In this document: one piece after another, positions 1 to 32,000 of the stretch
Layout: each line of letters begins with the position of its first letter
How positions within the stretch are numbered: position 1 is the first letter of the stretch
From: Ktedonobacterales bacterium
GTDB lineage: Bacteria > Chloroflexota > Ktedonobacteria > Ktedonobacterales > JADMIN01
Direction of reading: 5' to 3'
NCBI GenBank assembly: GCA_030167145.1
Contig: CP126532.1
Location: 2,850,001-2,882,000 of the forward strand
Length of the DNA stretch: 32,000 bases
Notes under the pieces: model-generated
Databases searched by the model: none
Seen by the model: only the letters and a program-made list of their open reading frames with translations
Told to the model about the DNA's origin: nothing
Translations under genes and position numbers: made by a program

Positions 1-1481
1 GCGCCCCAGAGGACGACCTGATTGGAGCCATAGTCGAAAAGCGCGAGCTGCTTGCCGGTGGGGGACCAGGAGAGCTCGATTTGGTCTGGTGATGGGGGTT
101 GCTGTGATGATAACGGGCGCTGGATGCTGAGCGTGGATAGCTCGTGGCCGGTGGTGGTATCGAAGAGGGAGATGCGTACAGTCACGGGTGTGGAAAAATC
201 AGAGCCTATGCCGTTGTCAGCGGGGAGGATGGTGGCAAGGATTTTGCCGTTGGGACGCCAGGCGACAGGGAACGGCTGAAATGCGTACTGGACAATGTGC
301 TGACCGTTGCTACTGAATACCTGAGGTGTTGCGGCGGCTTTGATGGCGGTGGCGAGTGCGGCGTCGGGATAGGGCATGATGGGGCCGGAGCAGTTGGGTT
401 GAAGCGACGAGCTACAGGAGTGTGGGCCGAGGTTTCCAACTGGGAGGCCAGGGATGGGAGCAAGGCGCGCGGCGAGATGGAGAGGCATAGCGAGATAGCG
501 CCCATCCGGCGACCAGATATACCCGGAGGAGGCGAAGACGGCACCGGCAAGTGGCAGAAGTGATGTGCTCGTGCCAGTGCTATCTACGGCCTCTATGGGC
601 ATGACTGTGCCGGGCTGCCAGATGGGGAAAGTGGGCGCGGCAGGGGCGGTGACGATGGGGCTGCCGGTGTAGCTGCCGCTGGTGGGGTGAGTGGGCGCGG
701 GCTGGGCAACGGTGATCTGGCCGCTGGCGCTCCATTGGTAGCTGAGCGCGGGCGGCAGGAGCGCGGGAAGCAGGGTGGGCACGCCGGTATGCAGATCCCA
801 GATGACCGACTGGCCGAAGGCGGTGGTGAGCGTGGAGGTGAAGAGATGTGGCTTGCCGCTGTCGAGCGGATAGATCAACAAGGCGGGGCTGGGCTGCTGG
901 GTGGTGGCGGTGTTGGAGGCGTCGAAGATGAGCGCTTTGCCGTCGGGCGACCAGACGAAATCGCCCGCCGTGCCCGGCGCGCCGAGACGCGAGAGCGTAG
1001 GCTGCGGGTCTACGGTGCGGAGGAGCGCGCCGGTGCGGGCGTCGAAGATGGCGACCATTTCGGATTGGGAGGCGCCAGGGTTGGGGCCGCAACCCTGGCG
1101 GGTGAGGGCGATGGCGACGCGTAAGCTGTCGGGGGACCAGGCGACCTGTTGCGGGCAGTAGAGGCGATTGCCGGTGAGGTCGAGGGCGAGCTGGCTGGGA
1201 ATGGGCGCGGGGGTGGCAGTGGCAGAGGCGGTAGCGGAGAGATGAGAGCCAGCACGGGTGTAGGCGAAGAGGCCAGCGGCGATGACGAGGATGGCAAGCA
1301 GCACGGCAGTGAGGGCGAGCCAGCGCGGATGTTTGCGCGTGGGCGGGCGCAGGTCGAGCGTGGGGGCGGTGGGGGCGGCGGGAGCGACTTCGGTGCTGAC
1401 GGGAGTATTCTGGCGGGCGAGCGCGCGCAGGGCATCGAGGCGGCGCTGCTGGTCATTTTTGGGTTGCTCGTGTGGCTCCAT
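1..1481 (-). CDS. Membrane-anchored WD40/TolB-like beta-propeller repeat protein; the 3' end runs off the left edge
   Basis: Absent from the ORF track because there is no stop in the window. I checked the frame by hand: no in-frame stop from 3 to 1481. ATG at 1479-1481 is preceded by AAGGAG. N-terminal TM helix LALTAVLLAILVIAAGLF. Recurrent SPDG-type blade motifs (VAWSPDSLRVA, FVWSPDGKALIF, YIWSPDGRYLA, LSWSPTGKQLA). Confidence 0.7.
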   Translation of the reverse strand, partial: MEPHEQPKNDQQRRLDALRALARQNTPVSTEVAPAAPTAPTLDLRPPTRKHPRWLALTAVLLAILVIAAGLFAYTRAGSHLSATASATATPAPIPSQLALDLTGNRLYCPQQVAWSPDSLRVAIALTRQGCGPNPGASQSEMVAIFDARTGALLRTVDPQPTLSRLGAPGTAGDFVWSPDGKALIFDASNTATTQQPSPALLIYPLDSGKPHLFTSTLTTAFGQSVIWDLHTGVPTLLPALLPPALSYQWSASGQITVAQPAPTHPTSGSYTGSPIVTAPAAPTFPIWQPGTVMPIEAVDSTGTSTSLLPLAGAVFASSGYIWSPDGRYLAMPLHLAARLAPIPGLPVGNLGPHSCSSSLQPNCSGPIMPYPDAALATAIKAAATPQVFSSNGQHIVQYAFQPFPVAWRPNGKILATILPADNGIGSDFSTPVTVRISLFDTTTGHELSTLSIQRPLSSQQPPSPDQIELSWSPTGKQLALFDYGSNQVVLWG

Positions 1482-1625
1482 CACTCACTCCTTGGGGCAT
1501 TCGGGTATGCACTGGTCGTACTATTGTACAGCTAGTGCGTACCACTGAAAAGGCGTCTGTCAAACCCCGGCTGTACCAGGCGGCATCAGTAGTTTAGGGG
1601 CGCTGATGCCACCGTTGACGAACTG

Positions 1626-2135
1626 CTAGTAATTACCGCCGCATGTTCCGTAGTGTTCGATAGTACTGCCAGAAGGGTATAATCCGAACCATCCGTTTGC
1701 TGATGGCGCGGCATTGTAGGCGCCCGAATAGTAGTACTTGCCGGAAAATGAGCCGCTCGGTAGCGTGGCTGTTTGTTCGTTACCCTTGCTTCCGCAGTTG
1801 GCGGCGTCCACCTTCAGTGTAGCACCGTAATTCCCGGAGCCTGCGCTTATGGTCACTTTACTCCTGAAGTGATAGCACCAGGCGCCGAAATTGCTGTCGT
1901 ATGCTTGCTGAAGTTCGAGTTTTTCGGTGTACGGGGAGTCGGTCCAGTTATTCGTTACTATGGTTTGCCATCCATATGACTGGCATTCGGTGAGGTAGGG
2001 AACAATCCTGCCGGGATCCGATGCCGCCGAAACATGGCCAGCCAGTTTGATTCCTCCAAAGGCCATGGCTCCTACCAGAATGAGTGTGGCAACAATGAGG
2101 GTGGTGAGTCTTCCGTGCGCTCTTAGCACAGACAT
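1626..2135 (-). CDS. Small secreted or anchored Cys-containing hypothetical protein
   Basis: 169-aa ORF with an N-terminal hydrophobic anchor/signal (LTTLIVATLILVGAMAFGG). Gly/Ser/Tyr-rich body with 5 Cys. Visibly AT-richer than its flanks. No family recognised. Confidence 0.55.
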   Translation of the reverse strand: MSVLRAHGRLTTLIVATLILVGAMAFGGIKLAGHVSAASDPGRIVPYLTECQSYGWQTIVTNNWTDSPYTEKLELQQAYDSNFGAWCYHFRSKVTISAGSGNYGATLKVDAANCGSKGNEQTATLPSGSFSGKYYYSGAYNAAPSANGWFGLYPSGSTIEHYGTCGGNY

Positions 2136-2427
2136 TCTCCTCTGCGCTGCTGAGGACTACAAATCAATCGAAACTGCACCAGGCGGCCGCCATGGTTCGC
2201 CACTAGCTTACCAGCAGTTAGGGAGAGGGGCAATACGTAATTTGGACTAATTGCTGGAGTGCAAAGCAAGAAGAATACTTCGCGAGTGATCGTGCGTAAG
2301 TGTACTGGCGCCAGGCTTGTGACGGCGGCGTGAGGGTGGGCGGCGCTGATGTGACGCGGCTGAGAGATGGGTGAGCTATGCCGTAACCTGAGAGGGTTAT
2401 TTCTCGCAGGAAAGGAGCGTGCGGGCT

Positions 2428-2904
2428 ATGAACGTACAGGTGTTATACGACTCGAAGTTTGGGAACACAGAACGGATCGCGCAGGCTATCGCGAAGGTGT
2501 TGCATGCGACGCGGGTAGTACGCGCGACGGATGTGGAGGCGCTCGATCTCAGCGGATGCGAACTGCTGGTGATTGGGGGGCCGACGCAGGTGCATGGGAT
2601 GAGTCCGGCGTTGAAGGAACTGGATGGGAAGATCCGGGCTGAGGAGGTGAGCGGACTGCCGGTGGCGGTGTTCGATACGCGGGCGCATATGGCGCGGCTA
2701 CTGTCGGGGTCGGCGGCGCATGTGGTGGCACGGCATCTGAAGCAGAAGGGGGCGACGCTGGTGGCGGAGCCGGAGAGCTTCTTTGTGACGGGCACGGAGG
2801 GGCCGCTGGAAGACGGAGAGGTGGAACGCGCGGAACGCTGGGCGGTGGGCATACAGGATGCGCTGACCTATAAGTACAAGGTGACGACGGCGGACGCATG
2901 GTGA
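2428..2904 (+). CDS. Flavodoxin-like fold protein
   Basis: MNVQVLYDSKFGNTERIAQAIA is a typical flavodoxin N-terminal FMN-loop pattern. RBS AGGAAAGGAG at 2408-2417 favours the ATG at 2428 over the GTG at 2419. Confidence 0.75.
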   Translation: MNVQVLYDSKFGNTERIAQAIAKVLHATRVVRATDVEALDLSGCELLVIGGPTQVHGMSPALKELDGKIRAEEVSGLPVAVFDTRAHMARLLSGSAAHVVARHLKQKGATLVAEPESFFVTGTEGPLEDGEVERAERWAVGIQDALTYKYKVTTADAW

Positions 2905-2945
2905 GCGAGGGGTAATCGGAGGGCGGAGGCGATGACCTGGGCACG

Positions 2946-3016
2946 CTGTCAGTTTGCCAGGGGAAGAGCCGTTGTCATCGTCATGGGAACTTTCGTTGAC
3001 ACTGGCAAACTGACAG
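2946..3016. repeat. Perfect 15-bp inverted repeat with a 41-nt loop between convergent genes
   Basis: CTGTCAGTTTGCCAG (2946-2960) and CTGGCAAACTGACAG (3002-3016) are exact reverse complements. The element lies between the flavodoxin stop (2904) and the DsrE-like stop (3084). Confidence 0.85.
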
Positions 3017-3083
3017 GTTAGCACGTCGTTGCGCGCTCGGGTTTACCGCCCTCTGCCGGACTCACAGTGGTGCAGAGAGTGGT

Positions 3084-3443
3084 TCAAAAGTCCAGCGTGG
3101 TGGCACCGTTCATGAGGCGCTCCACCACGTTTGCTGCTGTCACGATTTTTGCGCCCTCGATCAACTGTCCCTCCTGAATGCCGCGTGGTTTGGCGCAAGT
3201 TCCGCACGCCCAGATTTGCCCGCCGTTGCCGCGGAATGACTGGATGACATCGTTGAGAGGTGGAAAGCCTTCTTTCTGGATGTTGTCAGCGTAGCCTGAC
3301 GTTGCCAGCCACACGCCCTCGATGGTCAGTAGCACCACTACATCCTGATCCGCTGAGGCCGCGACATTGGCGACGATGAAGGCTAGCGTGGCGCGTTCTG
3401 GGTCTTCGCGGCCATGAGTGCAGTGGATGAGCAGAGTTGTCAT
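3084..3443 (-). CDS. DsrE/DsrF-like sulfur-relay family protein
   Basis: 119 aa. The pattern LLIHCTHG...ATLAFIVA...VVVLLTIEGV...ACGTC matches the DsrE-like fold. Confidence 0.65.
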   Translation of the reverse strand: MTTLLIHCTHGREDPERATLAFIVANVAASADQDVVVLLTIEGVWLATSGYADNIQKEGFPPLNDVIQSFRGNGGQIWACGTCAKPRGIQEGQLIEGAKIVTAANVVERLMNGATTLDF

Positions 3444-3476
3444 GGTGAGCGTCTCCTTGTTCGGAGTTCGGGCGAC

Positions 3477-3767
3477 TTAGCCCAACTTCTTGCGTACAAA
3501 TAGGCGCAGCACATGCGGCTCTTCGATTTCGGCAAGCAGTTCGTGGCCGGACAGGCGGCACCAGGAGGTGATGTCCTCGCGTGCTGTTGGGTCGTCTACG
3601 CAGACCTCAAGTATCTGGCCGCCGGTCATGTCACGAAGTTTGGCTTTGATGGCCGGGGTTAGCAACGCGCACATGGCCCCTTGCGCGGCAGGTGTCTGCG
3701 TCATATCCAGCACCACGTCAGGCTGGAGCACTGGGCCGGCGACGGCCTTGCCCTGCATGTCGTTCAT
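3477..3767 (-). CDS. TusA/SirA-like sulfurtransferase-fold protein with a non-canonical Cys motif
   Basis: LDMT..GAMCALLTPAIKAKLRDM..GQILEV.VDDPTAREDITSWCRLSGHELL matches the TusA pattern, except CALL replaces CPxP. The internal ATG at 3767 has a GGGAGAG RBS. Adjacent to the DsrE-like gene. Confidence 0.6.
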   Translation of the reverse strand: MNDMQGKAVAGPVLQPDVVLDMTQTPAAQGAMCALLTPAIKAKLRDMTGGQILEVCVDDPTAREDITSWCRLSGHELLAEIEEPHVLRLFVRKKLG

Positions 3768-3962
3768 GGGGCGCTCTCCCTTCTCTGTGTCTCGCCGACA
3801 AGAGCCTTTTGGCTGCGAACGTGTCATGCTACAATGGCGCAATCAGCTATAGGTCAGTATGTGCGCTTATGGCCTGTGAGACAATGATTCAGGCTCCGAG
3901 AGTGTTGATTAGAACGCCGAGATGTGCGGGGGACTCGCCCTCAGAGACGGAGATCGCGCTCG

Positions 3963-4994
3963 ATGGATGTCCTATCTGATACGCTGCGGGTGGTGCGCCT
4001 CACTGGCGCAGTGTTCCTGAAGGCGAGACTGACCTCGCCATGGGCGGTGGAGTCCGCAACACCGGGCGAACTTGCCGAATACCTGCGATTACCGTCCGAC
4101 TGTATCGCTGTGTTCCATATCCTCGCGCAGGGCCAGTGTTGGTTTACTGTCCCAGGCTCTTCGCCGGTCTTGCTCAGGTCAGGAGATGCCGTCCTCATCC
4201 CCCGAAGTTCCCCGCACGTGATAGGCAGCGATCAGGGAACGATTCCAGTGTCATTCCGAGCCATCTTGCCGCCATTACCTCTCAGCGGAATTGCGGAGGT
4301 GGTGGGCGGTAGCAGCGGTGAGATGACGCAGGTTGTCTGTGGCTATCTGCATTGTGACCAGCGATTCAATCCGCTGCTGGGCGCGCTGCCAGATGTCATG
4401 ATGGTGCGTCCTGGCAATGATGGTCCCCATGATGACCACGAGGCAGGAAGCGCGGGCGGGGATGCGTTGACGCTATCAACCGTGTTGTCCGTCCGAACGG
4501 GAGACTGGCTGGAAATGACCATGCGCCATACCGTCGAAGAAGCGCTTGGCGAACGTCCGGGCAACTCCGATATGCTCGCGCGCCTCAGCGAAATCCTCTT
4601 TGTCGAGGTGGTGCGGCGCTACATGCAGCGGCTCCCCGCTACGGAGCCTGGGTGGCTCGCTGGAGTGCGCGATCCGATTGTGGGGCAGGTATTGCGGCTC
4701 TTGCATGCTCATCCAGAGTATGCGTGGACGGTGGAAGCGCTGGCGTCTGCTGTAGCGGTGTCGCGGTCAACGCTGGCGCAGCGATTCACCGCGCTGATTG
4801 GCGAGACGCCGATGCGCTATCTGGCCACATGGCGCATGCAACTGGCGAAGCATCTGTTGAGGCACACCAATCTCAATCTGGTTGAGGTTGCGGGGAGTGT
4901 CGGCTATGAGTCCGGCGTGGCCTTCAGCCATGCCTTCAAACGCCATGTTGGGCAATCACCCGCAGCCTGGCGTGTGGGCGCCGATGATGCATGA
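3963..4994 (+). CDS. AraC family transcriptional regulator with an N-terminal cupin-type domain
   Basis: C-terminal AraC HTH (STLAQRFTALIGETPMRYLATWRMQLAKHLL...VAGSVGYESGVAFSHAFKRHVGQSP). N-terminal MDVLSDTLRVVRLTGAVF is typical of cupin-AraC regulators. Confidence 0.85.
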   Translation: MDVLSDTLRVVRLTGAVFLKARLTSPWAVESATPGELAEYLRLPSDCIAVFHILAQGQCWFTVPGSSPVLLRSGDAVLIPRSSPHVIGSDQGTIPVSFRAILPPLPLSGIAEVVGGSSGEMTQVVCGYLHCDQRFNPLLGALPDVMMVRPGNDGPHDDHEAGSAGGDALTLSTVLSVRTGDWLEMTMRHTVEEALGERPGNSDMLARLSEILFVEVVRRYMQRLPATEPGWLAGVRDPIVGQVLRLLHAHPEYAWTVEALASAVAVSRSTLAQRFTALIGETPMRYLATWRMQLAKHLLRHTNLNLVEVAGSVGYESGVAFSHAFKRHVGQSPAAWRVGADDA

Positions 4995-5052
4995 GGCGCC
5001 GGAAGGTCGGGTGGGTAGGGCAGGCAATCCTTCTAACCGTCTGCCGATTCGT

Positions 5053-6027
5053 CTATTGCGTGATGTGGAGTACGGCTTTGCCGGAGTAGGTGCGATCCAT
5101 GAGGCGCTGGGCGACATCGGCGATGTCGGTCCAGGGGGCTTCGACTTCGATGCGTGGATGAAGCTGGCCGCTGGCGACGAGGCGGGCGAGGCGGGCGAGG
5201 CCGTCGGCGGCGGGGTTGCGGGTGACTTCATCGAAGATGAGGAAGCCGTAGAGGGTCGCGCCGCCGGTCAGGTAGAAACGCGGAGCCTGGAACGTAACAT
5301 CCGCGCCGGATGACGCGCCGAAGAGCACGCAGACGCCGCGCGGCATGAGGAGGGTGAGCGCGGTGGCGAGCGATGCGCCGCCGACGGATTCGATGATGAG
5401 ATGATAGGGGCCGAAGGCGCTGGCGGGGGTGAGATCATCGCCGGTGACGACTTCGTGCGCGCCGGACTCGCGCGCGAACGCGGCGTGCTCTGGTTGACGT
5501 ACGGAGCCGACGACGTAGGCGCCCATGAGGCGGGCAAGTTGTACGGCGTAGACGCCAACGCCGCCTGAGGCGCCGGTCACGAGGACTTTGCGCCCCAGGA
5601 GTGAGCCGCCTTTCTCAAGGGCAAGCAGGGCGGTGAGGCCAGCGACGGGGAGCGTGGCGGCCTGGGGGAATGTGACTGCTTCGGGTAGCTCGGCAAGGGC
5701 GTGGGTGGGCACGGCGACGAGTTCGGCCCATGCGCCCGCGCTCAGCAATCCGACGACGGGCGCTCGCTCTGGCGGGCCGGAGCCGTCCGCTGCGGACTGC
5801 TCGACGATGCCGGCGAGATCCCAGCCGGGGCGCGTGCCAGCGGGTGATCTCATCGCGCCGCGCACGTCGCCGCGATTGAGCGAGATGGCGGCGACGCGCA
5901 CGAGGGCTTCGTTGGGGGCGGGTGTGGGCGCGGCGACTTCTTTGAGGGCGAGGCGGCCCGGCGCATCGGGGTCAACGACGATGGCGCGTATGGGTGGCGT
6001 GGCTGGTGTGGCTGGTGTGGCAGACAT
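5053..6027 (-). CDS. NAD(P)-dependent MDR-family quinone oxidoreductase / alcohol dehydrogenase-like protein
   Basis: VLVTGASGGVGVYAVQLARLMGA nucleotide-binding motif with zeta-crystallin-like architecture. AGGAGG RBS upstream of the ATG at 6027. Confidence 0.8.
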   Translation of the reverse strand: MSATPATPATPPIRAIVVDPDAPGRLALKEVAAPTPAPNEALVRVAAISLNRGDVRGAMRSPAGTRPGWDLAGIVEQSAADGSGPPERAPVVGLLSAGAWAELVAVPTHALAELPEAVTFPQAATLPVAGLTALLALEKGGSLLGRKVLVTGASGGVGVYAVQLARLMGAYVVGSVRQPEHAAFARESGAHEVVTGDDLTPASAFGPYHLIIESVGGASLATALTLLMPRGVCVLFGASSGADVTFQAPRFYLTGGATLYGFLIFDEVTRNPAADGLARLARLVASGQLHPRIEVEAPWTDIADVAQRLMDRTYSGKAVLHITQ

Positions 6028-6112
6028 GGCGATTCCTCCTTTGGACTACCGCGCGGGATAGGTAGGCTCTTGATGATACATGCGCATGCAGCGCGTATGG
6101 CGTCAAGGCGAA

Positions 6113-6156
6113 CCTCACCCCTGGCCCCTTCCCTCGTAGGGAAGGGGAGGCAGAGG
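6113..6156. repeat. REP-like GC-rich palindromic intergenic element
   Basis: CCTCACCCCTGGCCCCTTCCCTCGTAGGGAAGGGGAGGCAGAGG contains the hairpin CCTTCCCT/AGGGAAGG. It belongs to the same family as the elements at 12258 and 14177. Confidence 0.7.
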
Positions 6157-6214
6157 ATTCTCGCAGATGGCTAGCGGCCGTGAAAATGCCAACGCGGGTT
6201 GGTATTGAGGACGG

Positions 6215-7120
6215 TTAGGCGGGGCGCAGGCTGAGCAGGAGGTCTGCCTGGGCGAGGAGGGAGCGCAGGCGCACGCGGGCGTCGTCGCCGAGGGGTGCGA
6301 GTGGGCGGCGTGGGTCGCCGCCGTAGTGGGCGACGAACTGGAGCGCGGCTTTGAGTCCGGCGACGCCGTAGCCGGAGGTGACGGCGGTGTTGATGGGGAC
6401 AAGCCGGGCCTGAAGCACGCGGGCGTCGGCAAGATTGCCCTGATGATAGAGGTCGAGCAGGTGGAGGCATTCGCGGGGGGCGATGTTGGCGAGGGCGGCG
6501 ATAGCGCCGGAAGCGCCGACGGTGAGGGCGGGCAGCAGGAATCCCGCACTGCCAGCGAGGACGGCGAAGCCTTCGCGTGCGCCTGCCGCGACTTCGGCGA
6601 GCTTGGCGACGTTGCCAGAGCTATCTTTGAGGCCGATGATGTTGGGGTGGGCGGAGAGGGTGATGACGGTGTCGGCGTCGAGGTCTATGCCAGCGGAGTT
6701 GGCGGGCATGTTGTAGAGCAGAATGGGGATGGGACTAGCATCGGCGACGGCAAGGTAGTGCGCGCGGAGGGCGGGGGGTGTCATGCTGGCGCGGTAGTGG
6801 TGGGGCGGGAGAATAAGGGCGACATCGGCGCTGGATTCGGCGGCGAGACGGCAGAGGGCGATAGTGGAGCGGGTGGCGTTGGCGCCCGCGCCGACGAGAA
6901 GCTGGGCGGAGGGCCCGGCGGCTTCGCGGATGGCGGAGATGACGGCGCGGCGCTCGTCGGGTTCGAGGTGGACGGCTTCGCCGTTGGAGCCGAGGACGAC
7001 GAAGTTGGCGATGCCGTGGGCGCGCAGGCGGGCGGTATGTTCGCGCTGGGTGGCGAGGTCGAGGTCTTCGTTGGCGTCGAAGAAGGTGGGTACGGGCGGG
7101 TAGATGCCGCTAATCTCCAT
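6215..7120 (-). CDS. Dihydrodipicolinate synthase / N-acetylneuraminate lyase family class I aldolase
   Basis: Has VLGSNGE (compare GTTGE), the LLYNMP motif, and IGLKDSSG carrying the Schiff-base Lys. GGAGG RBS. Confidence 0.85.
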   Translation of the reverse strand: MEISGIYPPVPTFFDANEDLDLATQREHTARLRAHGIANFVVLGSNGEAVHLEPDERRAVISAIREAAGPSAQLLVGAGANATRSTIALCRLAAESSADVALILPPHHYRASMTPPALRAHYLAVADASPIPILLYNMPANSAGIDLDADTVITLSAHPNIIGLKDSSGNVAKLAEVAAGAREGFAVLAGSAGFLLPALTVGASGAIAALANIAPRECLHLLDLYHQGNLADARVLQARLVPINTAVTSGYGVAGLKAALQFVAHYGGDPRRPLAPLGDDARVRLRSLLAQADLLLSLRPA

Positions 7121-7212
7121 GGTGGTCGTCCTCCGGTAGGCTGGGATGGTGGGGCAGAAATCGTTCTCCGTTGAAGTGTATCAGATGGGTTGGGGCGTCG
7201 GCTGCGCTTTGC

Positions 7213-7362
7213 TCAGGCGGGGAGTTGGTCTGCGTCCCAGAGGACGACCTGATTGGAGCCATAGTCGAAGAGCGAGAACTGCGTTTGACGGTGGTGTGTG
7301 GTGGCGGGTATGATGGCGGGCATGAAAGATACCATCGTCCGCTCCGCCGCGTAAGCAAGGCG
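7213..7362 (-). pseudogene. Orphan 3'-terminal fragment of a WD40-like paralogue of the gene at 1..1481
   Basis: A short frame (stop at 7213-7215, upstream stop at 7363-7365) reads ..MVSFMPAIIPATTHHRQTQFSLFDYGSNQVVLWDADQLPA*. Coordinates 7236-7269 are identical to 5-38 (34 nt), and similarity extends over about 60 nt. Confidence 0.6.
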
Positions 7363-7699
7363 CTACACGCTTACCCGGCGGCGACTTGCCTGACATGCGG
7401 GCGCTGATCGCGACACGAGCGCGGCGGCGTCGCGAACGCATGATGCAGGTTGCGCCATACGACTTCGGCGGCATCGCACGGCAATGATCGTCTGCGATGC
7501 GCCGGTATGTGGTATGCGCGCTCATACTGATTCCTTTCGCCCGCCGCCACGAAATGTGGCATTCCCTCCACGAACGTATACGGCTGAATATGCCGGACAG
7601 GCGCCTTGCTCCTCTGTTACCCTGCGCATCTTGTTGCGTGCGGTTGCGCTGTGCCGTGAAGGCTGGGCCGCGCGCTGTTGTGGATGGGGAGTACCGGAT

Positions 7700-9043
7700 A
7701 TGTCTGGACGTTCGCGTGTACATTGTGCGGGATTATGGCGGAAGCCTGATTTTCTGAAGCTTTGGGCAGGGCAGGCAGTTTCGGAGTATGGGTCGCTGAT
7801 TACGAGTTTCGCGCTGCCGTGGATGGCGGTGGCGGTGCTGAAGGCGACGCCCGCGCAGGTGGCGCTGCTGAGCGCGGCGGGGGTTGCGCCGAAGTTGTTG
7901 TTGAGCCTGTTGGCGGGGGTGTGGGTGGACCGGCTGAAGCGCCGCCGGTTGATGTTGCTGGCCGATGGGGGCCGGGTGATCATTATTGGGTCGGTGCCGG
8001 TGATGGCGTGGCTGCGGGTGTTGGGTATGGGGCAGCTCTATCTGGTGACGCTGGCGGCGAGCGCGCTGACGGTGGTCTTCGAGGTGGCGTATGCGGCGTA
8101 CTTGCCATCGCTGCTGAGCCGGGATGAGCTGGTGGAAGGCAACAGCAAGATTGCCGCGAGCAATGCTGTCGCGGAGGTGACGGGATTGGGGCTGGCGGGG
8201 GTGTTGGTGCAGGCGCTGAGCGCGCCGGGGGCGGTGCTGGTGGATGCGCTGACATTCGTGGTGTCGGTGGTCTCGCTGTTGTGGATACGCGGACGCGAGC
8301 CAGAGCCGGAAGCGCGGGCGAGTGTGCCAGGAGACGCGACGGGCAGGGCGATGGGGATGCGGGCGTTTGCGGTGTGGCGCGAGTTGCGGGAGGGGTTGGG
8401 TGTAACGTTTGGGCATCCAGAGCCACGGGCGCTGGTGGGGTCGGCGGGGGTCTTCACGCTATTTGGGAATATGCTCTCGGTGGTGTTGTTGCTCTATTTG
8501 GTGAATGAGAAGCATCTACCAGCGGCGGTGATTGGCGCAGTCTTTGGTATCGGCGGCATTAGCGCGTTCGTGGGGGCGTTGTTCTCGGCGCGGGTGGCGC
8601 GGCGCTGGGGCATTGGGCGGGCGATTACGTGGGGGCTGGGTGTGTACACGGGTGCGGCGATGCTGATGCCGCTGGCGGGTGGTCCGGTGTGGCTGGTGGT
8701 GGCGCTGCTGGCGGTGGCGCAGTTCAGCGATGCGGCGCATACGGTCTATGACACGAATCGGGCGAGCTTGCTGCAGGCGACGACGCCCGGCGCGGCGCAG
8801 GGACGGCTGCACGCGACGCTGCGGTTTGTTGAGGGCGGGGCGACACTGGCGGGGCTGGCGCTGGGCGGCATATTGGGGCAGGTGATTGGCGCACATGCGA
8901 CGCTTTTCGTGGCGGCGTTCGGCTTGCTGCTGGCGCCGCTGTGGTTGGCGCGCTCGCCGGTGGCGGCGCTGCGCGCGTTGCCGTCGGAGGATAATGAGGG
9001 GTTGTCAGCGCGGGTGGTGGTGGAGTACGACATGTCTGTATGA
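7700..9043 (+). CDS. MFS transporter
   Basis: About 12 predicted hydrophobic helices with an N-terminus of the FLKLWAGQAVSEYGSLIT type. The upstream part of ORF 7484.. lacks a coding look, so I prefer the ATG at 7700. Confidence 0.85.
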   Translation: MSGRSRVHCAGLWRKPDFLKLWAGQAVSEYGSLITSFALPWMAVAVLKATPAQVALLSAAGVAPKLLLSLLAGVWVDRLKRRRLMLLADGGRVIIIGSVPVMAWLRVLGMGQLYLVTLAASALTVVFEVAYAAYLPSLLSRDELVEGNSKIAASNAVAEVTGLGLAGVLVQALSAPGAVLVDALTFVVSVVSLLWIRGREPEPEARASVPGDATGRAMGMRAFAVWRELREGLGVTFGHPEPRALVGSAGVFTLFGNMLSVVLLLYLVNEKHLPAAVIGAVFGIGGISAFVGALFSARVARRWGIGRAITWGLGVYTGAAMLMPLAGGPVWLVVALLAVAQFSDAAHTVYDTNRASLLQATTPGAAQGRLHATLRFVEGGATLAGLALGGILGQVIGAHATLFVAAFGLLLAPLWLARSPVAALRALPSEDNEGLSARVVVEYDMSV

Positions 9044-9106
9044 TGGTGTGTGGATAGGTCTGCTCACATGGTAGTGCGGGTTCGCGCGCATAGAGGGGGG
9101 AAGGGT

Positions 9107-9847
9107 ATGGATATTTCGGGGAAGGTGGCGCTGATTACGGGGGCGTCGGAGGGGATTGGTCTGGCGACGGCGCGACTGTTTGCCGAGCAGGGGGCGCGGC
9201 TGGCGCTGGCGGCGCGGTCGGCTGAGAGGCTGGAGCGTGTGGCGGCGGATCTGCCGGAGGCGATGGCGGTACCGACGGATATGCGCGATGAGGCAGCAGT
9301 GCGGCGGATGGTGGCGCGGACGCGGGAGCGGTACGGGCGGGTTGACGTGCTGATTAACAATGCGGGGCAGGGGCTGCATGTGCCCATCGAGCAGGTGGAT
9401 CTGGCGCAGTATCGCGCGGTGTTCGAATTGAATGTGGTGGGGGTGATCGCGGCGATGCAGGCGGTGATTCCGGTGATGCGTGAGCAGGGCGGCGGGGTGA
9501 TCGTCAATATCAGTTCGGGCACGTCGAAGATGGTGATTCCGGGGGTTGGGCCGTATGCCTCGACGAAATACGCGCTGAATGCGATCACGCTGACGGCGCG
9601 ACAGGAATTAGCTGGAGAGCATATTCGCGTGGGGCTGGTGTATCCGGGCATCGCGGGGACGGCGTTTCACGAGCACCTCGCAAATCTGGCGGATGGCGGG
9701 ACGTGGGGTGGTCCGCGCAGCAGGGCGGGCGCGATGCCACCGGATACGGCTGAGTCGGTGGCGGCGAAGATTCTGGAGGCGGTGCAAACTGAGGCGGCGG
9801 AAGTGTATCTGGAGAGCGTGAAGGCGGTGGCGCAGCGTTCGTCATGA
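9107..9847 (+). CDS. Short-chain dehydrogenase/reductase (SDR) family oxidoreductase
   Basis: Has TGASEGIG (TGxxxGxG), NNAG and YASTKYALNA (YxxxK). An RBS precedes the ATG at 9107. Confidence 0.9.
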   Translation: MDISGKVALITGASEGIGLATARLFAEQGARLALAARSAERLERVAADLPEAMAVPTDMRDEAAVRRMVARTRERYGRVDVLINNAGQGLHVPIEQVDLAQYRAVFELNVVGVIAAMQAVIPVMREQGGGVIVNISSGTSKMVIPGVGPYASTKYALNAITLTARQELAGEHIRVGLVYPGIAGTAFHEHLANLADGGTWGGPRSRAGAMPPDTAESVAAKILEAVQTEAAEVYLESVKAVAQRSS

Positions 9848-9920
9848 GTATGCCACCGGCACGAGCGGCAACGGCTACTTGCTGCCGTTCGTGCTGATGG
9901 CTCGCCAGGGTGTAGAGCAG

Positions 9921-10286
9921 CTACAGTGGGCTGCTGACTTCAAAGAGGATGTCATTCAGCGCGGTGAAATAGAAGCCATAGCTGTCTCTGATGTTTCGCG
10001 GCTCGTGGGCAATCTGCGCGTTGGCTGCGGTGAGACGATGATATGCCTGATCCACCTGATCGCGTGTTTCGACGATGAATCCAACGTGGAAGCCTTGTGG
10101 ATATGGGCGCACGTCATTGCCAAATGCGAGGAGGTTGCTCAGAACGAGCGTGAAGCCATGTCCATCGGTCATGATGAGGATGGCTTCGCCCTTCTGCTCC
10201 AGAAGCTGGAAATCGAAGGAGTTCTGGAAGAGCGCGCGTGCTGCGCTGAGGTCGTCCACGCAGAGATTGAGGTGATTGAATCGCAT
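9921..10286 (-). CDS. VOC / glyoxalase-bleomycin resistance family protein
   Basis: MRFNHLNLCVDDL...GFHVGF is the VOC pattern. GAGGAGAA RBS upstream of the ATG at 10286. Confidence 0.8.
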   Translation of the reverse strand: MRFNHLNLCVDDLSAARALFQNSFDFQLLEQKGEAILIMTDGHGFTLVLSNLLAFGNDVRPYPQGFHVGFIVETRDQVDQAYHRLTAANAQIAHEPRNIRDSYGFYFTALNDILFEVSSPL

Positions 10287-10420
10287 AGGGTTCTCCTCAG
10301 TTGGGAGGTCCAATGCGATGGGGCGTTGCGGTGGCACATACGCATCAGACCTCGACGTATCAGCAGATGAAGTGCATCTGCTGTTGTCGTGGGTCCTCGC
10401 GCTGATGCGCCGGACAGTTG

Positions 10421-10469
10421 CCCTCAGTGCGCTGAGGGTGATCGGGCTACCTACCGATCCTGCCTTTTT
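10421..10469 (+). terminator. Orphan plus-strand double hairpin followed by a T-run
   Basis: CCCTCAG-tgcg-CTGAGGG (10421-10438), then GATCGG-gctaccta-CCGATC (10440-10459), then CTGCCTTTTT. There is no plus-strand gene upstream. Confidence 0.35.
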
Positions 10470-10555
10470 GACGCTGGCAGCATATCACATCCGCGACCCG
10501 TCTGGTGAACAGTTGTCTCTTCGATTCGTATCGCTATGAATTTTTTGTGAGGCTC

Positions 10556-10585
10556 TTGACAGATAGAACATTTGTTCAGTATACT
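10556..10585 (+). promoter_or_regulatory. Sigma70-like promoter, cassette copy A
   Basis: TTGACA (10556-10561), 18-nt spacer, TATACT (10580-10585). Confidence 0.6.
10566..10577. promoter_or_regulatory. Perfect GAAC-N4-GTTC palindrome (Cheo/LexA-box-like) inside the promoter A spacer
   Basis: GAACATTTGTTC. It is the only perfect N4-spaced GAAC/GTTC palindrome I found in the window. Confidence 0.5.
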
Positions 10586-10650
10586 CGTAGCGTCGGACGT
10601 TGAAGATGGAGTGCGAGATTCCGTAGCGCGTCTGGACAGATGTGTTTTTG

Positions 10651-10680
10651 GGCGGTGAGTCCGAGTAGGACGCCGCTCTC
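10651..10680 (+). promoter_or_regulatory. Conserved leader motif, copy A
   Basis: GGCGGTGAG-tccgagtag-GACGCCGCTCTC. Compare 21060-21089 and 27126-27154. Confidence 0.6.
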
Positions 10681-10723
10681 TCCCGTGGAAGGCCGCGGGC
10701 AGAGAGCGGCGTTTTGCTTTTTT
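10671..10723 (+). terminator. Intrinsic terminator within the leader, upstream of the protease RBS
   Basis: CGCCGCTCTCTCCCG (10671-10685) pairs with CGGG-c-AGAGAGCGGCG (10696-10711), followed by TTTTGCTTTTTT (10712-10723). Confidence 0.75.
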
Positions 10724-10759
10724 GAGGGGACTCGCAGATGCGGGAGGGAGTGAGACAAG

Positions 10760-12253
10760 ATGGCGAGGAGAAGCGCGGCAGCGGTTGCGGGGAACGTGGG
10801 AAGCGCCGAAGTGGAACTCGAAGCGCGTGTGGAGGTGGCGGCGGGGATGGCGGGTGATGGCGTGGCGCGGGTGGGCTATGCGCCCATCGTGCGGGTGGAT
10901 GCGCCGCGTCGCGAGGTGGAGTTGTGCGCGACGAGTGAGGCGGTGGATTCGTATGGGACCGTCTTTGATTACGCGGCGAGCAAAGAGGCGTTCACACGGT
11001 GGCTGGGGAATGTGCGTGAGATGCACGACCGGCGCGCGGTGGGGCGACGGGTGGCGGTGCGCTGCGACGATGAGGCGCGGCGGATCTTCGTGCGGGTGCG
11101 GATCTCGGCGGGTGCGCGCGATACGTGGGAGAAGATTGCGGATGGGACGCTGCGCGGGGCGAGCATCGGCGCGAGTGATGTGGTGTGGGAGCGGCAGACG
11201 CGGCGGATTGGCGGGCAGGAGCGCACGTTGAACGTGGCGACGCGCTATGAGTTGGTCGAGTTGAGCCTGGTGGATAACCCGAGTAATCCCGATGCGCTGG
11301 GCATTACGATTGTGCGTGCGGCGACGCCTGATCCGGCGCTGTTGGATGCGCTGGATGCGGATGGGGCGATGGCGGAAGATGCGGCTGATTATGGGTACAC
11401 GCCGTGCGCCCCTACGGTGGCCGGTGGGGAGGGCAGGGATGCTGGCGCAGTGGCAAGGGTGTCTGCCCCACCGCGCGTGGGTGATGTGGGAACGAGCGCG
11501 CAGACAGGAATGTCCGCGCTACCGCAGACAGGGATGGTTGCGCGAGCAGAGGAGGAGATGGTTGGACGGATAGAGGAGGAGCGAGCGCTGGGGCCGTTCA
11601 GCGCGAATGCGGAGGGGCAGCCGGATATGGGGGTGCCCGCGCGGGCAGAGGAGCGGCCAACGAGCGCGTTGGAGAAGGGCGCACGCCATGCGCCCCTACT
11701 GATGCCGGATGGCAATGCGCGCGAACGGTTTCATGCGGCGGCGCGGAGCATCTTGCTGGGGTGCGGGTGCCCGCTCTGCGCGGGGGCTATCGCGGCGCTG
11801 GGCGAGGACGGTGAGGATGGCGGCGAGCGGTCGCAGGAAATGCGTGACGGCGGAGCGGCGGCGGTGACGGGATTGCGCGAAGCGGCGCTGGCACGGGCGC
11901 TGGCGGCGGGGCTGGGCGCGAGTGTGGCGCAGATGGCGCAGATGGATGCGAGCGTGCGGGCGCTGGATGGCCGGGTAGCGGGGGCGCTGGATGCGCTGAC
12001 GGGGACGCTGGGCGATCTGCGGATGCGGGTCGAGCAGATCGAGGCGCAGCCGATGCCGGGGGGTCCGGTGGCGCGTCCGGTTCCGGTGGAGAAGGTTGCG
12101 GCGCTGTCGGCGGGGTATGCGGCGGCGGGTGGTGAGGTGAGCGCAGCGGAGCAGTTTCGCGCGCTGGAGTCGCTGGCGGGGCGGCTGAGTGACCCGCAGG
12201 CGCAGATTGCGGTGGCGGCGGAGTTGATCCGGCTGCGGCAGGCGGGGCGGTAG
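10760..12253 (+). CDS. HK97-family prohead protease (S78/U35-like) fused to a long C-terminal scaffold-like region
   Basis: The N-terminal ~200 aa fit the prohead protease pattern: VELCATSEAVDSYGTVFDYAA..., MHD, GASIGAS and ELSLVDNPSNPDA. The C-terminal ~300 aa are Ala/Glu/Arg-rich and helical in character. GGGAGGGAG RBS 9 nt upstream. Confidence 0.85.
   Translation: MARRSAAAVAGNVGSAEVELEARVEVAAGMAGDGVARVGYAPIVRVDAPRREVELCATSEAVDSYGTVFDYAASKEAFTRWLGNVREMHDRRAVGRRVAVRCDDEARRIFVRVRISAGARDTWEKIADGTLRGASIGASDVVWERQTRRIGGQERTLNVATRYELVELSLVDNPSNPDALGITIVRAATPDPALLDALDADGAMAEDAADYGYTPCAPTVAGGEGRDAGAVARVSAPPRVGDVGTSAQTGMSALPQTGMVARAEEEMVGRIEEERALGPFSANAEGQPDMGVPARAEERPTSALEKGARHAPLLMPDGNARERFHAAARSILLGCGCPLCAGAIAALGEDGEDGGERSQEMRDGGAAAVTGLREAALARALAAGLGASVAQMAQMDASVRALDGRVAGALDALTGTLGDLRMRVEQIEAQPMPGGPVARPVPVEKVAALSAGYAAAGGEVSAAEQFRALESLAGRLSDPQAQIAVAAELIRLRQAGR
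11671..11699. repeat. REP-like hairpin element lying in-frame inside the protease-scaffold CDS
   Basis: GGAGAAGGGCGCACGCCATGCGCCCCTAC with hairpin GGGCGCA/TGCGCCC. It is translated as EKGARHAPL. A near-identical copy (2 mismatches in 23 nt) is intergenic at 12335-12357. Confidence 0.6.
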
Positions 12254-12257
12254 GGGA

Positions 12258-12401
12258 ACCTCTCCCCCGGCCCCTCTCCTACAAGGCGAGGGGAGAAGAA
12301 CGGACGCCCCTACGAGCGCCACATGGTCGCTAGAGGGCGCACGCCATGCACACCTACGAACGCTGCGCGCTGCTCCGACGAGGAGAGGGGAGAGCAGAGG
12401 G
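12258..12401. repeat. Cluster of REP-like GC-rich elements between the protease and capsid genes
   Basis: Contains ACCTCTCCCCCGGCCCCTCTCCTACAAGGCGAGGGGAGAAGAA, GGACGCCCCTACGAG, GGGCGCACGCCATGCACACCTAC and CGACGAGGAGAGGGGAGAGCAGAGG. Confidence 0.7.
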
Positions 12402-12655
12402 TCGCGACGCGCGCGAGGGGCGCCATGTTCGGCGGATGGGCGATTCAGGCATCACCCCTACAGATGGGTTCGACGACGTTTTCAGGCATTGCCACGGCAG
12501 ATTGTTTTCGCGATGTTTCGGCAAGTTGGCAAGCGAAAGGAGCGTGCGAAGGGATATACGGCACGAGCGAGCGATTTCACGCGATGGACGCAGGTGTGGC
12601 TGACAAGCAGCTACGCATCATGCACGAGTGTGTGTTGGAAGGAAGAGCAGAGGTT

Positions 12656-14176
12656 ATGGGAACGAGTCTGTACACGCCGGGGCCAGTTGGCCCGACGATT
12701 TCGGATGAGACGGTGGCGCTGGTGCGCCAGGCGATTGCGGAGACGACACGGGCAATCACGACGACGAGCGGACTGCTCGGCTATGAATTGGAGACGCCGG
12801 CGAAGGTGATCGTGCCGGTGATCACGCCGCTGGTGAATATGCTGCCCCGGCGCAAGGGACGTGGCGTGGACGTGGTGCATTGGAAGGCGATCACGTCGTT
12901 CGATACGGCGCGGAACTGGGGCACGCTGGCCGATGGCGGCACGCCGCAGAGTGTGACGTATGCGGTGGCGCAGTTGCAGAACACGCTGCAAACCATCTCG
13001 CTGATGAACTCGGTGAGCTTTCAGGCGCAGTGGCGTGGGCGTTCGCTGGAGGCGGATGTGCGAGCGCGGCGCGTGGCGGAGTTGCTCTATCAGCTCAAGA
13101 TGACGGAGGAACGCTGGATTCTGGGGGCGAGCGCGTATCTGATGACGCCGCCCGCGCCGGTGCTGGCGACGGCGACGACCGGCGGCACGGTGGCGGCGGG
13201 GACGTACTGGGTGGCGGTGACGGCGAAGAACGCGCAGGGCGAGACGCTCGGCTCGACCTTTGCGAAGATCGTGACGACGGGCAGCACCAGCACGGTGACG
13301 ATCACGATTTTCACTGTGCCGAACGCGACGCAGTACAACGTGTACATCGGCAGCGGTGGGAGCCAGCCCGCGGCGAGCGCGATGTGGCTGCAAGCGGGCA
13401 TTTCGGGGGCGAACGCGGCGCAGCCGAACGTGGGCGCGAGTGTGACGCTGGCGGATGGCGCGACGGTGATGCCGTCGGGCGAGGTGAACCCGGCGTATCT
13501 GACGGTGACGCTGAGCGCGCCACCGGCGACGAGTGGCACGGCGCTCTCGACAGTAGCGGCGAACACGGCCAAGACATTCGTGGACGGCTCGAACAATGTG
13601 CTGATGTGGGACGGGCTGATCGCGCAGGCGCTGAACAACGCGACGACGGCGAATGGCGCGACGCTGGGGGCGCAGGTGACGCAGCCAGCAGACCCAACTG
13701 GCAAACTGGCGCTGTCGGATATTGATAATCTGCTGGCGGGCATGTATTTGCAGGCGGCAGGCGACCCGGACTACATTGTGATGAATCCGCTAGACAACGT
13801 GCGGCTGACGAATCTGGTGGTGGGCGCGGGGCAACTGCGCTATGTGGTGCAGGCGGGGGATAGCGCGGACCAGGGGCAGCTCACGGCGCAGTACCGGGTG
13901 ACGCGGTATCTGAACAAGAGCACGGGCAAAGAGATGCCGATCATCCTGGATCGCTATTGCCCTCAGGGGTGCATCGTGTTCTTGCCGGTCTCGATTCCGT
14001 TCCCGGTGCCGGAGATCAGCACGGCGGTGGAGCTGGAGACGAACCAGGAATACTGGGGCGTGGACTTCGCGATCACCGACAGCAACTTCAAGTTCGCGGA
14101 CTTCGTGGAAGAGACGCTGAAGGTGTATTTCCTGGGTGGATTGGGGGTGATTCGCGGGATCTATCCGAGCTTCTAA
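12656..14176 (+). CDS. Phage major capsid protein (probably HK97 fold) with a large internal insertion domain
   Basis: Sits directly after the prohead protease. The N-terminal pattern GYELETPAKVIVPVITPLVNMLPRRKG...VHWKAIT and EERWILGAS is capsid-like. GGAAGGAAG..AGAGG RBS before the ATG at 12656. Confidence 0.75.
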   Translation: MGTSLYTPGPVGPTISDETVALVRQAIAETTRAITTTSGLLGYELETPAKVIVPVITPLVNMLPRRKGRGVDVVHWKAITSFDTARNWGTLADGGTPQSVTYAVAQLQNTLQTISLMNSVSFQAQWRGRSLEADVRARRVAELLYQLKMTEERWILGASAYLMTPPAPVLATATTGGTVAAGTYWVAVTAKNAQGETLGSTFAKIVTTGSTSTVTITIFTVPNATQYNVYIGSGGSQPAASAMWLQAGISGANAAQPNVGASVTLADGATVMPSGEVNPAYLTVTLSAPPATSGTALSTVAANTAKTFVDGSNNVLMWDGLIAQALNNATTANGATLGAQVTQPADPTGKLALSDIDNLLAGMYLQAAGDPDYIVMNPLDNVRLTNLVVGAGQLRYVVQAGDSADQGQLTAQYRVTRYLNKSTGKEMPIILDRYCPQGCIVFLPVSIPFPVPEISTAVELETNQEYWGVDFAITDSNFKFADFVEETLKVYFLGGLGVIRGIYPSF

Positions 14177-14316
14177 CCTCTCCCCCAGCCCCTCCCCTAC
14201 GAGGAGAGGGGAGAAGGAGAAGTGCGGCTCTTACGAGGAGAGGGGAGAAAAGGAGACCTCACCCAAGGCCCGATGGGCGTCCACCGGACGCCCCTACGAG
14301 GGGAGAAGGAGTGGGG
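14177..14316. repeat. Cluster of REP-like hairpin elements immediately after the capsid stop
   Basis: Contains CCTCTCCCCCAGCCCCTCCCCTACGAGGAGAGGGGAGAAGGAG, CTTACGAGGAGAGGGGAGAAAAGG, and GGGCGTCCACCGGACGCCCCTAC (14275-14297, identical to 24136-24158). Confidence 0.75.
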
Positions 14317-14325
14317 TGGAGTTAG

Positions 14326-14351
14326 ACGGGGCGGGCGGGTGCTCGCCCCGT
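14326..14351. terminator. GC hairpin between convergent genes, possibly a terminator
   Basis: ACGGGGCG-ggcgggtgct-CGCCCCGT followed by TTGCT. The T-tract is weak. Confidence 0.4.
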
Positions 14352-14372
14352 TTGCTACGCGGTATTCGTGGG

Positions 14373-15530
14373 CTAGTTATCGGGAACGGTGATGCGGACG
14401 ATTTGGCCGGAGCCAGGGGGGAAGCCGAAGCCAAAGGTCGAGACGTAGAGCTTGCCGTCGGGGCCGAAGGCCATCGCGGTGGGGAAGGTGAGACCTGAGG
14501 CAATCGTTTCGACCGCGCCTGAGCGGCTGACGCGCACGACCGCGCCGGTGCCTGGCGTGGGGCCGGGGCCGCTGACGGTGGTGGTTTCGAGTACGTACAT
14601 ATTGTTGTCTTCGTCGAAGGCGAGACCGAGCACGGTGGTGAGGCCAGGGATGAAGACCTTGATGTTCCCGCTCGGCGTGATCTTGAAGATGTTGGAGGAA
14701 CCGGCGACGACCGGGAAGGTGTCCAGGTTGCCGACGAAGAAGTTGCCATGGTAAGCCAGGGCGGTGGGCACGATGTGTCCCTGGCTGGCGGAGATGTCAA
14801 TCACGCGGCTGATGTCGCCGTCTGGGGTGATCTTATCCAGTTCGCCGTGGTTCGGCTCGACGGCGTAGAGATTGCCGCGAACGACGATCAAACTCCACCA
14901 CGTGCCGTCCGGCTCGAAGTCGTCGGGTTCGGGGTTTTTGACGGGGTGGCTCTGCTGGAACGCACTGAGGTTGGCGATCAGCTTCCAGGAGCCGTCGCGA
15001 TTCACCCGAATGATGCCGTTGGGGATGTTGGCGACACCATGTGAGCAGCCCGCGCCAGCCAGAAGGGCGTAGAGCCTGCCGTTGAGGAATGCGATGGCCG
15101 CCACTCCGCTCACCAGGCTGCCAAGCGCCGGACTGGTTTGACTGGAGGGGAGATTGTCGGCAACGGTGGTGCGGACGCCATTCTGGTTGAAGCGGGAGAT
15201 GCGGGCGGTCATGCCGCTGGTGTAGGGGCCGACCGGGGGAATGACCTGGGTACACTGGCCGACGGTGGAAGTGGATCCGCCGGTGCCGCCTTCGGCGACG
15301 TAGAGGTTGCCATCGGGGCCGAAGGTGAGGCCACGAGGGTTGTTCAGGCCGGTGGCGAAGACGGTGATGCGGGCGGTGTGGGCGCTGGTGGCGTGGGCCT
15401 GCTGTGGCGCGATGACGGAGGCGAGGGTGGTGACGAGGAGTAGCGCGCCCGCTATCCCCAGAAATATCCGCGAGCGTTGAGCAGGCGGAGAGAGTCGAAG
15501 GCGCTGATGGAAGATGGTAGCAACGGACAT
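14373..15530 (-). CDS. Secreted NHL/ScyD-ScyE-like beta-propeller protein
   Basis: N-terminal signal/TM segment. Motifs GLNNPRGLTFGPDGNLYVAEGGTGG, LAFDEDNNMYV and MAFGPDGKLYV are typical of NHL-type propellers. Confidence 0.7.
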   Translation of the reverse strand: MSVATIFHQRLRLSPPAQRSRIFLGIAGALLLVTTLASVIAPQQAHATSAHTARITVFATGLNNPRGLTFGPDGNLYVAEGGTGGSTSTVGQCTQVIPPVGPYTSGMTARISRFNQNGVRTTVADNLPSSQTSPALGSLVSGVAAIAFLNGRLYALLAGAGCSHGVANIPNGIIRVNRDGSWKLIANLSAFQQSHPVKNPEPDDFEPDGTWWSLIVVRGNLYAVEPNHGELDKITPDGDISRVIDISASQGHIVPTALAYHGNFFVGNLDTFPVVAGSSNIFKITPSGNIKVFIPGLTTVLGLAFDEDNNMYVLETTTVSGPGPTPGTGAVVRVSRSGAVETIASGLTFPTAMAFGPDGKLYVSTFGFGFPPGSGQIVRITVPDN

Positions 15531-15933
15531 GGTTCATGCTCCTTCGCATGTGGTGATGACGTGTGGAATCAGACGCGCTGGGCGTCCATGACGTGGGTGA
15601 GGGGGTGCGCCATCGCACAGGTGACGCGCTAAACAGCCATTCGCAGTACACACATCCGCACTACTCGCATATTTCAGCAGAGGTTACTGGTCGCTCTCTA
15701 CCACCCCCTTCATTCATCAGCAGATGCCAGTAGATCTCGTGGCGGCTTCGCGCCGCATCGAGTATGTATTGTTCAGCTTGCTCGGCTTTTTCGGAGCGCT
15801 TACTGCAATTCTTATGCCAGCAATGCTCATATCATGATAGAGTAAGACAGGCGGGCGCATAGAAAAGAGCGCCCTGGGGAACCGCATATGAGACGGTTGC
15901 CAGGGCGCTGGGTAGATGCGAGATGGGGCGAAA

Positions 15934-16602
15934 CTAGGGTGCGGGTGGTTGGGGTTGGGCGCCCATGGGTGGCATCGTCATGGGTTTGTATTGGTCCACG
16001 ATGGGGAGTTCGTAGGCCTCGCGGACCGGCGGGGCGACGGCGAACGGGACGACTTTGGTCAGGTTGCGCGCAAGGTTGCCGCTGGCCTCGCTTGCCGTCA
16101 GAGCGGCCATGGTTTCCCACAGGCTAATCCCGATGCCCTTGCCGCTGGCGCGATCAACAAGGAGCAGCGCGCCGGTGAAGCCCTTCTGTTGCCGGACATC
16201 AGGAAAGATGGAATCGCGAACGGTACGGATGGCTTCGTCTATCTTGTTCAACTGATACTGGCCGGTGAGCAGGCGAGCGATGGGCGCAGCGCCGCTCTTT
16301 GGCATCAGCGGCTCGTACACAGCGACCTCGCAGGTTTCGCGCACGGGTGGGGCCGCGAGCAATGGGGTGATCTTGGCGACTTGCTGCTGGTAATAGCCGG
16401 TGGTCTCACTGGCGCGCAGGTCGGCTTCGGTCTCCCAGAGGGAGATGGCAATGCCTTTGCCGCTGGCGCGGTCAATCAAGCCGAAGAGATGGGTACAGCC
16501 TTGTTGTTGGCGGGCCGCTGGCGAGATGCTATCGCGGATGACGCGGACGCCGTCGTCAATCTTGCCGGGCTGATACTGGACGGTGGTCAGTCGTGCGTGC
16601 AT
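15934..16602 (-). CDS. Tandem ABM/Dabb-like (ferredoxin-fold) domain protein
   Basis: Two internally repeated ~100-aa halves (IDRASGKGIAISLWETEADL and VDRASGKGIGISLWETMAAL). GAGGAG RBS before the ATG at 16602. The upstream part of ORF 15934..17088 looks non-coding. Confidence 0.6.
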   Translation of the reverse strand: MHARLTTVQYQPGKIDDGVRVIRDSISPAARQQQGCTHLFGLIDRASGKGIAISLWETEADLRASETTGYYQQQVAKITPLLAAPPVRETCEVAVYEPLMPKSGAAPIARLLTGQYQLNKIDEAIRTVRDSIFPDVRQQKGFTGALLLVDRASGKGIGISLWETMAALTASEASGNLARNLTKVVPFAVAPPVREAYELPIVDQYKPMTMPPMGAQPQPPAP

Positions 16603-17014
16603 GGTGGTCTCCTCGTTGGGTAGTTCTTGTTGGTTGGTACTGTGCAGGGCCGACGCGCGCCCTGGACGCTTCGTTTGCGTTCCATGCGCGGGGACGTGCG
16701 TGGGGAGGCCGCACGACTCATGCCACCATGCTTTTATGTCATGGGGTGATGTATGGATATGTCGCGATGCCCAGGTGCGTGTTGGGACGCCGATGAGATT
16801 ATTCGTAGTCCTCGCAGCGTGAATGCTGCGGGTAATCCCGTTTTCGGGGTGGATGATGGCTACGCCAACGACGCAACAGAGGGTGGTACGACTACTTTGA
16901 AGGTAGCTGCCAATATCATTGAACTGGTGTGGCTGTTGTTGTGAATTGCTATGGCTAGCGTATAGAGTATTGGGGAAGAATAGTGTGTCTCGGTGGACCA
17001 TATGAGGCGGGAGT

Positions 17015-17485
17015 ATGGGCGCAGATATCAATGGGTGGGTTGAAATCAGGGAAGAACATGCGGATGCGTGGCGCGGAGTCATCCGCATAGACGACCTCGT
17101 GCATCGGTCTTATGGCATGTTTTGTAGTCTTTTTGGTTTCCGTAATTGGCCGCACAGATTCAGACCGGTTGCGCCGGAACGTGGTGCGCCGCCAGGAGCA
17201 TCAGCGGAGTATGAGGACGAGCGCGATGGTTATGGCGGGCCGGTCGGTGAGACGTGGATATTATGGAGCGAGTTTGCGGATATCAATTGGAATGAGGAGG
17301 GCAGACAATATATTGATGAGGAAACGGACTACGTTGAATCGTTGCCAGGACTACGACGCCACCGCGAGCGCAGAGGAGACTATCTTGTTGATGGATGGGT
17401 CACACTATTTGAGAAAATGGCAGCGCTGGCAGAGGAGTTCGGTGCTGAGAACGTTCGGTTGTCGGTTTGGTTCGATATGCGATAA
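17015..17485 (+). CDS. Hypothetical acidic protein
   Basis: 156-aa ORF, AT-richer than its surroundings. Its stop is 9 nt before the Rieske gene, whose AAGGAG RBS overlaps the 3' end (operon-like). No family recognised. Confidence 0.5.
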   Translation: MGADINGWVEIREEHADAWRGVIRIDDLVHRSYGMFCSLFGFRNWPHRFRPVAPERGAPPGASAEYEDERDGYGGPVGETWILWSEFADINWNEEGRQYIDEETDYVESLPGLRRHRERRGDYLVDGWVTLFEKMAALAEEFGAENVRLSVWFDMR

Positions 17486-17494
17486 GGAGTTCTC

Positions 17495-18511
17495 ATGTCA
17501 GCGCAAACGGGATTGCCGCCATATCCCAATGGGTGGTTCGTGATTGGCTTCTCGGATGAGGTGCGGCCAGGGAGGCTGCTGGCGCGGCAGTTCATGGGGC
17601 AGGAGGTGGTGGTGTTTCGCACGCGGTCGGGCAAGGTGTGTGCGGCGGACGCCTATTGCCCGCATCTGGGCGCGCATTTCGGCTATGGGGGCCGCGTGGA
17701 GGGGGAGTGGTTGCGCTGTCCGTTTCACGGCTTTTGCTTCGATACGCAGGGAAGTTGTGTGAAGACGGGGTATGGCACGAAGCCGCCGCCGACGGCGCGG
17801 CTGAAGCTCTGGCCGCTGCGCGAGCAGAACGGGCTGCTGCTGGTCTATCACGATGGCGAGGGCGCGCAACCGACGTGGGAGGTGGCGGCGCTGGAGACGG
17901 AGGGGTGGACGCGCCCGATTTGTCGCGCGTTCACGCTGCGCGATCATCCGCAGGAGACGACGGAGAACAGCGTGGACATCGGGCATTTCGCTTTCGTTCA
18001 CAAGTATCGAGATGTGCGGGAACTATGCGAGATACAGACGGATGGGCCGTATCTGAGCACGGCCTACGCGGTGCGGCGGGCGGCGCCGCTGGTGGGGCGG
18101 GTGTGGCGCGGGCTGAGTTTTGCGTTCGAGTTCGAGACGCAGATTTATGGGCTGGGGTACTCGCTGGTGCGGCTGTCTGTGCCCGCGCTGCGGCTGCGGG
18201 CGCGGCTGTGGGTGCTGCCGACGCCGCGCGACGAGGAGCGGCTGACGCTGTGGCTGGCGATGAGCGCGCGGATTCCGTGGACGGGGCACGCAGGCAATCC
18301 GCTGGCGCGGCTGCCGGGGAAGGCGCTGGCATGGCTGCTCGCGCGGTTGGTGTTGATGGGGCTGGCGCATGACGCGCAGCAGGATTTTCCAATTTGGGAG
18401 CATAAGCGGTATGTGCAGCCGCCCGCGCTGGCGAAAGGGGATGGCCCCATCGGCAGGTATCGCGCGTGGGCGCGGCAGTTCTATCGCCAGGAGGGACAGC
18501 AGGAGACGTAG
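17495..18511 (+). CDS. Rieske [2Fe-2S] non-heme iron oxygenase alpha-subunit-like protein
   Basis: CPHLGAHF...CPFHGFCF is the Rieske motif. The catalytic-domain pattern NSVDIGHFAFVH is present. Confidence 0.85.
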   Translation: MSAQTGLPPYPNGWFVIGFSDEVRPGRLLARQFMGQEVVVFRTRSGKVCAADAYCPHLGAHFGYGGRVEGEWLRCPFHGFCFDTQGSCVKTGYGTKPPPTARLKLWPLREQNGLLLVYHDGEGAQPTWEVAALETEGWTRPICRAFTLRDHPQETTENSVDIGHFAFVHKYRDVRELCEIQTDGPYLSTAYAVRRAAPLVGRVWRGLSFAFEFETQIYGLGYSLVRLSVPALRLRARLWVLPTPRDEERLTLWLAMSARIPWTGHAGNPLARLPGKALAWLLARLVLMGLAHDAQQDFPIWEHKRYVQPPALAKGDGPIGRYRAWARQFYRQEGQQET

Positions 18512-18514
18512 TGG

Positions 18515-19600
18515 TTAGGGCAGGGTGAAGCGCTGGAAGAAGGCCCAGATGGCGGTGGTCGCGTCGAGGTTGCGGCTGGTCTTGCCGATGACGGCGGCGG
18601 GCAGATATTGGAGTCCGCCGGGCCAGGCGTGGCCGCCGCCGAGGATGTCGTCGAAGATGACGGCGCTGCCGCCCGCGCAGCCGGAGTAGGTTTGCTGCCG
18701 TACCTGGGTGCCGTCGTTGACGAGTTGAGGCAGCGTGGTGATGGTGGGCGTGGGGGCGCAGGCGTCGAGCGTGGCCCACTGCTGAACCGTGGCGATGTCG
18801 GAGAGCACGCCGCCGCCGGGGCCGACGCGCACCGCGCCTCCGGCGGCGGGAATGATTGGGTCGTCGCTGCCGTGGATCATCAGCAAGGGCATGGGGTGCG
18901 CCGGGTGGCAGGTTGGGGCGTCGTTGGTGGCGAGCATCGCGGCGACCGGCGCGATGGCGGCGAGGCGGCTGGCGAGCTGGCATCCGAGCCAGAAGCTGAA
19001 GATGCCGCCATTGGAGATGCCCGTCGCGTAGACGCGATGGGTGTCAATGCGGTACTGCTGTTCGAGCGTATCGAGCAGGGCGGTGATGAAGGCTACGTCG
19101 TCCACGCCTGCTTTTTCGGGGGGTGTGGTACCGCGCCCATCGGCCCAATGGTGTTCGTAGCCGTCGGGAGCGACGACAATGAAACCCTGCTGGTCGGCAA
19201 GTTCGTTGAAATGGGTCAGCCCTTCCATGCCGCTGCCCGTGCCGCCGCCACCGTGAAAAGCGAAGATGAGCGGCAGCGCGCGGCTGCTGGATGCGGCGGA
19301 CGGCAGATGGACGTGATAGGTGCGCGTGAAGCCACCGGAGACGAGCGAACCGTCTACATCGCGAGTGCCGGTGGTTGCGCCAGGGGCGCTGACGCTGGTG
19401 GTGATGCGGCGCTGGCATGCGGTGGCGCTGAGCGCGAGCGTGAGCAGACCAATGAGACATGCGAGCGTGAAGGTGAGACGGCGCGCAGTCCACGATGAAG
19501 CGGTGTGCGCATGCGAGGCGGTCGCGGTCGCGGGTGGTGTATCAGATAGCAAACCCAGCCCCCTCCATCCACTCATGCGCGGGTATTCAGGAGCCAACAC
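18515..19600 (-). CDS. PHB-depolymerase-family (LpqC-like) secreted esterase
   Basis: Has LPLIFAFHGGGGTG and GISNGG (GxSxG), plus an N-terminal hydrophobic signal. The start is uncertain: GTG at 19600 or ATG at 19576. Confidence 0.75.
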   Translation of the reverse strand: MLAPEYPRMSGWRGLGLLSDTPPATATASHAHTASSWTARRLTFTLACLIGLLTLALSATACQRRITTSVSAPGATTGTRDVDGSLVSGGFTRTYHVHLPSAASSSRALPLIFAFHGGGGTGSGMEGLTHFNELADQQGFIVVAPDGYEHHWADGRGTTPPEKAGVDDVAFITALLDTLEQQYRIDTHRVYATGISNGGIFSFWLGCQLASRLAAIAPVAAMLATNDAPTCHPAHPMPLLMIHGSDDPIIPAAGGAVRVGPGGGVLSDIATVQQWATLDACAPTPTITTLPQLVNDGTQVRQQTYSGCAGGSAVIFDDILGGGHAWPGGLQYLPAAVIGKTSRNLDATTAIWAFFQRFTLP

Positions 19601-19999
19601 CTATCCGTCACGCTTGGCCAGCCAGTAGAGCGCGGTATCGGTGAGCGCTGCGCTGAACGCGAGCGCGCCGAGGCCGATGAAGCGCGGATGGCGGTGGCCC
19701 TGGCTGATGGCGAGGCCTACGGATAGCACGTCGCCGCCGTCGGTGAGGGCGCGGGCGAGCAGCCACGGCGCGTAGTTGCCGCCATGCGTGGCGGCGGACC
19801 ACATGCCGATGCCCATTACTACATCGCGCACGCCGAGCGAGCGCATCATGGAGGCGGCCTGGGCATCAGGAGCGCGGAAGCCAAAGAGGCGGGCGAATGA
19901 GCGTGGGGCGAGCGTAGGCAGCGCGCCAAAGGCGAGCATGGCCAGTCCAAGTCCCGAAGTGAGGCGGCGTGTTTGGGGGGCGTCGGGCAGTTGTCGCAT
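19601..19999 (-). CDS. Small membrane protein (DUF4267-like)
   Basis: Four hydrophobic segments. GGAGGA RBS 8 nt upstream of the ATG at 19999. The family assignment is from memory only. Confidence 0.5.
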   Translation of the reverse strand: MRQLPDAPQTRRLTSGLGLAMLAFGALPTLAPRSFARLFGFRAPDAQAASMMRSLGVRDVVMGIGMWSAATHGGNYAPWLLARALTDGGDVLSVGLAISQGHRHPRFIGLGALAFSAALTDTALYWLAKRDG

Positions 20000-20327
20000 G
20001 GGTGTATTCCTCCGCCGCGACACAGTGAGTGCGCGGATGAGCAGAGAGCGGCGCGAAGCGGCTGTGCGCGGAAGCGTGGCCTACCGCACGGCGGGTGGGA
20101 CGCTTCCTCATCGAATCATAACGCATGGCGCTCAGGCGCTGGCACGCAAGTTGCCTGAGAATCTGCTGATAGGCTTTTCGGCGTGCATAGCGCGATGTAC
20201 CGTGCCATGCCATGTTTCCACTGGAGGCCCAGGACATGCGGCGAGGAGCATATGGGCATGGCAGACACGCGCCTGACCGTATGAACCCCAGCAATCCGGG
20301 AGATGACCGGGCTGGAGGAGGATTCCG

Positions 20328-20909
20328 ATGAACCCCAATGAGCCGATGCCACCATTGCCGGAGGAGCAGCCGCCCTATTCGCAGGGGCAGCCCTACGATG
20401 TGACACAGAGTTATCAGGAGACACAACAGCGCTACGGGCAACAGCCACCACAGCCGTATGGACAACCGCCGCAGTACGGGCAGCCACCACAGCCGTATGG
20501 ACAACCGCCGCCACAACCGCAGCCGTATCAATCGGTGGACTATACGCGGTCGGTGCAGTCCACGCGGACGTATCAGCCGGGAGTTGTGCCACGACATTCG
20601 CAGGTCTATTTTCGCGTGCGGCAGATCGTCTATTTCATCCTGGGCATTCTCGAAGTCTTGCTGCTGATCCGGTTGCTGCTGAAGTTGCTGGGAGCCAACC
20701 CGGACGCGGGATTCACCGCTTTCATCTATGGTCTGACCGCGCCGTTCGTGTATCCCTTCCAGGGGGTGTTTCCCAGCCCTAGCAGCCAGGGCAGCGTGCT
20801 AGAGCTTTCGACGATCCTGGCGATGATCGTTTATGCGCTGCTGGCGTGGGTCGTGGTGAAAACGGTGGACATTATCAGCCGCCCGAAAGCGCCCGCGGAG
20901 ACAGCATAA
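20328..20909 (+). CDS. YggT family membrane protein with an N-terminal Pro/Gln/Tyr-rich repeat region
   Basis: C-terminal FILGILEVLLLIRLLLKLLGANP...LTAPFVYPFQGVFP. N-terminal QPPQPYGQPPQYGQPPQPYG is encoded by a near-tandem DNA repeat (20440-20510). GGAGGAGG RBS. Confidence 0.8.
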   Translation: MNPNEPMPPLPEEQPPYSQGQPYDVTQSYQETQQRYGQQPPQPYGQPPQYGQPPQPYGQPPPQPQPYQSVDYTRSVQSTRTYQPGVVPRHSQVYFRVRQIVYFILGILEVLLLIRLLLKLLGANPDAGFTAFIYGLTAPFVYPFQGVFPSPSSQGSVLELSTILAMIVYALLAWVVVKTVDIISRPKAPAETA

Positions 20910-20989
20910 GCGCTCGTCATAGTACGCCAACTCACGCCAGTTCCGGTCAGTTCACGACATGACCTGGGTCCTGAGAACGCCGCCACCAC

Positions 20990-21019
20990 TTGCGAAAAGT
21001 AGAAACTATGTTCTATAGT
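20990..21019 (+). promoter_or_regulatory. Sigma70-like promoter, cassette copy B
   Basis: TTGCGA (20990-20995), 18-nt spacer, TATAGT (21014-21019). Confidence 0.5.
21002..21013. promoter_or_regulatory. GAAC-N4-GTTC-like box (one mismatch) in the promoter B spacer
   Basis: GAAACTATGTTC abuts the -10 element. A second inverted repeat, CAGAAC-N8-GTTCTG, lies at 21020-21039. Confidence 0.4.
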
Positions 21020-21059
21020 CAGAACGCCGGGTAGTTCTGGGTGCCTATCCCGGTTTCCG

Positions 21060-21089
21060 GGCGGTGAGCCTGAGCAGGGCGCCGCTCTC
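21060..21089 (+). promoter_or_regulatory. Conserved leader motif, copy B
   Basis: GGCGGTGAG-cctgagcag-GGCGCCGCTCTC. Confidence 0.6.
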
Positions 21090-21145
21090 GATGTTCCGTC
21101 GCTGGGAGTAGACGGGGTGTCGGGGGTGGCGTCCTGTTTTTTGTT
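21076..21145 (+). terminator. Leader hairpin plus T-tract (intrinsic terminator-like), copy B
   Basis: AGGGCGCCGCTCTC (21076-21089) can pair with GGGGGTGGCGTCCT (21122-21135) as 14 bp including 4 G-U pairs, followed by GTTTTTTGTT. Confidence 0.55.
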
Positions 21146-21186
21146 GGCGAGGCATGTGGACAGGTGGATGTGAGGAGGTGGCGGAG

Positions 21187-22113
21187 ATGACGGCGGCGAT
21201 TGGGGTGAGCGCGTATGTGGATGTGCCCGCGTTTCTGCGGGCGGCGGTGAATCTGGAGACGGCGTCACTGCTGGGGTTGAATACGACGGTGGGGGTGGGC
21301 GGTGTGGCGGCGGGTGCGACGAGCCTGCCGGTGGTGGCGTCCACAGGATGGGCAGTGGGTCCGCTGTGGTTGCTGGATGGACCGTATGCGGAGATGGCGC
21401 AGGTGACGGGTTCGGTGGATGGGACGCATCTGACGCTGGCCGCGCCGGGGACACAATTCGCGCATGGGGCGGGGGTCTCGGCGAGCCAGGCGGGGACGGG
21501 CGGCGCGCTGGCGGAGGTGCTGCTGCGGGCGAGCGCGTGGATCGAGAATTATTGCCAGCAGGGAACGTCGGCTATAGATCGGTCGCTGTATGCGGTGAGC
21601 CGGAGCGAACGCTGGGGTATGCCGGACATGCGCGCGAACCTGGATCGCGATGGCGTGCTGGTGGTGCGCCCCGGTCATTTTCCGGTGCAGTCGGTGACGG
21701 CGCTGGCGATTGACCTGGGGCAGGGGCAGACGCTCAGCTTCGATGCGACACAGGTGCAGCTTGCCTCAAATGGGCGGGTGATCGAGCTGCCGTACCTGCT
21801 CTCCACCGCGCCGAATCCGGGGCAAGTGCTGGGGTGTCCGGGGGTGGGCCTGTCGCGCGTGCGTCGGCAATGGGTGACGCTGACGTATACCGGCGGGCTG
21901 ACACCAGGGGCGCTACCGTATGACGTGCGGCAGGCGTGCATTTGGGTGGCGAGCGAGCTATTGGCCGAGCGGCGCAACCCGACGGGCGCGGCGGCGGTGC
22001 GCCAGGGGAAGTTCGAGCTGCAAGCGCGGCTGCGCGGCGACGCCTCGCCGGACTCGCTGCTGCTGGCGCAGGCGAAGGCGGCGCTGGAGCCGTATCGTGT
22101 GGGGCAGATGTGA
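21187..22113 (+). CDS. Phage gp6-like head-tail connector (adaptor) domain protein with an N-terminal extension
   Basis: The central pattern LLRASAWIENYCQQG...RSL...VVRPGHFPVQSVTALAIDLGQGQTLSFDATQVQL..GRVIEL matches the gp6-like connector consensus (A..IE.Y..r.l...L...PV.SV..v..d). GAGGAGG RBS before the ATG at 21187. Confidence 0.6.
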   Translation: MTAAIGVSAYVDVPAFLRAAVNLETASLLGLNTTVGVGGVAAGATSLPVVASTGWAVGPLWLLDGPYAEMAQVTGSVDGTHLTLAAPGTQFAHGAGVSASQAGTGGALAEVLLRASAWIENYCQQGTSAIDRSLYAVSRSERWGMPDMRANLDRDGVLVVRPGHFPVQSVTALAIDLGQGQTLSFDATQVQLASNGRVIELPYLLSTAPNPGQVLGCPGVGLSRVRRQWVTLTYTGGLTPGALPYDVRQACIWVASELLAERRNPTGAAAVRQGKFELQARLRGDASPDSLLLAQAKAALEPYRVGQM

Positions 22114-22130
22114 CACGGTGGGGAAGCGGC

Positions 22131-23162
22131 TCAGGATGCGCGCTGGCGCCGACTGCGTACAACGCCTGTCGCCAGTTTGACGATGAACATGATAGTACCA
22201 AGGCAACTCAGTGCTGCTCCTGCTAGGCCGATCACGACAAGAGCAATAACGAAGGGACTGCTTTTGGAGGCCAGCCCTAGCTCCGAGATGATGACGAGGC
22301 CAAAGACAGGCAGACTTGCTATGCCATCGAACAGTATGATACGGATACCCCAGGACGGTCGGACCAGCTTGCTCTTGCGAACGGTTATCACGATCAATGA
22401 AATACCACAGGAAAGCAACACGACACCCACTGCCTCAGCAGCGTAGAAAAGCAAGCTCTGGATGCTATCACTTGGGCTGAAGAAGGTATGAAGGGAAATG
22501 ATGACAAGGAGCATGAGCGCACAGCCATGAAAAACACGTTCAAGTCTGCGTTCCCAGTTTGGCTGCGCGGTGGGTGGTGGGTTATTGCGCGGTTCCGGTT
22601 CCATACTTCGCTCCCTTGCAAAGGCGGATGCTATGCCGGTGAGCGCTGCTGCTGCCGTCGGGCAATGATGCGCTGGCCCGGTGGAGATGCGCTGGCCCGG
22701 TGGAGATGCGATGAACGCAAACGCAAGGCTCCCACAGCCGATGGCGAGAACAAGATAGGGTTCGACTGCACGCTGTAGCGCCAAAAGGCCAGGTGCAAGC
22801 TCATAGAGCGTTGGGAGTGTGCCATTGGGCAAGAGGCGTGCCAGTGAATCGTAAGCCCACGGTGGAAGAAGAAGGAATGCGACTATGAGACTCAATGGGA
22901 TGCGCCAAGAGCGCAATGTCCATGGACGCCGAATAGCGTTCCCTGCCAGTAGCAGCATATTGGCGCAGCACCATATCAGGGCGTTGAGGCTGAGCGCAAA
23001 GCCCAGGCCGGTGTGCTTCGAATCGAAAGACACAATCCAGGCAAGGGGCAGGAAGAGTACAAAGCAGCCGACCCATGCGACTAGCAAGATACGTTCCCAC
23101 CATGCGAGCGGGACAACTGGATGCTGCGCTATTTCGGTGGGCGGCTGCTCATTCGATTCCAT
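22131..23162 (-). CDS. Multi-pass integral membrane protein of unknown family
   Basis: About 8 hydrophobic helices. GAGGAG RBS before the ATG at 23162 (MESNEQPP...). AT-richer than its flanks. Opposite strand to the flanking phage-like genes. Confidence 0.6.
   Translation of the reverse strand: MESNEQPPTEIAQHPVVPLAWWERILLVAWVGCFVLFLPLAWIVSFDSKHTGLGFALSLNALIWCCANMLLLAGNAIRRPWTLRSWRIPLSLIVAFLLLPPWAYDSLARLLPNGTLPTLYELAPGLLALQRAVEPYLVLAIGCGSLAFAFIASPPGQRISTGPAHHCPTAAAALTGIASAFARERSMEPEPRNNPPPTAQPNWERRLERVFHGCALMLLVIISLHTFFSPSDSIQSLLFYAAEAVGVVLLSCGISLIVITVRKSKLVRPSWGIRIILFDGIASLPVFGLVIISELGLASKSSPFVIALVVIGLAGAALSCLGTIMFIVKLATGVVRSRRQRAS
22667..22710. repeat. Perfect 19-bp tandem duplication inside the membrane-protein CDS
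   Basis: GATGCGCTGGCCCGGTGGA occurs twice (22667-22685 and 22686-22704), followed by a partial GATGCG. Confidence 0.9.
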
Positions 23163-23246
23163 AGCTGCTCCTCGCATTTCGGCTGGCGCGTGGCGCAATC
23201 CAAGCATACACCATAGGCGGCAGATTGAGAAGGAAGGAAAACCAAG

Positions 23247-23564
23247 ATGATTTTCACGACGGTTCGGTTGGAGCGGCCAGAGGGGACGGCGCTGTTGCAT
23301 GGCATCGGCGCGCAGATCGAGCAGGCCGCGGCGGATGACCTGGCGCGCGCTGAGTTGGAAGGTGCGCGTCCGTATGATGTGTTCTGGCTCTACACAACGC
23401 AGGGTGTGCCAGCGGTTCCGCTCCAGCGGCGCGATGTGCTCTTCGACGAGCAGAACAACGACCTCGAAACTGGCCAGCCCGCCAAATATCGTGTCGCGGG
23501 GCTGGTCGAGACTTTCGATAACGATCATCAAGAGGCGCTCTGCGAGCGTGTCGTGGGAGGATAG
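23247..23564 (+). CDS. Phage head-closure / head-tail joining-like protein
   Basis: 105 aa. The size, its position after the connector, and the C-terminal pattern DVLFDE....YRVAGLVETFDNDHQEALCERV resemble gp7/SPP1 gp16-type proteins. This is pattern memory only. Confidence 0.45.
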   Translation: MIFTTVRLERPEGTALLHGIGAQIEQAAADDLARAELEGARPYDVFWLYTTQGVPAVPLQRRDVLFDEQNNDLETGQPAKYRVAGLVETFDNDHQEALCERVVGG

Positions 23565-23572
23565 GGAACATC

Positions 23573-24115
23573 ATGCCAGGCCCGGTTACGCTGCCCGGAC
23601 AGCCAGCGACCTTCGCCGCGCTCCAGGCGATGCAGTCCGTGATTCTGAGTGAATGCCTCGTCGGTGGAGTGTCGCCGTTCGCCGCGCTCTCGTCCGCCGA
23701 TATCGCGCGCTTCGGCGTCGCCAATGCGGTGTTCATCGGCCAGCCGAAAGATTTTAAGGATGCCTATCTGCCGCAGTGCAGCCTGTGGATTCCGCCGGAG
23801 AGCGAGAGCGCCGCGCTGCTGGGCTTCGCGGGGCGCGCCGTGGCGGAGTTCGAGGCGCGGGTGCGTGTCATGGTGGATCTGCGCGCGGACTGGTACGCCG
23901 CCGAGCAGCAGATACTGGCGATTCGCGATGCGCTCTGGCCGGTGCTGCTGCGGCACGAACGCCTGGGCGGGACGGTGACGAGTGTCGTCGCGGGCGAGGC
24001 GCGAGCCGGGCGTGGCCTCTGCTATGAGACGGTGGCGGGCGCGCAGTATCGCTGCTTCGAGGCGCTGTGGTGGGTGCGCCAGCAGTGGAACATCACCGGT
24101 GGGCACGTCGCCTGA
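23573..24115 (+). CDS. Phage neck / tail-terminator-like protein (DUF3168-like?)
   Basis: 180 aa, translationally coupled to the previous gene (its GGGAGGA RBS overlaps that gene's stop). The positional argument is stronger than the sequence argument. Confidence 0.35.
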   Translation: MPGPVTLPGQPATFAALQAMQSVILSECLVGGVSPFAALSSADIARFGVANAVFIGQPKDFKDAYLPQCSLWIPPESESAALLGFAGRAVAEFEARVRVMVDLRADWYAAEQQILAIRDALWPVLLRHERLGGTVTSVVAGEARAGRGLCYETVAGAQYRCFEALWWVRQQWNITGGHVA

Positions 24116-24135
24116 CAAAGGAGCGGGCGGTTGAA

Positions 24136-24158
24136 ACCGCGCGACGGGCGTCCACCGG
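24136..24158. repeat. REP-like hairpin, exact copy of 14275-14297
   Basis: GGGCGTCCACCGGACGCCCCTAC with stem GGGCGTCC/GGACGCCC, located 21 nt after the stop of the neck-module gene. Confidence 0.8.
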
Positions 24159-24405
24159 ACGCCCCTACAATGGCGTGCCGCCGCTCCACTTCGATCACAG
24201 CCCGCTCCGCTCCTACACGTCGCTCGCTGCGCCGTGTGCTGGCCCCGCCGTCGCGGGTTAGGCAGAGAGTGACAATGGAACGATTGAGGGCTGCGCTGGG
24301 ACTTTTCGCCTGCCACGGCTGAGCGTTGTGCTACGCTGGGCGCACTGCTTGCGCTTCGCTCAATGGCGAGCGAACGGTTTCTTGAAGGATGTGAGATACC
24401 GGCCC

Positions 24406-25320
24406 ATGCGAAGACTATCCGTTATCGCTCCGCATCATGCGCGACCCGCCATGTTCATTGCGCTGACGCTCGCGTTGCTGCTCTCCGCCTGTTCGCGTGC
24501 GGCGGGAGGCGCGCGGCCATCGCTGAGCATCACGCAAGGAACGGCGGCGGCATCGGCTACCACGATGGCATCGCCTACGGGGACGGCGCGGCCCACGGCC
24601 ACGACTGCGCCTGGCGGGGCGTACACGTTTCCGCAGATTCTCCCAGGCGCGGCGCTGCCGAGCGAGGCGACCTGCGCCGCACGAGTGCAGCGATCTGCAT
24701 GGGAGCCGCGTCACGATAACGCGGCGGCGAATGTGCGCGTACCCACGAGCGCGCAACTTGCCGGAATCGCGCCGTGGGACGGCGGGATGGGTCTGAATGG
24801 GAAGGCTGATGGCCTGCGGAAACACATGACGGGCGACTTTACGGGCACGACCGATGAGATTCTGCAATGGGTTGCCTGCGTATGGGGCGTGCCGGTGGAT
24901 GTGGTACGCGCGGAGGCTGTCGTCGAATCGTACTGGCATCAGAGCCAGCGCGGCGACTGGACCACCAGCCAGAACTATTGTCCGCCGGGCACGTGGAATG
25001 GTTCCGGCTGCTATCAGAGCTACGGCATTCTGCAAATCAAGTATCGCTACTTCGGCGGCACGTGGCCGATGAGCCGCGATGATACCGCCTTCAGCGCCGA
25101 ATATGTCTATGGGATGTTGCGCGCCTGCTACGAGGGTTGGACCGATTATCTGTACGACCGCACGCCGCTACCGGGCTATCCGCGCTACGGCGCGGGCGAT
25201 CTCTGGGGCTGCCTGGGCCGCTGGTATAGTGGCGGCTGGTACGATCAGGGCGCGGTGGACTACATCGCCAAGGTCAAGGCTGCCCTCGCGCAGAAGATCT
25301 GGCGTGCGTCGGGATTCTGA
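24406..25320 (+). CDS. Lipoprotein with a C-terminal lytic transglycosylase (SLT/lysozyme-like) domain
   Basis: Lipobox LLLSAC after a hydrophobic signal, followed by a Thr/Ala-rich linker. AEAVVESYWHQ (catalytic E-S) and SYGILQIKY (GLMQ-like) match SLT motifs. Confidence 0.65.
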   Translation: MRRLSVIAPHHARPAMFIALTLALLLSACSRAAGGARPSLSITQGTAAASATTMASPTGTARPTATTAPGGAYTFPQILPGAALPSEATCAARVQRSAWEPRHDNAAANVRVPTSAQLAGIAPWDGGMGLNGKADGLRKHMTGDFTGTTDEILQWVACVWGVPVDVVRAEAVVESYWHQSQRGDWTTSQNYCPPGTWNGSGCYQSYGILQIKYRYFGGTWPMSRDDTAFSAEYVYGMLRACYEGWTDYLYDRTPLPGYPRYGAGDLWGCLGRWYSGGWYDQGAVDYIAKVKAALAQKIWRASGF

Positions 25321-25505
25321 TCGCCTCCGCAGAGAGCGCTATGCGCCCGGCGTGGGAATTTGCACGGGATCGAGCCAAACGGTGGGCATCGTGGCAGGCA
25401 TCGTGGTGTGACATAGTACCGGCAACATTGGTTTAGAAATCTGAGTTAACCGCCATGATTCACGGCACGCGACGGTTGACCGCTGTGCGCTATAGATGAG
25501 ATCTG

Positions 25506-25534
25506 TTGACGCCGCTTGCTCACCGTACTACACT
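25506..25534 (+). promoter_or_regulatory. Sigma70-like promoter upstream of the propeller gene (site D)
   Basis: TTGACG (25506-25511), 17-nt spacer, TACACT (25529-25534). Confidence 0.45.
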
Positions 25535-25556
25535 GTTTTGGCGAACAGGGCGGGCG

Positions 25557-25579
25557 ATGTGAGCATGGCGCCGCTCGTC
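25557..25579 (+). promoter_or_regulatory. Partial copy of the conserved leader motif (site D)
   Basis: ATGTGAGCATGGCGCCGCTCGTC shares GTGAG and ATGGCGCCGCTC with copy C. The spacer is 3 nt rather than 9, and I found no clear partner arm. Confidence 0.3.
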
Positions 25580-25620
25580 ATTGACCAACGACAATACCTT
25601 TTTGAGGTGGAGGCAGTGTA

Positions 25621-26925
25621 GTGCGGAAGCGTCACATCCTGATTACGTGTACCCTTGTGGTCTCTCTTGCTATGGTGGCAGGCGGTGTCGGACTGGTCGC
25701 GCGTACTGTTCGCGCGCATCCGGCCATTCCCACCATCATCTGCGGCCCATTGATTCACAGCGGGCCTGGTTGTTCTCCCTGGAAGGTTGTTGCCAGCGCA
25801 AATATTGCTTCCAGCAAGAACGACATTCTGCATGGCGCGGCGGCTATCTCATCCAGCGATGTCTGGGCGGTGGGCTACTCTCAGCAGACTACCGGAAGTT
25901 TCTACCAGACGCTCACCGAGCATTGGAATGGCTCCGCGTGGAGCATCGTCGCCAGCCCCAACGGCGGCACGGCTGACAACAAATTGCAGGCTGTCGCTGC
26001 TATCTCATCCAGTGATGTCTGGGCGGTGGGCTACTCGCAATCGAGCGGCACGTATTCCGCGCTCATCGAACACTGGAATGGCGCGACGTGGAGCATTGTT
26101 CCCAGCGGCGCGACTGGTGTTCTCTACAGCGTAGCGGCGCTCGCGACGGACAATGTCTGGGCGGTGGGCATGGCGATCAATCCTGGCGGCGGCTCTTCGA
26201 CGCTGGTCGAGCATTGGGATGGATCGAGTTGGAGCGTCGTGCCCAGTCCCAATGGTTCACTAGTTGGCGGAAACCATCTCTATGGTGTCGCGGCGGTTGC
26301 GACGAACGACATCTGGGCCGTGGGTGGATACGGCGCGGCCAGTGGCGATCAAACGCTGGTCGAACATTGGGATGGCAACACCTGGAGTGTCGTGCCCAGC
26401 CCGAACGGCAGCATCCTCACCAATGAGCTTTTCAGTGTAGCGGCAGCTTCATCCGGGGATGTGTGGGCCGTAGGGTTCTTTAATGTGGCGAGTGGCAATG
26501 GCTCGCAGACGCTGATCGAACATTGGAACGGCACAAGTTGGAACAGCGTGCCCAGCGCGAACTGTGGCACGTACAACAGTCTGTCTGCGGTGGCTGTGGT
26601 TGGGCTTAACAATGTTTGGGCTGTGGGTGGGTGTTCCGGCGCGAACGGACAGACTCTCGGCCAGGCGATGGCAGAGCGCTGGAATGGCACGAATTGGAGC
26701 TACCTGCCCACGGCGAGCACAAGCGCCGCGTTTCCGGGCGCCGCGAATGTCTCGTTGAACGCCATAGCCGTCGCTTCGGCGTCTGACATCTGGGCGGTAG
26801 GGTATGCAGGCGCTGGGGACGGCATCGGGCTGTACCCGAACGCCACCCTGGTCGAGCGCGCAAACATCACCATCACCCGTGGTGGCCTGCTCCATGGGCG
26901 GCTCGCTTTCCCATTCGCTAAATAA
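25621..26925 (+). CDS. Secreted 7-bladed beta-propeller repeat protein (WAVG / EHWNG..WS.VPSPN repeats)
   Basis: Seven ~50-aa repeats of the type ..AAISSSDVWAVGY....TLIEHWNGS.WSIVPSPNG. N-terminal signal/anchor. GTG start with a GAGGTGGAGG RBS. Confidence 0.8.
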   Translation: MRKRHILITCTLVVSLAMVAGGVGLVARTVRAHPAIPTIICGPLIHSGPGCSPWKVVASANIASSKNDILHGAAAISSSDVWAVGYSQQTTGSFYQTLTEHWNGSAWSIVASPNGGTADNKLQAVAAISSSDVWAVGYSQSSGTYSALIEHWNGATWSIVPSGATGVLYSVAALATDNVWAVGMAINPGGGSSTLVEHWDGSSWSVVPSPNGSLVGGNHLYGVAAVATNDIWAVGGYGAASGDQTLVEHWDGNTWSVVPSPNGSILTNELFSVAAASSGDVWAVGFFNVASGNGSQTLIEHWNGTSWNSVPSANCGTYNSLSAVAVVGLNNVWAVGGCSGANGQTLGQAMAERWNGTNWSYLPTASTSAAFPGAANVSLNAIAVASASDIWAVGYAGAGDGIGLYPNATLVERANITITRGGLLHGRLAFPFAK

Positions 26926-27081
26926 TCTGTGCGGGTCGCTGTTAAGACGTTGTGTTGCTCTTCGCCCGTGAAATGATGCGCGGACGAAGAGCAGCGTTCG
27001 TTTCGCGATATATCTCCCGTCATCTATCGTCACATCCCATCACTTCACGTCACCAATGCATCCAGCCAGCGCCGCAACCTC

Positions 27082-27110
27082 TTGCGGGAATGGAACATCT
27101 GTTTTAGGCT
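27082..27110 (+). promoter_or_regulatory. Sigma70-like promoter, cassette copy C
   Basis: TTGCGG (27082-27087), 17-nt spacer, TAGGCT (27105-27110). The -10 is weaker. An alternative -35, TTGACG, lies at 27115-27120. Confidence 0.4.
27093..27104. promoter_or_regulatory. GAAC-N4-GTTC-like box (one mismatch) in the promoter C spacer
   Basis: GAACATCTGTTT abuts the -10 element, the same placement as in copies A and B. Confidence 0.4.
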
Positions 27111-27125
27111 TGTGTTGACGAAATC

Positions 27126-27154
27126 GCGGTGAGCCGGAATATGGCGCCGCTCTC
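27126..27154 (+). promoter_or_regulatory. Conserved leader motif, copy C
   Basis: GCGGTGAG-ccggaatat-GGCGCCGCTCTC. Confidence 0.6.
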
Positions 27155-27200
27155 TCCCAGGGCTATGCCGTGGGCGGAGGGCGGCGCTATTCGCATTTCG
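27144..27200 (+). promoter_or_regulatory. Leader hairpin, copy C, with a weak U-tract
   Basis: GCGCCGCTCTCTCCC (27144-27158) pairs with GGGCGGAGGGCGGCGC (27172-27187) over about 15 bp with 2 G-U pairs and 1 mismatch, followed by TATTCGCATTTCGG. Confidence 0.5.
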
Positions 27201-27234
27201 GTGGGTGATCGAAGAGAAAGTGAGGTGGGGATTT

Positions 27235-30200
27235 ATGGCGGGGACACTGTTGAAACTTGGCTACTCGAATCCGTTGACGGATAGCTTTGGCGCGCATCCT
27301 ATCCTGGGGCCAGTGCTGGACCTGAACGACGGCGCAACGTATACGCTGCTCGCGCCGGAAGTGGGAGGGATAGAGTTACAGCCGCCGCCGAGGACCATTG
27401 CTTTGGCGGGCAATATCCGCACGCAGGGCGAACGGGCGACACGGGCGCTGTATCGCCACAACCGCACGGTGCGCGTGCCGCTGCTGCTCGGTCCCATGTC
27501 GTCGTATGCGGCGCTCACCGCTGCCCTCCGTGAACTGCTGCAATGGGTCAACGCTGCTCCGCAAGTGCCGATGACGCTGCTGTATCAGCCACCCAACGCC
27601 ACGCAACCCGTCTATCTCGACATCGTGGGTGCGGCGCACTCGCTGCCAGCGGATGAGAGCGATTGGCTGCGGTTGCAGTTAGAGCCGGTGGAACTGGTGT
27701 TCGTCTGCCGTCCTGGGCTGCGTGGGGATCGCATCACCTTGCAGAATCTGGTGAGCAATCCTGGCTTCGAGCAGGGCAGTGGGCCAGGCGTGCCGGTCTT
27801 CACTGAACTCTTCGCCAACCTTGCGGCGTACACGCAGGTCGCAGGGAGTGCGCCCACGCTGGCTCCGGCCAATACGTTTGTGGACGCGCTCATGGCGAAT
27901 GGCGGTAGTGCGCTGCTGGCGTACTACCGGCTGGATGAAACGTCGGGAACGGCGGCGTACGACATCGCGGGGCAGGGGTACACCGGTACGACGCACGGCA
28001 GTCCGACACAGAACGTGGCGGGGTTGCTCAGCGGGGACACGGATGCGTGCTACACCTTCGCCTCGGCCAGCTCGCAATACGTGAGCGTGCCGTCAACTGC
28101 GGTGTTCCCGTCGGGCAATAGCCCGCTTAGTGTCGGCGTGTGGTTCAAGATTGCGAGCGCACCGGCGGCGACGGCGCAGTTGTGGAGCTACGGCGACATC
28201 ACGACGGGACATCATGCGCTCTCGCTGTATCTGGCGACCACGGGCAAGCTGACCTGTGATGTGGGGGCAGGGGCGTCGGTGCTTTCCTCGGCCTCAGCGG
28301 TCTCGAACGCGGTGGCGCACTTCGCGGCGCTGACCTGGGATGGGACGACACTGACGCTGTGGCTGGATGGCGTCTCGCAGGGGACGGCGACACCAGGCGC
28401 ACAATCCATCCCCACGACGCCGACGGTGAACCTGGGGGCGAATGCGACGCCGGCGGCGTACTTCAGCGGGCAACTGGATGAGGCGTGCCTCTGGTCGGCG
28501 GCGCTCTCCTCGACGCAAATTGCGAACATCTACACCGCTGGACATTCTGGCGCGAGCGGCACACTGGCCTCGGCGTTCAGCCTTCCGGTCAGCGGGCAGG
28601 TCAGTTTCGGGAGCGCGCAATGGGCCTCGGTGAATGCGTGGCAGCTACGGTTCCGCTACACCACAGGGCTGACGCTGCGGGCGTTCTTGCATTATGTGGA
28701 TGGCAACAACTACGTGCAGGCGCAGGTGACGGGGACACAACTCAGCCTCGCCCACAAGGTCGGTGGCACCTTCACCACGATCCAGACGGTGACGGTGGCG
28801 CTCACCTATGAGGGGTGGTACTGGCTGCAATGCACGCAGTTCCCTACGGTGAATGCGACGCCAACGACACAGTTCCCGAATGTCAATGCCAACTATCCGT
28901 ATCTCACGGCGGCGGTGACCTACGATGACAATGGGGCGGTGGGGGCGCAGATCGCCGCAGCCAGTGGGCCAGCGGTGGATGTCGCCATCGCGCTGACGGG
29001 TAAGCCGCAGATGCTCGCGCAAGGGGCGGCGCTGGTGGTGGGTGGGAACGTGGTCAATCTGTTCGGGCCAGGGGGATGGAGTGTGGCGACCGGCGGCGGC
29101 GCGGGCGGCCTGGGCGTCACCAGCGTGGCTATCGGTTCGTGGGAACAAGCCTCCGCTAATCTGCCACCCCTCGGCCTGGTCAACGTCAACGCGGGGAATG
29201 CGGTGCAGGTGCCAGTGACCTCGTATGGCTGTGCGCGCTTAGATATTCCCGCTGGTTCCACGGCGCTAGATGCGCGGTGGCAGACACCGACGAGCGGGTT
29301 CGGGCCAAATGGCCTTATCCCGCTTCCAGGTTCCGGCGGCGCAGGGGTCACGCTGGCCTATGCCTTCGCCGCCAACTCCACAGGATTTGCGGGCACGGCG
29401 CGGGTGCAACTCTACTGGACCGAGTACACAGCGGCGGGGGCGGCGCTGGGGACGTATCAGGCTGCAAGCGTGACGCCACCGGCGGGGTGGCAGGGGTACG
29501 CCAGTACCTTCGTGACACAGAATGCGGGGTGCGCGGCGATCTCCATCTTCATCCGCATCCTCGATGCGGCGACGGGGACGAGCGTGGGGGCGGTGCTGTG
29601 GCTCGACAATGTGCAGGTGTGGAGCGTGAGCAGCACAGGGCTGGCAGTGGGCAGCATGCCGTACTGTGAACTGCGGTTCCCGCAGTCGCCCGCGCAGGTG
29701 GTGCTGAGCGGATTGCTGGGTGATCTGCCGTGTCCGGCGGCGCTCAGCTTCGGCGCCTACCTCACATCGCTACCGCAGGGCGGCGCGCTCAGCTTCGCGG
29801 TGGGACGCTCCGCGCAACCTTCGGCGACGGCGCGACTGACGGCGGCGATGAACGGGTTCTATGGGAGCGCGCTCGGCGCGGGGCAGCAGGCGACGGCGGC
29901 GCTGGATGCGACGGCGTATGGGGGCTATACGATCTCGAACAATCCGCAGACGGGGTGGAGCGCGAAGGGGTTCGCGCCGCTGGCCAGTGACGCGCCGGGG
30001 GTGTATCATCTGCTCGAACGGTTCCTCTCGACGCAGAGCGTGGGCAACCTGCCCAATGTGCAGGTGCGGGCGAACACGCAGCAGCGGCTGCTGCCATGGT
30101 TCGGGGCATCCTCCTCAGCCGACCAGCTTGGCAACAGCTATGGGCCGTATGCGGCGCTGCTCTCCGCGAGCAACACGTGGACTATCGTAGACACGGGGCA

Positions 30201-30723
30201 GGTGACGCTGCCGCCCTATAGCCAGGGGGCGATGACGGACCCGACACAAACGTATCTCGTGCCGCATCCGCAGTGGCAAGATCTGACGGCGGGCGGGGCC
30301 ATGTGTAGCGCGAGCTGGTGCGCGCTGCTGCCGATAGATGGGTCGCTCATCGTCGGCGTGGTGAACAATCCGAGCAATGCGGCTTCGGCGCTCTCGAACA
30401 CCTGGCTGTGGACGTATTTCGATGGGCTGCTGGTGAACCGGGCGGCAGCGCAAGATGCGCCAGGGTGGCTCTACTCACTCGAAGCGGTAGCGACGCCGAA
30501 TGCGGCGCATGCGGGTGGTGGGCCAGGGACACAGGGGACGGGGAATGTGAACGTGAACAGTGGGGCCGATCCGTATCTCATCCTTGACCCGACGAGTGCG
30601 CTTCCTCAAACGGGGCAAGCAGGAGTCAATCAACTGGTGGCCTATGTGGCAGATCAGGCGGGTGCGGTGCTGGGATTCGCGGGTGAGGTGAGCTATAGTC
30701 CGTTGTACCTGTGGCCTCGGTAG
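27235..30723 (+). CDS. Large (1163 aa) LamG / concanavalin-A-like lectin domain protein; putative fibre or host-recognition component
   Basis: LamG pattern at about 27910-28539 (LLAYYRLDETSG...GDTDACYTF...SVGVWFK...HFAALTWDGTTLTLWLDG...FSGQLDEACLWSAALS). NPGFEQG and LWLDNVQVW are CBM4_9-like edges. GAGGTGGGG RBS before the ATG at 27235. Confidence 0.75.
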   Translation: MAGTLLKLGYSNPLTDSFGAHPILGPVLDLNDGATYTLLAPEVGGIELQPPPRTIALAGNIRTQGERATRALYRHNRTVRVPLLLGPMSSYAALTAALRELLQWVNAAPQVPMTLLYQPPNATQPVYLDIVGAAHSLPADESDWLRLQLEPVELVFVCRPGLRGDRITLQNLVSNPGFEQGSGPGVPVFTELFANLAAYTQVAGSAPTLAPANTFVDALMANGGSALLAYYRLDETSGTAAYDIAGQGYTGTTHGSPTQNVAGLLSGDTDACYTFASASSQYVSVPSTAVFPSGNSPLSVGVWFKIASAPAATAQLWSYGDITTGHHALSLYLATTGKLTCDVGAGASVLSSASAVSNAVAHFAALTWDGTTLTLWLDGVSQGTATPGAQSIPTTPTVNLGANATPAAYFSGQLDEACLWSAALSSTQIANIYTAGHSGASGTLASAFSLPVSGQVSFGSAQWASVNAWQLRFRYTTGLTLRAFLHYVDGNNYVQAQVTGTQLSLAHKVGGTFTTIQTVTVALTYEGWYWLQCTQFPTVNATPTTQFPNVNANYPYLTAAVTYDDNGAVGAQIAAASGPAVDVAIALTGKPQMLAQGAALVVGGNVVNLFGPGGWSVATGGGAGGLGVTSVAIGSWEQASANLPPLGLVNVNAGNAVQVPVTSYGCARLDIPAGSTALDARWQTPTSGFGPNGLIPLPGSGGAGVTLAYAFAANSTGFAGTARVQLYWTEYTAAGAALGTYQAASVTPPAGWQGYASTFVTQNAGCAAISIFIRILDAATGTSVGAVLWLDNVQVWSVSSTGLAVGSMPYCELRFPQSPAQVVLSGLLGDLPCPAALSFGAYLTSLPQGGALSFAVGRSAQPSATARLTAAMNGFYGSALGAGQQATAALDATAYGGYTISNNPQTGWSAKGFAPLASDAPGVYHLLERFLSTQSVGNLPNVQVRANTQQRLLPWFGASSSADQLGNSYGPYAALLSASNTWTIVDTGQVTLPPYSQGAMTDPTQTYLVPHPQWQDLTAGGAMCSASWCALLPIDGSLIVGVVNNPSNAASALSNTWLWTYFDGLLVNRAAAQDAPGWLYSLEAVATPNAAHAGGGPGTQGTGNVNVNSGADPYLILDPTSALPQTGQAGVNQLVAYVADQAGAVLGFAGEVSYSPLYLWPR

Positions 30724-30728
30724 TGTGA

Positions 30729-30803
30729 GGTAAGCCAAGGTAAGCCAAGGTAAGCCAAGGTAAGCCAAGGTAAGCCAAGGTAAGCCAAGGTAAGCCAAGG
30801 TAA
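30729..30803. repeat. Perfect 10-bp tandem repeat, 7.5 copies
   Basis: GGTAAGCCAA repeated 7 times plus GGTAA, starting 6 nt after the stop of the LamG gene. Confidence 0.95.
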
Positions 30804-30831
30804 ATGACTGAGGGAGAAGGGAGGACGGAAG

Positions 30832-30972
30832 ATGAGCGAGGGACGGCGAAACCCTGGTGGAGGAGACATATCGAGACATCGCCAGACATGCTCGTACGGT
30901 GTTGTGCGCTGTGGTACACTAGCGCCATATCAACGAGACAGTTGCGCTCTGGATCTTCGCGAGGTGACTTGA
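30832..30972 (+). CDS. Possible 46-aa Cys-containing small ORF
   Basis: GGGAGG lies 7 nt upstream of the ATG. Translation is MSEGRRNPGGGDISRHRQTCSYGVVRCGTLAPYQRDSCALDLREVT. It is below the ORF-track length cutoff and has no homology support. Confidence 0.2.
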   Translation: MSEGRRNPGGGDISRHRQTCSYGVVRCGTLAPYQRDSCALDLREVT

Positions 30973-31037
30973 ATTCACCGTGAGACAGCCTCTGGATCAG
31001 CAGTGTGGAGGTCCACGTTCGAGCAGGAGTAAACGTC

Positions 31038-31214
31038 ATGCGCACGACTTATCGCGGCATTCGCGAACTGGTTCGCCTTTTCGCGGTTATCGCTGTCCTG
31101 GCTGTCGGAATTGTTAGCGTGGGGCTTGTGCCGACGCGCCATGCGATGGCCAGCCACGGTGGACCGAACACCCAGTTGGCTATTGAATGCCCCTCGGGCT
31201 TGAGTCACTGCTGA
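31038..31214 (+). CDS. Possible 58-aa secreted or anchored small peptide
   Basis: AGGAG lies 8 nt upstream of the ATG at 31038. Hydrophobic segment LFAVIAVLAVGIVSVGLV, then HAMA/SHGGPNTQLAIECPSGLSHC with two Cys. Confidence 0.3.
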   Translation: MRTTYRGIRELVRLFAVIAVLAVGIVSVGLVPTRHAMASHGGPNTQLAIECPSGLSHC

Positions 31215-31388
31215 GCTACCTCTACCTGCTGGATATTGGGTTCGAGGAGGCGGACTGGCACACGCTGCTCAGCAATCTGAATGCTGTCGCGCCGCCGACT
31301 GGATCTGGCGCCGCCGGGCGGCGAATGCTCGATCCGCGACATTGTGCGCATGTGGGCCACGCCAAGCTGAATGATGAGGCGCCCGCAG

Positions 31389-32000
31389 TCAATCCATAGC
31401 GGCGCTTGCCAGGAGCGCGCGGACCTGCTGATCTACCTCGGCGATGAGTTGCGCGGCCCCAGCGGTTCCGGCGAGATGACCGGCCTGACCGGACCAGAGG
31501 GCGAGATACTCCTGGCGGCCTTGCTGGCTGGCAGCACGGCGGATCTCGCGGGTGAGGGCGTGCTGGATGGGATACGGGAGGATGTCATCCGCAGGCGTGG
31601 CGAGCGCCTGGCTGAGCTGGTTGGGGATGCCGCGCGCCCATTTGCCGGAGATGCCGCGAATCAGCGTGGTGCTATCGTCGCCGCCGCGCAGGATCGCCTC
31701 TTTTTGCGCGGCAGGCGCGCCGCTCTCCGCGCGAGTGAGGAAGGCGGTGCCCATCTGGACGCCCGCCGCGCCAAGGGCGAGCGCGGCCACGACCCCGCGC
31801 CCATCCATGATGCCGCCCGCCGCGATGACTGGCACACTGACGCGGTCTACGATCTGCGGCACGAGCGCGATAGTGCCGATGAGCGCGCTTTCGGCGGGTC
31901 CAAGGAAGGTGGCGCGGTGTCCGCCCGCTTCGCTGCCCTGGGCCACGATCAGGTCCACGTCGGCATCTGCGAGTTGTTGCGCCTCGCGCACCGTAGTCGC
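31389..32000 (-). CDS. Nitronate monooxygenase (NMO / 2-nitropropane dioxygenase) family protein; the 5' end runs off the right edge
   Basis: VPVIAAGGIMDGRGVVAALALGAAGVQMGTAFL is the signature FMN-binding region of the NMO family. The frame stays open to position 32000. Confidence 0.85.
   Translation of the reverse strand, partial: ATTVREAQQLADADVDLIVAQGSEAGGHRATFLGPAESALIGTIALVPQIVDRVSVPVIAAGGIMDGRGVVAALALGAAGVQMGTAFLTRAESGAPAAQKEAILRGGDDSTTLIRGISGKWARGIPNQLSQALATPADDILPYPIQHALTREIRRAASQQGRQEYLALWSGQAGHLAGTAGAAQLIAEVDQQVRALLASAAMD

Follow-up and report, generated by a model that had tools for sequence, protein, structure and literature searches.

A lineage-specific leader with a putative antiterminator/terminator switch behind SOS-box-like promoters of a phage-derived module in Ktedonobacterales

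The antiterminator proteins LicT and SacY bind an RNA hairpin, the antiterminator, part of which also belongs to a terminator (PMC5393181, PMC3575810). ANTAR targets consist of two tandem hairpins with hexaloops, in which the first loop position is A and the fourth is G, and the second hairpin overlaps the terminator (PMC3369936). For AlpA at alpB of P. aeruginosa, which belongs to a DNA-damage pathway, the DNA element lies at -25 to -14 and the terminators begin 26-54 nt after the transcription start site (PMC7969949). At the level of the promoter, GAAC-N4-GTTC is the LexA (Cheo) box motif of Gram-positive bacteria (PMC3323433, PMC4234289). Here, we describe a cassette in Ktedonobacterales in which a palindrome of the latter kind precedes a leader whose small predicted hairpin overlaps a terminator. 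To our knowledge, almost no experimental data on gene regulation are available for Ktedonobacteria.

The window, that is, the whole 32,000-nucleotide stretch of DNA analyzed, belongs to a 5.07-Mb contig (OJF49 locus tags) of a Ktedonobacterales (Chloroflexota) MAG; its G+C content is 59-70% and its GC skew is positive and steady. By pattern count, the leader motif GCGGTGAG-N9-GRCGCCGCTCTC occurs in the window exactly three times, at 10652, 21061 and 27126, on the + strand only. The expected count was 0.01, and none of 100 dinucleotide shuffles of the window reached three. When the window was scanned with a covariance model, no fourth copy appeared, and the next-best match scored 13.7 bits (E=1.6). 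The shuffle count and the model scan thus agree with the earlier note, which had described a composite element at three sites and nowhere else in the window. The components it had proposed, a promoter, a palindrome, a leader and a hairpin, are all present in copies A, B and C and are kept in related genomes, and the proposed position 5' of phage-derived genes is true for each copy, as judged by Pfam and PHROG matches downstream. The features of the three copies are as follows.

10556 to 10561, + strand: copy A -35 hexamer TTGACA (promoter scan)
10565 to 10578, + strand: copy A operator AGAACATTTGTTCA with core GAAC-N4-GTTC, a candidate LexA/Cheo-type SOS box in the spacer
10580 to 10585, + strand: copy A -10 hexamer TATACT (promoter scan)
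10608 to 10630, + strand: extra blocks GGAGTGCG (10608-10615) and GTAGCGCG (10623-10630), found in long protease-type leaders only (alignment of 7 leaders)
10652 to 10676, + strand: copy A putative antiterminator hairpin, GCGGU / GA bulge / GUCC-GAGUA-GGAC / GCCGC
10666 to 10711, + strand: copy A predicted terminator stem-loop, left arm with the invariant GACGCCGCTCTC, right arm AGAGAGCGGCG
10712 to 10723, + strand: copy A T-tract TTTTGCTTTTTT
10760 to 14176, + strand: copy A genes, prohead protease (10760-12253) and capsid-like protein (12323-14176)
20990 to 21019, + strand: copy B promoter, TTGCGA, box AGAAACTATGTTCT, -10 TATAGT
21061 to 21085, + strand: copy B putative antiterminator hairpin, loop GAGCA
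21073 to 21142, + strand: copy B predicted terminator stem-loop, right arm GGGGGTGGCGTCCTG with G-U pairs, T-tract TTTTTT
21187 to 22113, + strand: copy B gene, head-tail adaptor-like protein of 308 aa
27082 to 27110, + strand: copy C promoter, TTGCGG, box GGAACATCTGTTT, weak -10 TAGGCT
27126 to 27150, + strand: copy C putative antiterminator hairpin, loop GAAUA
27140 to 27199, + strand: copy C terminator-like stem-loop, interrupted U-tract TATTCGCATTTC
27235 to 30723, + strand: copy C gene, fibre-like protein of 1162 aa with a Laminin_G_3 domain

Promoters A (TTGACA-18-TATACT) and B (TTGCGA-18-TATAGT) are sigma70-like and match the consensus at 11 and 9 of 12 positions, respectively; promoter C, with TTGCGG and the weak TAGGCT, is of the same type. 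The palindrome GAAC-N4-GTT(C/T) makes up the last 12 bases of the spacer in all three copies; AGAACATTTGTTCA of copy A stands 2 bases 5' of TATACT, and both AGAAACTATGTTCT of copy B and GGAACATCTGTTTT of copy C share their final T with the -10 element. The palindrome that had been reported to abut the -10 element was therefore confirmed in the promoter spacer, and its description could be refined to a probable LexA-type box at about -24 to -13. Against the Gram-positive LexA box, copy A is a perfect match, and copies B and C have one half-site mismatch each. Dehalococcoides, another member of the Chloroflexi, likewise uses a GAAC-N4-GTTC LexA box. Judging by its match to the cited consensus motif, the palindrome is most likely a LexA-type (Cheo) SOS box.

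The same arrangement recurs in related genomes, and all 15 cassettes follow the pattern of a -35 element, about 5 nt, GAA(C/A)-N4-(G/A)(T/A)(T/C)C and TAnnnT. The half-sites of the operator are conserved, its centre is variable and its place beside the -10 element is fixed. The -35 element is TTGNNN in 14 of the 15 cassettes, with TTCACG at locus L176 as the exception. Five further sites carry the box-promoter with neither the leader motif nor the terminator: it precedes the protease at L164 and L170, the adaptor at L179 and L180, and a DUF5658 gene 2 kb outside the window, which has a plain 70-nt leader and is the only non-module target seen. The box lies at about -24 to -13 in 20 of 20 box-promoters, the 15 cassettes and these five together. 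Since it is present on five promoters that have no terminator, the box seems to work without one, in the manner of a repressor operator. No SOS gene (lexA, recA, uvr) was found in the approximately 350 kb of Ktedonobacterales DNA examined.

The invariant GCGGTGAG...CGCCGC, whose own folding had been missed in the earlier note, is predicted to form a hairpin that competes with the terminator. We numbered the motif G1 C2 G3 G4 U5 G6 A7 G8 Y9 C10 ... G18 R19 C20 G21 C22 C23 G24 C25 U C U C. In this numbering, positions 1-5 pair with 21-25, G6 and A7 bulge out, and 8-10(11) pair with (17)18-20 below a loop of 5-8 nt, which gives a bulged hairpin of 25 nt. Over 15 sequences, 95.6% of the hairpin cells are paired, and sliding the 3' partner to other registers lowers this to 33-66%. 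None of the 15 copies breaks pair 9-19 (CG in nine, UA in four, UG in two), and pair 10-18 is CG in 14 copies and UA in the remaining one, a single CG-to-UA change. The covariation score of the hairpin was reached by 11 of 500 shuffles, so that the controls are exceeded moderately, and two or three pairs contribute to it; as the 5-bp lower stem hardly varies, it gives no covariation signal either way. A U1-C25 mismatch is present in L099b. When the transcript was truncated before the right arm of the terminator, 12 of 14 copies had the hairpin as their MFE fold, with energies from -8 to -14 kcal/mol. The loop is a G-N-R-N-A pentaloop in ten of 15 copies (GAGUA, GAAUA, GAGCA, GAACA, GGACA, and GAAAA in L176), and the other five loops are 6-8 nt long or otherwise depart from this pattern.

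Several other readings of the hairpin were considered and set aside. In a 5' hairpin predicted by MFE, GGGC-GGUGA-GYCC, only 2-3 bp are conserved across copies, and the 25-nt bulged hairpin was preferred. The defining features of K-turn, CsrA (GGA), TRAP, PyrR and T-box-like elements are absent or unconserved. As for an ANTAR target, the cassette has a single hairpin, and its loop of 5-8 nt falls outside the hexaloop pattern.

Predicted folding energies for the leaders of copies A, B and C are -67.1, -67.2 and -49.6 kcal/mol (z-scores -6.0, -5.1 and -4.9, respectively), and z-scores for the terminator range from -4.9 to -7.3. The 5' arm of the terminator starts at about motif position 15-18 and contains the invariant GRCGCCGCUCUC, and its 3' arm is variable (GAGAGCGGCG, GGGGGUGGCG, GAGGGCGGCG and others). 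In the alignment of 13 copies, 95.4% of the cells in the terminator arms are paired, four pairs change on both sides, and none of 500 shuffles reached the covariation. In copies A and B, the GC-rich stem-loop is followed directly by a U-tract and lies behind a promoter on the same strand, so that the GC hairpin is a predicted intrinsic terminator in these two copies. A clear U-tract is seen in about half of the copies, and among those without a good one are copy C and several relatives, in which it is interrupted. These results bear on three points raised in the earlier note. The 3' half of the motif, which it had taken for the left arm of a GC-rich hairpin, is seen in that role in all 15 copies; the right arms, which it had described as differing in sequence while preserving pairing, are as first written; and the covariance model that it had proposed could be built, with terminator covariation above that of all 500 shuffles.

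The 3' strand of the small hairpin, GRCGCCGC, is at the same time the 5' arm of the terminator in 15 of 15 copies. Every copy has at R19 a residue that can pair with either partner: with Y9 it forms CG in nine, UA in four and UG in two of 15 copies, and with the right arm GC in eight, AU in four and GU in one of 13. A19 accompanies U9 and a right-arm U, and G19 accompanies C or U. Because R19 fits both partners, we regard this as the signature of mutually exclusive helices with a common strand, and the leader thus presents the two exclusive helices, the one common strand and the comparative support that characterize an alternative-structure attenuator. Furthermore, the left arm and the 5' strand of the hairpin are frozen, and the right arm drifts via G-U pairs. 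An invariant left arm facing a drifting right arm suggests that the left arm is under a constraint beyond terminator pairing, for example sequence-specific recognition of the hairpin. We infer that the leader would work as an antiterminator/terminator switch, the structure of which is supported comparatively, with an invariant lower stem.

In an alignment of seven protease-type leaders, the flanking sequence is about 51% identical and the motif is invariant, and a search for shared structure 5' of the motif in the long leaders came out negative (-0.7 kcal/mol). A leader peptide in the long protease-type leaders was rejected, as the frames and stops of the short ORFs are unconserved, and the short leaders of copy C and L099c are too small for one. 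The sequence GGCGGTGAG and the GTAGCGTG blocks bear some resemblance to an ops/RfaH-type element; as the first G is unconserved and no NusG paralogue was found, this reading is kept only as a side remark.

Relatives were gathered by pattern scans, protein-guided look-ups and the covariance model, which together gave at least 15 distinct cassettes, every one in Ktedonobacterales DNA. In the scan with a 20-base pattern, three of 119 were true among the matches listed, and the rest were chance matches inside ORFs of high-GC genomes. Thirteen of the 15 cassettes lie upstream of module genes on the same strand, and the other two, one at a contig end and one without a recognizable ORF downstream, have no identifiable target. 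The targets are the protease-MCP pair (seven cassettes), the adaptor (four), p105-p180 (one) and the fibre gene (one). Three of the adaptor cassettes are directly upstream of the gene, and that of L176 is 2 kb away across two antisense genes; the cassette before p105-p180 is at L099c, where p105 is 73% identical to p105 of the window. With 13 of 15 copies in front of one module and on its strand, the cassette is not a generic dispersed repeat. Conservation in related genomes, on which the earlier note had let its proposal stand or fall, was also found, the motif being kept across Ktedonobacterales relatives and still invariant between genomes whose proteases are 48-60% identical. The L171 lineage has neither the box-promoter nor the leader motif, and single-protein scans of viral contigs brought up one true phage relative of the adaptor, at L161, where no cassette is present. 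The leader element is confined to one Ktedonobacterales sub-lineage, and other lineages keep the box-promoter alone; the regulon may be wider than seen here.

The genes downstream belong to a phage-derived head and fibre module. The copy A protease matches phrog_9427 (E=2e-29), with a borderline match to Peptidase_S78, and the second gene matches phrog_13692. Because orthologues of the latter show faint or weak SU10_MCP matches, we term its product capsid-like; a PDB sequence search with this protein gave nothing significant. The copy B adaptor matches phrog_442 (E=7e-11), and the copy C protein has PHROG virion-structural matches in addition to Laminin_G_3. Metabolic genes are interspersed between the module genes, namely those for a Rieske oxygenase, an esterase, an SGL/NHL protein and YggT. 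In the L171 relative, protease, MCP, adaptor, p105, p180 and fibre genes form a compact row, which indicates that the window carries a fragmented version of one phage-derived module. The same genome contains, 0.5 Mb away, a more complete set of head genes, portal and terminase included, in which the MCP is 88% identical and no cassette is present. For p105-p180 of the window, which lie beyond a convergent inserted ORF, a promoter of their own is not visible, and no other promoter is visible for the genes behind the cassettes.

Taken all together, we give about an even chance to the reading that each cassette puts structural genes of this chromosomal phage-derived module under a switch with two layers. 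In the first layer, a repressor, most likely LexA, would hold the sigma70-type promoter shut until DNA damage occurs. In the second layer, the nascent transcript would first form the conserved 25-nt hairpin. By default, the more stable terminator would win, and transcription would end 45-90 nt before the gene. If a factor held the small hairpin, the terminator would be left incomplete beside its U-tract, and RNA polymerase would enter the genes. This factor would most likely be an RNA-binding protein produced during induction. Such a cassette is most likely an AND gate of SOS derepression and antitermination, and it may have been copied as inserted host genes broke up the ancestral operon. Among the window proteins scanned against Pfam and PHROGs, none matched a known antiterminator or NusG-like family. 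An Arg-rich ORF of 96 aa beside the L176 cassette was considered as an N-like factor and rejected, as it has no homologue at any other locus. A more far-reaching version is possible, though less likely than not: the module would be vertically inherited and possibly GTA-like or domesticated, with its scattered operons placed under the SOS box and a new lineage-specific class of antiterminator hairpin, which an RNA-binding or N-like protein would read.

The lambda nut site has boxA (CGCUCUUA) 5' of boxB, which has a 5-bp stem and a GNRA-like pentaloop and is bound by the N protein through an Arg-rich motif. Processive antitermination of this nut-like or a put-like kind is a rather unlikely explanation of the cassette. 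The hairpin would correspond to boxB and CGCUCU to boxA, and the polymerase, modified by a phage-type N-like protein together with Nus factors or by the RNA itself, would pass over the adjacent terminator and later ones. A G-N-R-N-A pentaloop does stand on a GC stem in ten of 15 copies, and GAAAA of L176 is the loop of lambda nutR. CGCUCU follows the hairpin in most copies, and the succession of operator-promoter, hairpin, terminator and phage genes is that of lambda pL-nutL-tL1. The layout of L176, with 2 kb and two antisense genes between cassette and adaptor, fits a processive mechanism better, and long-range read-through would explain it together with the promoterless p105-p180 of the window. 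A processive system, however, has no need for the overlap of hairpin and terminator that is found in all 15 copies, and lambda nut is without it. Five of the 15 loops lie outside the G-N-R-N-A pentaloop pattern, and the boxA-like stretch is 3' of the hairpin, within the terminator stem, where L165 has CGCUUCCU and L099b has CGCUACCU in its place, changes for which the right arm compensates. Moreover, no N-like protein was found, the lone Arg-rich ORF at L176 having no homologue at other loci.

A leader that needs no factor at all was also weighed. Here, it would be an unregulated attenuator or insulator that damps potentially harmful particle genes and blocks read-through, its 5' motif being kept by recent ancestry, or the terminated leader would itself be a small RNA. 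This is distinctly improbable in our view. It would agree with the lack of an effector among the window proteins scanned, with a terminator whose stability, at about -49 kcal/mol, far exceeds that of the small hairpin, at about -12 kcal/mol, and with the fact that cassettes within a genome are clearly duplicates. Recent ancestry, however, does not sit well with a motif that stays invariant while the protease is 48-60% and the rest of the leader about 51% identical, nor with a right arm that drifts against a fixed left arm and 5' strand, nor with the compensatory changes at pairs 9-19 and 10-18. A pure stop signal would, in addition, silence the genes, because no other promoter is visible for them.

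The QBE is an asymmetric element. Highly improbable, finally, is a Q/AlpA-type system, in which the palindrome would be the DNA loading site of an antiterminator riding on the polymerase and the RNA motif only the foot of the terminator: the box at about -24 to -13 does resemble the AlpA element at -25 to -14, and the regulated genes derive from phage, but five box-promoters have no downstream terminator, the box is symmetric and LexA-consensus-like in contrast to the asymmetric ABE (PMC7969949), the distance from promoter to motif ranges from 10 to 130 nt across cassettes, the invariant GCGGTGAG 5' of the terminator and the covariation of pair 9-19 would be left unexplained, and we found neither a site that works only with terminators nor, among the window proteins scanned, a match to a Q or AlpA family.

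With the two-layer switch as the preferred reading, the finding provides Ktedonobacteria with a cis-regulatory RNA and a regulon that can be put to the test. The duplication of a compact cassette before each fragment shows how a fragmented, chromosomally fixed head and fibre module could stay co-regulated. If a lineage-specific antiterminator does read the hairpin, particle production in Chloroflexota would depend on both DNA damage and a second signal, as in an AND gate. The effector, if found, would represent either a new antiterminator family or N/nut-like logic newly used outside proteobacterial phages, and it would help to establish whether these bacteria respond to DNA damage by producing particles that are GTA-like or otherwise derived from phage.

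When compared with described elements, the leader is real, lineage-specific and undescribed. Rfam 15 gave no match at the gathering threshold over the whole window, and when copies A and B were scanned against Rfam by E-value, nothing came up beyond generic long hairpins of the miRNA-precursor type, which scored well under the threshold; the impression in the earlier note that no described motif fits the leaders thus stands as far as Rfam families are concerned. The parts are already known in kind, namely a LexA-type operator, an intrinsic terminator and an overlapping antiterminator hairpin. Neither the sequence of the hairpin nor its association with an SOS box is matched by any Rfam family or system compared, and equally unmatched is their use as a duplicated module before fragments of a chromosomal head/fibre cluster in Chloroflexota.

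Each of the systems compared shares a different portion of the cassette. The Cheo-box LexA promoters of Gram-positive bacteria have the identical palindrome over the core promoter (PMC3323433, PMC4234289), but the cassette adds a terminator switch in the leader and controls phage-derived structural genes rather than repair genes, and the role of LexA in it is predicted. Lambda Q at PR'-tR' and P. aeruginosa AlpA at alpB likewise have a DNA element in the stretch from -35 to -10, followed by a leader terminator shortly after the transcription start site; lambda Q controls phage late genes, and AlpA controls cell-lysis genes switched on by DNA damage. They differ in that the palindrome of the cassette is symmetric and LexA-type and is also found on terminator-free promoters, and in that the cassette has a conserved RNA hairpin, for which Q and AlpA have no need. 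Lambda N/nut has in common with the cassette an operator-controlled promoter, a small GC hairpin, a G-N-R-N-A pentaloop, CGCUCU, a terminator and phage genes, whereas in the cassette the hairpin comes before the boxA-like stretch and overlaps the terminator, and the loop is unconserved in five of 15 copies. The RAT hairpins read by the BglG/SacY/LicT proteins, as in B. subtilis licS and sacB, are imperfect leader hairpins of about 25-29 nt whose 3' strand lies in the 5' arm of a more stable terminator, and here, too, a factor is required to hold the weaker hairpin. The cassette is unlike the RAT consensus, its hairpin sequence being unrelated to it; the cassette precedes phage structural genes instead of sugar operons, and an SOS-type operator is added. 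No CAT_RBD or PRD match was found among the window proteins scanned, so that we do not class the cassette as a RAT. By analogy of its architecture, however, the RAT hairpin with LicT/SacY appears to be the closest working model for this leader.

The promoter-plus-box architecture of the cassettes, in which a LexA/SOS-type palindrome (the box) lies in the promoter spacer, also occurs upstream of a 124-aa DUF5658 gene in the window's own genome:

Minus strand of L168 at 16783-16812, some 2 kb past the window's right end: box-promoter TTGCAC-5-GAACAAACATTC-TATACT

The leader of this gene is plain, being 70 nt long and without a terminator. Considering that a box-promoter precedes the DUF5658 gene, the targets of the box regulator are predicted, on promoter sequence, to extend outside the phage module.

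The same genome holds a further set of phage head genes:

L174, record 3,369,007-3,389,933: second, fuller phage head cluster

It encodes a 797-aa protease-like protein, MCP, adaptor, p105, portal, and small and large terminases, and the identities of its MCP and adaptor to those of the window were 88% and 63%, respectively. Neither a cassette nor a box-promoter was present in the L174 head cluster.

When the module of the window was compared with that of locus L171, the latter was compact (10001-20379), whereas the former was split (14373-20023 and 22131-23162). At one split, metabolic genes form a block; at the other, the adaptor and p105 genes are separated by a convergent 343-aa ORF with low GC3, for which no family match was found. 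For the p105-p180 genes of the window (23247-24115), no separate promoter could be recognised. For the 289-aa protein encoded at window 24451-25320, there was no match in Pfam or PHROG; its GILQIKY stretch is reminiscent of lytic transglycosylases, and the protein may serve the module as an enzyme of lysis or of the cell wall. Its N-terminus resembles a signal peptide. In L171, tandem repeats of gataggcgggcggttaaa (9290-9360) adjoin a Y1_Tnp (IS200/IS605-type) transposase gene 5' of the protease gene. Across the window, GC skew was above zero in every 1-kb interval (1-32000) despite genes on both strands; it looks like replication-strand asymmetry, not a coding-strand effect.

In many genomes, a gene for a YggT-family membrane protein lies upstream of the adaptor gene, and in some it is duplicated:

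Window 20328-20909: YggT-family gene
L164 13328-13798: YggT-family gene
L170 13419-14519: YggT-family gene
L099 2317-2805: YggT-family gene
L179 8596-9657: YggT-family gene
L180 5010-6178: YggT-family gene

The two genes adjoin directly in most genomes, while other genes lie between them in L180. As such, a host-type gene travels together with the phage-derived module. In L170 (12995-13330) and L164 (12990-13230), GC-rich repeated palindromic units fill the space that separates the MCP gene from yggT, for example ccctcgcctccgcagaggagagggggccagggggtgaggc in three copies, and these units look like REP/MITE-type elements.

Two cassettes from other loci are a divergent one and an orphan:

L176 7812-7935 (the same as L177): divergent cassette, GUGGUGAG, with loop GAAAA and U-A at hairpin pair 10-18
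L156 681-900 (the same as L159), minus strand: orphan cassette on a short contig

The L176 cassette is 2 kb from the adaptor gene, with two antisense genes for secreted proteins in between, and a 96-aa Arg/Lys-rich ORF, without homologues at the other loci compared, terminates within its -35 element. In the L156 cassette, the terminator stem is interrupted by a 74-nt insert, and no ORF was recognisable downstream on the short contig.

The long protease-type leaders, which precede the protease-MCP genes, have two additional blocks in common about 20-45 nt 3' of the -10 element (window, L015, L157, L143, L169, L082 and L165), with the consensus sequences G(G/T)AGTG(C/T)G and GTAG(C/T)G(C/T)G:

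Window 10608-10615: extra leader block
Window 10623-10630: extra leader block

No conserved structure was found at the two blocks in these leaders. The L157 leader contains GTAGCGTG, which matches the RfaH ops element over its 3' two-thirds.

Follow-up and report, generated by a model that had tools for sequence, protein, structure and literature searches.

The question raised by this locus is whether phage structural genes that lie intact among cellular genes are remnants of a dying prophage or parts of a virus that has been tamed by its host. The window analyzed here comprises 32,000 nucleotides (record positions 2,850,001-2,882,000) of the 5.07 Mb chromosome of a Ktedonobacterales MAG, a soil bacterium, and encodes a protease-scaffold protein of the prohead, a capsid protein of the HK97/SU10 type, a head-tail adaptor, a small conserved neck protein and a product predicted to fold like a tail terminator. 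Family, homology and fold matches bear out the initial annotation in that these genes are real, intact and interrupted twice, once by 6.8 kb of cellular genes and once by a membrane gene on the reverse strand; the junctions are reproduced in a separate assembly (Logan SRR22113990). The 32 kb had been described as free of integrase, terminase and portal genes, and indeed neither these nor a tail tube gene were found within 49 kb, i.e., in the window and about 9 kb on either side. We consider it moderately probable that a dispersed, co-regulated set of phage-derived particle genes in one Ktedonobacterales lineage occupies at least four stations on the chromosome, two of which lie in the window.

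The first phage-type gene (10760..12253, plus strand) encodes a 497-aa prohead serine protease with a C-terminal scaffold-like half (phrog_9427, 2e-29; weak matches to Peptidase_S78 and TIGR01543) that aligns with its orthologues over the full length. REP-like hairpins reside inside the linker of this gene, and colonization of the unit by these host elements speaks for a long residence. The major capsid protein of the HK97/SU10 type (506 aa, 12656..14176, plus strand; phrog_13692, 1.2e-55) has homologues of the same length and 76-89% identity in many Ktedonobacterales MAGs; PF17236 (SU10_MCP) was found on homologues, and tblastn gave matches to phage major head proteins. Among cultured phages, the most similar capsid protein (33% identity) is that of Thermoanaerobacterium phage THSA-485A, in which the homologous capsid protein is likewise preceded by a large gene in the scaffold/protease position, but which, unlike the arrangement here, has a contiguous siphovirus genome with terminase, portal, scaffold, capsid, neck, tail and tape measure. 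The cellular genes that follow (14373..20909, within the gap 14177-20989; NHL propeller, ABM, Rieske/KshA, PHB-esterase, DUF4267 and YGGT according to Pfam on the called genes) are outside the phage-derived system.

Beyond this gap, a gp6-like head-tail adaptor of 308 aa (21187..22113, plus strand; phrog_442, 6.6e-11; TIGR02215 below its cut-off) is encoded, which is 69% identical to its counterpart in locus L006 and 63% to that in L077. A gene for a 343-aa membrane protein on the minus strand (22131..23162) separates it from the next neck gene; this gene is missing from the homologous units of L006, L077 and L098 and is a lineage-specific insertion. The conserved 105-aa neck protein in head-closure position (23247..23564, plus strand) adjoins the adaptor in four loci, while its single-sequence AF2 model (pLDDT 45) is unusable for fold. 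For the 180-aa product encoded next (23573..24115, plus strand), the AF2 model (pLDDT 85) predicts the fold of a tail terminator or tail-completion protein, with Foldseek matches to T5 p142, lambda gpU and the R2-pyocin collar; the RcGTA virion (6tba) matches it at E = 0.057 only. A tail terminator implies a tail tube, and it counts against our preferred explanation that genes for a tube, tape measure, baseplate, holin or endolysin were not identified in the DNA examined.

Three genes for secreted or large proteins are located downstream, all on the plus strand. The first (24451..25320) specifies a secreted protein or lipoprotein of 289 aa whose membership in the system is uncertain; it gave no match to any family or PDB entry (Pfam, NCBIfam, PHROGs, PDB), and its previous designation as a lytic transglycosylase is unsupported. 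A secreted, beta-propeller-like repeat protein (417 aa, 25672..26925; repeats D2 and D3; phrog_27227, 7e-12) is followed by a 1162-aa protein (27235..30723) with a LamG/ConA-like domain at residues ~289-440. The LamG assignment is sound (PF13385, 5.6e-19), and outside this domain the protein has no phage or PDB homologue. It is a candidate fiber or host-binding component. The phage ancestry of all three proteins is putative only, which counts against our preferred explanation.

The statement that packaging genes are lacking is correct for the window and incorrect for the genome. A search elsewhere in the same chromosome, the first check suggested with the initial proposal, gave the outcome that the proposal predicts and revealed a solitary portal gene (P0278, record position 2,581,306, 278 kb upstream; promoter ccTTGCCAtacccGAACATCAGTTCTACACT) and a solitary gene for a large terminase with intact Walker A/B and nuclease motifs (P0201, record position 3,527,019, 646 kb downstream; promoter cTTGCCAgagtAGAAAATGTGTTCTATAGT), both among cellular genes and both behind the same promoter-operator as the window genes; in other genomes, both types carry a full promoter-leader cassette. 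Five units with the same promoter are spread over 947 kb: one each for the portal, for protease and capsid, for adaptor with 105-aa protein and tail terminator, for the LamG protein, and for an unannotated 89-aa ORF preceding the large terminase. No clear small terminase was found. The leader hairpin is present in three of the five units and missing from the portal and terminase units of this genome. Both of these points weigh against the preferred explanation.

The cassette consists of a sigma-70-type promoter with the palindromic spacer AGAAC-N4-GTTCT and, behind it, a conserved 5' leader in which a long hairpin resembles a terminator. In the promoter, a -35 element TTGNNN is followed after 4 nt by the 14-bp palindrome, which overlaps the -10 element TATACT. 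The plus-strand promoters of the window precede the protease/capsid unit (10556..10585; TTGACA, palindrome AGAACATTTGTTCA at 10565-10578, TATACT), the adaptor unit (20990..21019; TTGCGA, AGAAACTATGTTCT at 21001-21014, TATAGT) and the LamG unit (27082..27110; TTGCGG, GGAACATCTGTTTT at 27092-27105, TAGGCT). Altogether, 15 promoters from 15 units in at least nine genomes align on the palindrome with fixed spacing to -35 and -10. GAAC-N4-GTTC is the LexA motif of Gram-positive bacteria (PMC3323433), and in L090 a Y-family-polymerase-like gene has a perfect AGAACGTAAGTTCT at its promoter; from these motifs we infer that the palindrome is a putative LexA operator.

The leader comprises a mini-hairpin and then a hairpin of 15-30 bp with a U-rich tail. 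Its first plus-strand copy (10652..10725; z = -7.1, 79.5 bits) shows the mini-hairpin GCGGUGAG, the long hairpin and a U tract; the hairpins of the second (21061..21145; z = -4.95, 64.2 bits) and third copy (27126..27200, weak U tract; z = -5.79, 72.7 bits) lie on the same strand. Whereas no full cassette copy is expected by chance, the window thus contains three (10652, 21061, 27126), and the propeller gene is preceded by a promoter-like site with a fourth, degenerate copy of the 5' half of the leader (…GTGAGCATGGCGCCGCTCGTC; 25506..25575, plus strand), in agreement with the original observation that each module has its own copy. The consensus has 18 pairs, five of them with compensatory changes, and a covariance model scores 56-85 bits in every unit, leaving the contiguous clusters described below unmatched; there is no matching family in Rfam. 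As in lambdoid late-gene control, where Q overcomes the terminator tR' behind the constitutive promoter PR', a strong terminator-like hairpin lies within ~100 nt of the promoter and ahead of the structural genes, and the conserved sequence immediately 5' of, and overlapping, the 5' arm of the terminator, where GCGGUG can pair with CGCCGC, is reminiscent of RAT/BglG-type antitermination. Unlike in those systems, no protein resembling Q, N or BglG was recognized, the promoter itself is operator-controlled and termination is putative. The genome is rich in repeated hairpin elements, also inside these units, and the cassette could in principle be a mobile or repeated REP/MITE-like intergenic element placed by chance, rendering shared regulation illusory. 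This is scarcely credible, as about 15 distinct full copies (361 kb, at least nine genomes) are all in sense orientation just upstream of a phage-type gene and none stands before a cellular gene, and the promoter part is present even where the hairpin is absent.

Related genomes feature similar arrangements. In L078-80, L101 and L103, the protease-capsid pair with cassette is flanked by unrelated cellular genes; the pair with cassette is also found in L084, L090, L093, L044 and L100. In L006 the cassette stands before the genes for adaptor, 105-aa protein and terminator, in L051 before that for terminase, and L107 is a solitary portal with full cassette, 87 kb from a capsid unit on the same 1.57 Mb contig. 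Purifying selection, as originally suspected, acts on solitary units recurring across Ktedonobacterales genomes (dN/dS 0.1-0.3), with values at dS 0.6-1.2 of 0.11-0.24 for the capsid, 0.10-0.30 for the protease N-terminal domain and 0.19-0.37 for the 105-aa protein. Synteny across relatives did not emerge: in every genome compared, the units are flanked by unrelated genes, a pattern more readily explained by relocation or horizontal spread than by simple vertical inheritance. Never-conserved flanks would also suit functionless relics of a temperate phage family that is widespread and natively carries the promoter-leader, scattered by repeated integrations and by the heavy rearrangement typical of these genomes. 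Further pointing in this direction are several paralogous copies within a single genome (L077, L095, L096, L105 and the window), a terminase truncated in L019, L029 and L033 (intact in L051, 95-97% identical upstream), a protease-scaffold split into two separate ORFs in L103, which also has an orphan box and hairpin, and a diverged promoter-hairpin of similar design at the L077 protease gene. Still, we regard fossilization as rather unlikely, given dN/dS well below 1 and identical ORF lengths at such dS, the same partition into units in independent genomes (a protease-capsid pair, a lone portal, a lone terminase), a non-coding promoter-operator and leader conserved at fixed spacing, contiguous clusters devoid of palindrome and covariance-model match, and one copy per dispersed unit in the genome parts examined.

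One such contiguous paralogous cluster, L077, is present in the same genome and encodes protease, capsid (88% identical), adaptor, 105-aa protein, portal, TerS and TerL; L095 is a partial duplicate, and recurrent prophage input is therefore real. The protease-scaffold has 473-523 aa in the dispersed and ~800 aa in the contiguous type, and both solitary portals (P0278, L107) lack the C-terminal ~45 aa; the shorter forms, as shared derived traits of the dispersed type, support the preferred explanation. With the same gene content and no tail terminator or tail, L077 and L098 resemble the tail-less, capsid-forming phage-inducible chromosomal islands (cf-PICIs), and the dispersed units might supply neck or tail parts to such islands, or be exploited by them, instead of forming an autonomous GTA. 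The tail terminator and the candidate distal proteins do come from the window, and identities of 62-88% between the two sets make mixed assembly conceivable. Nevertheless, a helper/satellite relationship appears improbable: no integrase, replication or regulatory genes were recognized in L077, five proteins are duplicated rather than complementary, the dispersed set owns portal and terminase, and the promoters differ. A cf-PICI is a discrete integrated island that carries genes for integrase, regulators and replication and is packaged as a unit, whereas the units of the window are dispersed among cellular genes and an integrase was seen in no locus. The portal truncations, the strong conservation of capsid and portal behind direct stress-type promoters, and the related phage-like clusters in the same genome could alternatively indicate decoys, i.e., SOS-induced capsid, portal and neck proteins that would serve in defense by poisoning the assembly of related infecting or induced phages, without forming useful particles. 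This is most unlikely, since an intact terminase with catalytic motifs is kept behind the same promoter, and protease, adaptor and terminator, needless for a decoy, are kept under selection.

The dispersed particle gene set invites comparison with gene transfer agents (GTAs). In RcGTA of Rhodobacter capsulatus, phage-derived head, neck and packaging genes are likewise chromosomal and under purifying selection, and the multilocus 'genome' comprises several loci under common regulation, too dispersed for self-packaging (PMC5026251). A link to the SOS/LexA network has been discussed for GTAs. However, RcGTA has a ~15 kb contiguous head-tail cluster with synteny conserved across hosts and a few accessory loci, and the alphaproteobacterial GTA cluster is inherited vertically, whereas in the present genome each of portal and terminase forms a station of its own between unrelated genes. 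Expression of RcGTA depends on the activator GafA and the CtrA phosphorelay, while the promoters described here bear a repressor-type palindrome plus leader hairpin; its tail and lysis genes are known while none were found here, and the chloroflexotal proteins have no sequence relationship to it beyond shared folds. SOS-induced defective prophages and tailocins, such as PBSX of Bacillus subtilis and the R/F pyocins, are further domesticated, non-propagating sets of phage structural genes expressed after DNA damage, as predicted here; in contrast to the dispersed units, they are contiguous clusters with dedicated repressors/activators (Xre; PrtR/PrtN), and pyocins are headless, while the set here has head, neck and packaging genes and a LexA-type box directly on each structural promoter.

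As a working model, DNA damage would derepress all units together via the putative LexA operator, and the leader hairpin may act as an attenuator and second checkpoint that needs an antiterminator or permits leaky read-through only. The products would build a portal-containing HK97-type head, into which the terminase packages DNA before adaptor, stopper and terminator close it. With genes dispersed in this way, a particle could not carry a genome of its own, and any packaged DNA would be host DNA, amounting to GTA-like behavior. The initial proposal of a domesticated GTA-like system is partly supported: dispersal, selection and a common cassette speak for it, while the failure to find tail tube and lysis genes, unrelated flanks, truncated terminases and the contiguous paralogue speak against it, so that the case is strengthened but short of proof. 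Known here from its genes alone, the set looks like a host-tamed, GTA-like virus rather than a dying prophage.

The window lies within a 5,069,600-bp contig (JGI 3300045419, Ga0494333_323; locus tags OJF49_ in the NCBI MAG), has a G+C content of 58-70% with a positive GC skew throughout and contains no tRNA genes. Two groups of phage-type genes are embedded in it. The first starts with a gene for a prohead protease-scaffold protein (10760-12253) that matches phrog_9427 (2e-29), resembles head-maturation protease families over residues ~40-190, gives weaker matches to Peptidase_S78, TIGR01543 and NF045541 and can be aligned to its orthologues across the full length. It is followed by a gene for a 506-aa protein (12656-14176; phrog_13692, 1.2e-55), and tblastn with this product led to proteins of cultured phages that are annotated as major head proteins. 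Family match and gene position point to a putative HK97-fold major capsid protein. PF17236 (SU10_MCP) is recorded on many of its homologues, in some cases marked as weak or faint. THSA-485A, the closest of the cultured phages, has its capsid homologue in the canonical contiguous order terminase, portal, scaffold, capsid, neck, tail, tape measure, unlike the split genes of the window.

The second group begins with a gene for a head-tail adaptor of the HK97 gp6/SPP1 gp15 type (21187-22113) matching phrog_442 at 6.6e-11 and TIGR02215 at 9.4e-6, the latter under the curated cut-off. After the adaptor gene and a gene in stopper position follows a 180-aa ORF (23573-24115), for which a library-wide HMMER search retrieved 47 representatives. 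The AF2 model built on 22 of these (pLDDT 85.4, pTM 0.81) matched 9ilv_A (4.8e-5), 3fz2 (6.2e-5) and 8bcp_A (1e-4) in Foldseek with TM-scores of ~0.5-0.6; the matches include the R2-pyocin collar and, as tail terminators, T5 p142 and lambda gpU, and the viral proteins matched bear the names tail terminator, tail completion or DUF3168. By its modelled fold, the protein is a tail terminator (lambda gpU/T5 p142/DUF3168 fold), which implies a long tail tube. Podovirus ancestry, which would account for the missing tail tube and was considered in view of the SU10-type capsid, was rejected because the tail-terminator fold is present. Across four loci, the 105-aa ORF that separates adaptor and terminator shows 65-72% identity. 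It had no family or PDB match and yielded an AF2 single-sequence model of only pLDDT 44.7; by position and conservation, its product is a putative head-closure/stopper protein.

A 289-aa secreted protein or lipoprotein had initially been read as a lytic transglycosylase, an assignment that is unsupported, as searches of Pfam, NCBIfam, PHROGs and PDB sequences revealed no SLT/lysozyme-like domain. In the 1162-aa protein the LamG domain was confirmed; the rest is without recognisable match, and an IMG/VR scan with this protein gave no match. Apart from the adaptor matches and the LamG domain, PDB sequence and profile, PHROGs and NCBIfam searches returned nothing for the 105-aa, terminator, adaptor, 289-aa and LamG proteins. 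A perfect 10-nt tandem repeat (AGGTAAGCCA, ~8 units; 30728-30813) begins 5 nt past the LamG stop codon. Taken together, family, homology and fold matches confirm the earlier view that the phage-type genes are real and intact.

These units are interrupted by cellular genes. Between 14177 and 20989, both strands carry genes for ordinary cellular proteins, and a membrane gene on the reverse strand (22131-23162) is missing in the homologous units of the compared loci L006, L077 and L098 and represents a lineage-specific insertion. Gene content and locus comparison confirm in this respect the splits described in the initial annotation, by cellular genes and by the membrane gene. All genes at 1-10500 and in the ~9 kb past each window end are cellular, and integrase, portal, terminase and tail genes were not found among them; the reported lack of integrase, terminase and portal in the window itself also holds. 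An ordinary prophage, i.e. a contiguous element with integrase, att sites and modules for regulation and replication, was found neither in the window nor within 9 kb on either side. Two repeats were seen in the window: a 51-nt stretch at 1-51 recurs 7.2 kb away at 7232-7282 with 92% identity, and an ABM domain is tandemly duplicated in one gene (15934-16623, reverse strand; 80-nt repeat, 73% identity, 318-nt spacing).

A 29-nt box (GCGGTGAGYCNGARYAKGRCGCCGCTCTC) occurs in three copies at 10652, 21061 and 27126, where none is expected by chance, in line with the original proposal that each module has its own copy of a shared cassette. Each copy sits 30-90 nt 3' of a promoter that consists of a -35 element TTGNNN, 4 nt and a 14-bp palindrome of the AGAAC-N4-GTTCT type, the last base of which is the start of the -10 element TATACT. 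The leader starts at the box, with GCGGUGAGYYNGARNANGR as its 5' box, and comprises a three-pair mini-hairpin (CGG-UGAGY-CYG), a purine-rich linker, a long hairpin and a U-rich tract that is weak in some copies, e.g. that of the LamG gene. Folding z-scores range from -5 to -7, and RNAalifold found 18 consensus pairs in 14 distinct leader copies, 5 of them with compensatory double changes. On the grounds of the G+C-rich hairpin, the U tract and the conserved pairing, the leader is a predicted intrinsic terminator or attenuator-type element. No Rfam family matched it at gathering score, and the only matches were spurious ones to miRNA-type hairpins; the leader RNA is itself a candidate for a novel cis-regulatory element whose regulon is defined. 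A degenerate fourth cassette copy (25506-25575) precedes the propeller gene; it has kept the leader's 5' half and a promoter-like site, but neither palindrome nor 3' hairpin arm. Two other explanations were considered and rejected. An integron attC site or IS200/IS605 end does not fit a hairpin that lies between promoter and gene in sense orientation and without core sites, and an encapsulin-like compartment, conceivable for a solitary protease-capsid pair, does not fit the presence of the same control region on portal, terminase and neck genes.

The GAAC-N4-GTTC box within the palindrome is reportedly also recognised by the LexA of one member of the Chloroflexi, Dehalococcoides. It is the LexA box of Gram-positive bacteria (PMC3323433), and in all units the LexA-type palindrome overlaps the -10 element, fitting the layout of the Gram-positive Cheo-box type. 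In locus L090, a perfect AGAACGTAAGTTCT (box 3347-3334) is situated at the promoter of a gene for a Y-family-polymerase-like (DinB/ImuB-like) protein (3326-2109, reverse strand), directly downstream of the capsid gene of that genome. Y-family polymerases of this kind are typical SOS genes. The motif and the L090 gene support, rather than prove, the predicted control of the units by LexA; a dedicated repressor sharing LexA-box specificity may act instead. In L096, the solitary terminase unit has a gene for a WYL/PafC-type HTH regulator (7359-8381) two genes upstream; such regulators control DNA-damage responses in Actinobacteria.

The initial annotation, in which a domesticated GTA-like system was proposed, had suggested looking for terminase and portal genes with the same cassette elsewhere in the genome. 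When the terminase and portal from a second locus were used as queries, further paralogues turned up on the 5.07 Mb contig, and both genes exist as solitary units between cellular genes. The portal gene P0278 (2,581,306-2,582,628) has the promoter ccTTGCCA-taccc-GAACATCAGTTCT-ACACT, i.e. the cassette design without the hairpin. An 89-aa ORF with the promoter cTTGCCA-gagt-AGAAAATGTGTTCT-ATAGT lies ahead of the large terminase gene P0201 (3,527,019-3,528,380), the product of which has intact Walker A/B and nuclease motifs. The neighbours of the solitary portals and terminase have no phage family matches. Dispersed units thus cover positions 2,581,306-3,528,380 of the record, or 947 kb. On a 1.57 Mb contig from another genome, a solitary portal gene with the full promoter-plus-leader cassette resides 87 kb from a protease-capsid unit that also has the cassette. 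The finding of solitary portal and terminase genes with the same promoter design favours the GTA-like idea. The junction between capsid and cellular genes is found again in an independent short-read assembly (Logan SRR22113990), as are the solitary terminase and portal, which means that the arrangement is not an assembly artefact. Solitary portals in L105 (10001-11323) and L107 (10001-11470) carry basic, low-complexity N-terminal extensions, and L107 also contains an aconitase gene with an intein (15770-20020; 1416 aa). Hint-type domains in the terminase homologue P0187 (617 aa) suggest an intein in a terminase of the same family.

The cassette is not restricted to this genome. A scan of a metagenome collection, without the source contig of the window, for the 5' box gave 72 loci with 11 true copies, the rest being coding-sequence noise; a stricter pattern applied to a genome collection gave 14 loci, and the 4 true ones are all upstream of protease-capsid units. 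Evidently, the copies inside one genome are too divergent for an exact pattern. The cassette precedes protease-capsid pairs in L042/L084, L044/L061, L059/L078-80/L091, L090, L093, L100, L101 and L103, an adaptor/105-aa/terminator unit in L006 and a large terminase gene in L032/L051. A covariance model built from the true copies scored every copy at 56-85 bits and detected none ahead of a cellular gene in the 361 kb scanned. Apart from a contiguous cluster of 16 kb and a chromosomal fragment of 87 kb, IMG/VR scans with capsid, LamG protein and portal as queries produced nothing. In L103, an orphan palindrome (5684) lies between weak hairpin matches to the leader model (5564-5760; 23-28 bits), with no sense gene called downstream.

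Palindrome and leader are specific to units of this scattered, dispersed type, which differ from the contiguous type, i.e. head-packaging clusters like those in L077 and L098, also in their proteins: the protease-scaffold has 473-523 aa in the former versus ~800 aa in the latter, and both solitary portals end ~45 residues early; contiguous-type portals keep the C-terminal tail. Capsid homologues from ~250 database clusters share 57-89% identity and are nearly all 505-506 aa long. Nei-Gojobori dN/dS values are 0.11-0.24 for the capsid, 0.10-0.30 for the protease domain and 0.19-0.37 for the 105-aa protein; for the adaptor they are 0.25-0.5 with dS near saturation. Values mostly of 0.1-0.3 agree with the purifying selection initially proposed for these ORFs. 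Several families of REP-like palindromes (CCCCTC…GAGGGG type, GGGCGTCCACCGGACGCCCC, GGGCGCACGCCATGCGCCC) are found at 6111-6152, 11392-11415, 11676-11699, 12257-12393, 14175-14302 and 24139-24173; they come after the protease, capsid and terminator genes, and two copies lie in frame within the protease-scaffold linker. Elements of these kinds also occur in L096 (9590-9760, a tandem array of 4) and L077 (7080-7115). The spacer between protease and capsid is filled with these host hairpins, and their presence in spacer and linker indicates long residence.

Paralogues and signs of decay call for caution. Locus L077 (1-21491; record 3,366,704-3,388,194), at 3.37 Mb on the same contig, is a contiguous paralogous cluster in the order protease-scaffold (797 aa), capsid, two small genes, adaptor, 105-aa protein, portal, TerS, TerL and a 321-aa gene, with 63% and 71% identity to the window for adaptor and 105-aa protein. 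It has no recognisable tail, integrase or family-annotated regulator genes, and its gene content is like that of a capsid-forming satellite. The contiguous gene order of L077 recurs in the IMG/VR contig L098. A diverged promoter and hairpin are seen at L077 7240-7390. The TerS-TerL-321 portion recurs as a 90-95% identical duplicate in L095 (9277-12261; record ~333,700-336,700, at 0.33 Mb), where genes for an IS605-type TnpB and a 3407-aa Tc-toxin-like protein lie next to it. The capsid gene does not cleanly separate the two types, because dispersed-type orthologues are no closer to the capsid of the window than is that of L077 (88% identity, dS 0.58). Unit flanks share no homology between any two genomes compared. 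The terminase is intact in L051; in L019, L029 and L033 from the same population it is truncated after ~55-80 codons, the remainder being replaced by unrelated membrane-protein DNA, with cassette and upstream DNA still 95-97% identical to L051. The protease-scaffold gene of L103 is split.

It is conceivable, and this is the main rival explanation, that the units are scattered pieces left by a phage family to which this control region was native. Against this, several genomes have these same minimal units, complete with conserved control sequences outside the coding regions and with low dN/dS, and the set is non-redundant within the parts of this genome that were read. For these reasons, a dispersed, co-regulated and selectively maintained set of phage particle genes, GTA-like in its logic, is the best-supported reading, with two of its stations in the window. 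As in gene transfer agents, the phage-derived structural genes are resident in the host chromosome, and their dispersal over 947 kb means that the particle genes would not be packageable together. Of the genes that a complete GTA would have for head, packaging, tail and lysis, those for head, neck, portal and TerL were present in the ~135 kb of this genome that were read; genes for tail tube, tape measure and lysis and a clear TerS for the set were not detected there.

A more far-reaching interpretation, in our estimation rather doubtful, is that of an independently evolved Chloroflexota GTA, atomised into stations that are joined only by promoter and leader. The stations, each of a single or a few genes, would be portal, terminase, protease-capsid and neck; a two-step switch would be formed by the LexA-operated promoter and, subsequently, the leader attenuator, and upon DNA damage a subpopulation of cells would package and export chromosomal DNA. 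The known GTAs are confined to a handful of lineages, each with a recognisable prophage-like core cluster, and tools for finding prophages and GTAs rely on the contiguity of such clusters. If the interpretation as an atomised GTA is true, a set with a lone portal and a lone terminase that is marked only by a shared promoter-leader would escape these tools, and it would show the extent to which domestication can dismantle a viral genome and yet keep its expression as one unit. It would also connect the SOS response with DNA export, in a way open to direct test, in mycelial soil bacteria of a large and poorly studied group.

Follow-up and report, generated by a model that had tools for sequence, protein, structure and literature searches.

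Leader terminators combined with antiterminators are a documented means of controlling phage late genes and GTAs, and in GTAs phage loci that are domesticated and scattered are coordinated by antitermination of this kind (10.1101/2024.11.20.624540). In the lambdoid PR'-tR'/Q system, as in BaGTA (BrrG) and CcGTA (GafYZ), a promoter, a short leader and a strong terminator precede the head and tail genes, and expression requires an antitermination step; factors of the Q type require a DNA site and a sigma-dependent pause for loading, and act processively. A different arrangement is seen with the RAT elements of BglG, SacY and LicT, and also with systems of the ANTAR, PyrR and HutP type, where a small hairpin lies directly 5' of a terminator and overlaps its 5' arm. 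Such hairpins are much weaker than the terminator and a bound protein is therefore needed for them to win. In the N-boxB system of lambda and P22, a short pentaloop hairpin with a free fourth base is found in the leader of a phage-derived operon; the boxB loops are GNRA-like (GAAAA, GAAGA, GACAA), with one base extruded. Terminators may also serve a protective role, as with T1 of Tn916, which shields the genes of the element from host read-through and is overridden by canT, a cis-acting RNA within the element's own transcript (PMC11658703).

A cassette that combines features of several of these systems is present in a MAG of the Ktedonobacterales (Chloroflexota). The window, which is the whole stretch of 32,000 nucleotides that was analysed, contains exactly three copies of it, at 10556-10723, 20990-21145 and 27082-27190 (copies A, B and C, respectively), and a phage-derived structural gene is located 3' of each. 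The reading that we favor for copy B, with a probability of roughly 55%, is control in two layers: a promoter repressed by a LexA-type protein and, downstream of it, a conditional terminator relieved by a factor that holds a small leader hairpin (P1) closed. Phage-like particle genes would probably be switched on and off by this leader. This design is classic, while the RNA motif itself is undescribed: Rfam returned no matches in the whole window at the gathering threshold, and relaxing the threshold over 20950-21200 brought up only noise (E > 1). The five parts of copy B listed by the initial annotation were all found in place, and are given here with the downstream gene.

20990..20995, + strand, -35 hexamer TTGCGA (sequence; promoter scan 9/12 with an 18-nt spacer)
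21001..21014, no strand assigned, candidate operator AGAAACTATGTTCT of the GAAC-N4-GTTC (LexA/Cheo-box) type, which fills the spacer and abuts the -10 hexamer
21014..21019, + strand, -10 hexamer TATAGT (sequence; promoter scan)
21020..21039, no strand assigned, inverted repeat CAGAAC-N8-GTTCTG, where transcription is predicted to start (CAGAAC at 21020-21025, 8 nt, GTTCTG at 21034-21039)
21061..21085, + strand, P1 hairpin, candidate antiterminator (isolated RNA, MFE of -13.5 kcal/mol; covariation; descriptor scan)
21073..21138, + strand, terminator hairpin of 31-33 bp with a GC-rich core at 21075-21136 (fold, covariation, terminator scan)
21137..21145, + strand, U-tract UUUUUUGUU (sequence, fold, terminator scan)
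21172..21178, + strand, Shine-Dalgarno sequence GAGGAGG, 8 nt upstream of the start codon (ATG at 21187)
21187..22113, + strand, gene for a head-tail adaptor (gp6-like) protein of 308 aa (phrog_442; Foldseek)

The promoter TTGCGA-18-TATAGT was confirmed at 20990-21019, and the promoters of copies A and B are two of only five sigma-70-like sites in 19 kb. The sequence noted earlier within the spacer, GAAACTATGTTC at 21002-21013, is indeed present, and is better described as an operator, with a single mismatch to GAAC-N4-GTTC. No other part of the cassette is as well conserved: a GAAC-N4-GTTC box occurs in fixed register in 19 of the 19 Ktedonobacterales promoters of the A, B, C and orphan types that were examined, perfect versions including GAACATATGTTC and GAACATGTGTTC, and the TTGnnn position of the -35 hexamer is likewise kept in the 19 related promoters. 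The palindrome overlaps the core promoter and, judged by sequence, appears akin to the LexA Cheo-box operators of SOS-inducible prophage, tailocin and bacteriocin promoters, whose Gram-positive-type consensus also overlaps the core promoter. The LexA of Dehalococcoides, another member of the Chloroflexota, reportedly binds a GAAC-N4-GTTC motif. The box is thus a candidate operator for LexA or a LexA-like repressor, and with such a repressor bound there the promoter would be expected to fire on DNA damage; tblastn found neither recA nor lexA in the 488 kb of sequence retrieved. The cassette differs from LexA-controlled promoters in that its operator is joined to a downstream attenuator, and in that it is placed on individual fragments of a dispersed structural gene set. 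The second inverted repeat, CAGAAC-N8-GTTCTG, repeats the half-sites of the operator and was correctly recognized at the predicted transcript start, but it is not a conserved component, being unique to copy B and absent from copy A, copy C and all related cassettes.

The corresponding parts of the other two copies in the window are as follows.

10556..10585, + strand, copy A promoter TTGACA-18-TATACT, with the operator GAACATTTGTTC at 10566-10577, a perfect GAAC-N4-GTTC
10652..10676, + strand, copy A P1 hairpin (motif search, fold, descriptor scan, covariation)
10663..10723, + strand, copy A terminator hairpin and T-tract UUUUGCUUUUUU (78-nt fold of -53.5 kcal/mol, z = -6.7)
27082..27110, + strand, copy C promoter TTGCGG-17-TAGGCT, with the operator GAACATCTGTTT at 27093-27104
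27126..27150, + strand, copy C P1 hairpin (motif search, fold, descriptor scan, covariation)
27141..27190, + strand, copy C hairpin and weak U-tract CUAUUCGCAUUUCG (fold, length scan, covariance model)

The 29-nt leader motif occurs three times in the window against an expectation of 0.01, and a covariance model run with its filters off recovered exactly copies A, B and C. Related cassettes were found in at least nine other Ktedonobacterales loci, including L009, L011, L012, L023, L035, L036, L043 and L018, and the compact paralogous cluster L015 of the same genome carries a version that is divergent in sequence and identical in architecture. Searches of IMG/VR for related loci with copy A, copy B and the capsid protein provided only four useful loci, and one 87-kb IMG/VR contig classed as viral contains host genes. 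A loose motif scan of IMG/VR gave eight matches, all eight of them chance occurrences within coding sequence, and matches to a strict pattern in genomes and metagenomes (Bradyrhizobium, Salinicola and others) were also due to chance and were discarded on context. Palindromic repeats are abundant in the genome (D7, D9, D10, D19).

P1 comprises 25 nt, with a lower stem of 5 bp, a bulge of 2 nt, an upper stem of 4 bp and a pentaloop of the pattern GNRNA; copy B has the lower stem GCGGU:GCCGC, the bulge GA, the upper stem GCCU:GGGC and the loop GAGCA. The leader motif had been taken for a block of sequence and, while present (21061-21089), it is in fact a structured RNA hairpin. In isolation, P1 folds at -9.5 to -14.9 kcal/mol across the copies, and a structural descriptor scan recovers it specifically. 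Its pairing was 97.8% in an alignment of ten sequences, a value equalled by 1 of 500 shuffles, and with 12 copies 107 of 108 pair cells were paired, which none of 2000 shuffles reached; since the copies are mutually related, these statistics overstate independence. At seven of the nine P1 pairs, the 12 copies show more than one pair type, and compensatory changes occur in one divergent paralogue. A smaller hairpin, GGGC-GGUGA-GYCC, which appears in the MFE folds of copies A and B, was rejected since its upstream partner is not conserved in copy C, L009, L012 and L023.

This covariation bears on the proposal that the motif acts as DNA, either as an ops-like site for a NusG paralogue or as a transcription-factor site, or that it is a non-functional repeat of the REP or MITE kind. 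The string GGCGGTGAG within the motif resembles the core of the RfaH ops element, GGCGGTAG. Recruitment sites of the RfaH/LoaP ops type are defined by a DNA motif of the non-template strand, GGCGGTAGnnTG, whose sequence is conserved. The variants GGUGGU (GGTGGT in DNA; L018v and L015) and GCGGUC (GCGGTC; L036) break the string and keep the RNA pairing by compensatory changes. The ops-like site was accordingly rejected on covariation, and no ORF with a NusG domain was detected in the window. A repeat would suit a genome rich in palindromic repeats, but structural descriptor and covariance model scans found every copy to be placed and oriented alike, preceded by an operator-promoter and followed by a structural gene, with three per 32 kb and none elsewhere, and the sequence between the modules is not shared, unlike that of a mobile repeat. 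Both forms of this proposal are considered very improbable.

Downstream, P1 runs into the terminator. The 14-bp stem described earlier (21076-21089 with 21122-21135) is paired, but forms only part of a hairpin of 31-33 bp, which alone folds at about -49 kcal/mol; the 89-nt fold has an energy of -56.5 kcal/mol (z = -6.3 against shuffles). With a GC-rich hairpin directly before a U-rich tract, copy B has the form of an intrinsic (Rho-independent) terminator, and a terminator scan called one terminator-like site within the hairpin. The helix was 96% paired in seven cassettes and it too covaries, with double changes at two pairs and with changes from G-C to G-U confined to the 3' side. A canonical U-tract follows it in 7 of the 12 copies, copy B included; the tracts are poor in the other five (copy C, L012, L023, L018v and L043). 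The 5' arm of the terminator contains the entire 3' strand of P1 in each of the 12 copies. Since the same strand serves both helices, the two structures exclude each other, and with a shared strand and two covarying helices the leader has the general form of an antiterminator/terminator attenuator. When the leader was folded at increasing lengths, P1 had the lowest energy (MFE) as long as the 3' arm had not been transcribed (up to 21121 in copy B), and the terminator was preferred from there on; forcing P1 to form costs 12.7-17.9 kcal/mol and abolishes the stem adjoining the U-tract. The pairing of the helix, the seven U-tracts and the layout of P1 with the terminator all agree with the initial annotation in placing a terminator between the promoter and the RBS, at which transcription is predicted to stop by default.

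The proposed course of events in the favored two-layer reading is as follows. Transcription would start at the sigma-70-type promoter, with its spacer filled by the GAAC-N4-GTTC palindrome abutting the -10 hexamer, once the LexA-type repressor is relieved. The leader of approximately 120 nt would fold first into the 25-nt P1, and as RNA polymerase proceeds the 3' arm of the far more stable 31-33-bp hairpin would displace the 5' strand of P1, thereby setting the full hairpin against the U-tract and ending transcription approximately 45 nt short of the RBS. P1 is presumed to be held closed by a factor that acts in trans and binds RNA in a sequence-specific manner; only an apical stub of the terminator would then remain, distant from the U-tract, and the polymerase would continue into the gene. 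As P1 is far weaker than the terminator, a leader without such a factor would be constitutively off or merely leaky. With this module shared by copies A, B and C, a single factor could co-induce loci that are separated by insertions of cellular genes.

P1 may be compared with described RNA targets. The small hairpin that overlaps the 5' arm of the terminator recalls the RAT, ANTAR, PyrR and HutP-type systems, but the sequence and shape of P1 match none of their targets. The two hexaloop hairpins (A1/G4) of ANTAR targets are absent, there being a single bulged pentaloop hairpin with no second one shared by copies A, B and C, and the genes served are phage structural genes rather than catabolic operons. 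The RAT and ANTAR readings were rejected on architecture, and no CAT_RBD, CAT/PRD or ANTAR domains were found among the ORFs of the window. A riboswitch was rejected on architecture and size, 25 nt being too small for an aptamer.

The loop of P1 follows the pattern G-N-R-N-A with a variable fourth position in 11 of the 12 copies (that of L043 is a hexaloop), a pattern that resembles the GNRA-like loop of boxB, and P1 likewise occurs in the leader of a phage-derived operon. On this basis, it could be argued that antitermination is processive, of the nut/boxB or Q type, with P1 or the promoter-proximal DNA loading a general terminator-resistance factor and the overlap with the terminator being secondary. 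P1 is followed by a string, CGCUCUC, reminiscent of boxA (CGCUCUUA); leader terminators are paired in GTAs with processive antiterminators of a Q-like kind; and the Q-binding element of lambda is also positioned within a promoter spacer. However, the stem of P1 is longer than that of boxB and bulged, it overlaps the terminator, and no boxA is found 5' of it; nothing 5' of P1 is conserved across copies A, B and C, and the boxA-like string, located 3' of P1 rather than as in nut, is lost in L018v, L036 and L015. With respect to Q, BrrG and GafZ, the cassette element is an RNA hairpin overlapping the terminator rather than a DNA site, no -10-like pause element common to copies A, B and C follows the promoters, and the promoter has in addition a LexA-type operator, the inverted repeat in its spacer being the LexA consensus. 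That box survives, moreover, at loci that have no leader terminator. Inclusion of the whole P1 3' strand in the terminator arm of all 12 copies is needed for competition between structures and not for processive systems, and neither an N-like or Q-like protein nor a BrrG-like or GafZ-like one was found among the window ORFs and the flanks of the L015 cluster, nor was an Arg-rich N-like protein tied to P1. A processive mechanism is thus regarded as unlikely.

The search for a regulator covered the ORFs of the window and the flanks of the L015 cluster with Pfam, PHROG and NCBIfam, and no RNA-binding regulator was detected among them; nor was a candidate found next to any cassette. In an all-against-all comparison of the ORFs of ten cassette loci, only structural genes were conserved. 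A 163-aa ORF at 9879-10370 was dismissed as it looks spurious. The only suggestive neighbor, an Arg-rich 96-aa ORF beside the L018 cassette, was also set aside; it has eight homologues, none of them in this genome, and the one in L044 is not accompanied by a cassette.

The failure to find a factor has been counted in favor of another proposal, that the leader is a constitutive attenuator or insulator which lowers expression and keeps transcripts of the upstream housekeeping gene yggT from running on into particle genes that could do harm, with P1 tuning the terminator unaided. The gene yggT (20328-20909) does lie upstream of the copy B terminator and is co-oriented with it, and terminators at the edges of integrated elements have a precedent in Tn916 (PMC11658703). 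The module also proved optional: the operator-promoter occurs without P1 and the terminator at most orthologues of copy B (L017, L022, L032, L033 and L034), at most of those of copy C (L022, L033 and L034) and at one of copy A (L040). The attenuator can therefore be dispensed with, which also counts against the favored reading; it adds a second layer of control that is optional and not obligatory. Set against the insulator is the sequence conservation of the P1 5' strand, bulge and loop across lineages and three gene types, beyond the needs of pairing. The 5' strand, GCGGUGAG, and the loop pattern have no role in the terminator, and their conservation argues for recognition by a factor. Furthermore, a hairpin of about -49 kcal/mol followed by six U residues, if placed after a regulated promoter, would silence the promoter's own transcripts, and copy A has no convincing co-oriented gene upstream. 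The likeness to Tn916, terminator protection together with an overriding cis RNA, is limited in that canT is larger, processive and factor-independent and does not overlap its terminator, whereas P1 would occur both in upstream read-through and in transcripts from the cassette's own promoter. An insulator that operates without a factor thus appears quite improbable, and a factor-dependent switch remains the preferred reading.

One cassette might suggest that the terminated RNA is itself the product, as an sRNA of approximately 80-120 nt or a decoy for the P1 binder, the genes being served by read-through or by other promoters. The orphan of L018 (7812-7945) consists of a promoter, P1 and the hairpin, and is followed only by convergent genes on the minus strand; a short 6S RNA is likewise produced from PR' of lambda. 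However, the orphan can be explained by a 2-kb insertion separating the cassette from copy B, the other 11 of the 12 cassettes are located 30-110 nt before a structural gene's RBS and start codon, and comparison of copies A, B and C reveals that neither the length nor the sequence of the leader is conserved outside P1 and the terminator. Little credence is therefore given to the RNA as a product.

The genes downstream of copies A and C, and those related to the gene of copy B, are as follows.

10760-12253, + strand, prohead protease/scaffold-like gene of copy A (phrog_9427 head maturation protease, E = 2e-29)
12323-14176, + strand, probable major capsid protein of copy A
23247..24115, + strand, genes of 105 aa and 180 aa (tblastn, 70-82% identity to the genes after copy B in L018, L022, L023 and L015)
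27205..30723, + strand, structural or fibre-like protein of about 1170 aa of copy C, with a Laminin_G_3 domain (start GTG 27205 or ATG 27236)

The genes of copy A (10760..14176) also gave matches to phrog_13692, NF045541 and TIGR01543, and their orthologues gave weak matches to SU10_MCP. A PDB sequence search with a 330-aa and a 617-aa protein was uninformative. The label of gp6-like connector given to the gene of copy B holds: the protein matches the phrog_442 head-tail adaptor with E = 6e-11 and TIGR02215 with E = 9e-6, below the cutoff, and its AF2 model (pLDDT 67) returned neck and adaptor proteins as the best Foldseek matches, namely the T5 portal complex (9ilp_a), the RcGTA neck (6toa_D and 6te8_B) and the Milano neck (8fxr). 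The probabilities of these matches are 0.99-1.0, with TM-scores of only 0.3-0.5 for a query model of pLDDT 67. The GAGGAGG sequence and the ATG at 21187 were likewise upheld, the deposited NCBI protein OJF49_002757 (308 aa) having the same start with 100% identity and coverage. Of the 259 homologues of the adaptor, those with a named source are almost all from Ktedonobacterales, copy B is syntenic with yggT in seven loci, the gene has a dN/dS of 0.18-0.29, indicative of purifying selection, and elsewhere it is directly followed by the 105-aa and 180-aa genes of the same phage-derived set. In the favored reading, the adaptor is one of a group of phage-like structural genes that is conserved in the Ktedonobacterales and passed on vertically.

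A broader proposal, speculative and in our view doubtful, is that the cassettes control a domesticated particle set, GTA-like or tailocin-like and general to the Ktedonobacterales, that has been fragmented by cellular genes (with yggT embedded), co-expression being kept up because each fragment has its own two-input module of an SOS operator and a novel hairpin of the boxB-like type, recognized by an antiterminator of its own that binds RNA. If true, no particle system of this type, and no antitermination pair of RNA and protein, would have been described before in the Chloroflexota, a phylum with almost no characterized gene regulation. The genes under control look like a conserved set maintained by purifying selection and not like a transient prophage. 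The factor that reads P1, if found, would provide a handle on the switching of phage-like particles in the Ktedonobacterales, and a non-proteobacterial case of a rule that is now emerging, by which domesticated phage elements are connected through termination and antitermination. The cassette itself offers a ready-made set of promoter, operator and terminator for a phylum without genetic parts.

Every element that the initial annotation had named for copy B, the cassette at 20990-21145, is confirmed in its place. TTGCGA (20990-20995) and TATAGT (21014-21019) enclose an 18-nt spacer holding GAAACTATGTTC, and are followed by a CAGAAC-N8-GTTCTG inverted repeat (21020-21039), the leader motif (21061-21089) and GAGGAGG (21172-21178) ahead of the ATG at 21187, a start with which the deposited protein OJF49_002757 (308 aa) agrees exactly. 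The 14-bp stem described earlier, 21076-21089 pairing with 21122-21135 and followed by a T-run, was found as such, but it constitutes only the middle of a 31-33 bp hairpin (21073-21138); the 89-nt segment that was folded has an energy of -56.5 kcal/mol, which lies at z = -6.3 relative to dinucleotide shuffles. Against an expectation of 0.01, the window holds three occurrences of the 29-nt motif GCGGTGAGnCnGAnnAnGnCGCCGCTCTC, at 10652, 21061 and 27126, and an unfiltered search with a covariance model derived from seven cassettes recovered exactly the same three copies, A, B and C. Sigma-70-like sites number only five in 19 kb, two of them being the A and B promoters.

Phage-derived structural genes served by the cassettes, and repeats, in the window
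10760-14176: prohead-protease/scaffold-like and probable capsid genes (copy A)
21187-22113: head-tail adaptor gene (copy B)
27205-30723: gene for a Laminin_G_3-domain protein of about 1170 aa (copy C)
6111-6152, 12257-12298, 14175-14216; 14268-14302 and 24139-24173; 11392, 11676 and 12334: REP-like repeats

Folded alone, the first 25 nt of the leader motif form a hairpin, P1, in which a pentaloop tops two stems, GCGGU:GCCGC below and GYCN:NGRC above, separated by a 2-nt bulge (GA); its free energy ranges from -9.5 to -14.9 kcal/mol across copies. An alignment of 10 sequences shows pairing in 97.8% of cells, a value reached by 1 of 500 shuffles, and double changes at three pairs. The leader of L015, a compact paralogous cluster in the same genome, has this architecture in other letters (GGUGG-UU-CGAC-GUGUA-GUCG-CCGCC). 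With L015, positioned by structure and by eye, and the related locus L043 added (12 copies), 107/108 cells are paired, more than one pair type is seen at seven of the nine pairs and none of 2000 shuffles reaches this, these covariation statistics being generous because the aligned cassettes are related to one another. Of the 12 copies, 11 have a GNRNA loop, whose fourth base is freely variable, and a structural descriptor scan (5 bp, 2-nt bulge, 4 bp, G-N-R-N-A) of 264 kb on both strands returned 15 sites, 10 of them cassettes. The covariation and the strict context of the motif effectively exclude a DNA-level site or junk repeat, a reading left with very little probability.

In every copy, the terminator 5' arm begins with NGRCGCCGC, the 3' strand of P1. 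The terminator helix is 96% paired, compared with 43-62% when the partners are slid, and two of its pairs show double changes; its 3' arm retains pairing through G-U wobble and its 5' arm is invariant. Weak U-tracts follow 5 of the 12 hairpins. When transcripts of increasing length were folded, P1 was part of the minimum free energy structure until the 3' arm emerged (in B, up to 21121), whereupon the full hairpin replaced it; forcing P1 to form carries a penalty of 12.7 kcal/mol in A and C and of 17.9 kcal/mol in B, and leaves just an apical stub, apart from the U-tract. This is the standard antiterminator/terminator layout and, P1 being far weaker than the terminator, termination is the expected default. 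The earlier proposal that a terminator between promoter and ribosome-binding site should stop transcription unless overridden is thus supported and sharpened to two predicted helices that covary and compete, and it is highly probable that the cassette is a real, conserved cis-regulatory leader of this kind.

The 5' strand, bulge and loop of P1 are conserved in sequence and have no role in the terminator, which points to a trans-acting reader of P1. Ranked by weight, the alternatives are processive antitermination, an insulator/attenuator, an sRNA and a DNA site or repeat. Processive nut- or Q-like antitermination at the leader would suit the resemblance of the P1 loop to boxB and the use of Q-like factors by GTAs (10.1101/2024.11.20.624540), but P1 overlaps the terminator systematically, neither boxA nor a pause element is conserved, and no N- or Q-like protein was found in the window or beside the cassettes; it is considered unlikely. 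Somewhat less likely still is a factor-less insulator/attenuator against read-through from yggT, analogous to T1 of Tn916 (PMC11658703), given the conservation of non-terminator positions. In its workings the cassette resembles RAT/LicT- and ANTAR-type attenuators as well as the late-gene control of lambdoid phages and GTAs, but it belongs to none of these families: it has one bulged pentaloop hairpin, unlike RAT or dual-hexaloop targets, it is without the boxA of nut sites, and it does not conserve the ops sequence. It has no match in Rfam, and the window encodes none of the cognate protein domains of RAT/LicT-, ANTAR- or phage/GTA-type systems.

Within the copy B promoter, the spacer holds a GAAC-N4-GTTC palindrome whose right half adjoins the -10 element. 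The geometry TTGnnn, 5-6 nt, GAAC-N4-GTTC, TAnnnT is common to 19 promoters, drawn from loci of A, B, C and orphan type, with perfect boxes in L043 (GAACATATGTTC) and L036 (GAACATGTGTTC). The LexA of Dehalococcoides binds a GAAC-N4-GTTC (Cheo-box) motif and, judged by motif resemblance, the operator is a putative Gram-positive-type LexA site; neither lexA nor recA lies within 488 kb of sequence from the examined loci. The variant CGCCGCTCTCG is shared by copy B and the B cassette of L023, so that copy B is no recent duplicate of A.

Cassettes in relatives were sought by exact-pattern scans of genomes and metagenomes and by look-up of contigs with homologues. True cassettes precede the A orthologues of L009, L011, L012, L035, L036 and L043 and the B orthologue of L023, and a variant cassette occurs in L018; the remaining pattern matches were chance occurrences inside coding regions. 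The operator is present, with P1 and terminator absent, at the B orthologues of L017, L022, L032, L033 and L034, the C orthologues of L022, L033 and L034, and the A orthologue of L040. It is universal among the promoters examined. The attenuator is common at A (8/10 loci); it is rare at B, where the window and L023 have it, and at C, where the window alone does. Since the operator occurs even where P1 and terminator are missing, the promoter-operator is the ancestral control and the attenuator an added, patchily distributed layer.

Leaders of A type (window 10599-10615; L009, L011, L035, L036, L043) share a further conserved stretch, GTTG-N5-GGAGTGCG / GTAGTGCG, which lies after the -10 element and ahead of P1. 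Copies B and C and L012 lack this stretch, and it may represent a second RNA element peculiar to the protease/capsid leader. In L040, GCGGCGATGGCGCCGCTCTCGAT (13300-13330), 5' of a 105-aa gene, has 13 nt (CGCCGCTCTCGAT) in common with the copy B 5' arm but lacks a terminator; either decay of a cassette or coincidence may account for it. L018 has an orphan cassette (7812-7945; TTGACG-18-TATAGT promoter with a GAATAAATGTTC box, variant P1 GUGGUGAGCUUGAAAAGAGCGCCGC, hairpin) followed by two convergent genes, 2 kb upstream of its adaptor gene, and this is either insertion-displaced or a free-standing small-RNA gene. It is the orphan that suggests a short sRNA as the product of cassettes, a reading of very low probability.

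The window lies on the chromosome of a Ktedonobacterales MAG (Chloroflexota), in a contig of about 5.07 Mb. The label "gp6-like connector" is fair for the copy B gene, as the adaptor matches phrog_442 (E = 6e-11) and its AF2 model (pLDDT 67) matches T5, RcGTA and Milano neck chains in Foldseek; the 617-aa protein is probably the capsid, on weak SU10_MCP matches in orthologues. The adaptor has 259 homologues, those with a named source being almost all from Ktedonobacterales, synteny with yggT in seven loci and a dN/dS of 0.18-0.29. Ordinary cellular genes (NHL protein, ABM monooxygenase, Rieske oxygenase, esterase, YggT) lie between the cassettes, and the genes served are closer together in other loci: L040 has protease, capsid, yggT, adaptor, one inserted minus-strand gene and 105-aa and 185-aa genes, and L022, L033 and L034 have yggT, adaptor, 105 aa and 185 aa. 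Adaptor and 105-aa genes are adjacent in L022, L033, L034 and L018; in the window, a minus-strand membrane-protein gene (22131-23165) parts the adaptor from the 105-aa and 180-aa genes (23247-24115), and no operator-promoter is visible 5' of the 105-aa gene. The yggT-family gene (window 20328-20909; L017, L022, L032, L033, L034, L040) is consistently in or beside the phage-derived set (in L040, it separates capsid from adaptor), which suggests that it travels with the set or was co-opted by it.

The L015 cluster (about 3.37-3.39 Mb) comprises protease, capsid, adaptor, portal and terminase. At 4942-5110, the cluster is equipped with a promoter of its own, a P1 that diverges in sequence and a strong terminator; the GAAC-N4-GTTC box is lacking. 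Just past the terminator, at 5097-5104, is an exact copy of the RfaH-ops core, GGCGGTAG, and the 1.3 kb upstream (3870-5159) is non-coding with internal repeats. In the window, a 10-nt unit, AGGTAAGCCA, is repeated perfectly about nine times in tandem, starting at the stop codon of the 1172-aa gene of copy C (30708-30823), and short, GC-rich, palindromic REP-like repeats of several families (e.g., AACCTCTCCCC...GAGGGGAG and GGGCGTCCACCGGACGCCCCTAC) are intergenic, two of them flanking the probable capsid gene. Between the neck genes and cassette C, a 434-aa secreted protein (25506-26925), in which a propeller-like unit of about 50 aa (WAVGY...WNG...W) recurs six times in tandem, is preceded by a promoter-like TTGACG-17-TACACT without an operator box.

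The reading preferred here, with a probability of roughly 0.55, is two-layered: a LexA-type operator and a conditional terminator relieved by a factor. A LexA-type repressor would keep the promoter off; once it fires, the leader transcript would end by default at 21137-21145, and a sequence-specific RNA-binding factor would stabilize P1 and relieve termination, a step given slightly less than even odds. Copy B would then combine an antiterminator/terminator leader, presumably protein-dependent, with an SOS-type operator in the service of a conserved, phage-derived gene set of the Ktedonobacterales, and, the module being shared by A, B and C, one factor would co-induce the separated fragments of that set.

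Follow-up and report, generated by a model that had tools for sequence, protein, structure and literature searches.

Copy C, the cassette upstream of a gene for a LamG-domain protein, is a real but weakened and degenerate copy of an undescribed leader-RNA element of Ktedonobacterales. The element is an RNA on the strand of the gene it precedes and has two mutually exclusive folds, a small bulged hairpin and a long, terminator-like hairpin. It is conserved, specific to one strand, followed by a U-tract in most copies and fixed in its association with phage-derived genes. Two further copies (A and B) lie in the window, by which we mean the whole 32,000-nucleotide stretch of DNA analysed here, and the motif recurs in at least 11 further Ktedonobacterales/Chloroflexota loci. 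With moderate confidence we read the family as a factor-dependent attenuator behind an SOS-type promoter, specific to Ktedonobacterales and gating chromosomal structural genes of phage origin, with copy C as a degenerate member.

Layout of the cassettes

The features of copy C and its immediate surroundings, and of the two companion cassettes, are the following:

26953..26996, + strand: terminator-like hairpin after the stop codon of the upstream 434-aa gene (12+5 pairs in a fold of -35.8 kcal/mol, then GCGUUCGUUUCG)
27082..27110, + strand: candidate weak sigma-70-type promoter C, TTGCGG-17-TAGGCT, in a position matching the LamG-orthologue promoters of L033, L036, L040, L041 and L035
27093..27104, + strand: GAACATCTGTTT, LexA (Cheo-box)-like operator candidate with one mismatch to GAAC-N4-GTTC, abutting the -10
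27126..27150, + strand: small hairpin C, candidate antiterminator or protein-binding site (dG -11.7 kcal/mol)
27141..27190, + strand: long terminator-like hairpin C (22 pairs; dG -41.3 kcal/mol; z = -6.3)
27133..27202, + strand: extended long hairpin C, in which an outer 8 bp (27133-27140 with 27195-27202) sequesters the U-rich tail (MFE -56 kcal/mol)
27191..27204, + strand: weak, interrupted U-tract C (UCGCAUUUCGGUGG), from the sequence and a terminator scan
27222..27228, + strand: ribosome-binding site GAGGTGG, 6 nt before the ATG
27235..30723, + strand: LamG-domain protein of 1162 aa, a phage tail-type structural protein (Laminin_G_3 at 5.6e-19; virion structural PHROGs)
10556..10719, + strand: cassette A, with TTGACA-18-TATACT, a perfect GAACATTTGTTC box, the small hairpin at 10652-10676 and a 26-pair terminator at 10663-10719, then a U-tract
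20990..21139, + strand: cassette B, with TTGCGA-18-TATAGT, box GAAACTATGTTC, the small hairpin at 21061-21085 and a 32-pair terminator at 21072-21139, then a U-tract

All the elements that an initial annotation of this DNA had listed for copy C were recovered where it had placed them and in the order seen in copies A and B, and a repeat finder puts the three copies of the motif (C, A at 10652 and B at 21061) into one family, D12. Sequence inspection locates TTGCGG at 27082-27087 and TAGGCT at 27105-27110, with a spacer of 17 nt and the box abutting the -10 as had been described. The two hexamers reach 3+3 of 12 consensus matches, and a consensus scanner that called the promoters of A (11/12) and B (9/12) did not call that of C; positional homology to the LamG orthologue in L033 is the one reason why promoter C was accepted. 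The hairpin at 26953..26996 probably terminates transcription, which would set the adaptor operon under cassette B apart from cassette C.

Two additional candidates within the C leader were rejected. A -35-like TTGACG at 27115-27120 is followed 17 nt on by AATATG, a hexamer without T6, and the scanner called no second promoter there. A possible leader peptide would start from GGUGAG, 7 nt and an AUG at 27141 that opens an out-of-frame reading frame of about 50 codons; it was discarded because the AUG is not conserved, copies A and B having none at that place.

A small hairpin conserved as RNA

The motif (GCGGTGAGCCGGAATATGGCGCCGCTC, 27 nt, 27126-27152) had been described as a sequence block with a hairpin behind it. 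The hairpin is present, but what had escaped notice is that the motif itself folds, in overlap with the 5' arm of the long hairpin. RNA folding reveals a self-contained 25-nt bulged hairpin composed of 5 bp, a GA bulge, 4 bp and a pentaloop GARNA. Helix P1 joins motif positions 1-5 with 21-25 and includes an invariant U5-G21 pair, positions 6-7 form the bulge, and helix P2 joins positions 8-11 with 17-20. In copy C, these elements correspond to 27126-27130 paired with 27146-27150 (P1), GA at 27131-27132 (bulge), 27133-27136 paired with 27142-27145 (P2) and GAAUA at 27137-27141 (pentaloop). The pentaloops GAGUA, GAGCA, GAAUA and GAAGA account for 13/14 sequences, and L037 has GAAUG. A degenerate pattern of the motif matches the window three times, always on the + strand, and shuffled sequences are expected to match 0.00 times even with 3 mismatches allowed.

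Comparison of 14 distinct sequences supports the fold, with 96.8% of cells of the small hairpin paired. Pair 9/19 of P2 occurs as CG (7), UA (5) and UG (2), and pair 11/17 as CG (5), UA (4), UG (2) and GU (1), with two mismatches; compensatory double changes in P2 comprise 2 pairs and 10 cells. None of 500 shuffles reached the covariation score of the hairpin, and slid registers paired only 34-66% of cells, in a comparison of related sequences in which only two pairs of the hairpin covary. P1 contributes no evidence of covariation because it is invariant. Taken alone, the small hairpin of copy C is unexceptional in its stability (z = -2.2; 9/200 shuffles fold equally well).

The initial annotation had proposed that the motif acts in RNA, or as a site separable from the promoter. 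Both the covariation through G-U pairs and the direction of folding argue for RNA: thanks to its G-U pairs, the sense strand gives in 14/14 cases a fold 3-26 kcal/mol more stable than that of the reverse complement. Independence from the promoter is likewise borne out by a distance between -10 and motif that ranges from 13 to about 110 nt over 15 instances. Within the window this distance is shortest in copy C, as had been remarked, with 15 nt against 66 nt in A and 41 nt in B.

These data bear directly on the possibility that the motif functions at the level of DNA, as a second operator, or is a functionless REP/MITE-like repeat that came to lie in leaders by chance. The motif is partly palindromic (GCGG...CCGC), REP-like hairpin repeats are plentiful in the genome (families D7, D9, D10 and D19), and an identical leader is found in L021, L029 and L030, with different cassettes. 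However, the invariant U5-G21 pair and the UG and GU pairs of P2 exist only in the sense RNA and become C-A mismatches on the other strand. Furthermore, the behaviour of a dispersed repeat is not seen: all copies are in sense orientation in the leaders of three gene families, always between a box promoter and a phage-derived gene, with no copies elsewhere in the sequence searched. We consider a DNA-level or functionless motif highly improbable.

A long hairpin that excludes the small one

The long hairpin of copy C, thought at first to have about 15 bp, is there but larger than had been supposed, with 22 pairs over 27141-27190. Among all copies the long hairpins have 16-33 pairs and free energies between -29 and -59 kcal/mol, those of the small hairpin lying between -9 and -15 kcal/mol. 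In 13 instances the long hairpin begins at motif position 9-21, so that the bases common to both folds are motif positions 16-25 in copy C and those from 9-21 onward in the other copies. Since the 3' half of the small hairpin is the 5' arm of the long one, the two folds exclude each other, which is the geometry of an antiterminator and its terminator. This overlap of hairpin and terminator arm is kept in 14/14 instances (L042 was judged by inspection). The variable motif positions 17, 19 and 25 pair in both folds, and in L033 a change of C25 to U is matched by a change of G to A in the 3' arm. Consequently, the covariation of positions 17, 19 and 25 with the 3' arm of the long hairpin indicates that both folds are maintained. 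Motif positions 1-8 (GCGGUGAG), the most conserved bases and nearly invariant, never lie within the long stem; the terminator therefore cannot explain their conservation.

An overlap of this kind also fits the expression platform of a small riboswitch, in which the 25-nt hairpin and its pyrimidine tail would bind a metabolite or ion, perhaps through a 3-bp pairing of loop and tail (GAG with CUC), and steer the terminator. The possible pseudoknot is paired in 88% of cells and shows one double change, yet it fails in 3/4 sequences with A at loop position 3, copy C among them. The nine helix pairs belong to a single hairpin and form no multi-helix pocket, the regulated genes are structural genes of virions that offer no metabolic logic, and no Rfam family matches; a riboswitch is thus very unlikely. 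The loop-tail pseudoknot was also rejected as an element in its own right, being possible in most copies but limited to 3 bp and failing in C.

Copy C has the GC-rich stem-loop of an intrinsic terminator and lacks a U run (>=5 of 8) directly after the stem. Its U-tract had been called weak, and so it is: the tail reads UCGCAUUUCGG, and a terminator scanner calls none. Tail counts and inspection by eye show a U-tract after the long hairpin in A, B, L009, L011, L025, L033, L037, L036 and L042, those of the orthologous LamG leaders L033 and L037 being strong; besides C, the U-tracts of L013, L018 and L021 are weak. Usual terminator stems have 7-9 bp, and a stem of 15 bp already resists processive antitermination (PMC10325885).

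Given such stems, the long hairpin could be a constitutive leader element rather than one arm of a switch: an RNase III site, a 5' stabiliser or an insulating terminator, with the conserved upstream bases as a determinant for a nuclease or a double-stranded-RNA-binding protein. Stems of 22-33 near-perfect pairs are classic substrates of RNase III. Pairing of the U-rich tail of copy C lengthens its stem to about 30 bp and leaves no free U-tract, and the weak U-tracts of L013, L018 and L021 point the same way. Like a 5' stabiliser, the element of C and L033 moreover begins only about 8 nt into the predicted transcript. This explanation nevertheless leaves unaccounted for the covariation of the small hairpin and the invariance of positions 1-8 outside the long stem, and canonical U-tracts directly follow the stem in most copies; we regard it as rather unlikely for the family.

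For copy C itself, judged from its sequence, the long hairpin may be only a pause, a block or a processing site, in line with the pause or processing hairpin that the initial annotation had considered. Its hairpin bases are all at consensus, and its promoter and U-tract are degraded. The worth of copy C is comparative, as a cassette that decays (weak promoter, U-tract lost) while the hairpin bases stay at consensus.

A LexA-like box in the promoters

Neither the operator candidate nor the phage-derived nature of the downstream genes had been recognized in the initial annotation. The three promoters of the window match GAAC-N4-GTTC at 7/8 (C), 8/8 (A) and 7/8 (B) of the specified bases. The box, with at most one mismatch, is not enriched across the window (8 found against 8.3 expected); its non-random feature is its location inside each of the three promoters. 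We compiled 18 promoters of phage-derived modules, and in 18/18 the box ends at the -10 or 2 nt before it, with the consensus GAAC-N3-TGTTC. Its half-sites are often degenerate (GATC, GACC, GAAA), and it is more widespread than the leader motif.

A LexA motif of this type has reportedly been found also in Dehalococcoides, a member of the Chloroflexi. The motif of Gram-positive LexA agrees with a box of the GAAC-N4-GTTC type (PMC3323433). The GAAC box is thus a candidate LexA-type operator, and the promoter is probably of the DNA-damage (SOS) type, as far as sequence can tell. In the related loci examined, tblastn with RecA and LexA queries revealed no recA or lexA gene, and no box was found at the imuB-dnaE2 cluster of L034.

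Distribution of the motif

The true instances number 15 in Ktedonobacterales/Chloroflexota, all in sense orientation and all upstream of the same three gene families: head protease and capsid; head-tail adaptor; and LamG tail-type protein. A scan of GTDB representative genomes returned 17 matches, of which 4 are real in that an intergenic leader holds promoter, motif and terminator together. These come from three Ktedonobacterales MAGs (L002, L009 and L013) and a Chloroflexota MAG (L011), the other matches being coincidences in coding sequences of GC-rich genomes. A metagenome scan added L018, L021, L025, L029 and L030, and divergent copies, scoring 37-40 bits, came to light in L037, L036 and L042 with a covariance model built on 11 instances. 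Scans with the pattern and the covariance model gave no further copies elsewhere in the 32-kb window and about 230-260 kb of related loci.

A phage origin of the motif was considered and rejected: scans of IMG/VR gave 0 true matches, and six relaxed-pattern matches were without flanks or terminator, scored 21-26 bits and comprised the hairpin core only. The motif is also absent from the real phages that carry LamG homologues (L038 and L039). No Rfam 15 family reached its gathering threshold anywhere in the window. When the limit was relaxed to E up to 10 for cassettes C and A, nothing emerged beyond long hairpins of a generic sort (miRNA precursors), all below threshold. The motif bears some resemblance to the binding loops of PyrR (UCCAGAGAGG); this identity was dismissed, the Rfam scans at E up to 10 having given no PyrR match.

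The initial annotation had looked to orthologous loci as a check on copy C, and they give a divided answer. Box and motif precede LamG in L033, L037, L029 and L030 (four loci with three distinct leaders). Among them, L033 is the best counterpart of copy C: its promoter TTGACA-17-TATAGT carries a perfect GAACTAGTGTTC box, 13 nt separate the -10 from the motif, and the U-tract is strong. In L036 the motif in front of LamG has decayed to a remnant (GGCGGGTGGTAGGCGCCG and a small terminator) behind a box promoter, and an intact motif stands at the head of the operon. The motif is missing before LamG in the remaining loci. In L040, L041 and L035 the gene has a box promoter; in L034 it belongs to an operon whose leading promoter carries the box but is not followed by the motif; and in L042 LamG lies without a cassette of its own inside a contiguous cluster that is headed by an intact copy. 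Note that L040 and L041 hold the closest LamG orthologues (51% identity). The attenuator is therefore dispensable for the LamG gene, since L040, L041, L035 and L034 have the box promoter and no motif.

An apparently old, scattered set of phage-derived genes

Cassette A stands upstream of genes for a head maturation protease (phrog_9427, 2e-29) and a capsid-like protein (phrog_13692, 1e-55). Cassette B heads the head-tail adaptor operon, in which the adaptor (phrog_442, 7e-11) is followed by small genes on the + strand, two of them conserved in other loci. Distant homologues of the LamG protein (36-38% identity) lie directly after tape-measure-sized genes in the complete tail modules of phages (L038 and L039).

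The modules of the window are separated by cellular genes (NHL-repeat, ABM, Rieske oxygenase, esterase, DUF4267 and YGGT). On the 605-kb contig of L031, cellular genes flank a lone protease-capsid pair; LamG stands alone on a 1.57-Mb contig in L033, and in L042 the modules form one contiguous cluster under a single cassette. DUF4267 and DinB_2 neighbours recur across loci, and the modules share partial synteny across genomes at only 43-51% protein identity. The loci of the chromosomal gene set showed neither a terminase nor a portal or tape-measure gene. Together, the gene set looks like an old, chromosomally inherited set of phage derivation and not like an intact prophage. Scattered modules that carry the same cassette and retain partial synteny at 43-51% identity are the pattern expected of a domesticated phage particle. 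If the model proposed below holds, the shared cassette also marks a regulon of physically separated, phage-derived modules amid housekeeping genes.

We tentatively suggest that Ktedonobacterales carry a vertically inherited, domesticated set for a phage particle, perhaps of the gene-transfer-agent or tailocin kind, under a LexA-type operator and a lineage-specific antiterminator hairpin. On this tentative reading, the set may comprise the head protease, capsid, adaptor, small tail proteins, LamG and a protein of about 495 aa; it would be contiguous in some genomes (L042) and scattered in others (the window, L031 and L033), and an antiterminator protein would possibly override the extraordinarily long leader terminators. 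The literature that we searched describes no domesticated phage particle in Ktedonobacteria or Chloroflexota. If true, the reading would add an antitermination system to those known and give Chloroflexota its first domesticated element of this kind.

Proposed mechanism

In the attenuator model that we favour, a LexA-like repressor would sit on the GAAC-N4-GTTC box that overlaps the promoter, and DNA damage would lift the repression. The first 35 or so nucleotides of the transcript then fold into the conserved 25-nt bulged hairpin with its pentaloop of GNRNA type, the step for which folding and covariation speak. By default the long hairpin, which is more stable by about 30 kcal/mol and cannot coexist with the small one, would displace it and terminate transcription in A, B, L033 and L037; in C it would at least block, pause or mark the RNA. 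Read-through would need a trans-acting factor because the small hairpin is about 30 kcal/mol weaker than the long one. This factor is most likely an RNA-binding protein, which would clamp the small hairpin in the manner of LicT on RAT or N on boxB. The outcome would be an AND gate, SOS signal plus factor, over the making of a potentially lethal phage-like particle.

The same elements can be arranged differently. The small hairpin, or its equivalent in non-template DNA, could recruit a processive antitermination factor of the nut/boxB-N, LoaP-hairpin or RfaH-ops type, and the modified RNA polymerase would pass both the leader terminator and those downstream, the overlap with the terminator being incidental. 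The downstream genes are indeed phage-derived, and there are two resemblances in sequence. The CGCUCU directly 3' of the hairpin resembles boxA, CGCUCUUA, and GGCGGTGAG in copies A and B resembles ops, GGCGGTAG. The ops identity was rejected, the G residues behind the resemblance not being conserved (only CGGTGAG is), and the order of hairpin followed by 'boxA' is the reverse of that in lambda nut. The GARNA pentaloop may fit the GNRA-like class that phage N peptides recognize in boxB (PMC12550061), and LoaP likewise needs a small leader hairpin and an intrinsic terminator (PMC12691694). Against this, stems of at least 15 bp resist at least one such system, those found here having 16-33 pairs, and the overlap of hairpin and terminator arm is kept in 14/14 instances. 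The neighbourhoods of the cassettes showed no gene of the N-like, Q-like or NusG-paralogue type, and an all-against-all BLAST of the ORFs of 18 loci revealed no conserved regulator gene beside them, only structural families being conserved. We hold this arrangement to be improbable. Since a 15-bp stem resists processive antitermination (PMC10325885), a local structural switch is favoured over one in the style of lambda N or LoaP.

If the model of a factor-dependent attenuator holds, the cassettes represent an undescribed family of cis-regulatory RNA without an Rfam match, with a testable geometry and a protein partner to be found. The very long leader terminators also bear on recent work in which stem length sets the resistance to processive antitermination.

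Comparison with known systems

Among the closest parallels are the attenuators of the BglG/SacY/LicT-RAT type, together with those of ANTAR proteins and HutP. There too, the 5' arm of an intrinsic terminator shares bases with a short hairpin that is bulged and imperfectly paired. In the BglG/SacY/LicT-RAT systems this hairpin is far weaker than the terminator and needs a bound protein, so that termination is the default, as we propose for the present family. There is, however, no sequence similarity to the targets of RAT or ANTAR systems, and no CAT-PRD or ANTAR protein was identified among the neighbours of the cassettes. The terminator stems here are 2-4 times longer than usual, and the genes are phage structural genes rather than catabolic operons.

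Lambda nut (boxA and boxB, with N) shares the phage-derived setting, a small hairpin with a G-A-R-N-A pentaloop compatible with a GNRA-like fold with one extruded base, an adjoining CGCUCU stretch and leader terminators to overcome. Whereas lambda boxB is a plain 5-bp stem, the present hairpin has 5 + 4 bp and a GA bulge, and the boxA-like CGCUCU, on the 3' side of the hairpin and overlapping it, belongs to the terminator arm and is conserved only as CGCUC. In contrast to nut, moreover, hairpin and terminator share part of their sequence, the neighbourhoods of the cassettes revealed no N-like gene, and the motif is absent from the phage contigs of IMG/VR.

The dfn and mln leaders controlled by LoaP, a NusG paralogue, also combine a small, conserved RNA hairpin of the 5' leader with an intrinsic terminator in the same leader, and their hairpin is essential for read-through of that terminator by LoaP (PMC12691694). 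The LoaP hairpin is nevertheless of UNCG type and does not overlap its terminator. Genes for LoaP adjoin their target operons and none was seen beside the cassettes here, and LoaP has been described from Bacillota, Actinomycetota and Spirochaetota, not from Chloroflexota.

At the promoter, a GAAC-N4-GTTC palindrome overlapping the spacer between -35 and -10 recalls the control by LexA (Cheo-box) of prophage, bacteriocin and gene-transfer-agent genes, the palindrome being a candidate LexA site in our case. In contrast to LexA-controlled phage-related promoters, the half-sites here are often degenerate. To our knowledge, no SOS regulon has been described in which every SOS-type promoter is paired with a leader attenuator of its own.

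Finally, the TerR terminator of pLS20 shares with the long hairpins a stem far beyond the usual 7-9 bp, a property that confers resistance to processive antitermination (PMC10325885). The place of TerR is at the end of an operon; the present hairpins are located in 5' leaders and overlap a conserved alternative hairpin, with copy C having no U-tract. Overall, the family would work like known attenuators, and its interest lies chiefly at the level of the family and its regulon rather than in copy C.

Variation among cassette leaders

The leaders of three cassettes from metagenome contigs of one lineage (related loci L021, L029 and L030) were identical from about +7 to the end of the terminator, despite promoters and flanks that were not alike. 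This pattern suggests that the leader spread from one cassette to another by gene conversion or recent copying. In L029 and L030, a small conserved ORF of about 90 codons lies between the cassette and the LamG gene.

Leaders of the protease type (A-type) carry an additional conserved stretch 5' of the conserved leader motif (window 10608-10615 and 10623-10628; also in L011/L031 and L002), in which GGAGTGCG is followed, after a gap of 7-8 nt, by GTAGCG or GTAGTG. This stretch is missing from cassettes B and C.

Within the leader predicted for cassette C, two candidate features were rejected: a second promoter, whose -35-like TTGACG (27115-27120) is followed by no acceptable -10, and a non-conserved ORF that spans the hairpin for about 50 codons, starting from an AUG at 27141 preceded by an SD-like GGUGAG.

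Surroundings of the LamG gene and repeats

The 434-aa protein encoded 5' of cassette C matches phrog_27227 and contains six repeats of about 150 nt each (about 50 aa; window 25826-26712), which bear a W-x-V motif and resemble a beta-propeller. Five nt downstream of the LamG stop codon, a 10-nt unit (AGGTAAGCCA) begins to repeat perfectly in tandem, about eight times in all (window 30728-30813); a short stretch of low coding character lies on the 3' side of this array.

GC-rich, REP-like hairpin repeats of several families, for example CCCCTCTCCTAC..GAGGGG and GTAGGGGCGCATGGCGTGCGCCC, occur in the window:

6111-6152, 12257-12298, 14175-14216: REP-like hairpin repeats
11392-11415, 11676-11699, 12334-12357: REP-like hairpin repeats
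14268-14302, 24139-24173: REP-like hairpin repeats

One such repeat occupies the gap that separates the protease gene from the capsid gene; a further one interrupts the LamG leader of L041 (1131-1160). A 51-nt direct repeat of 92% identity (window 1-51, the extreme start, and 7232-7282; 7.2 kb between copies) is probably the trace of a paralogous coding sequence.

The phage-derived gene set

In L034 (10101-17151), the LamG operon is followed on its 3' side by an endolysin-like Amidase_2 gene and then by a mutagenesis cluster of imuB-like, DUF6504 and dnaE2 genes, the upstream region of which contains no GAAC box (the LexA-like operator candidate GAAC-N4-GTTC).

Phage-derived structural genes are dispersed between housekeeping genes in the window, whereas in L042 they form a contiguous block:

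Window 10556-14176, 20990-26925, 27082-30723: protease, capsid, adaptor, 105-aa protein, 180-aa protein and LamG
L042 2600-13373: contiguous block of structural genes
L031 4046-7413: structural genes

No terminase, portal or tape-measure genes were seen in the window, L042 or L031. The phage-derived gene set may represent a domesticated GTA-like or tailocin-like particle.
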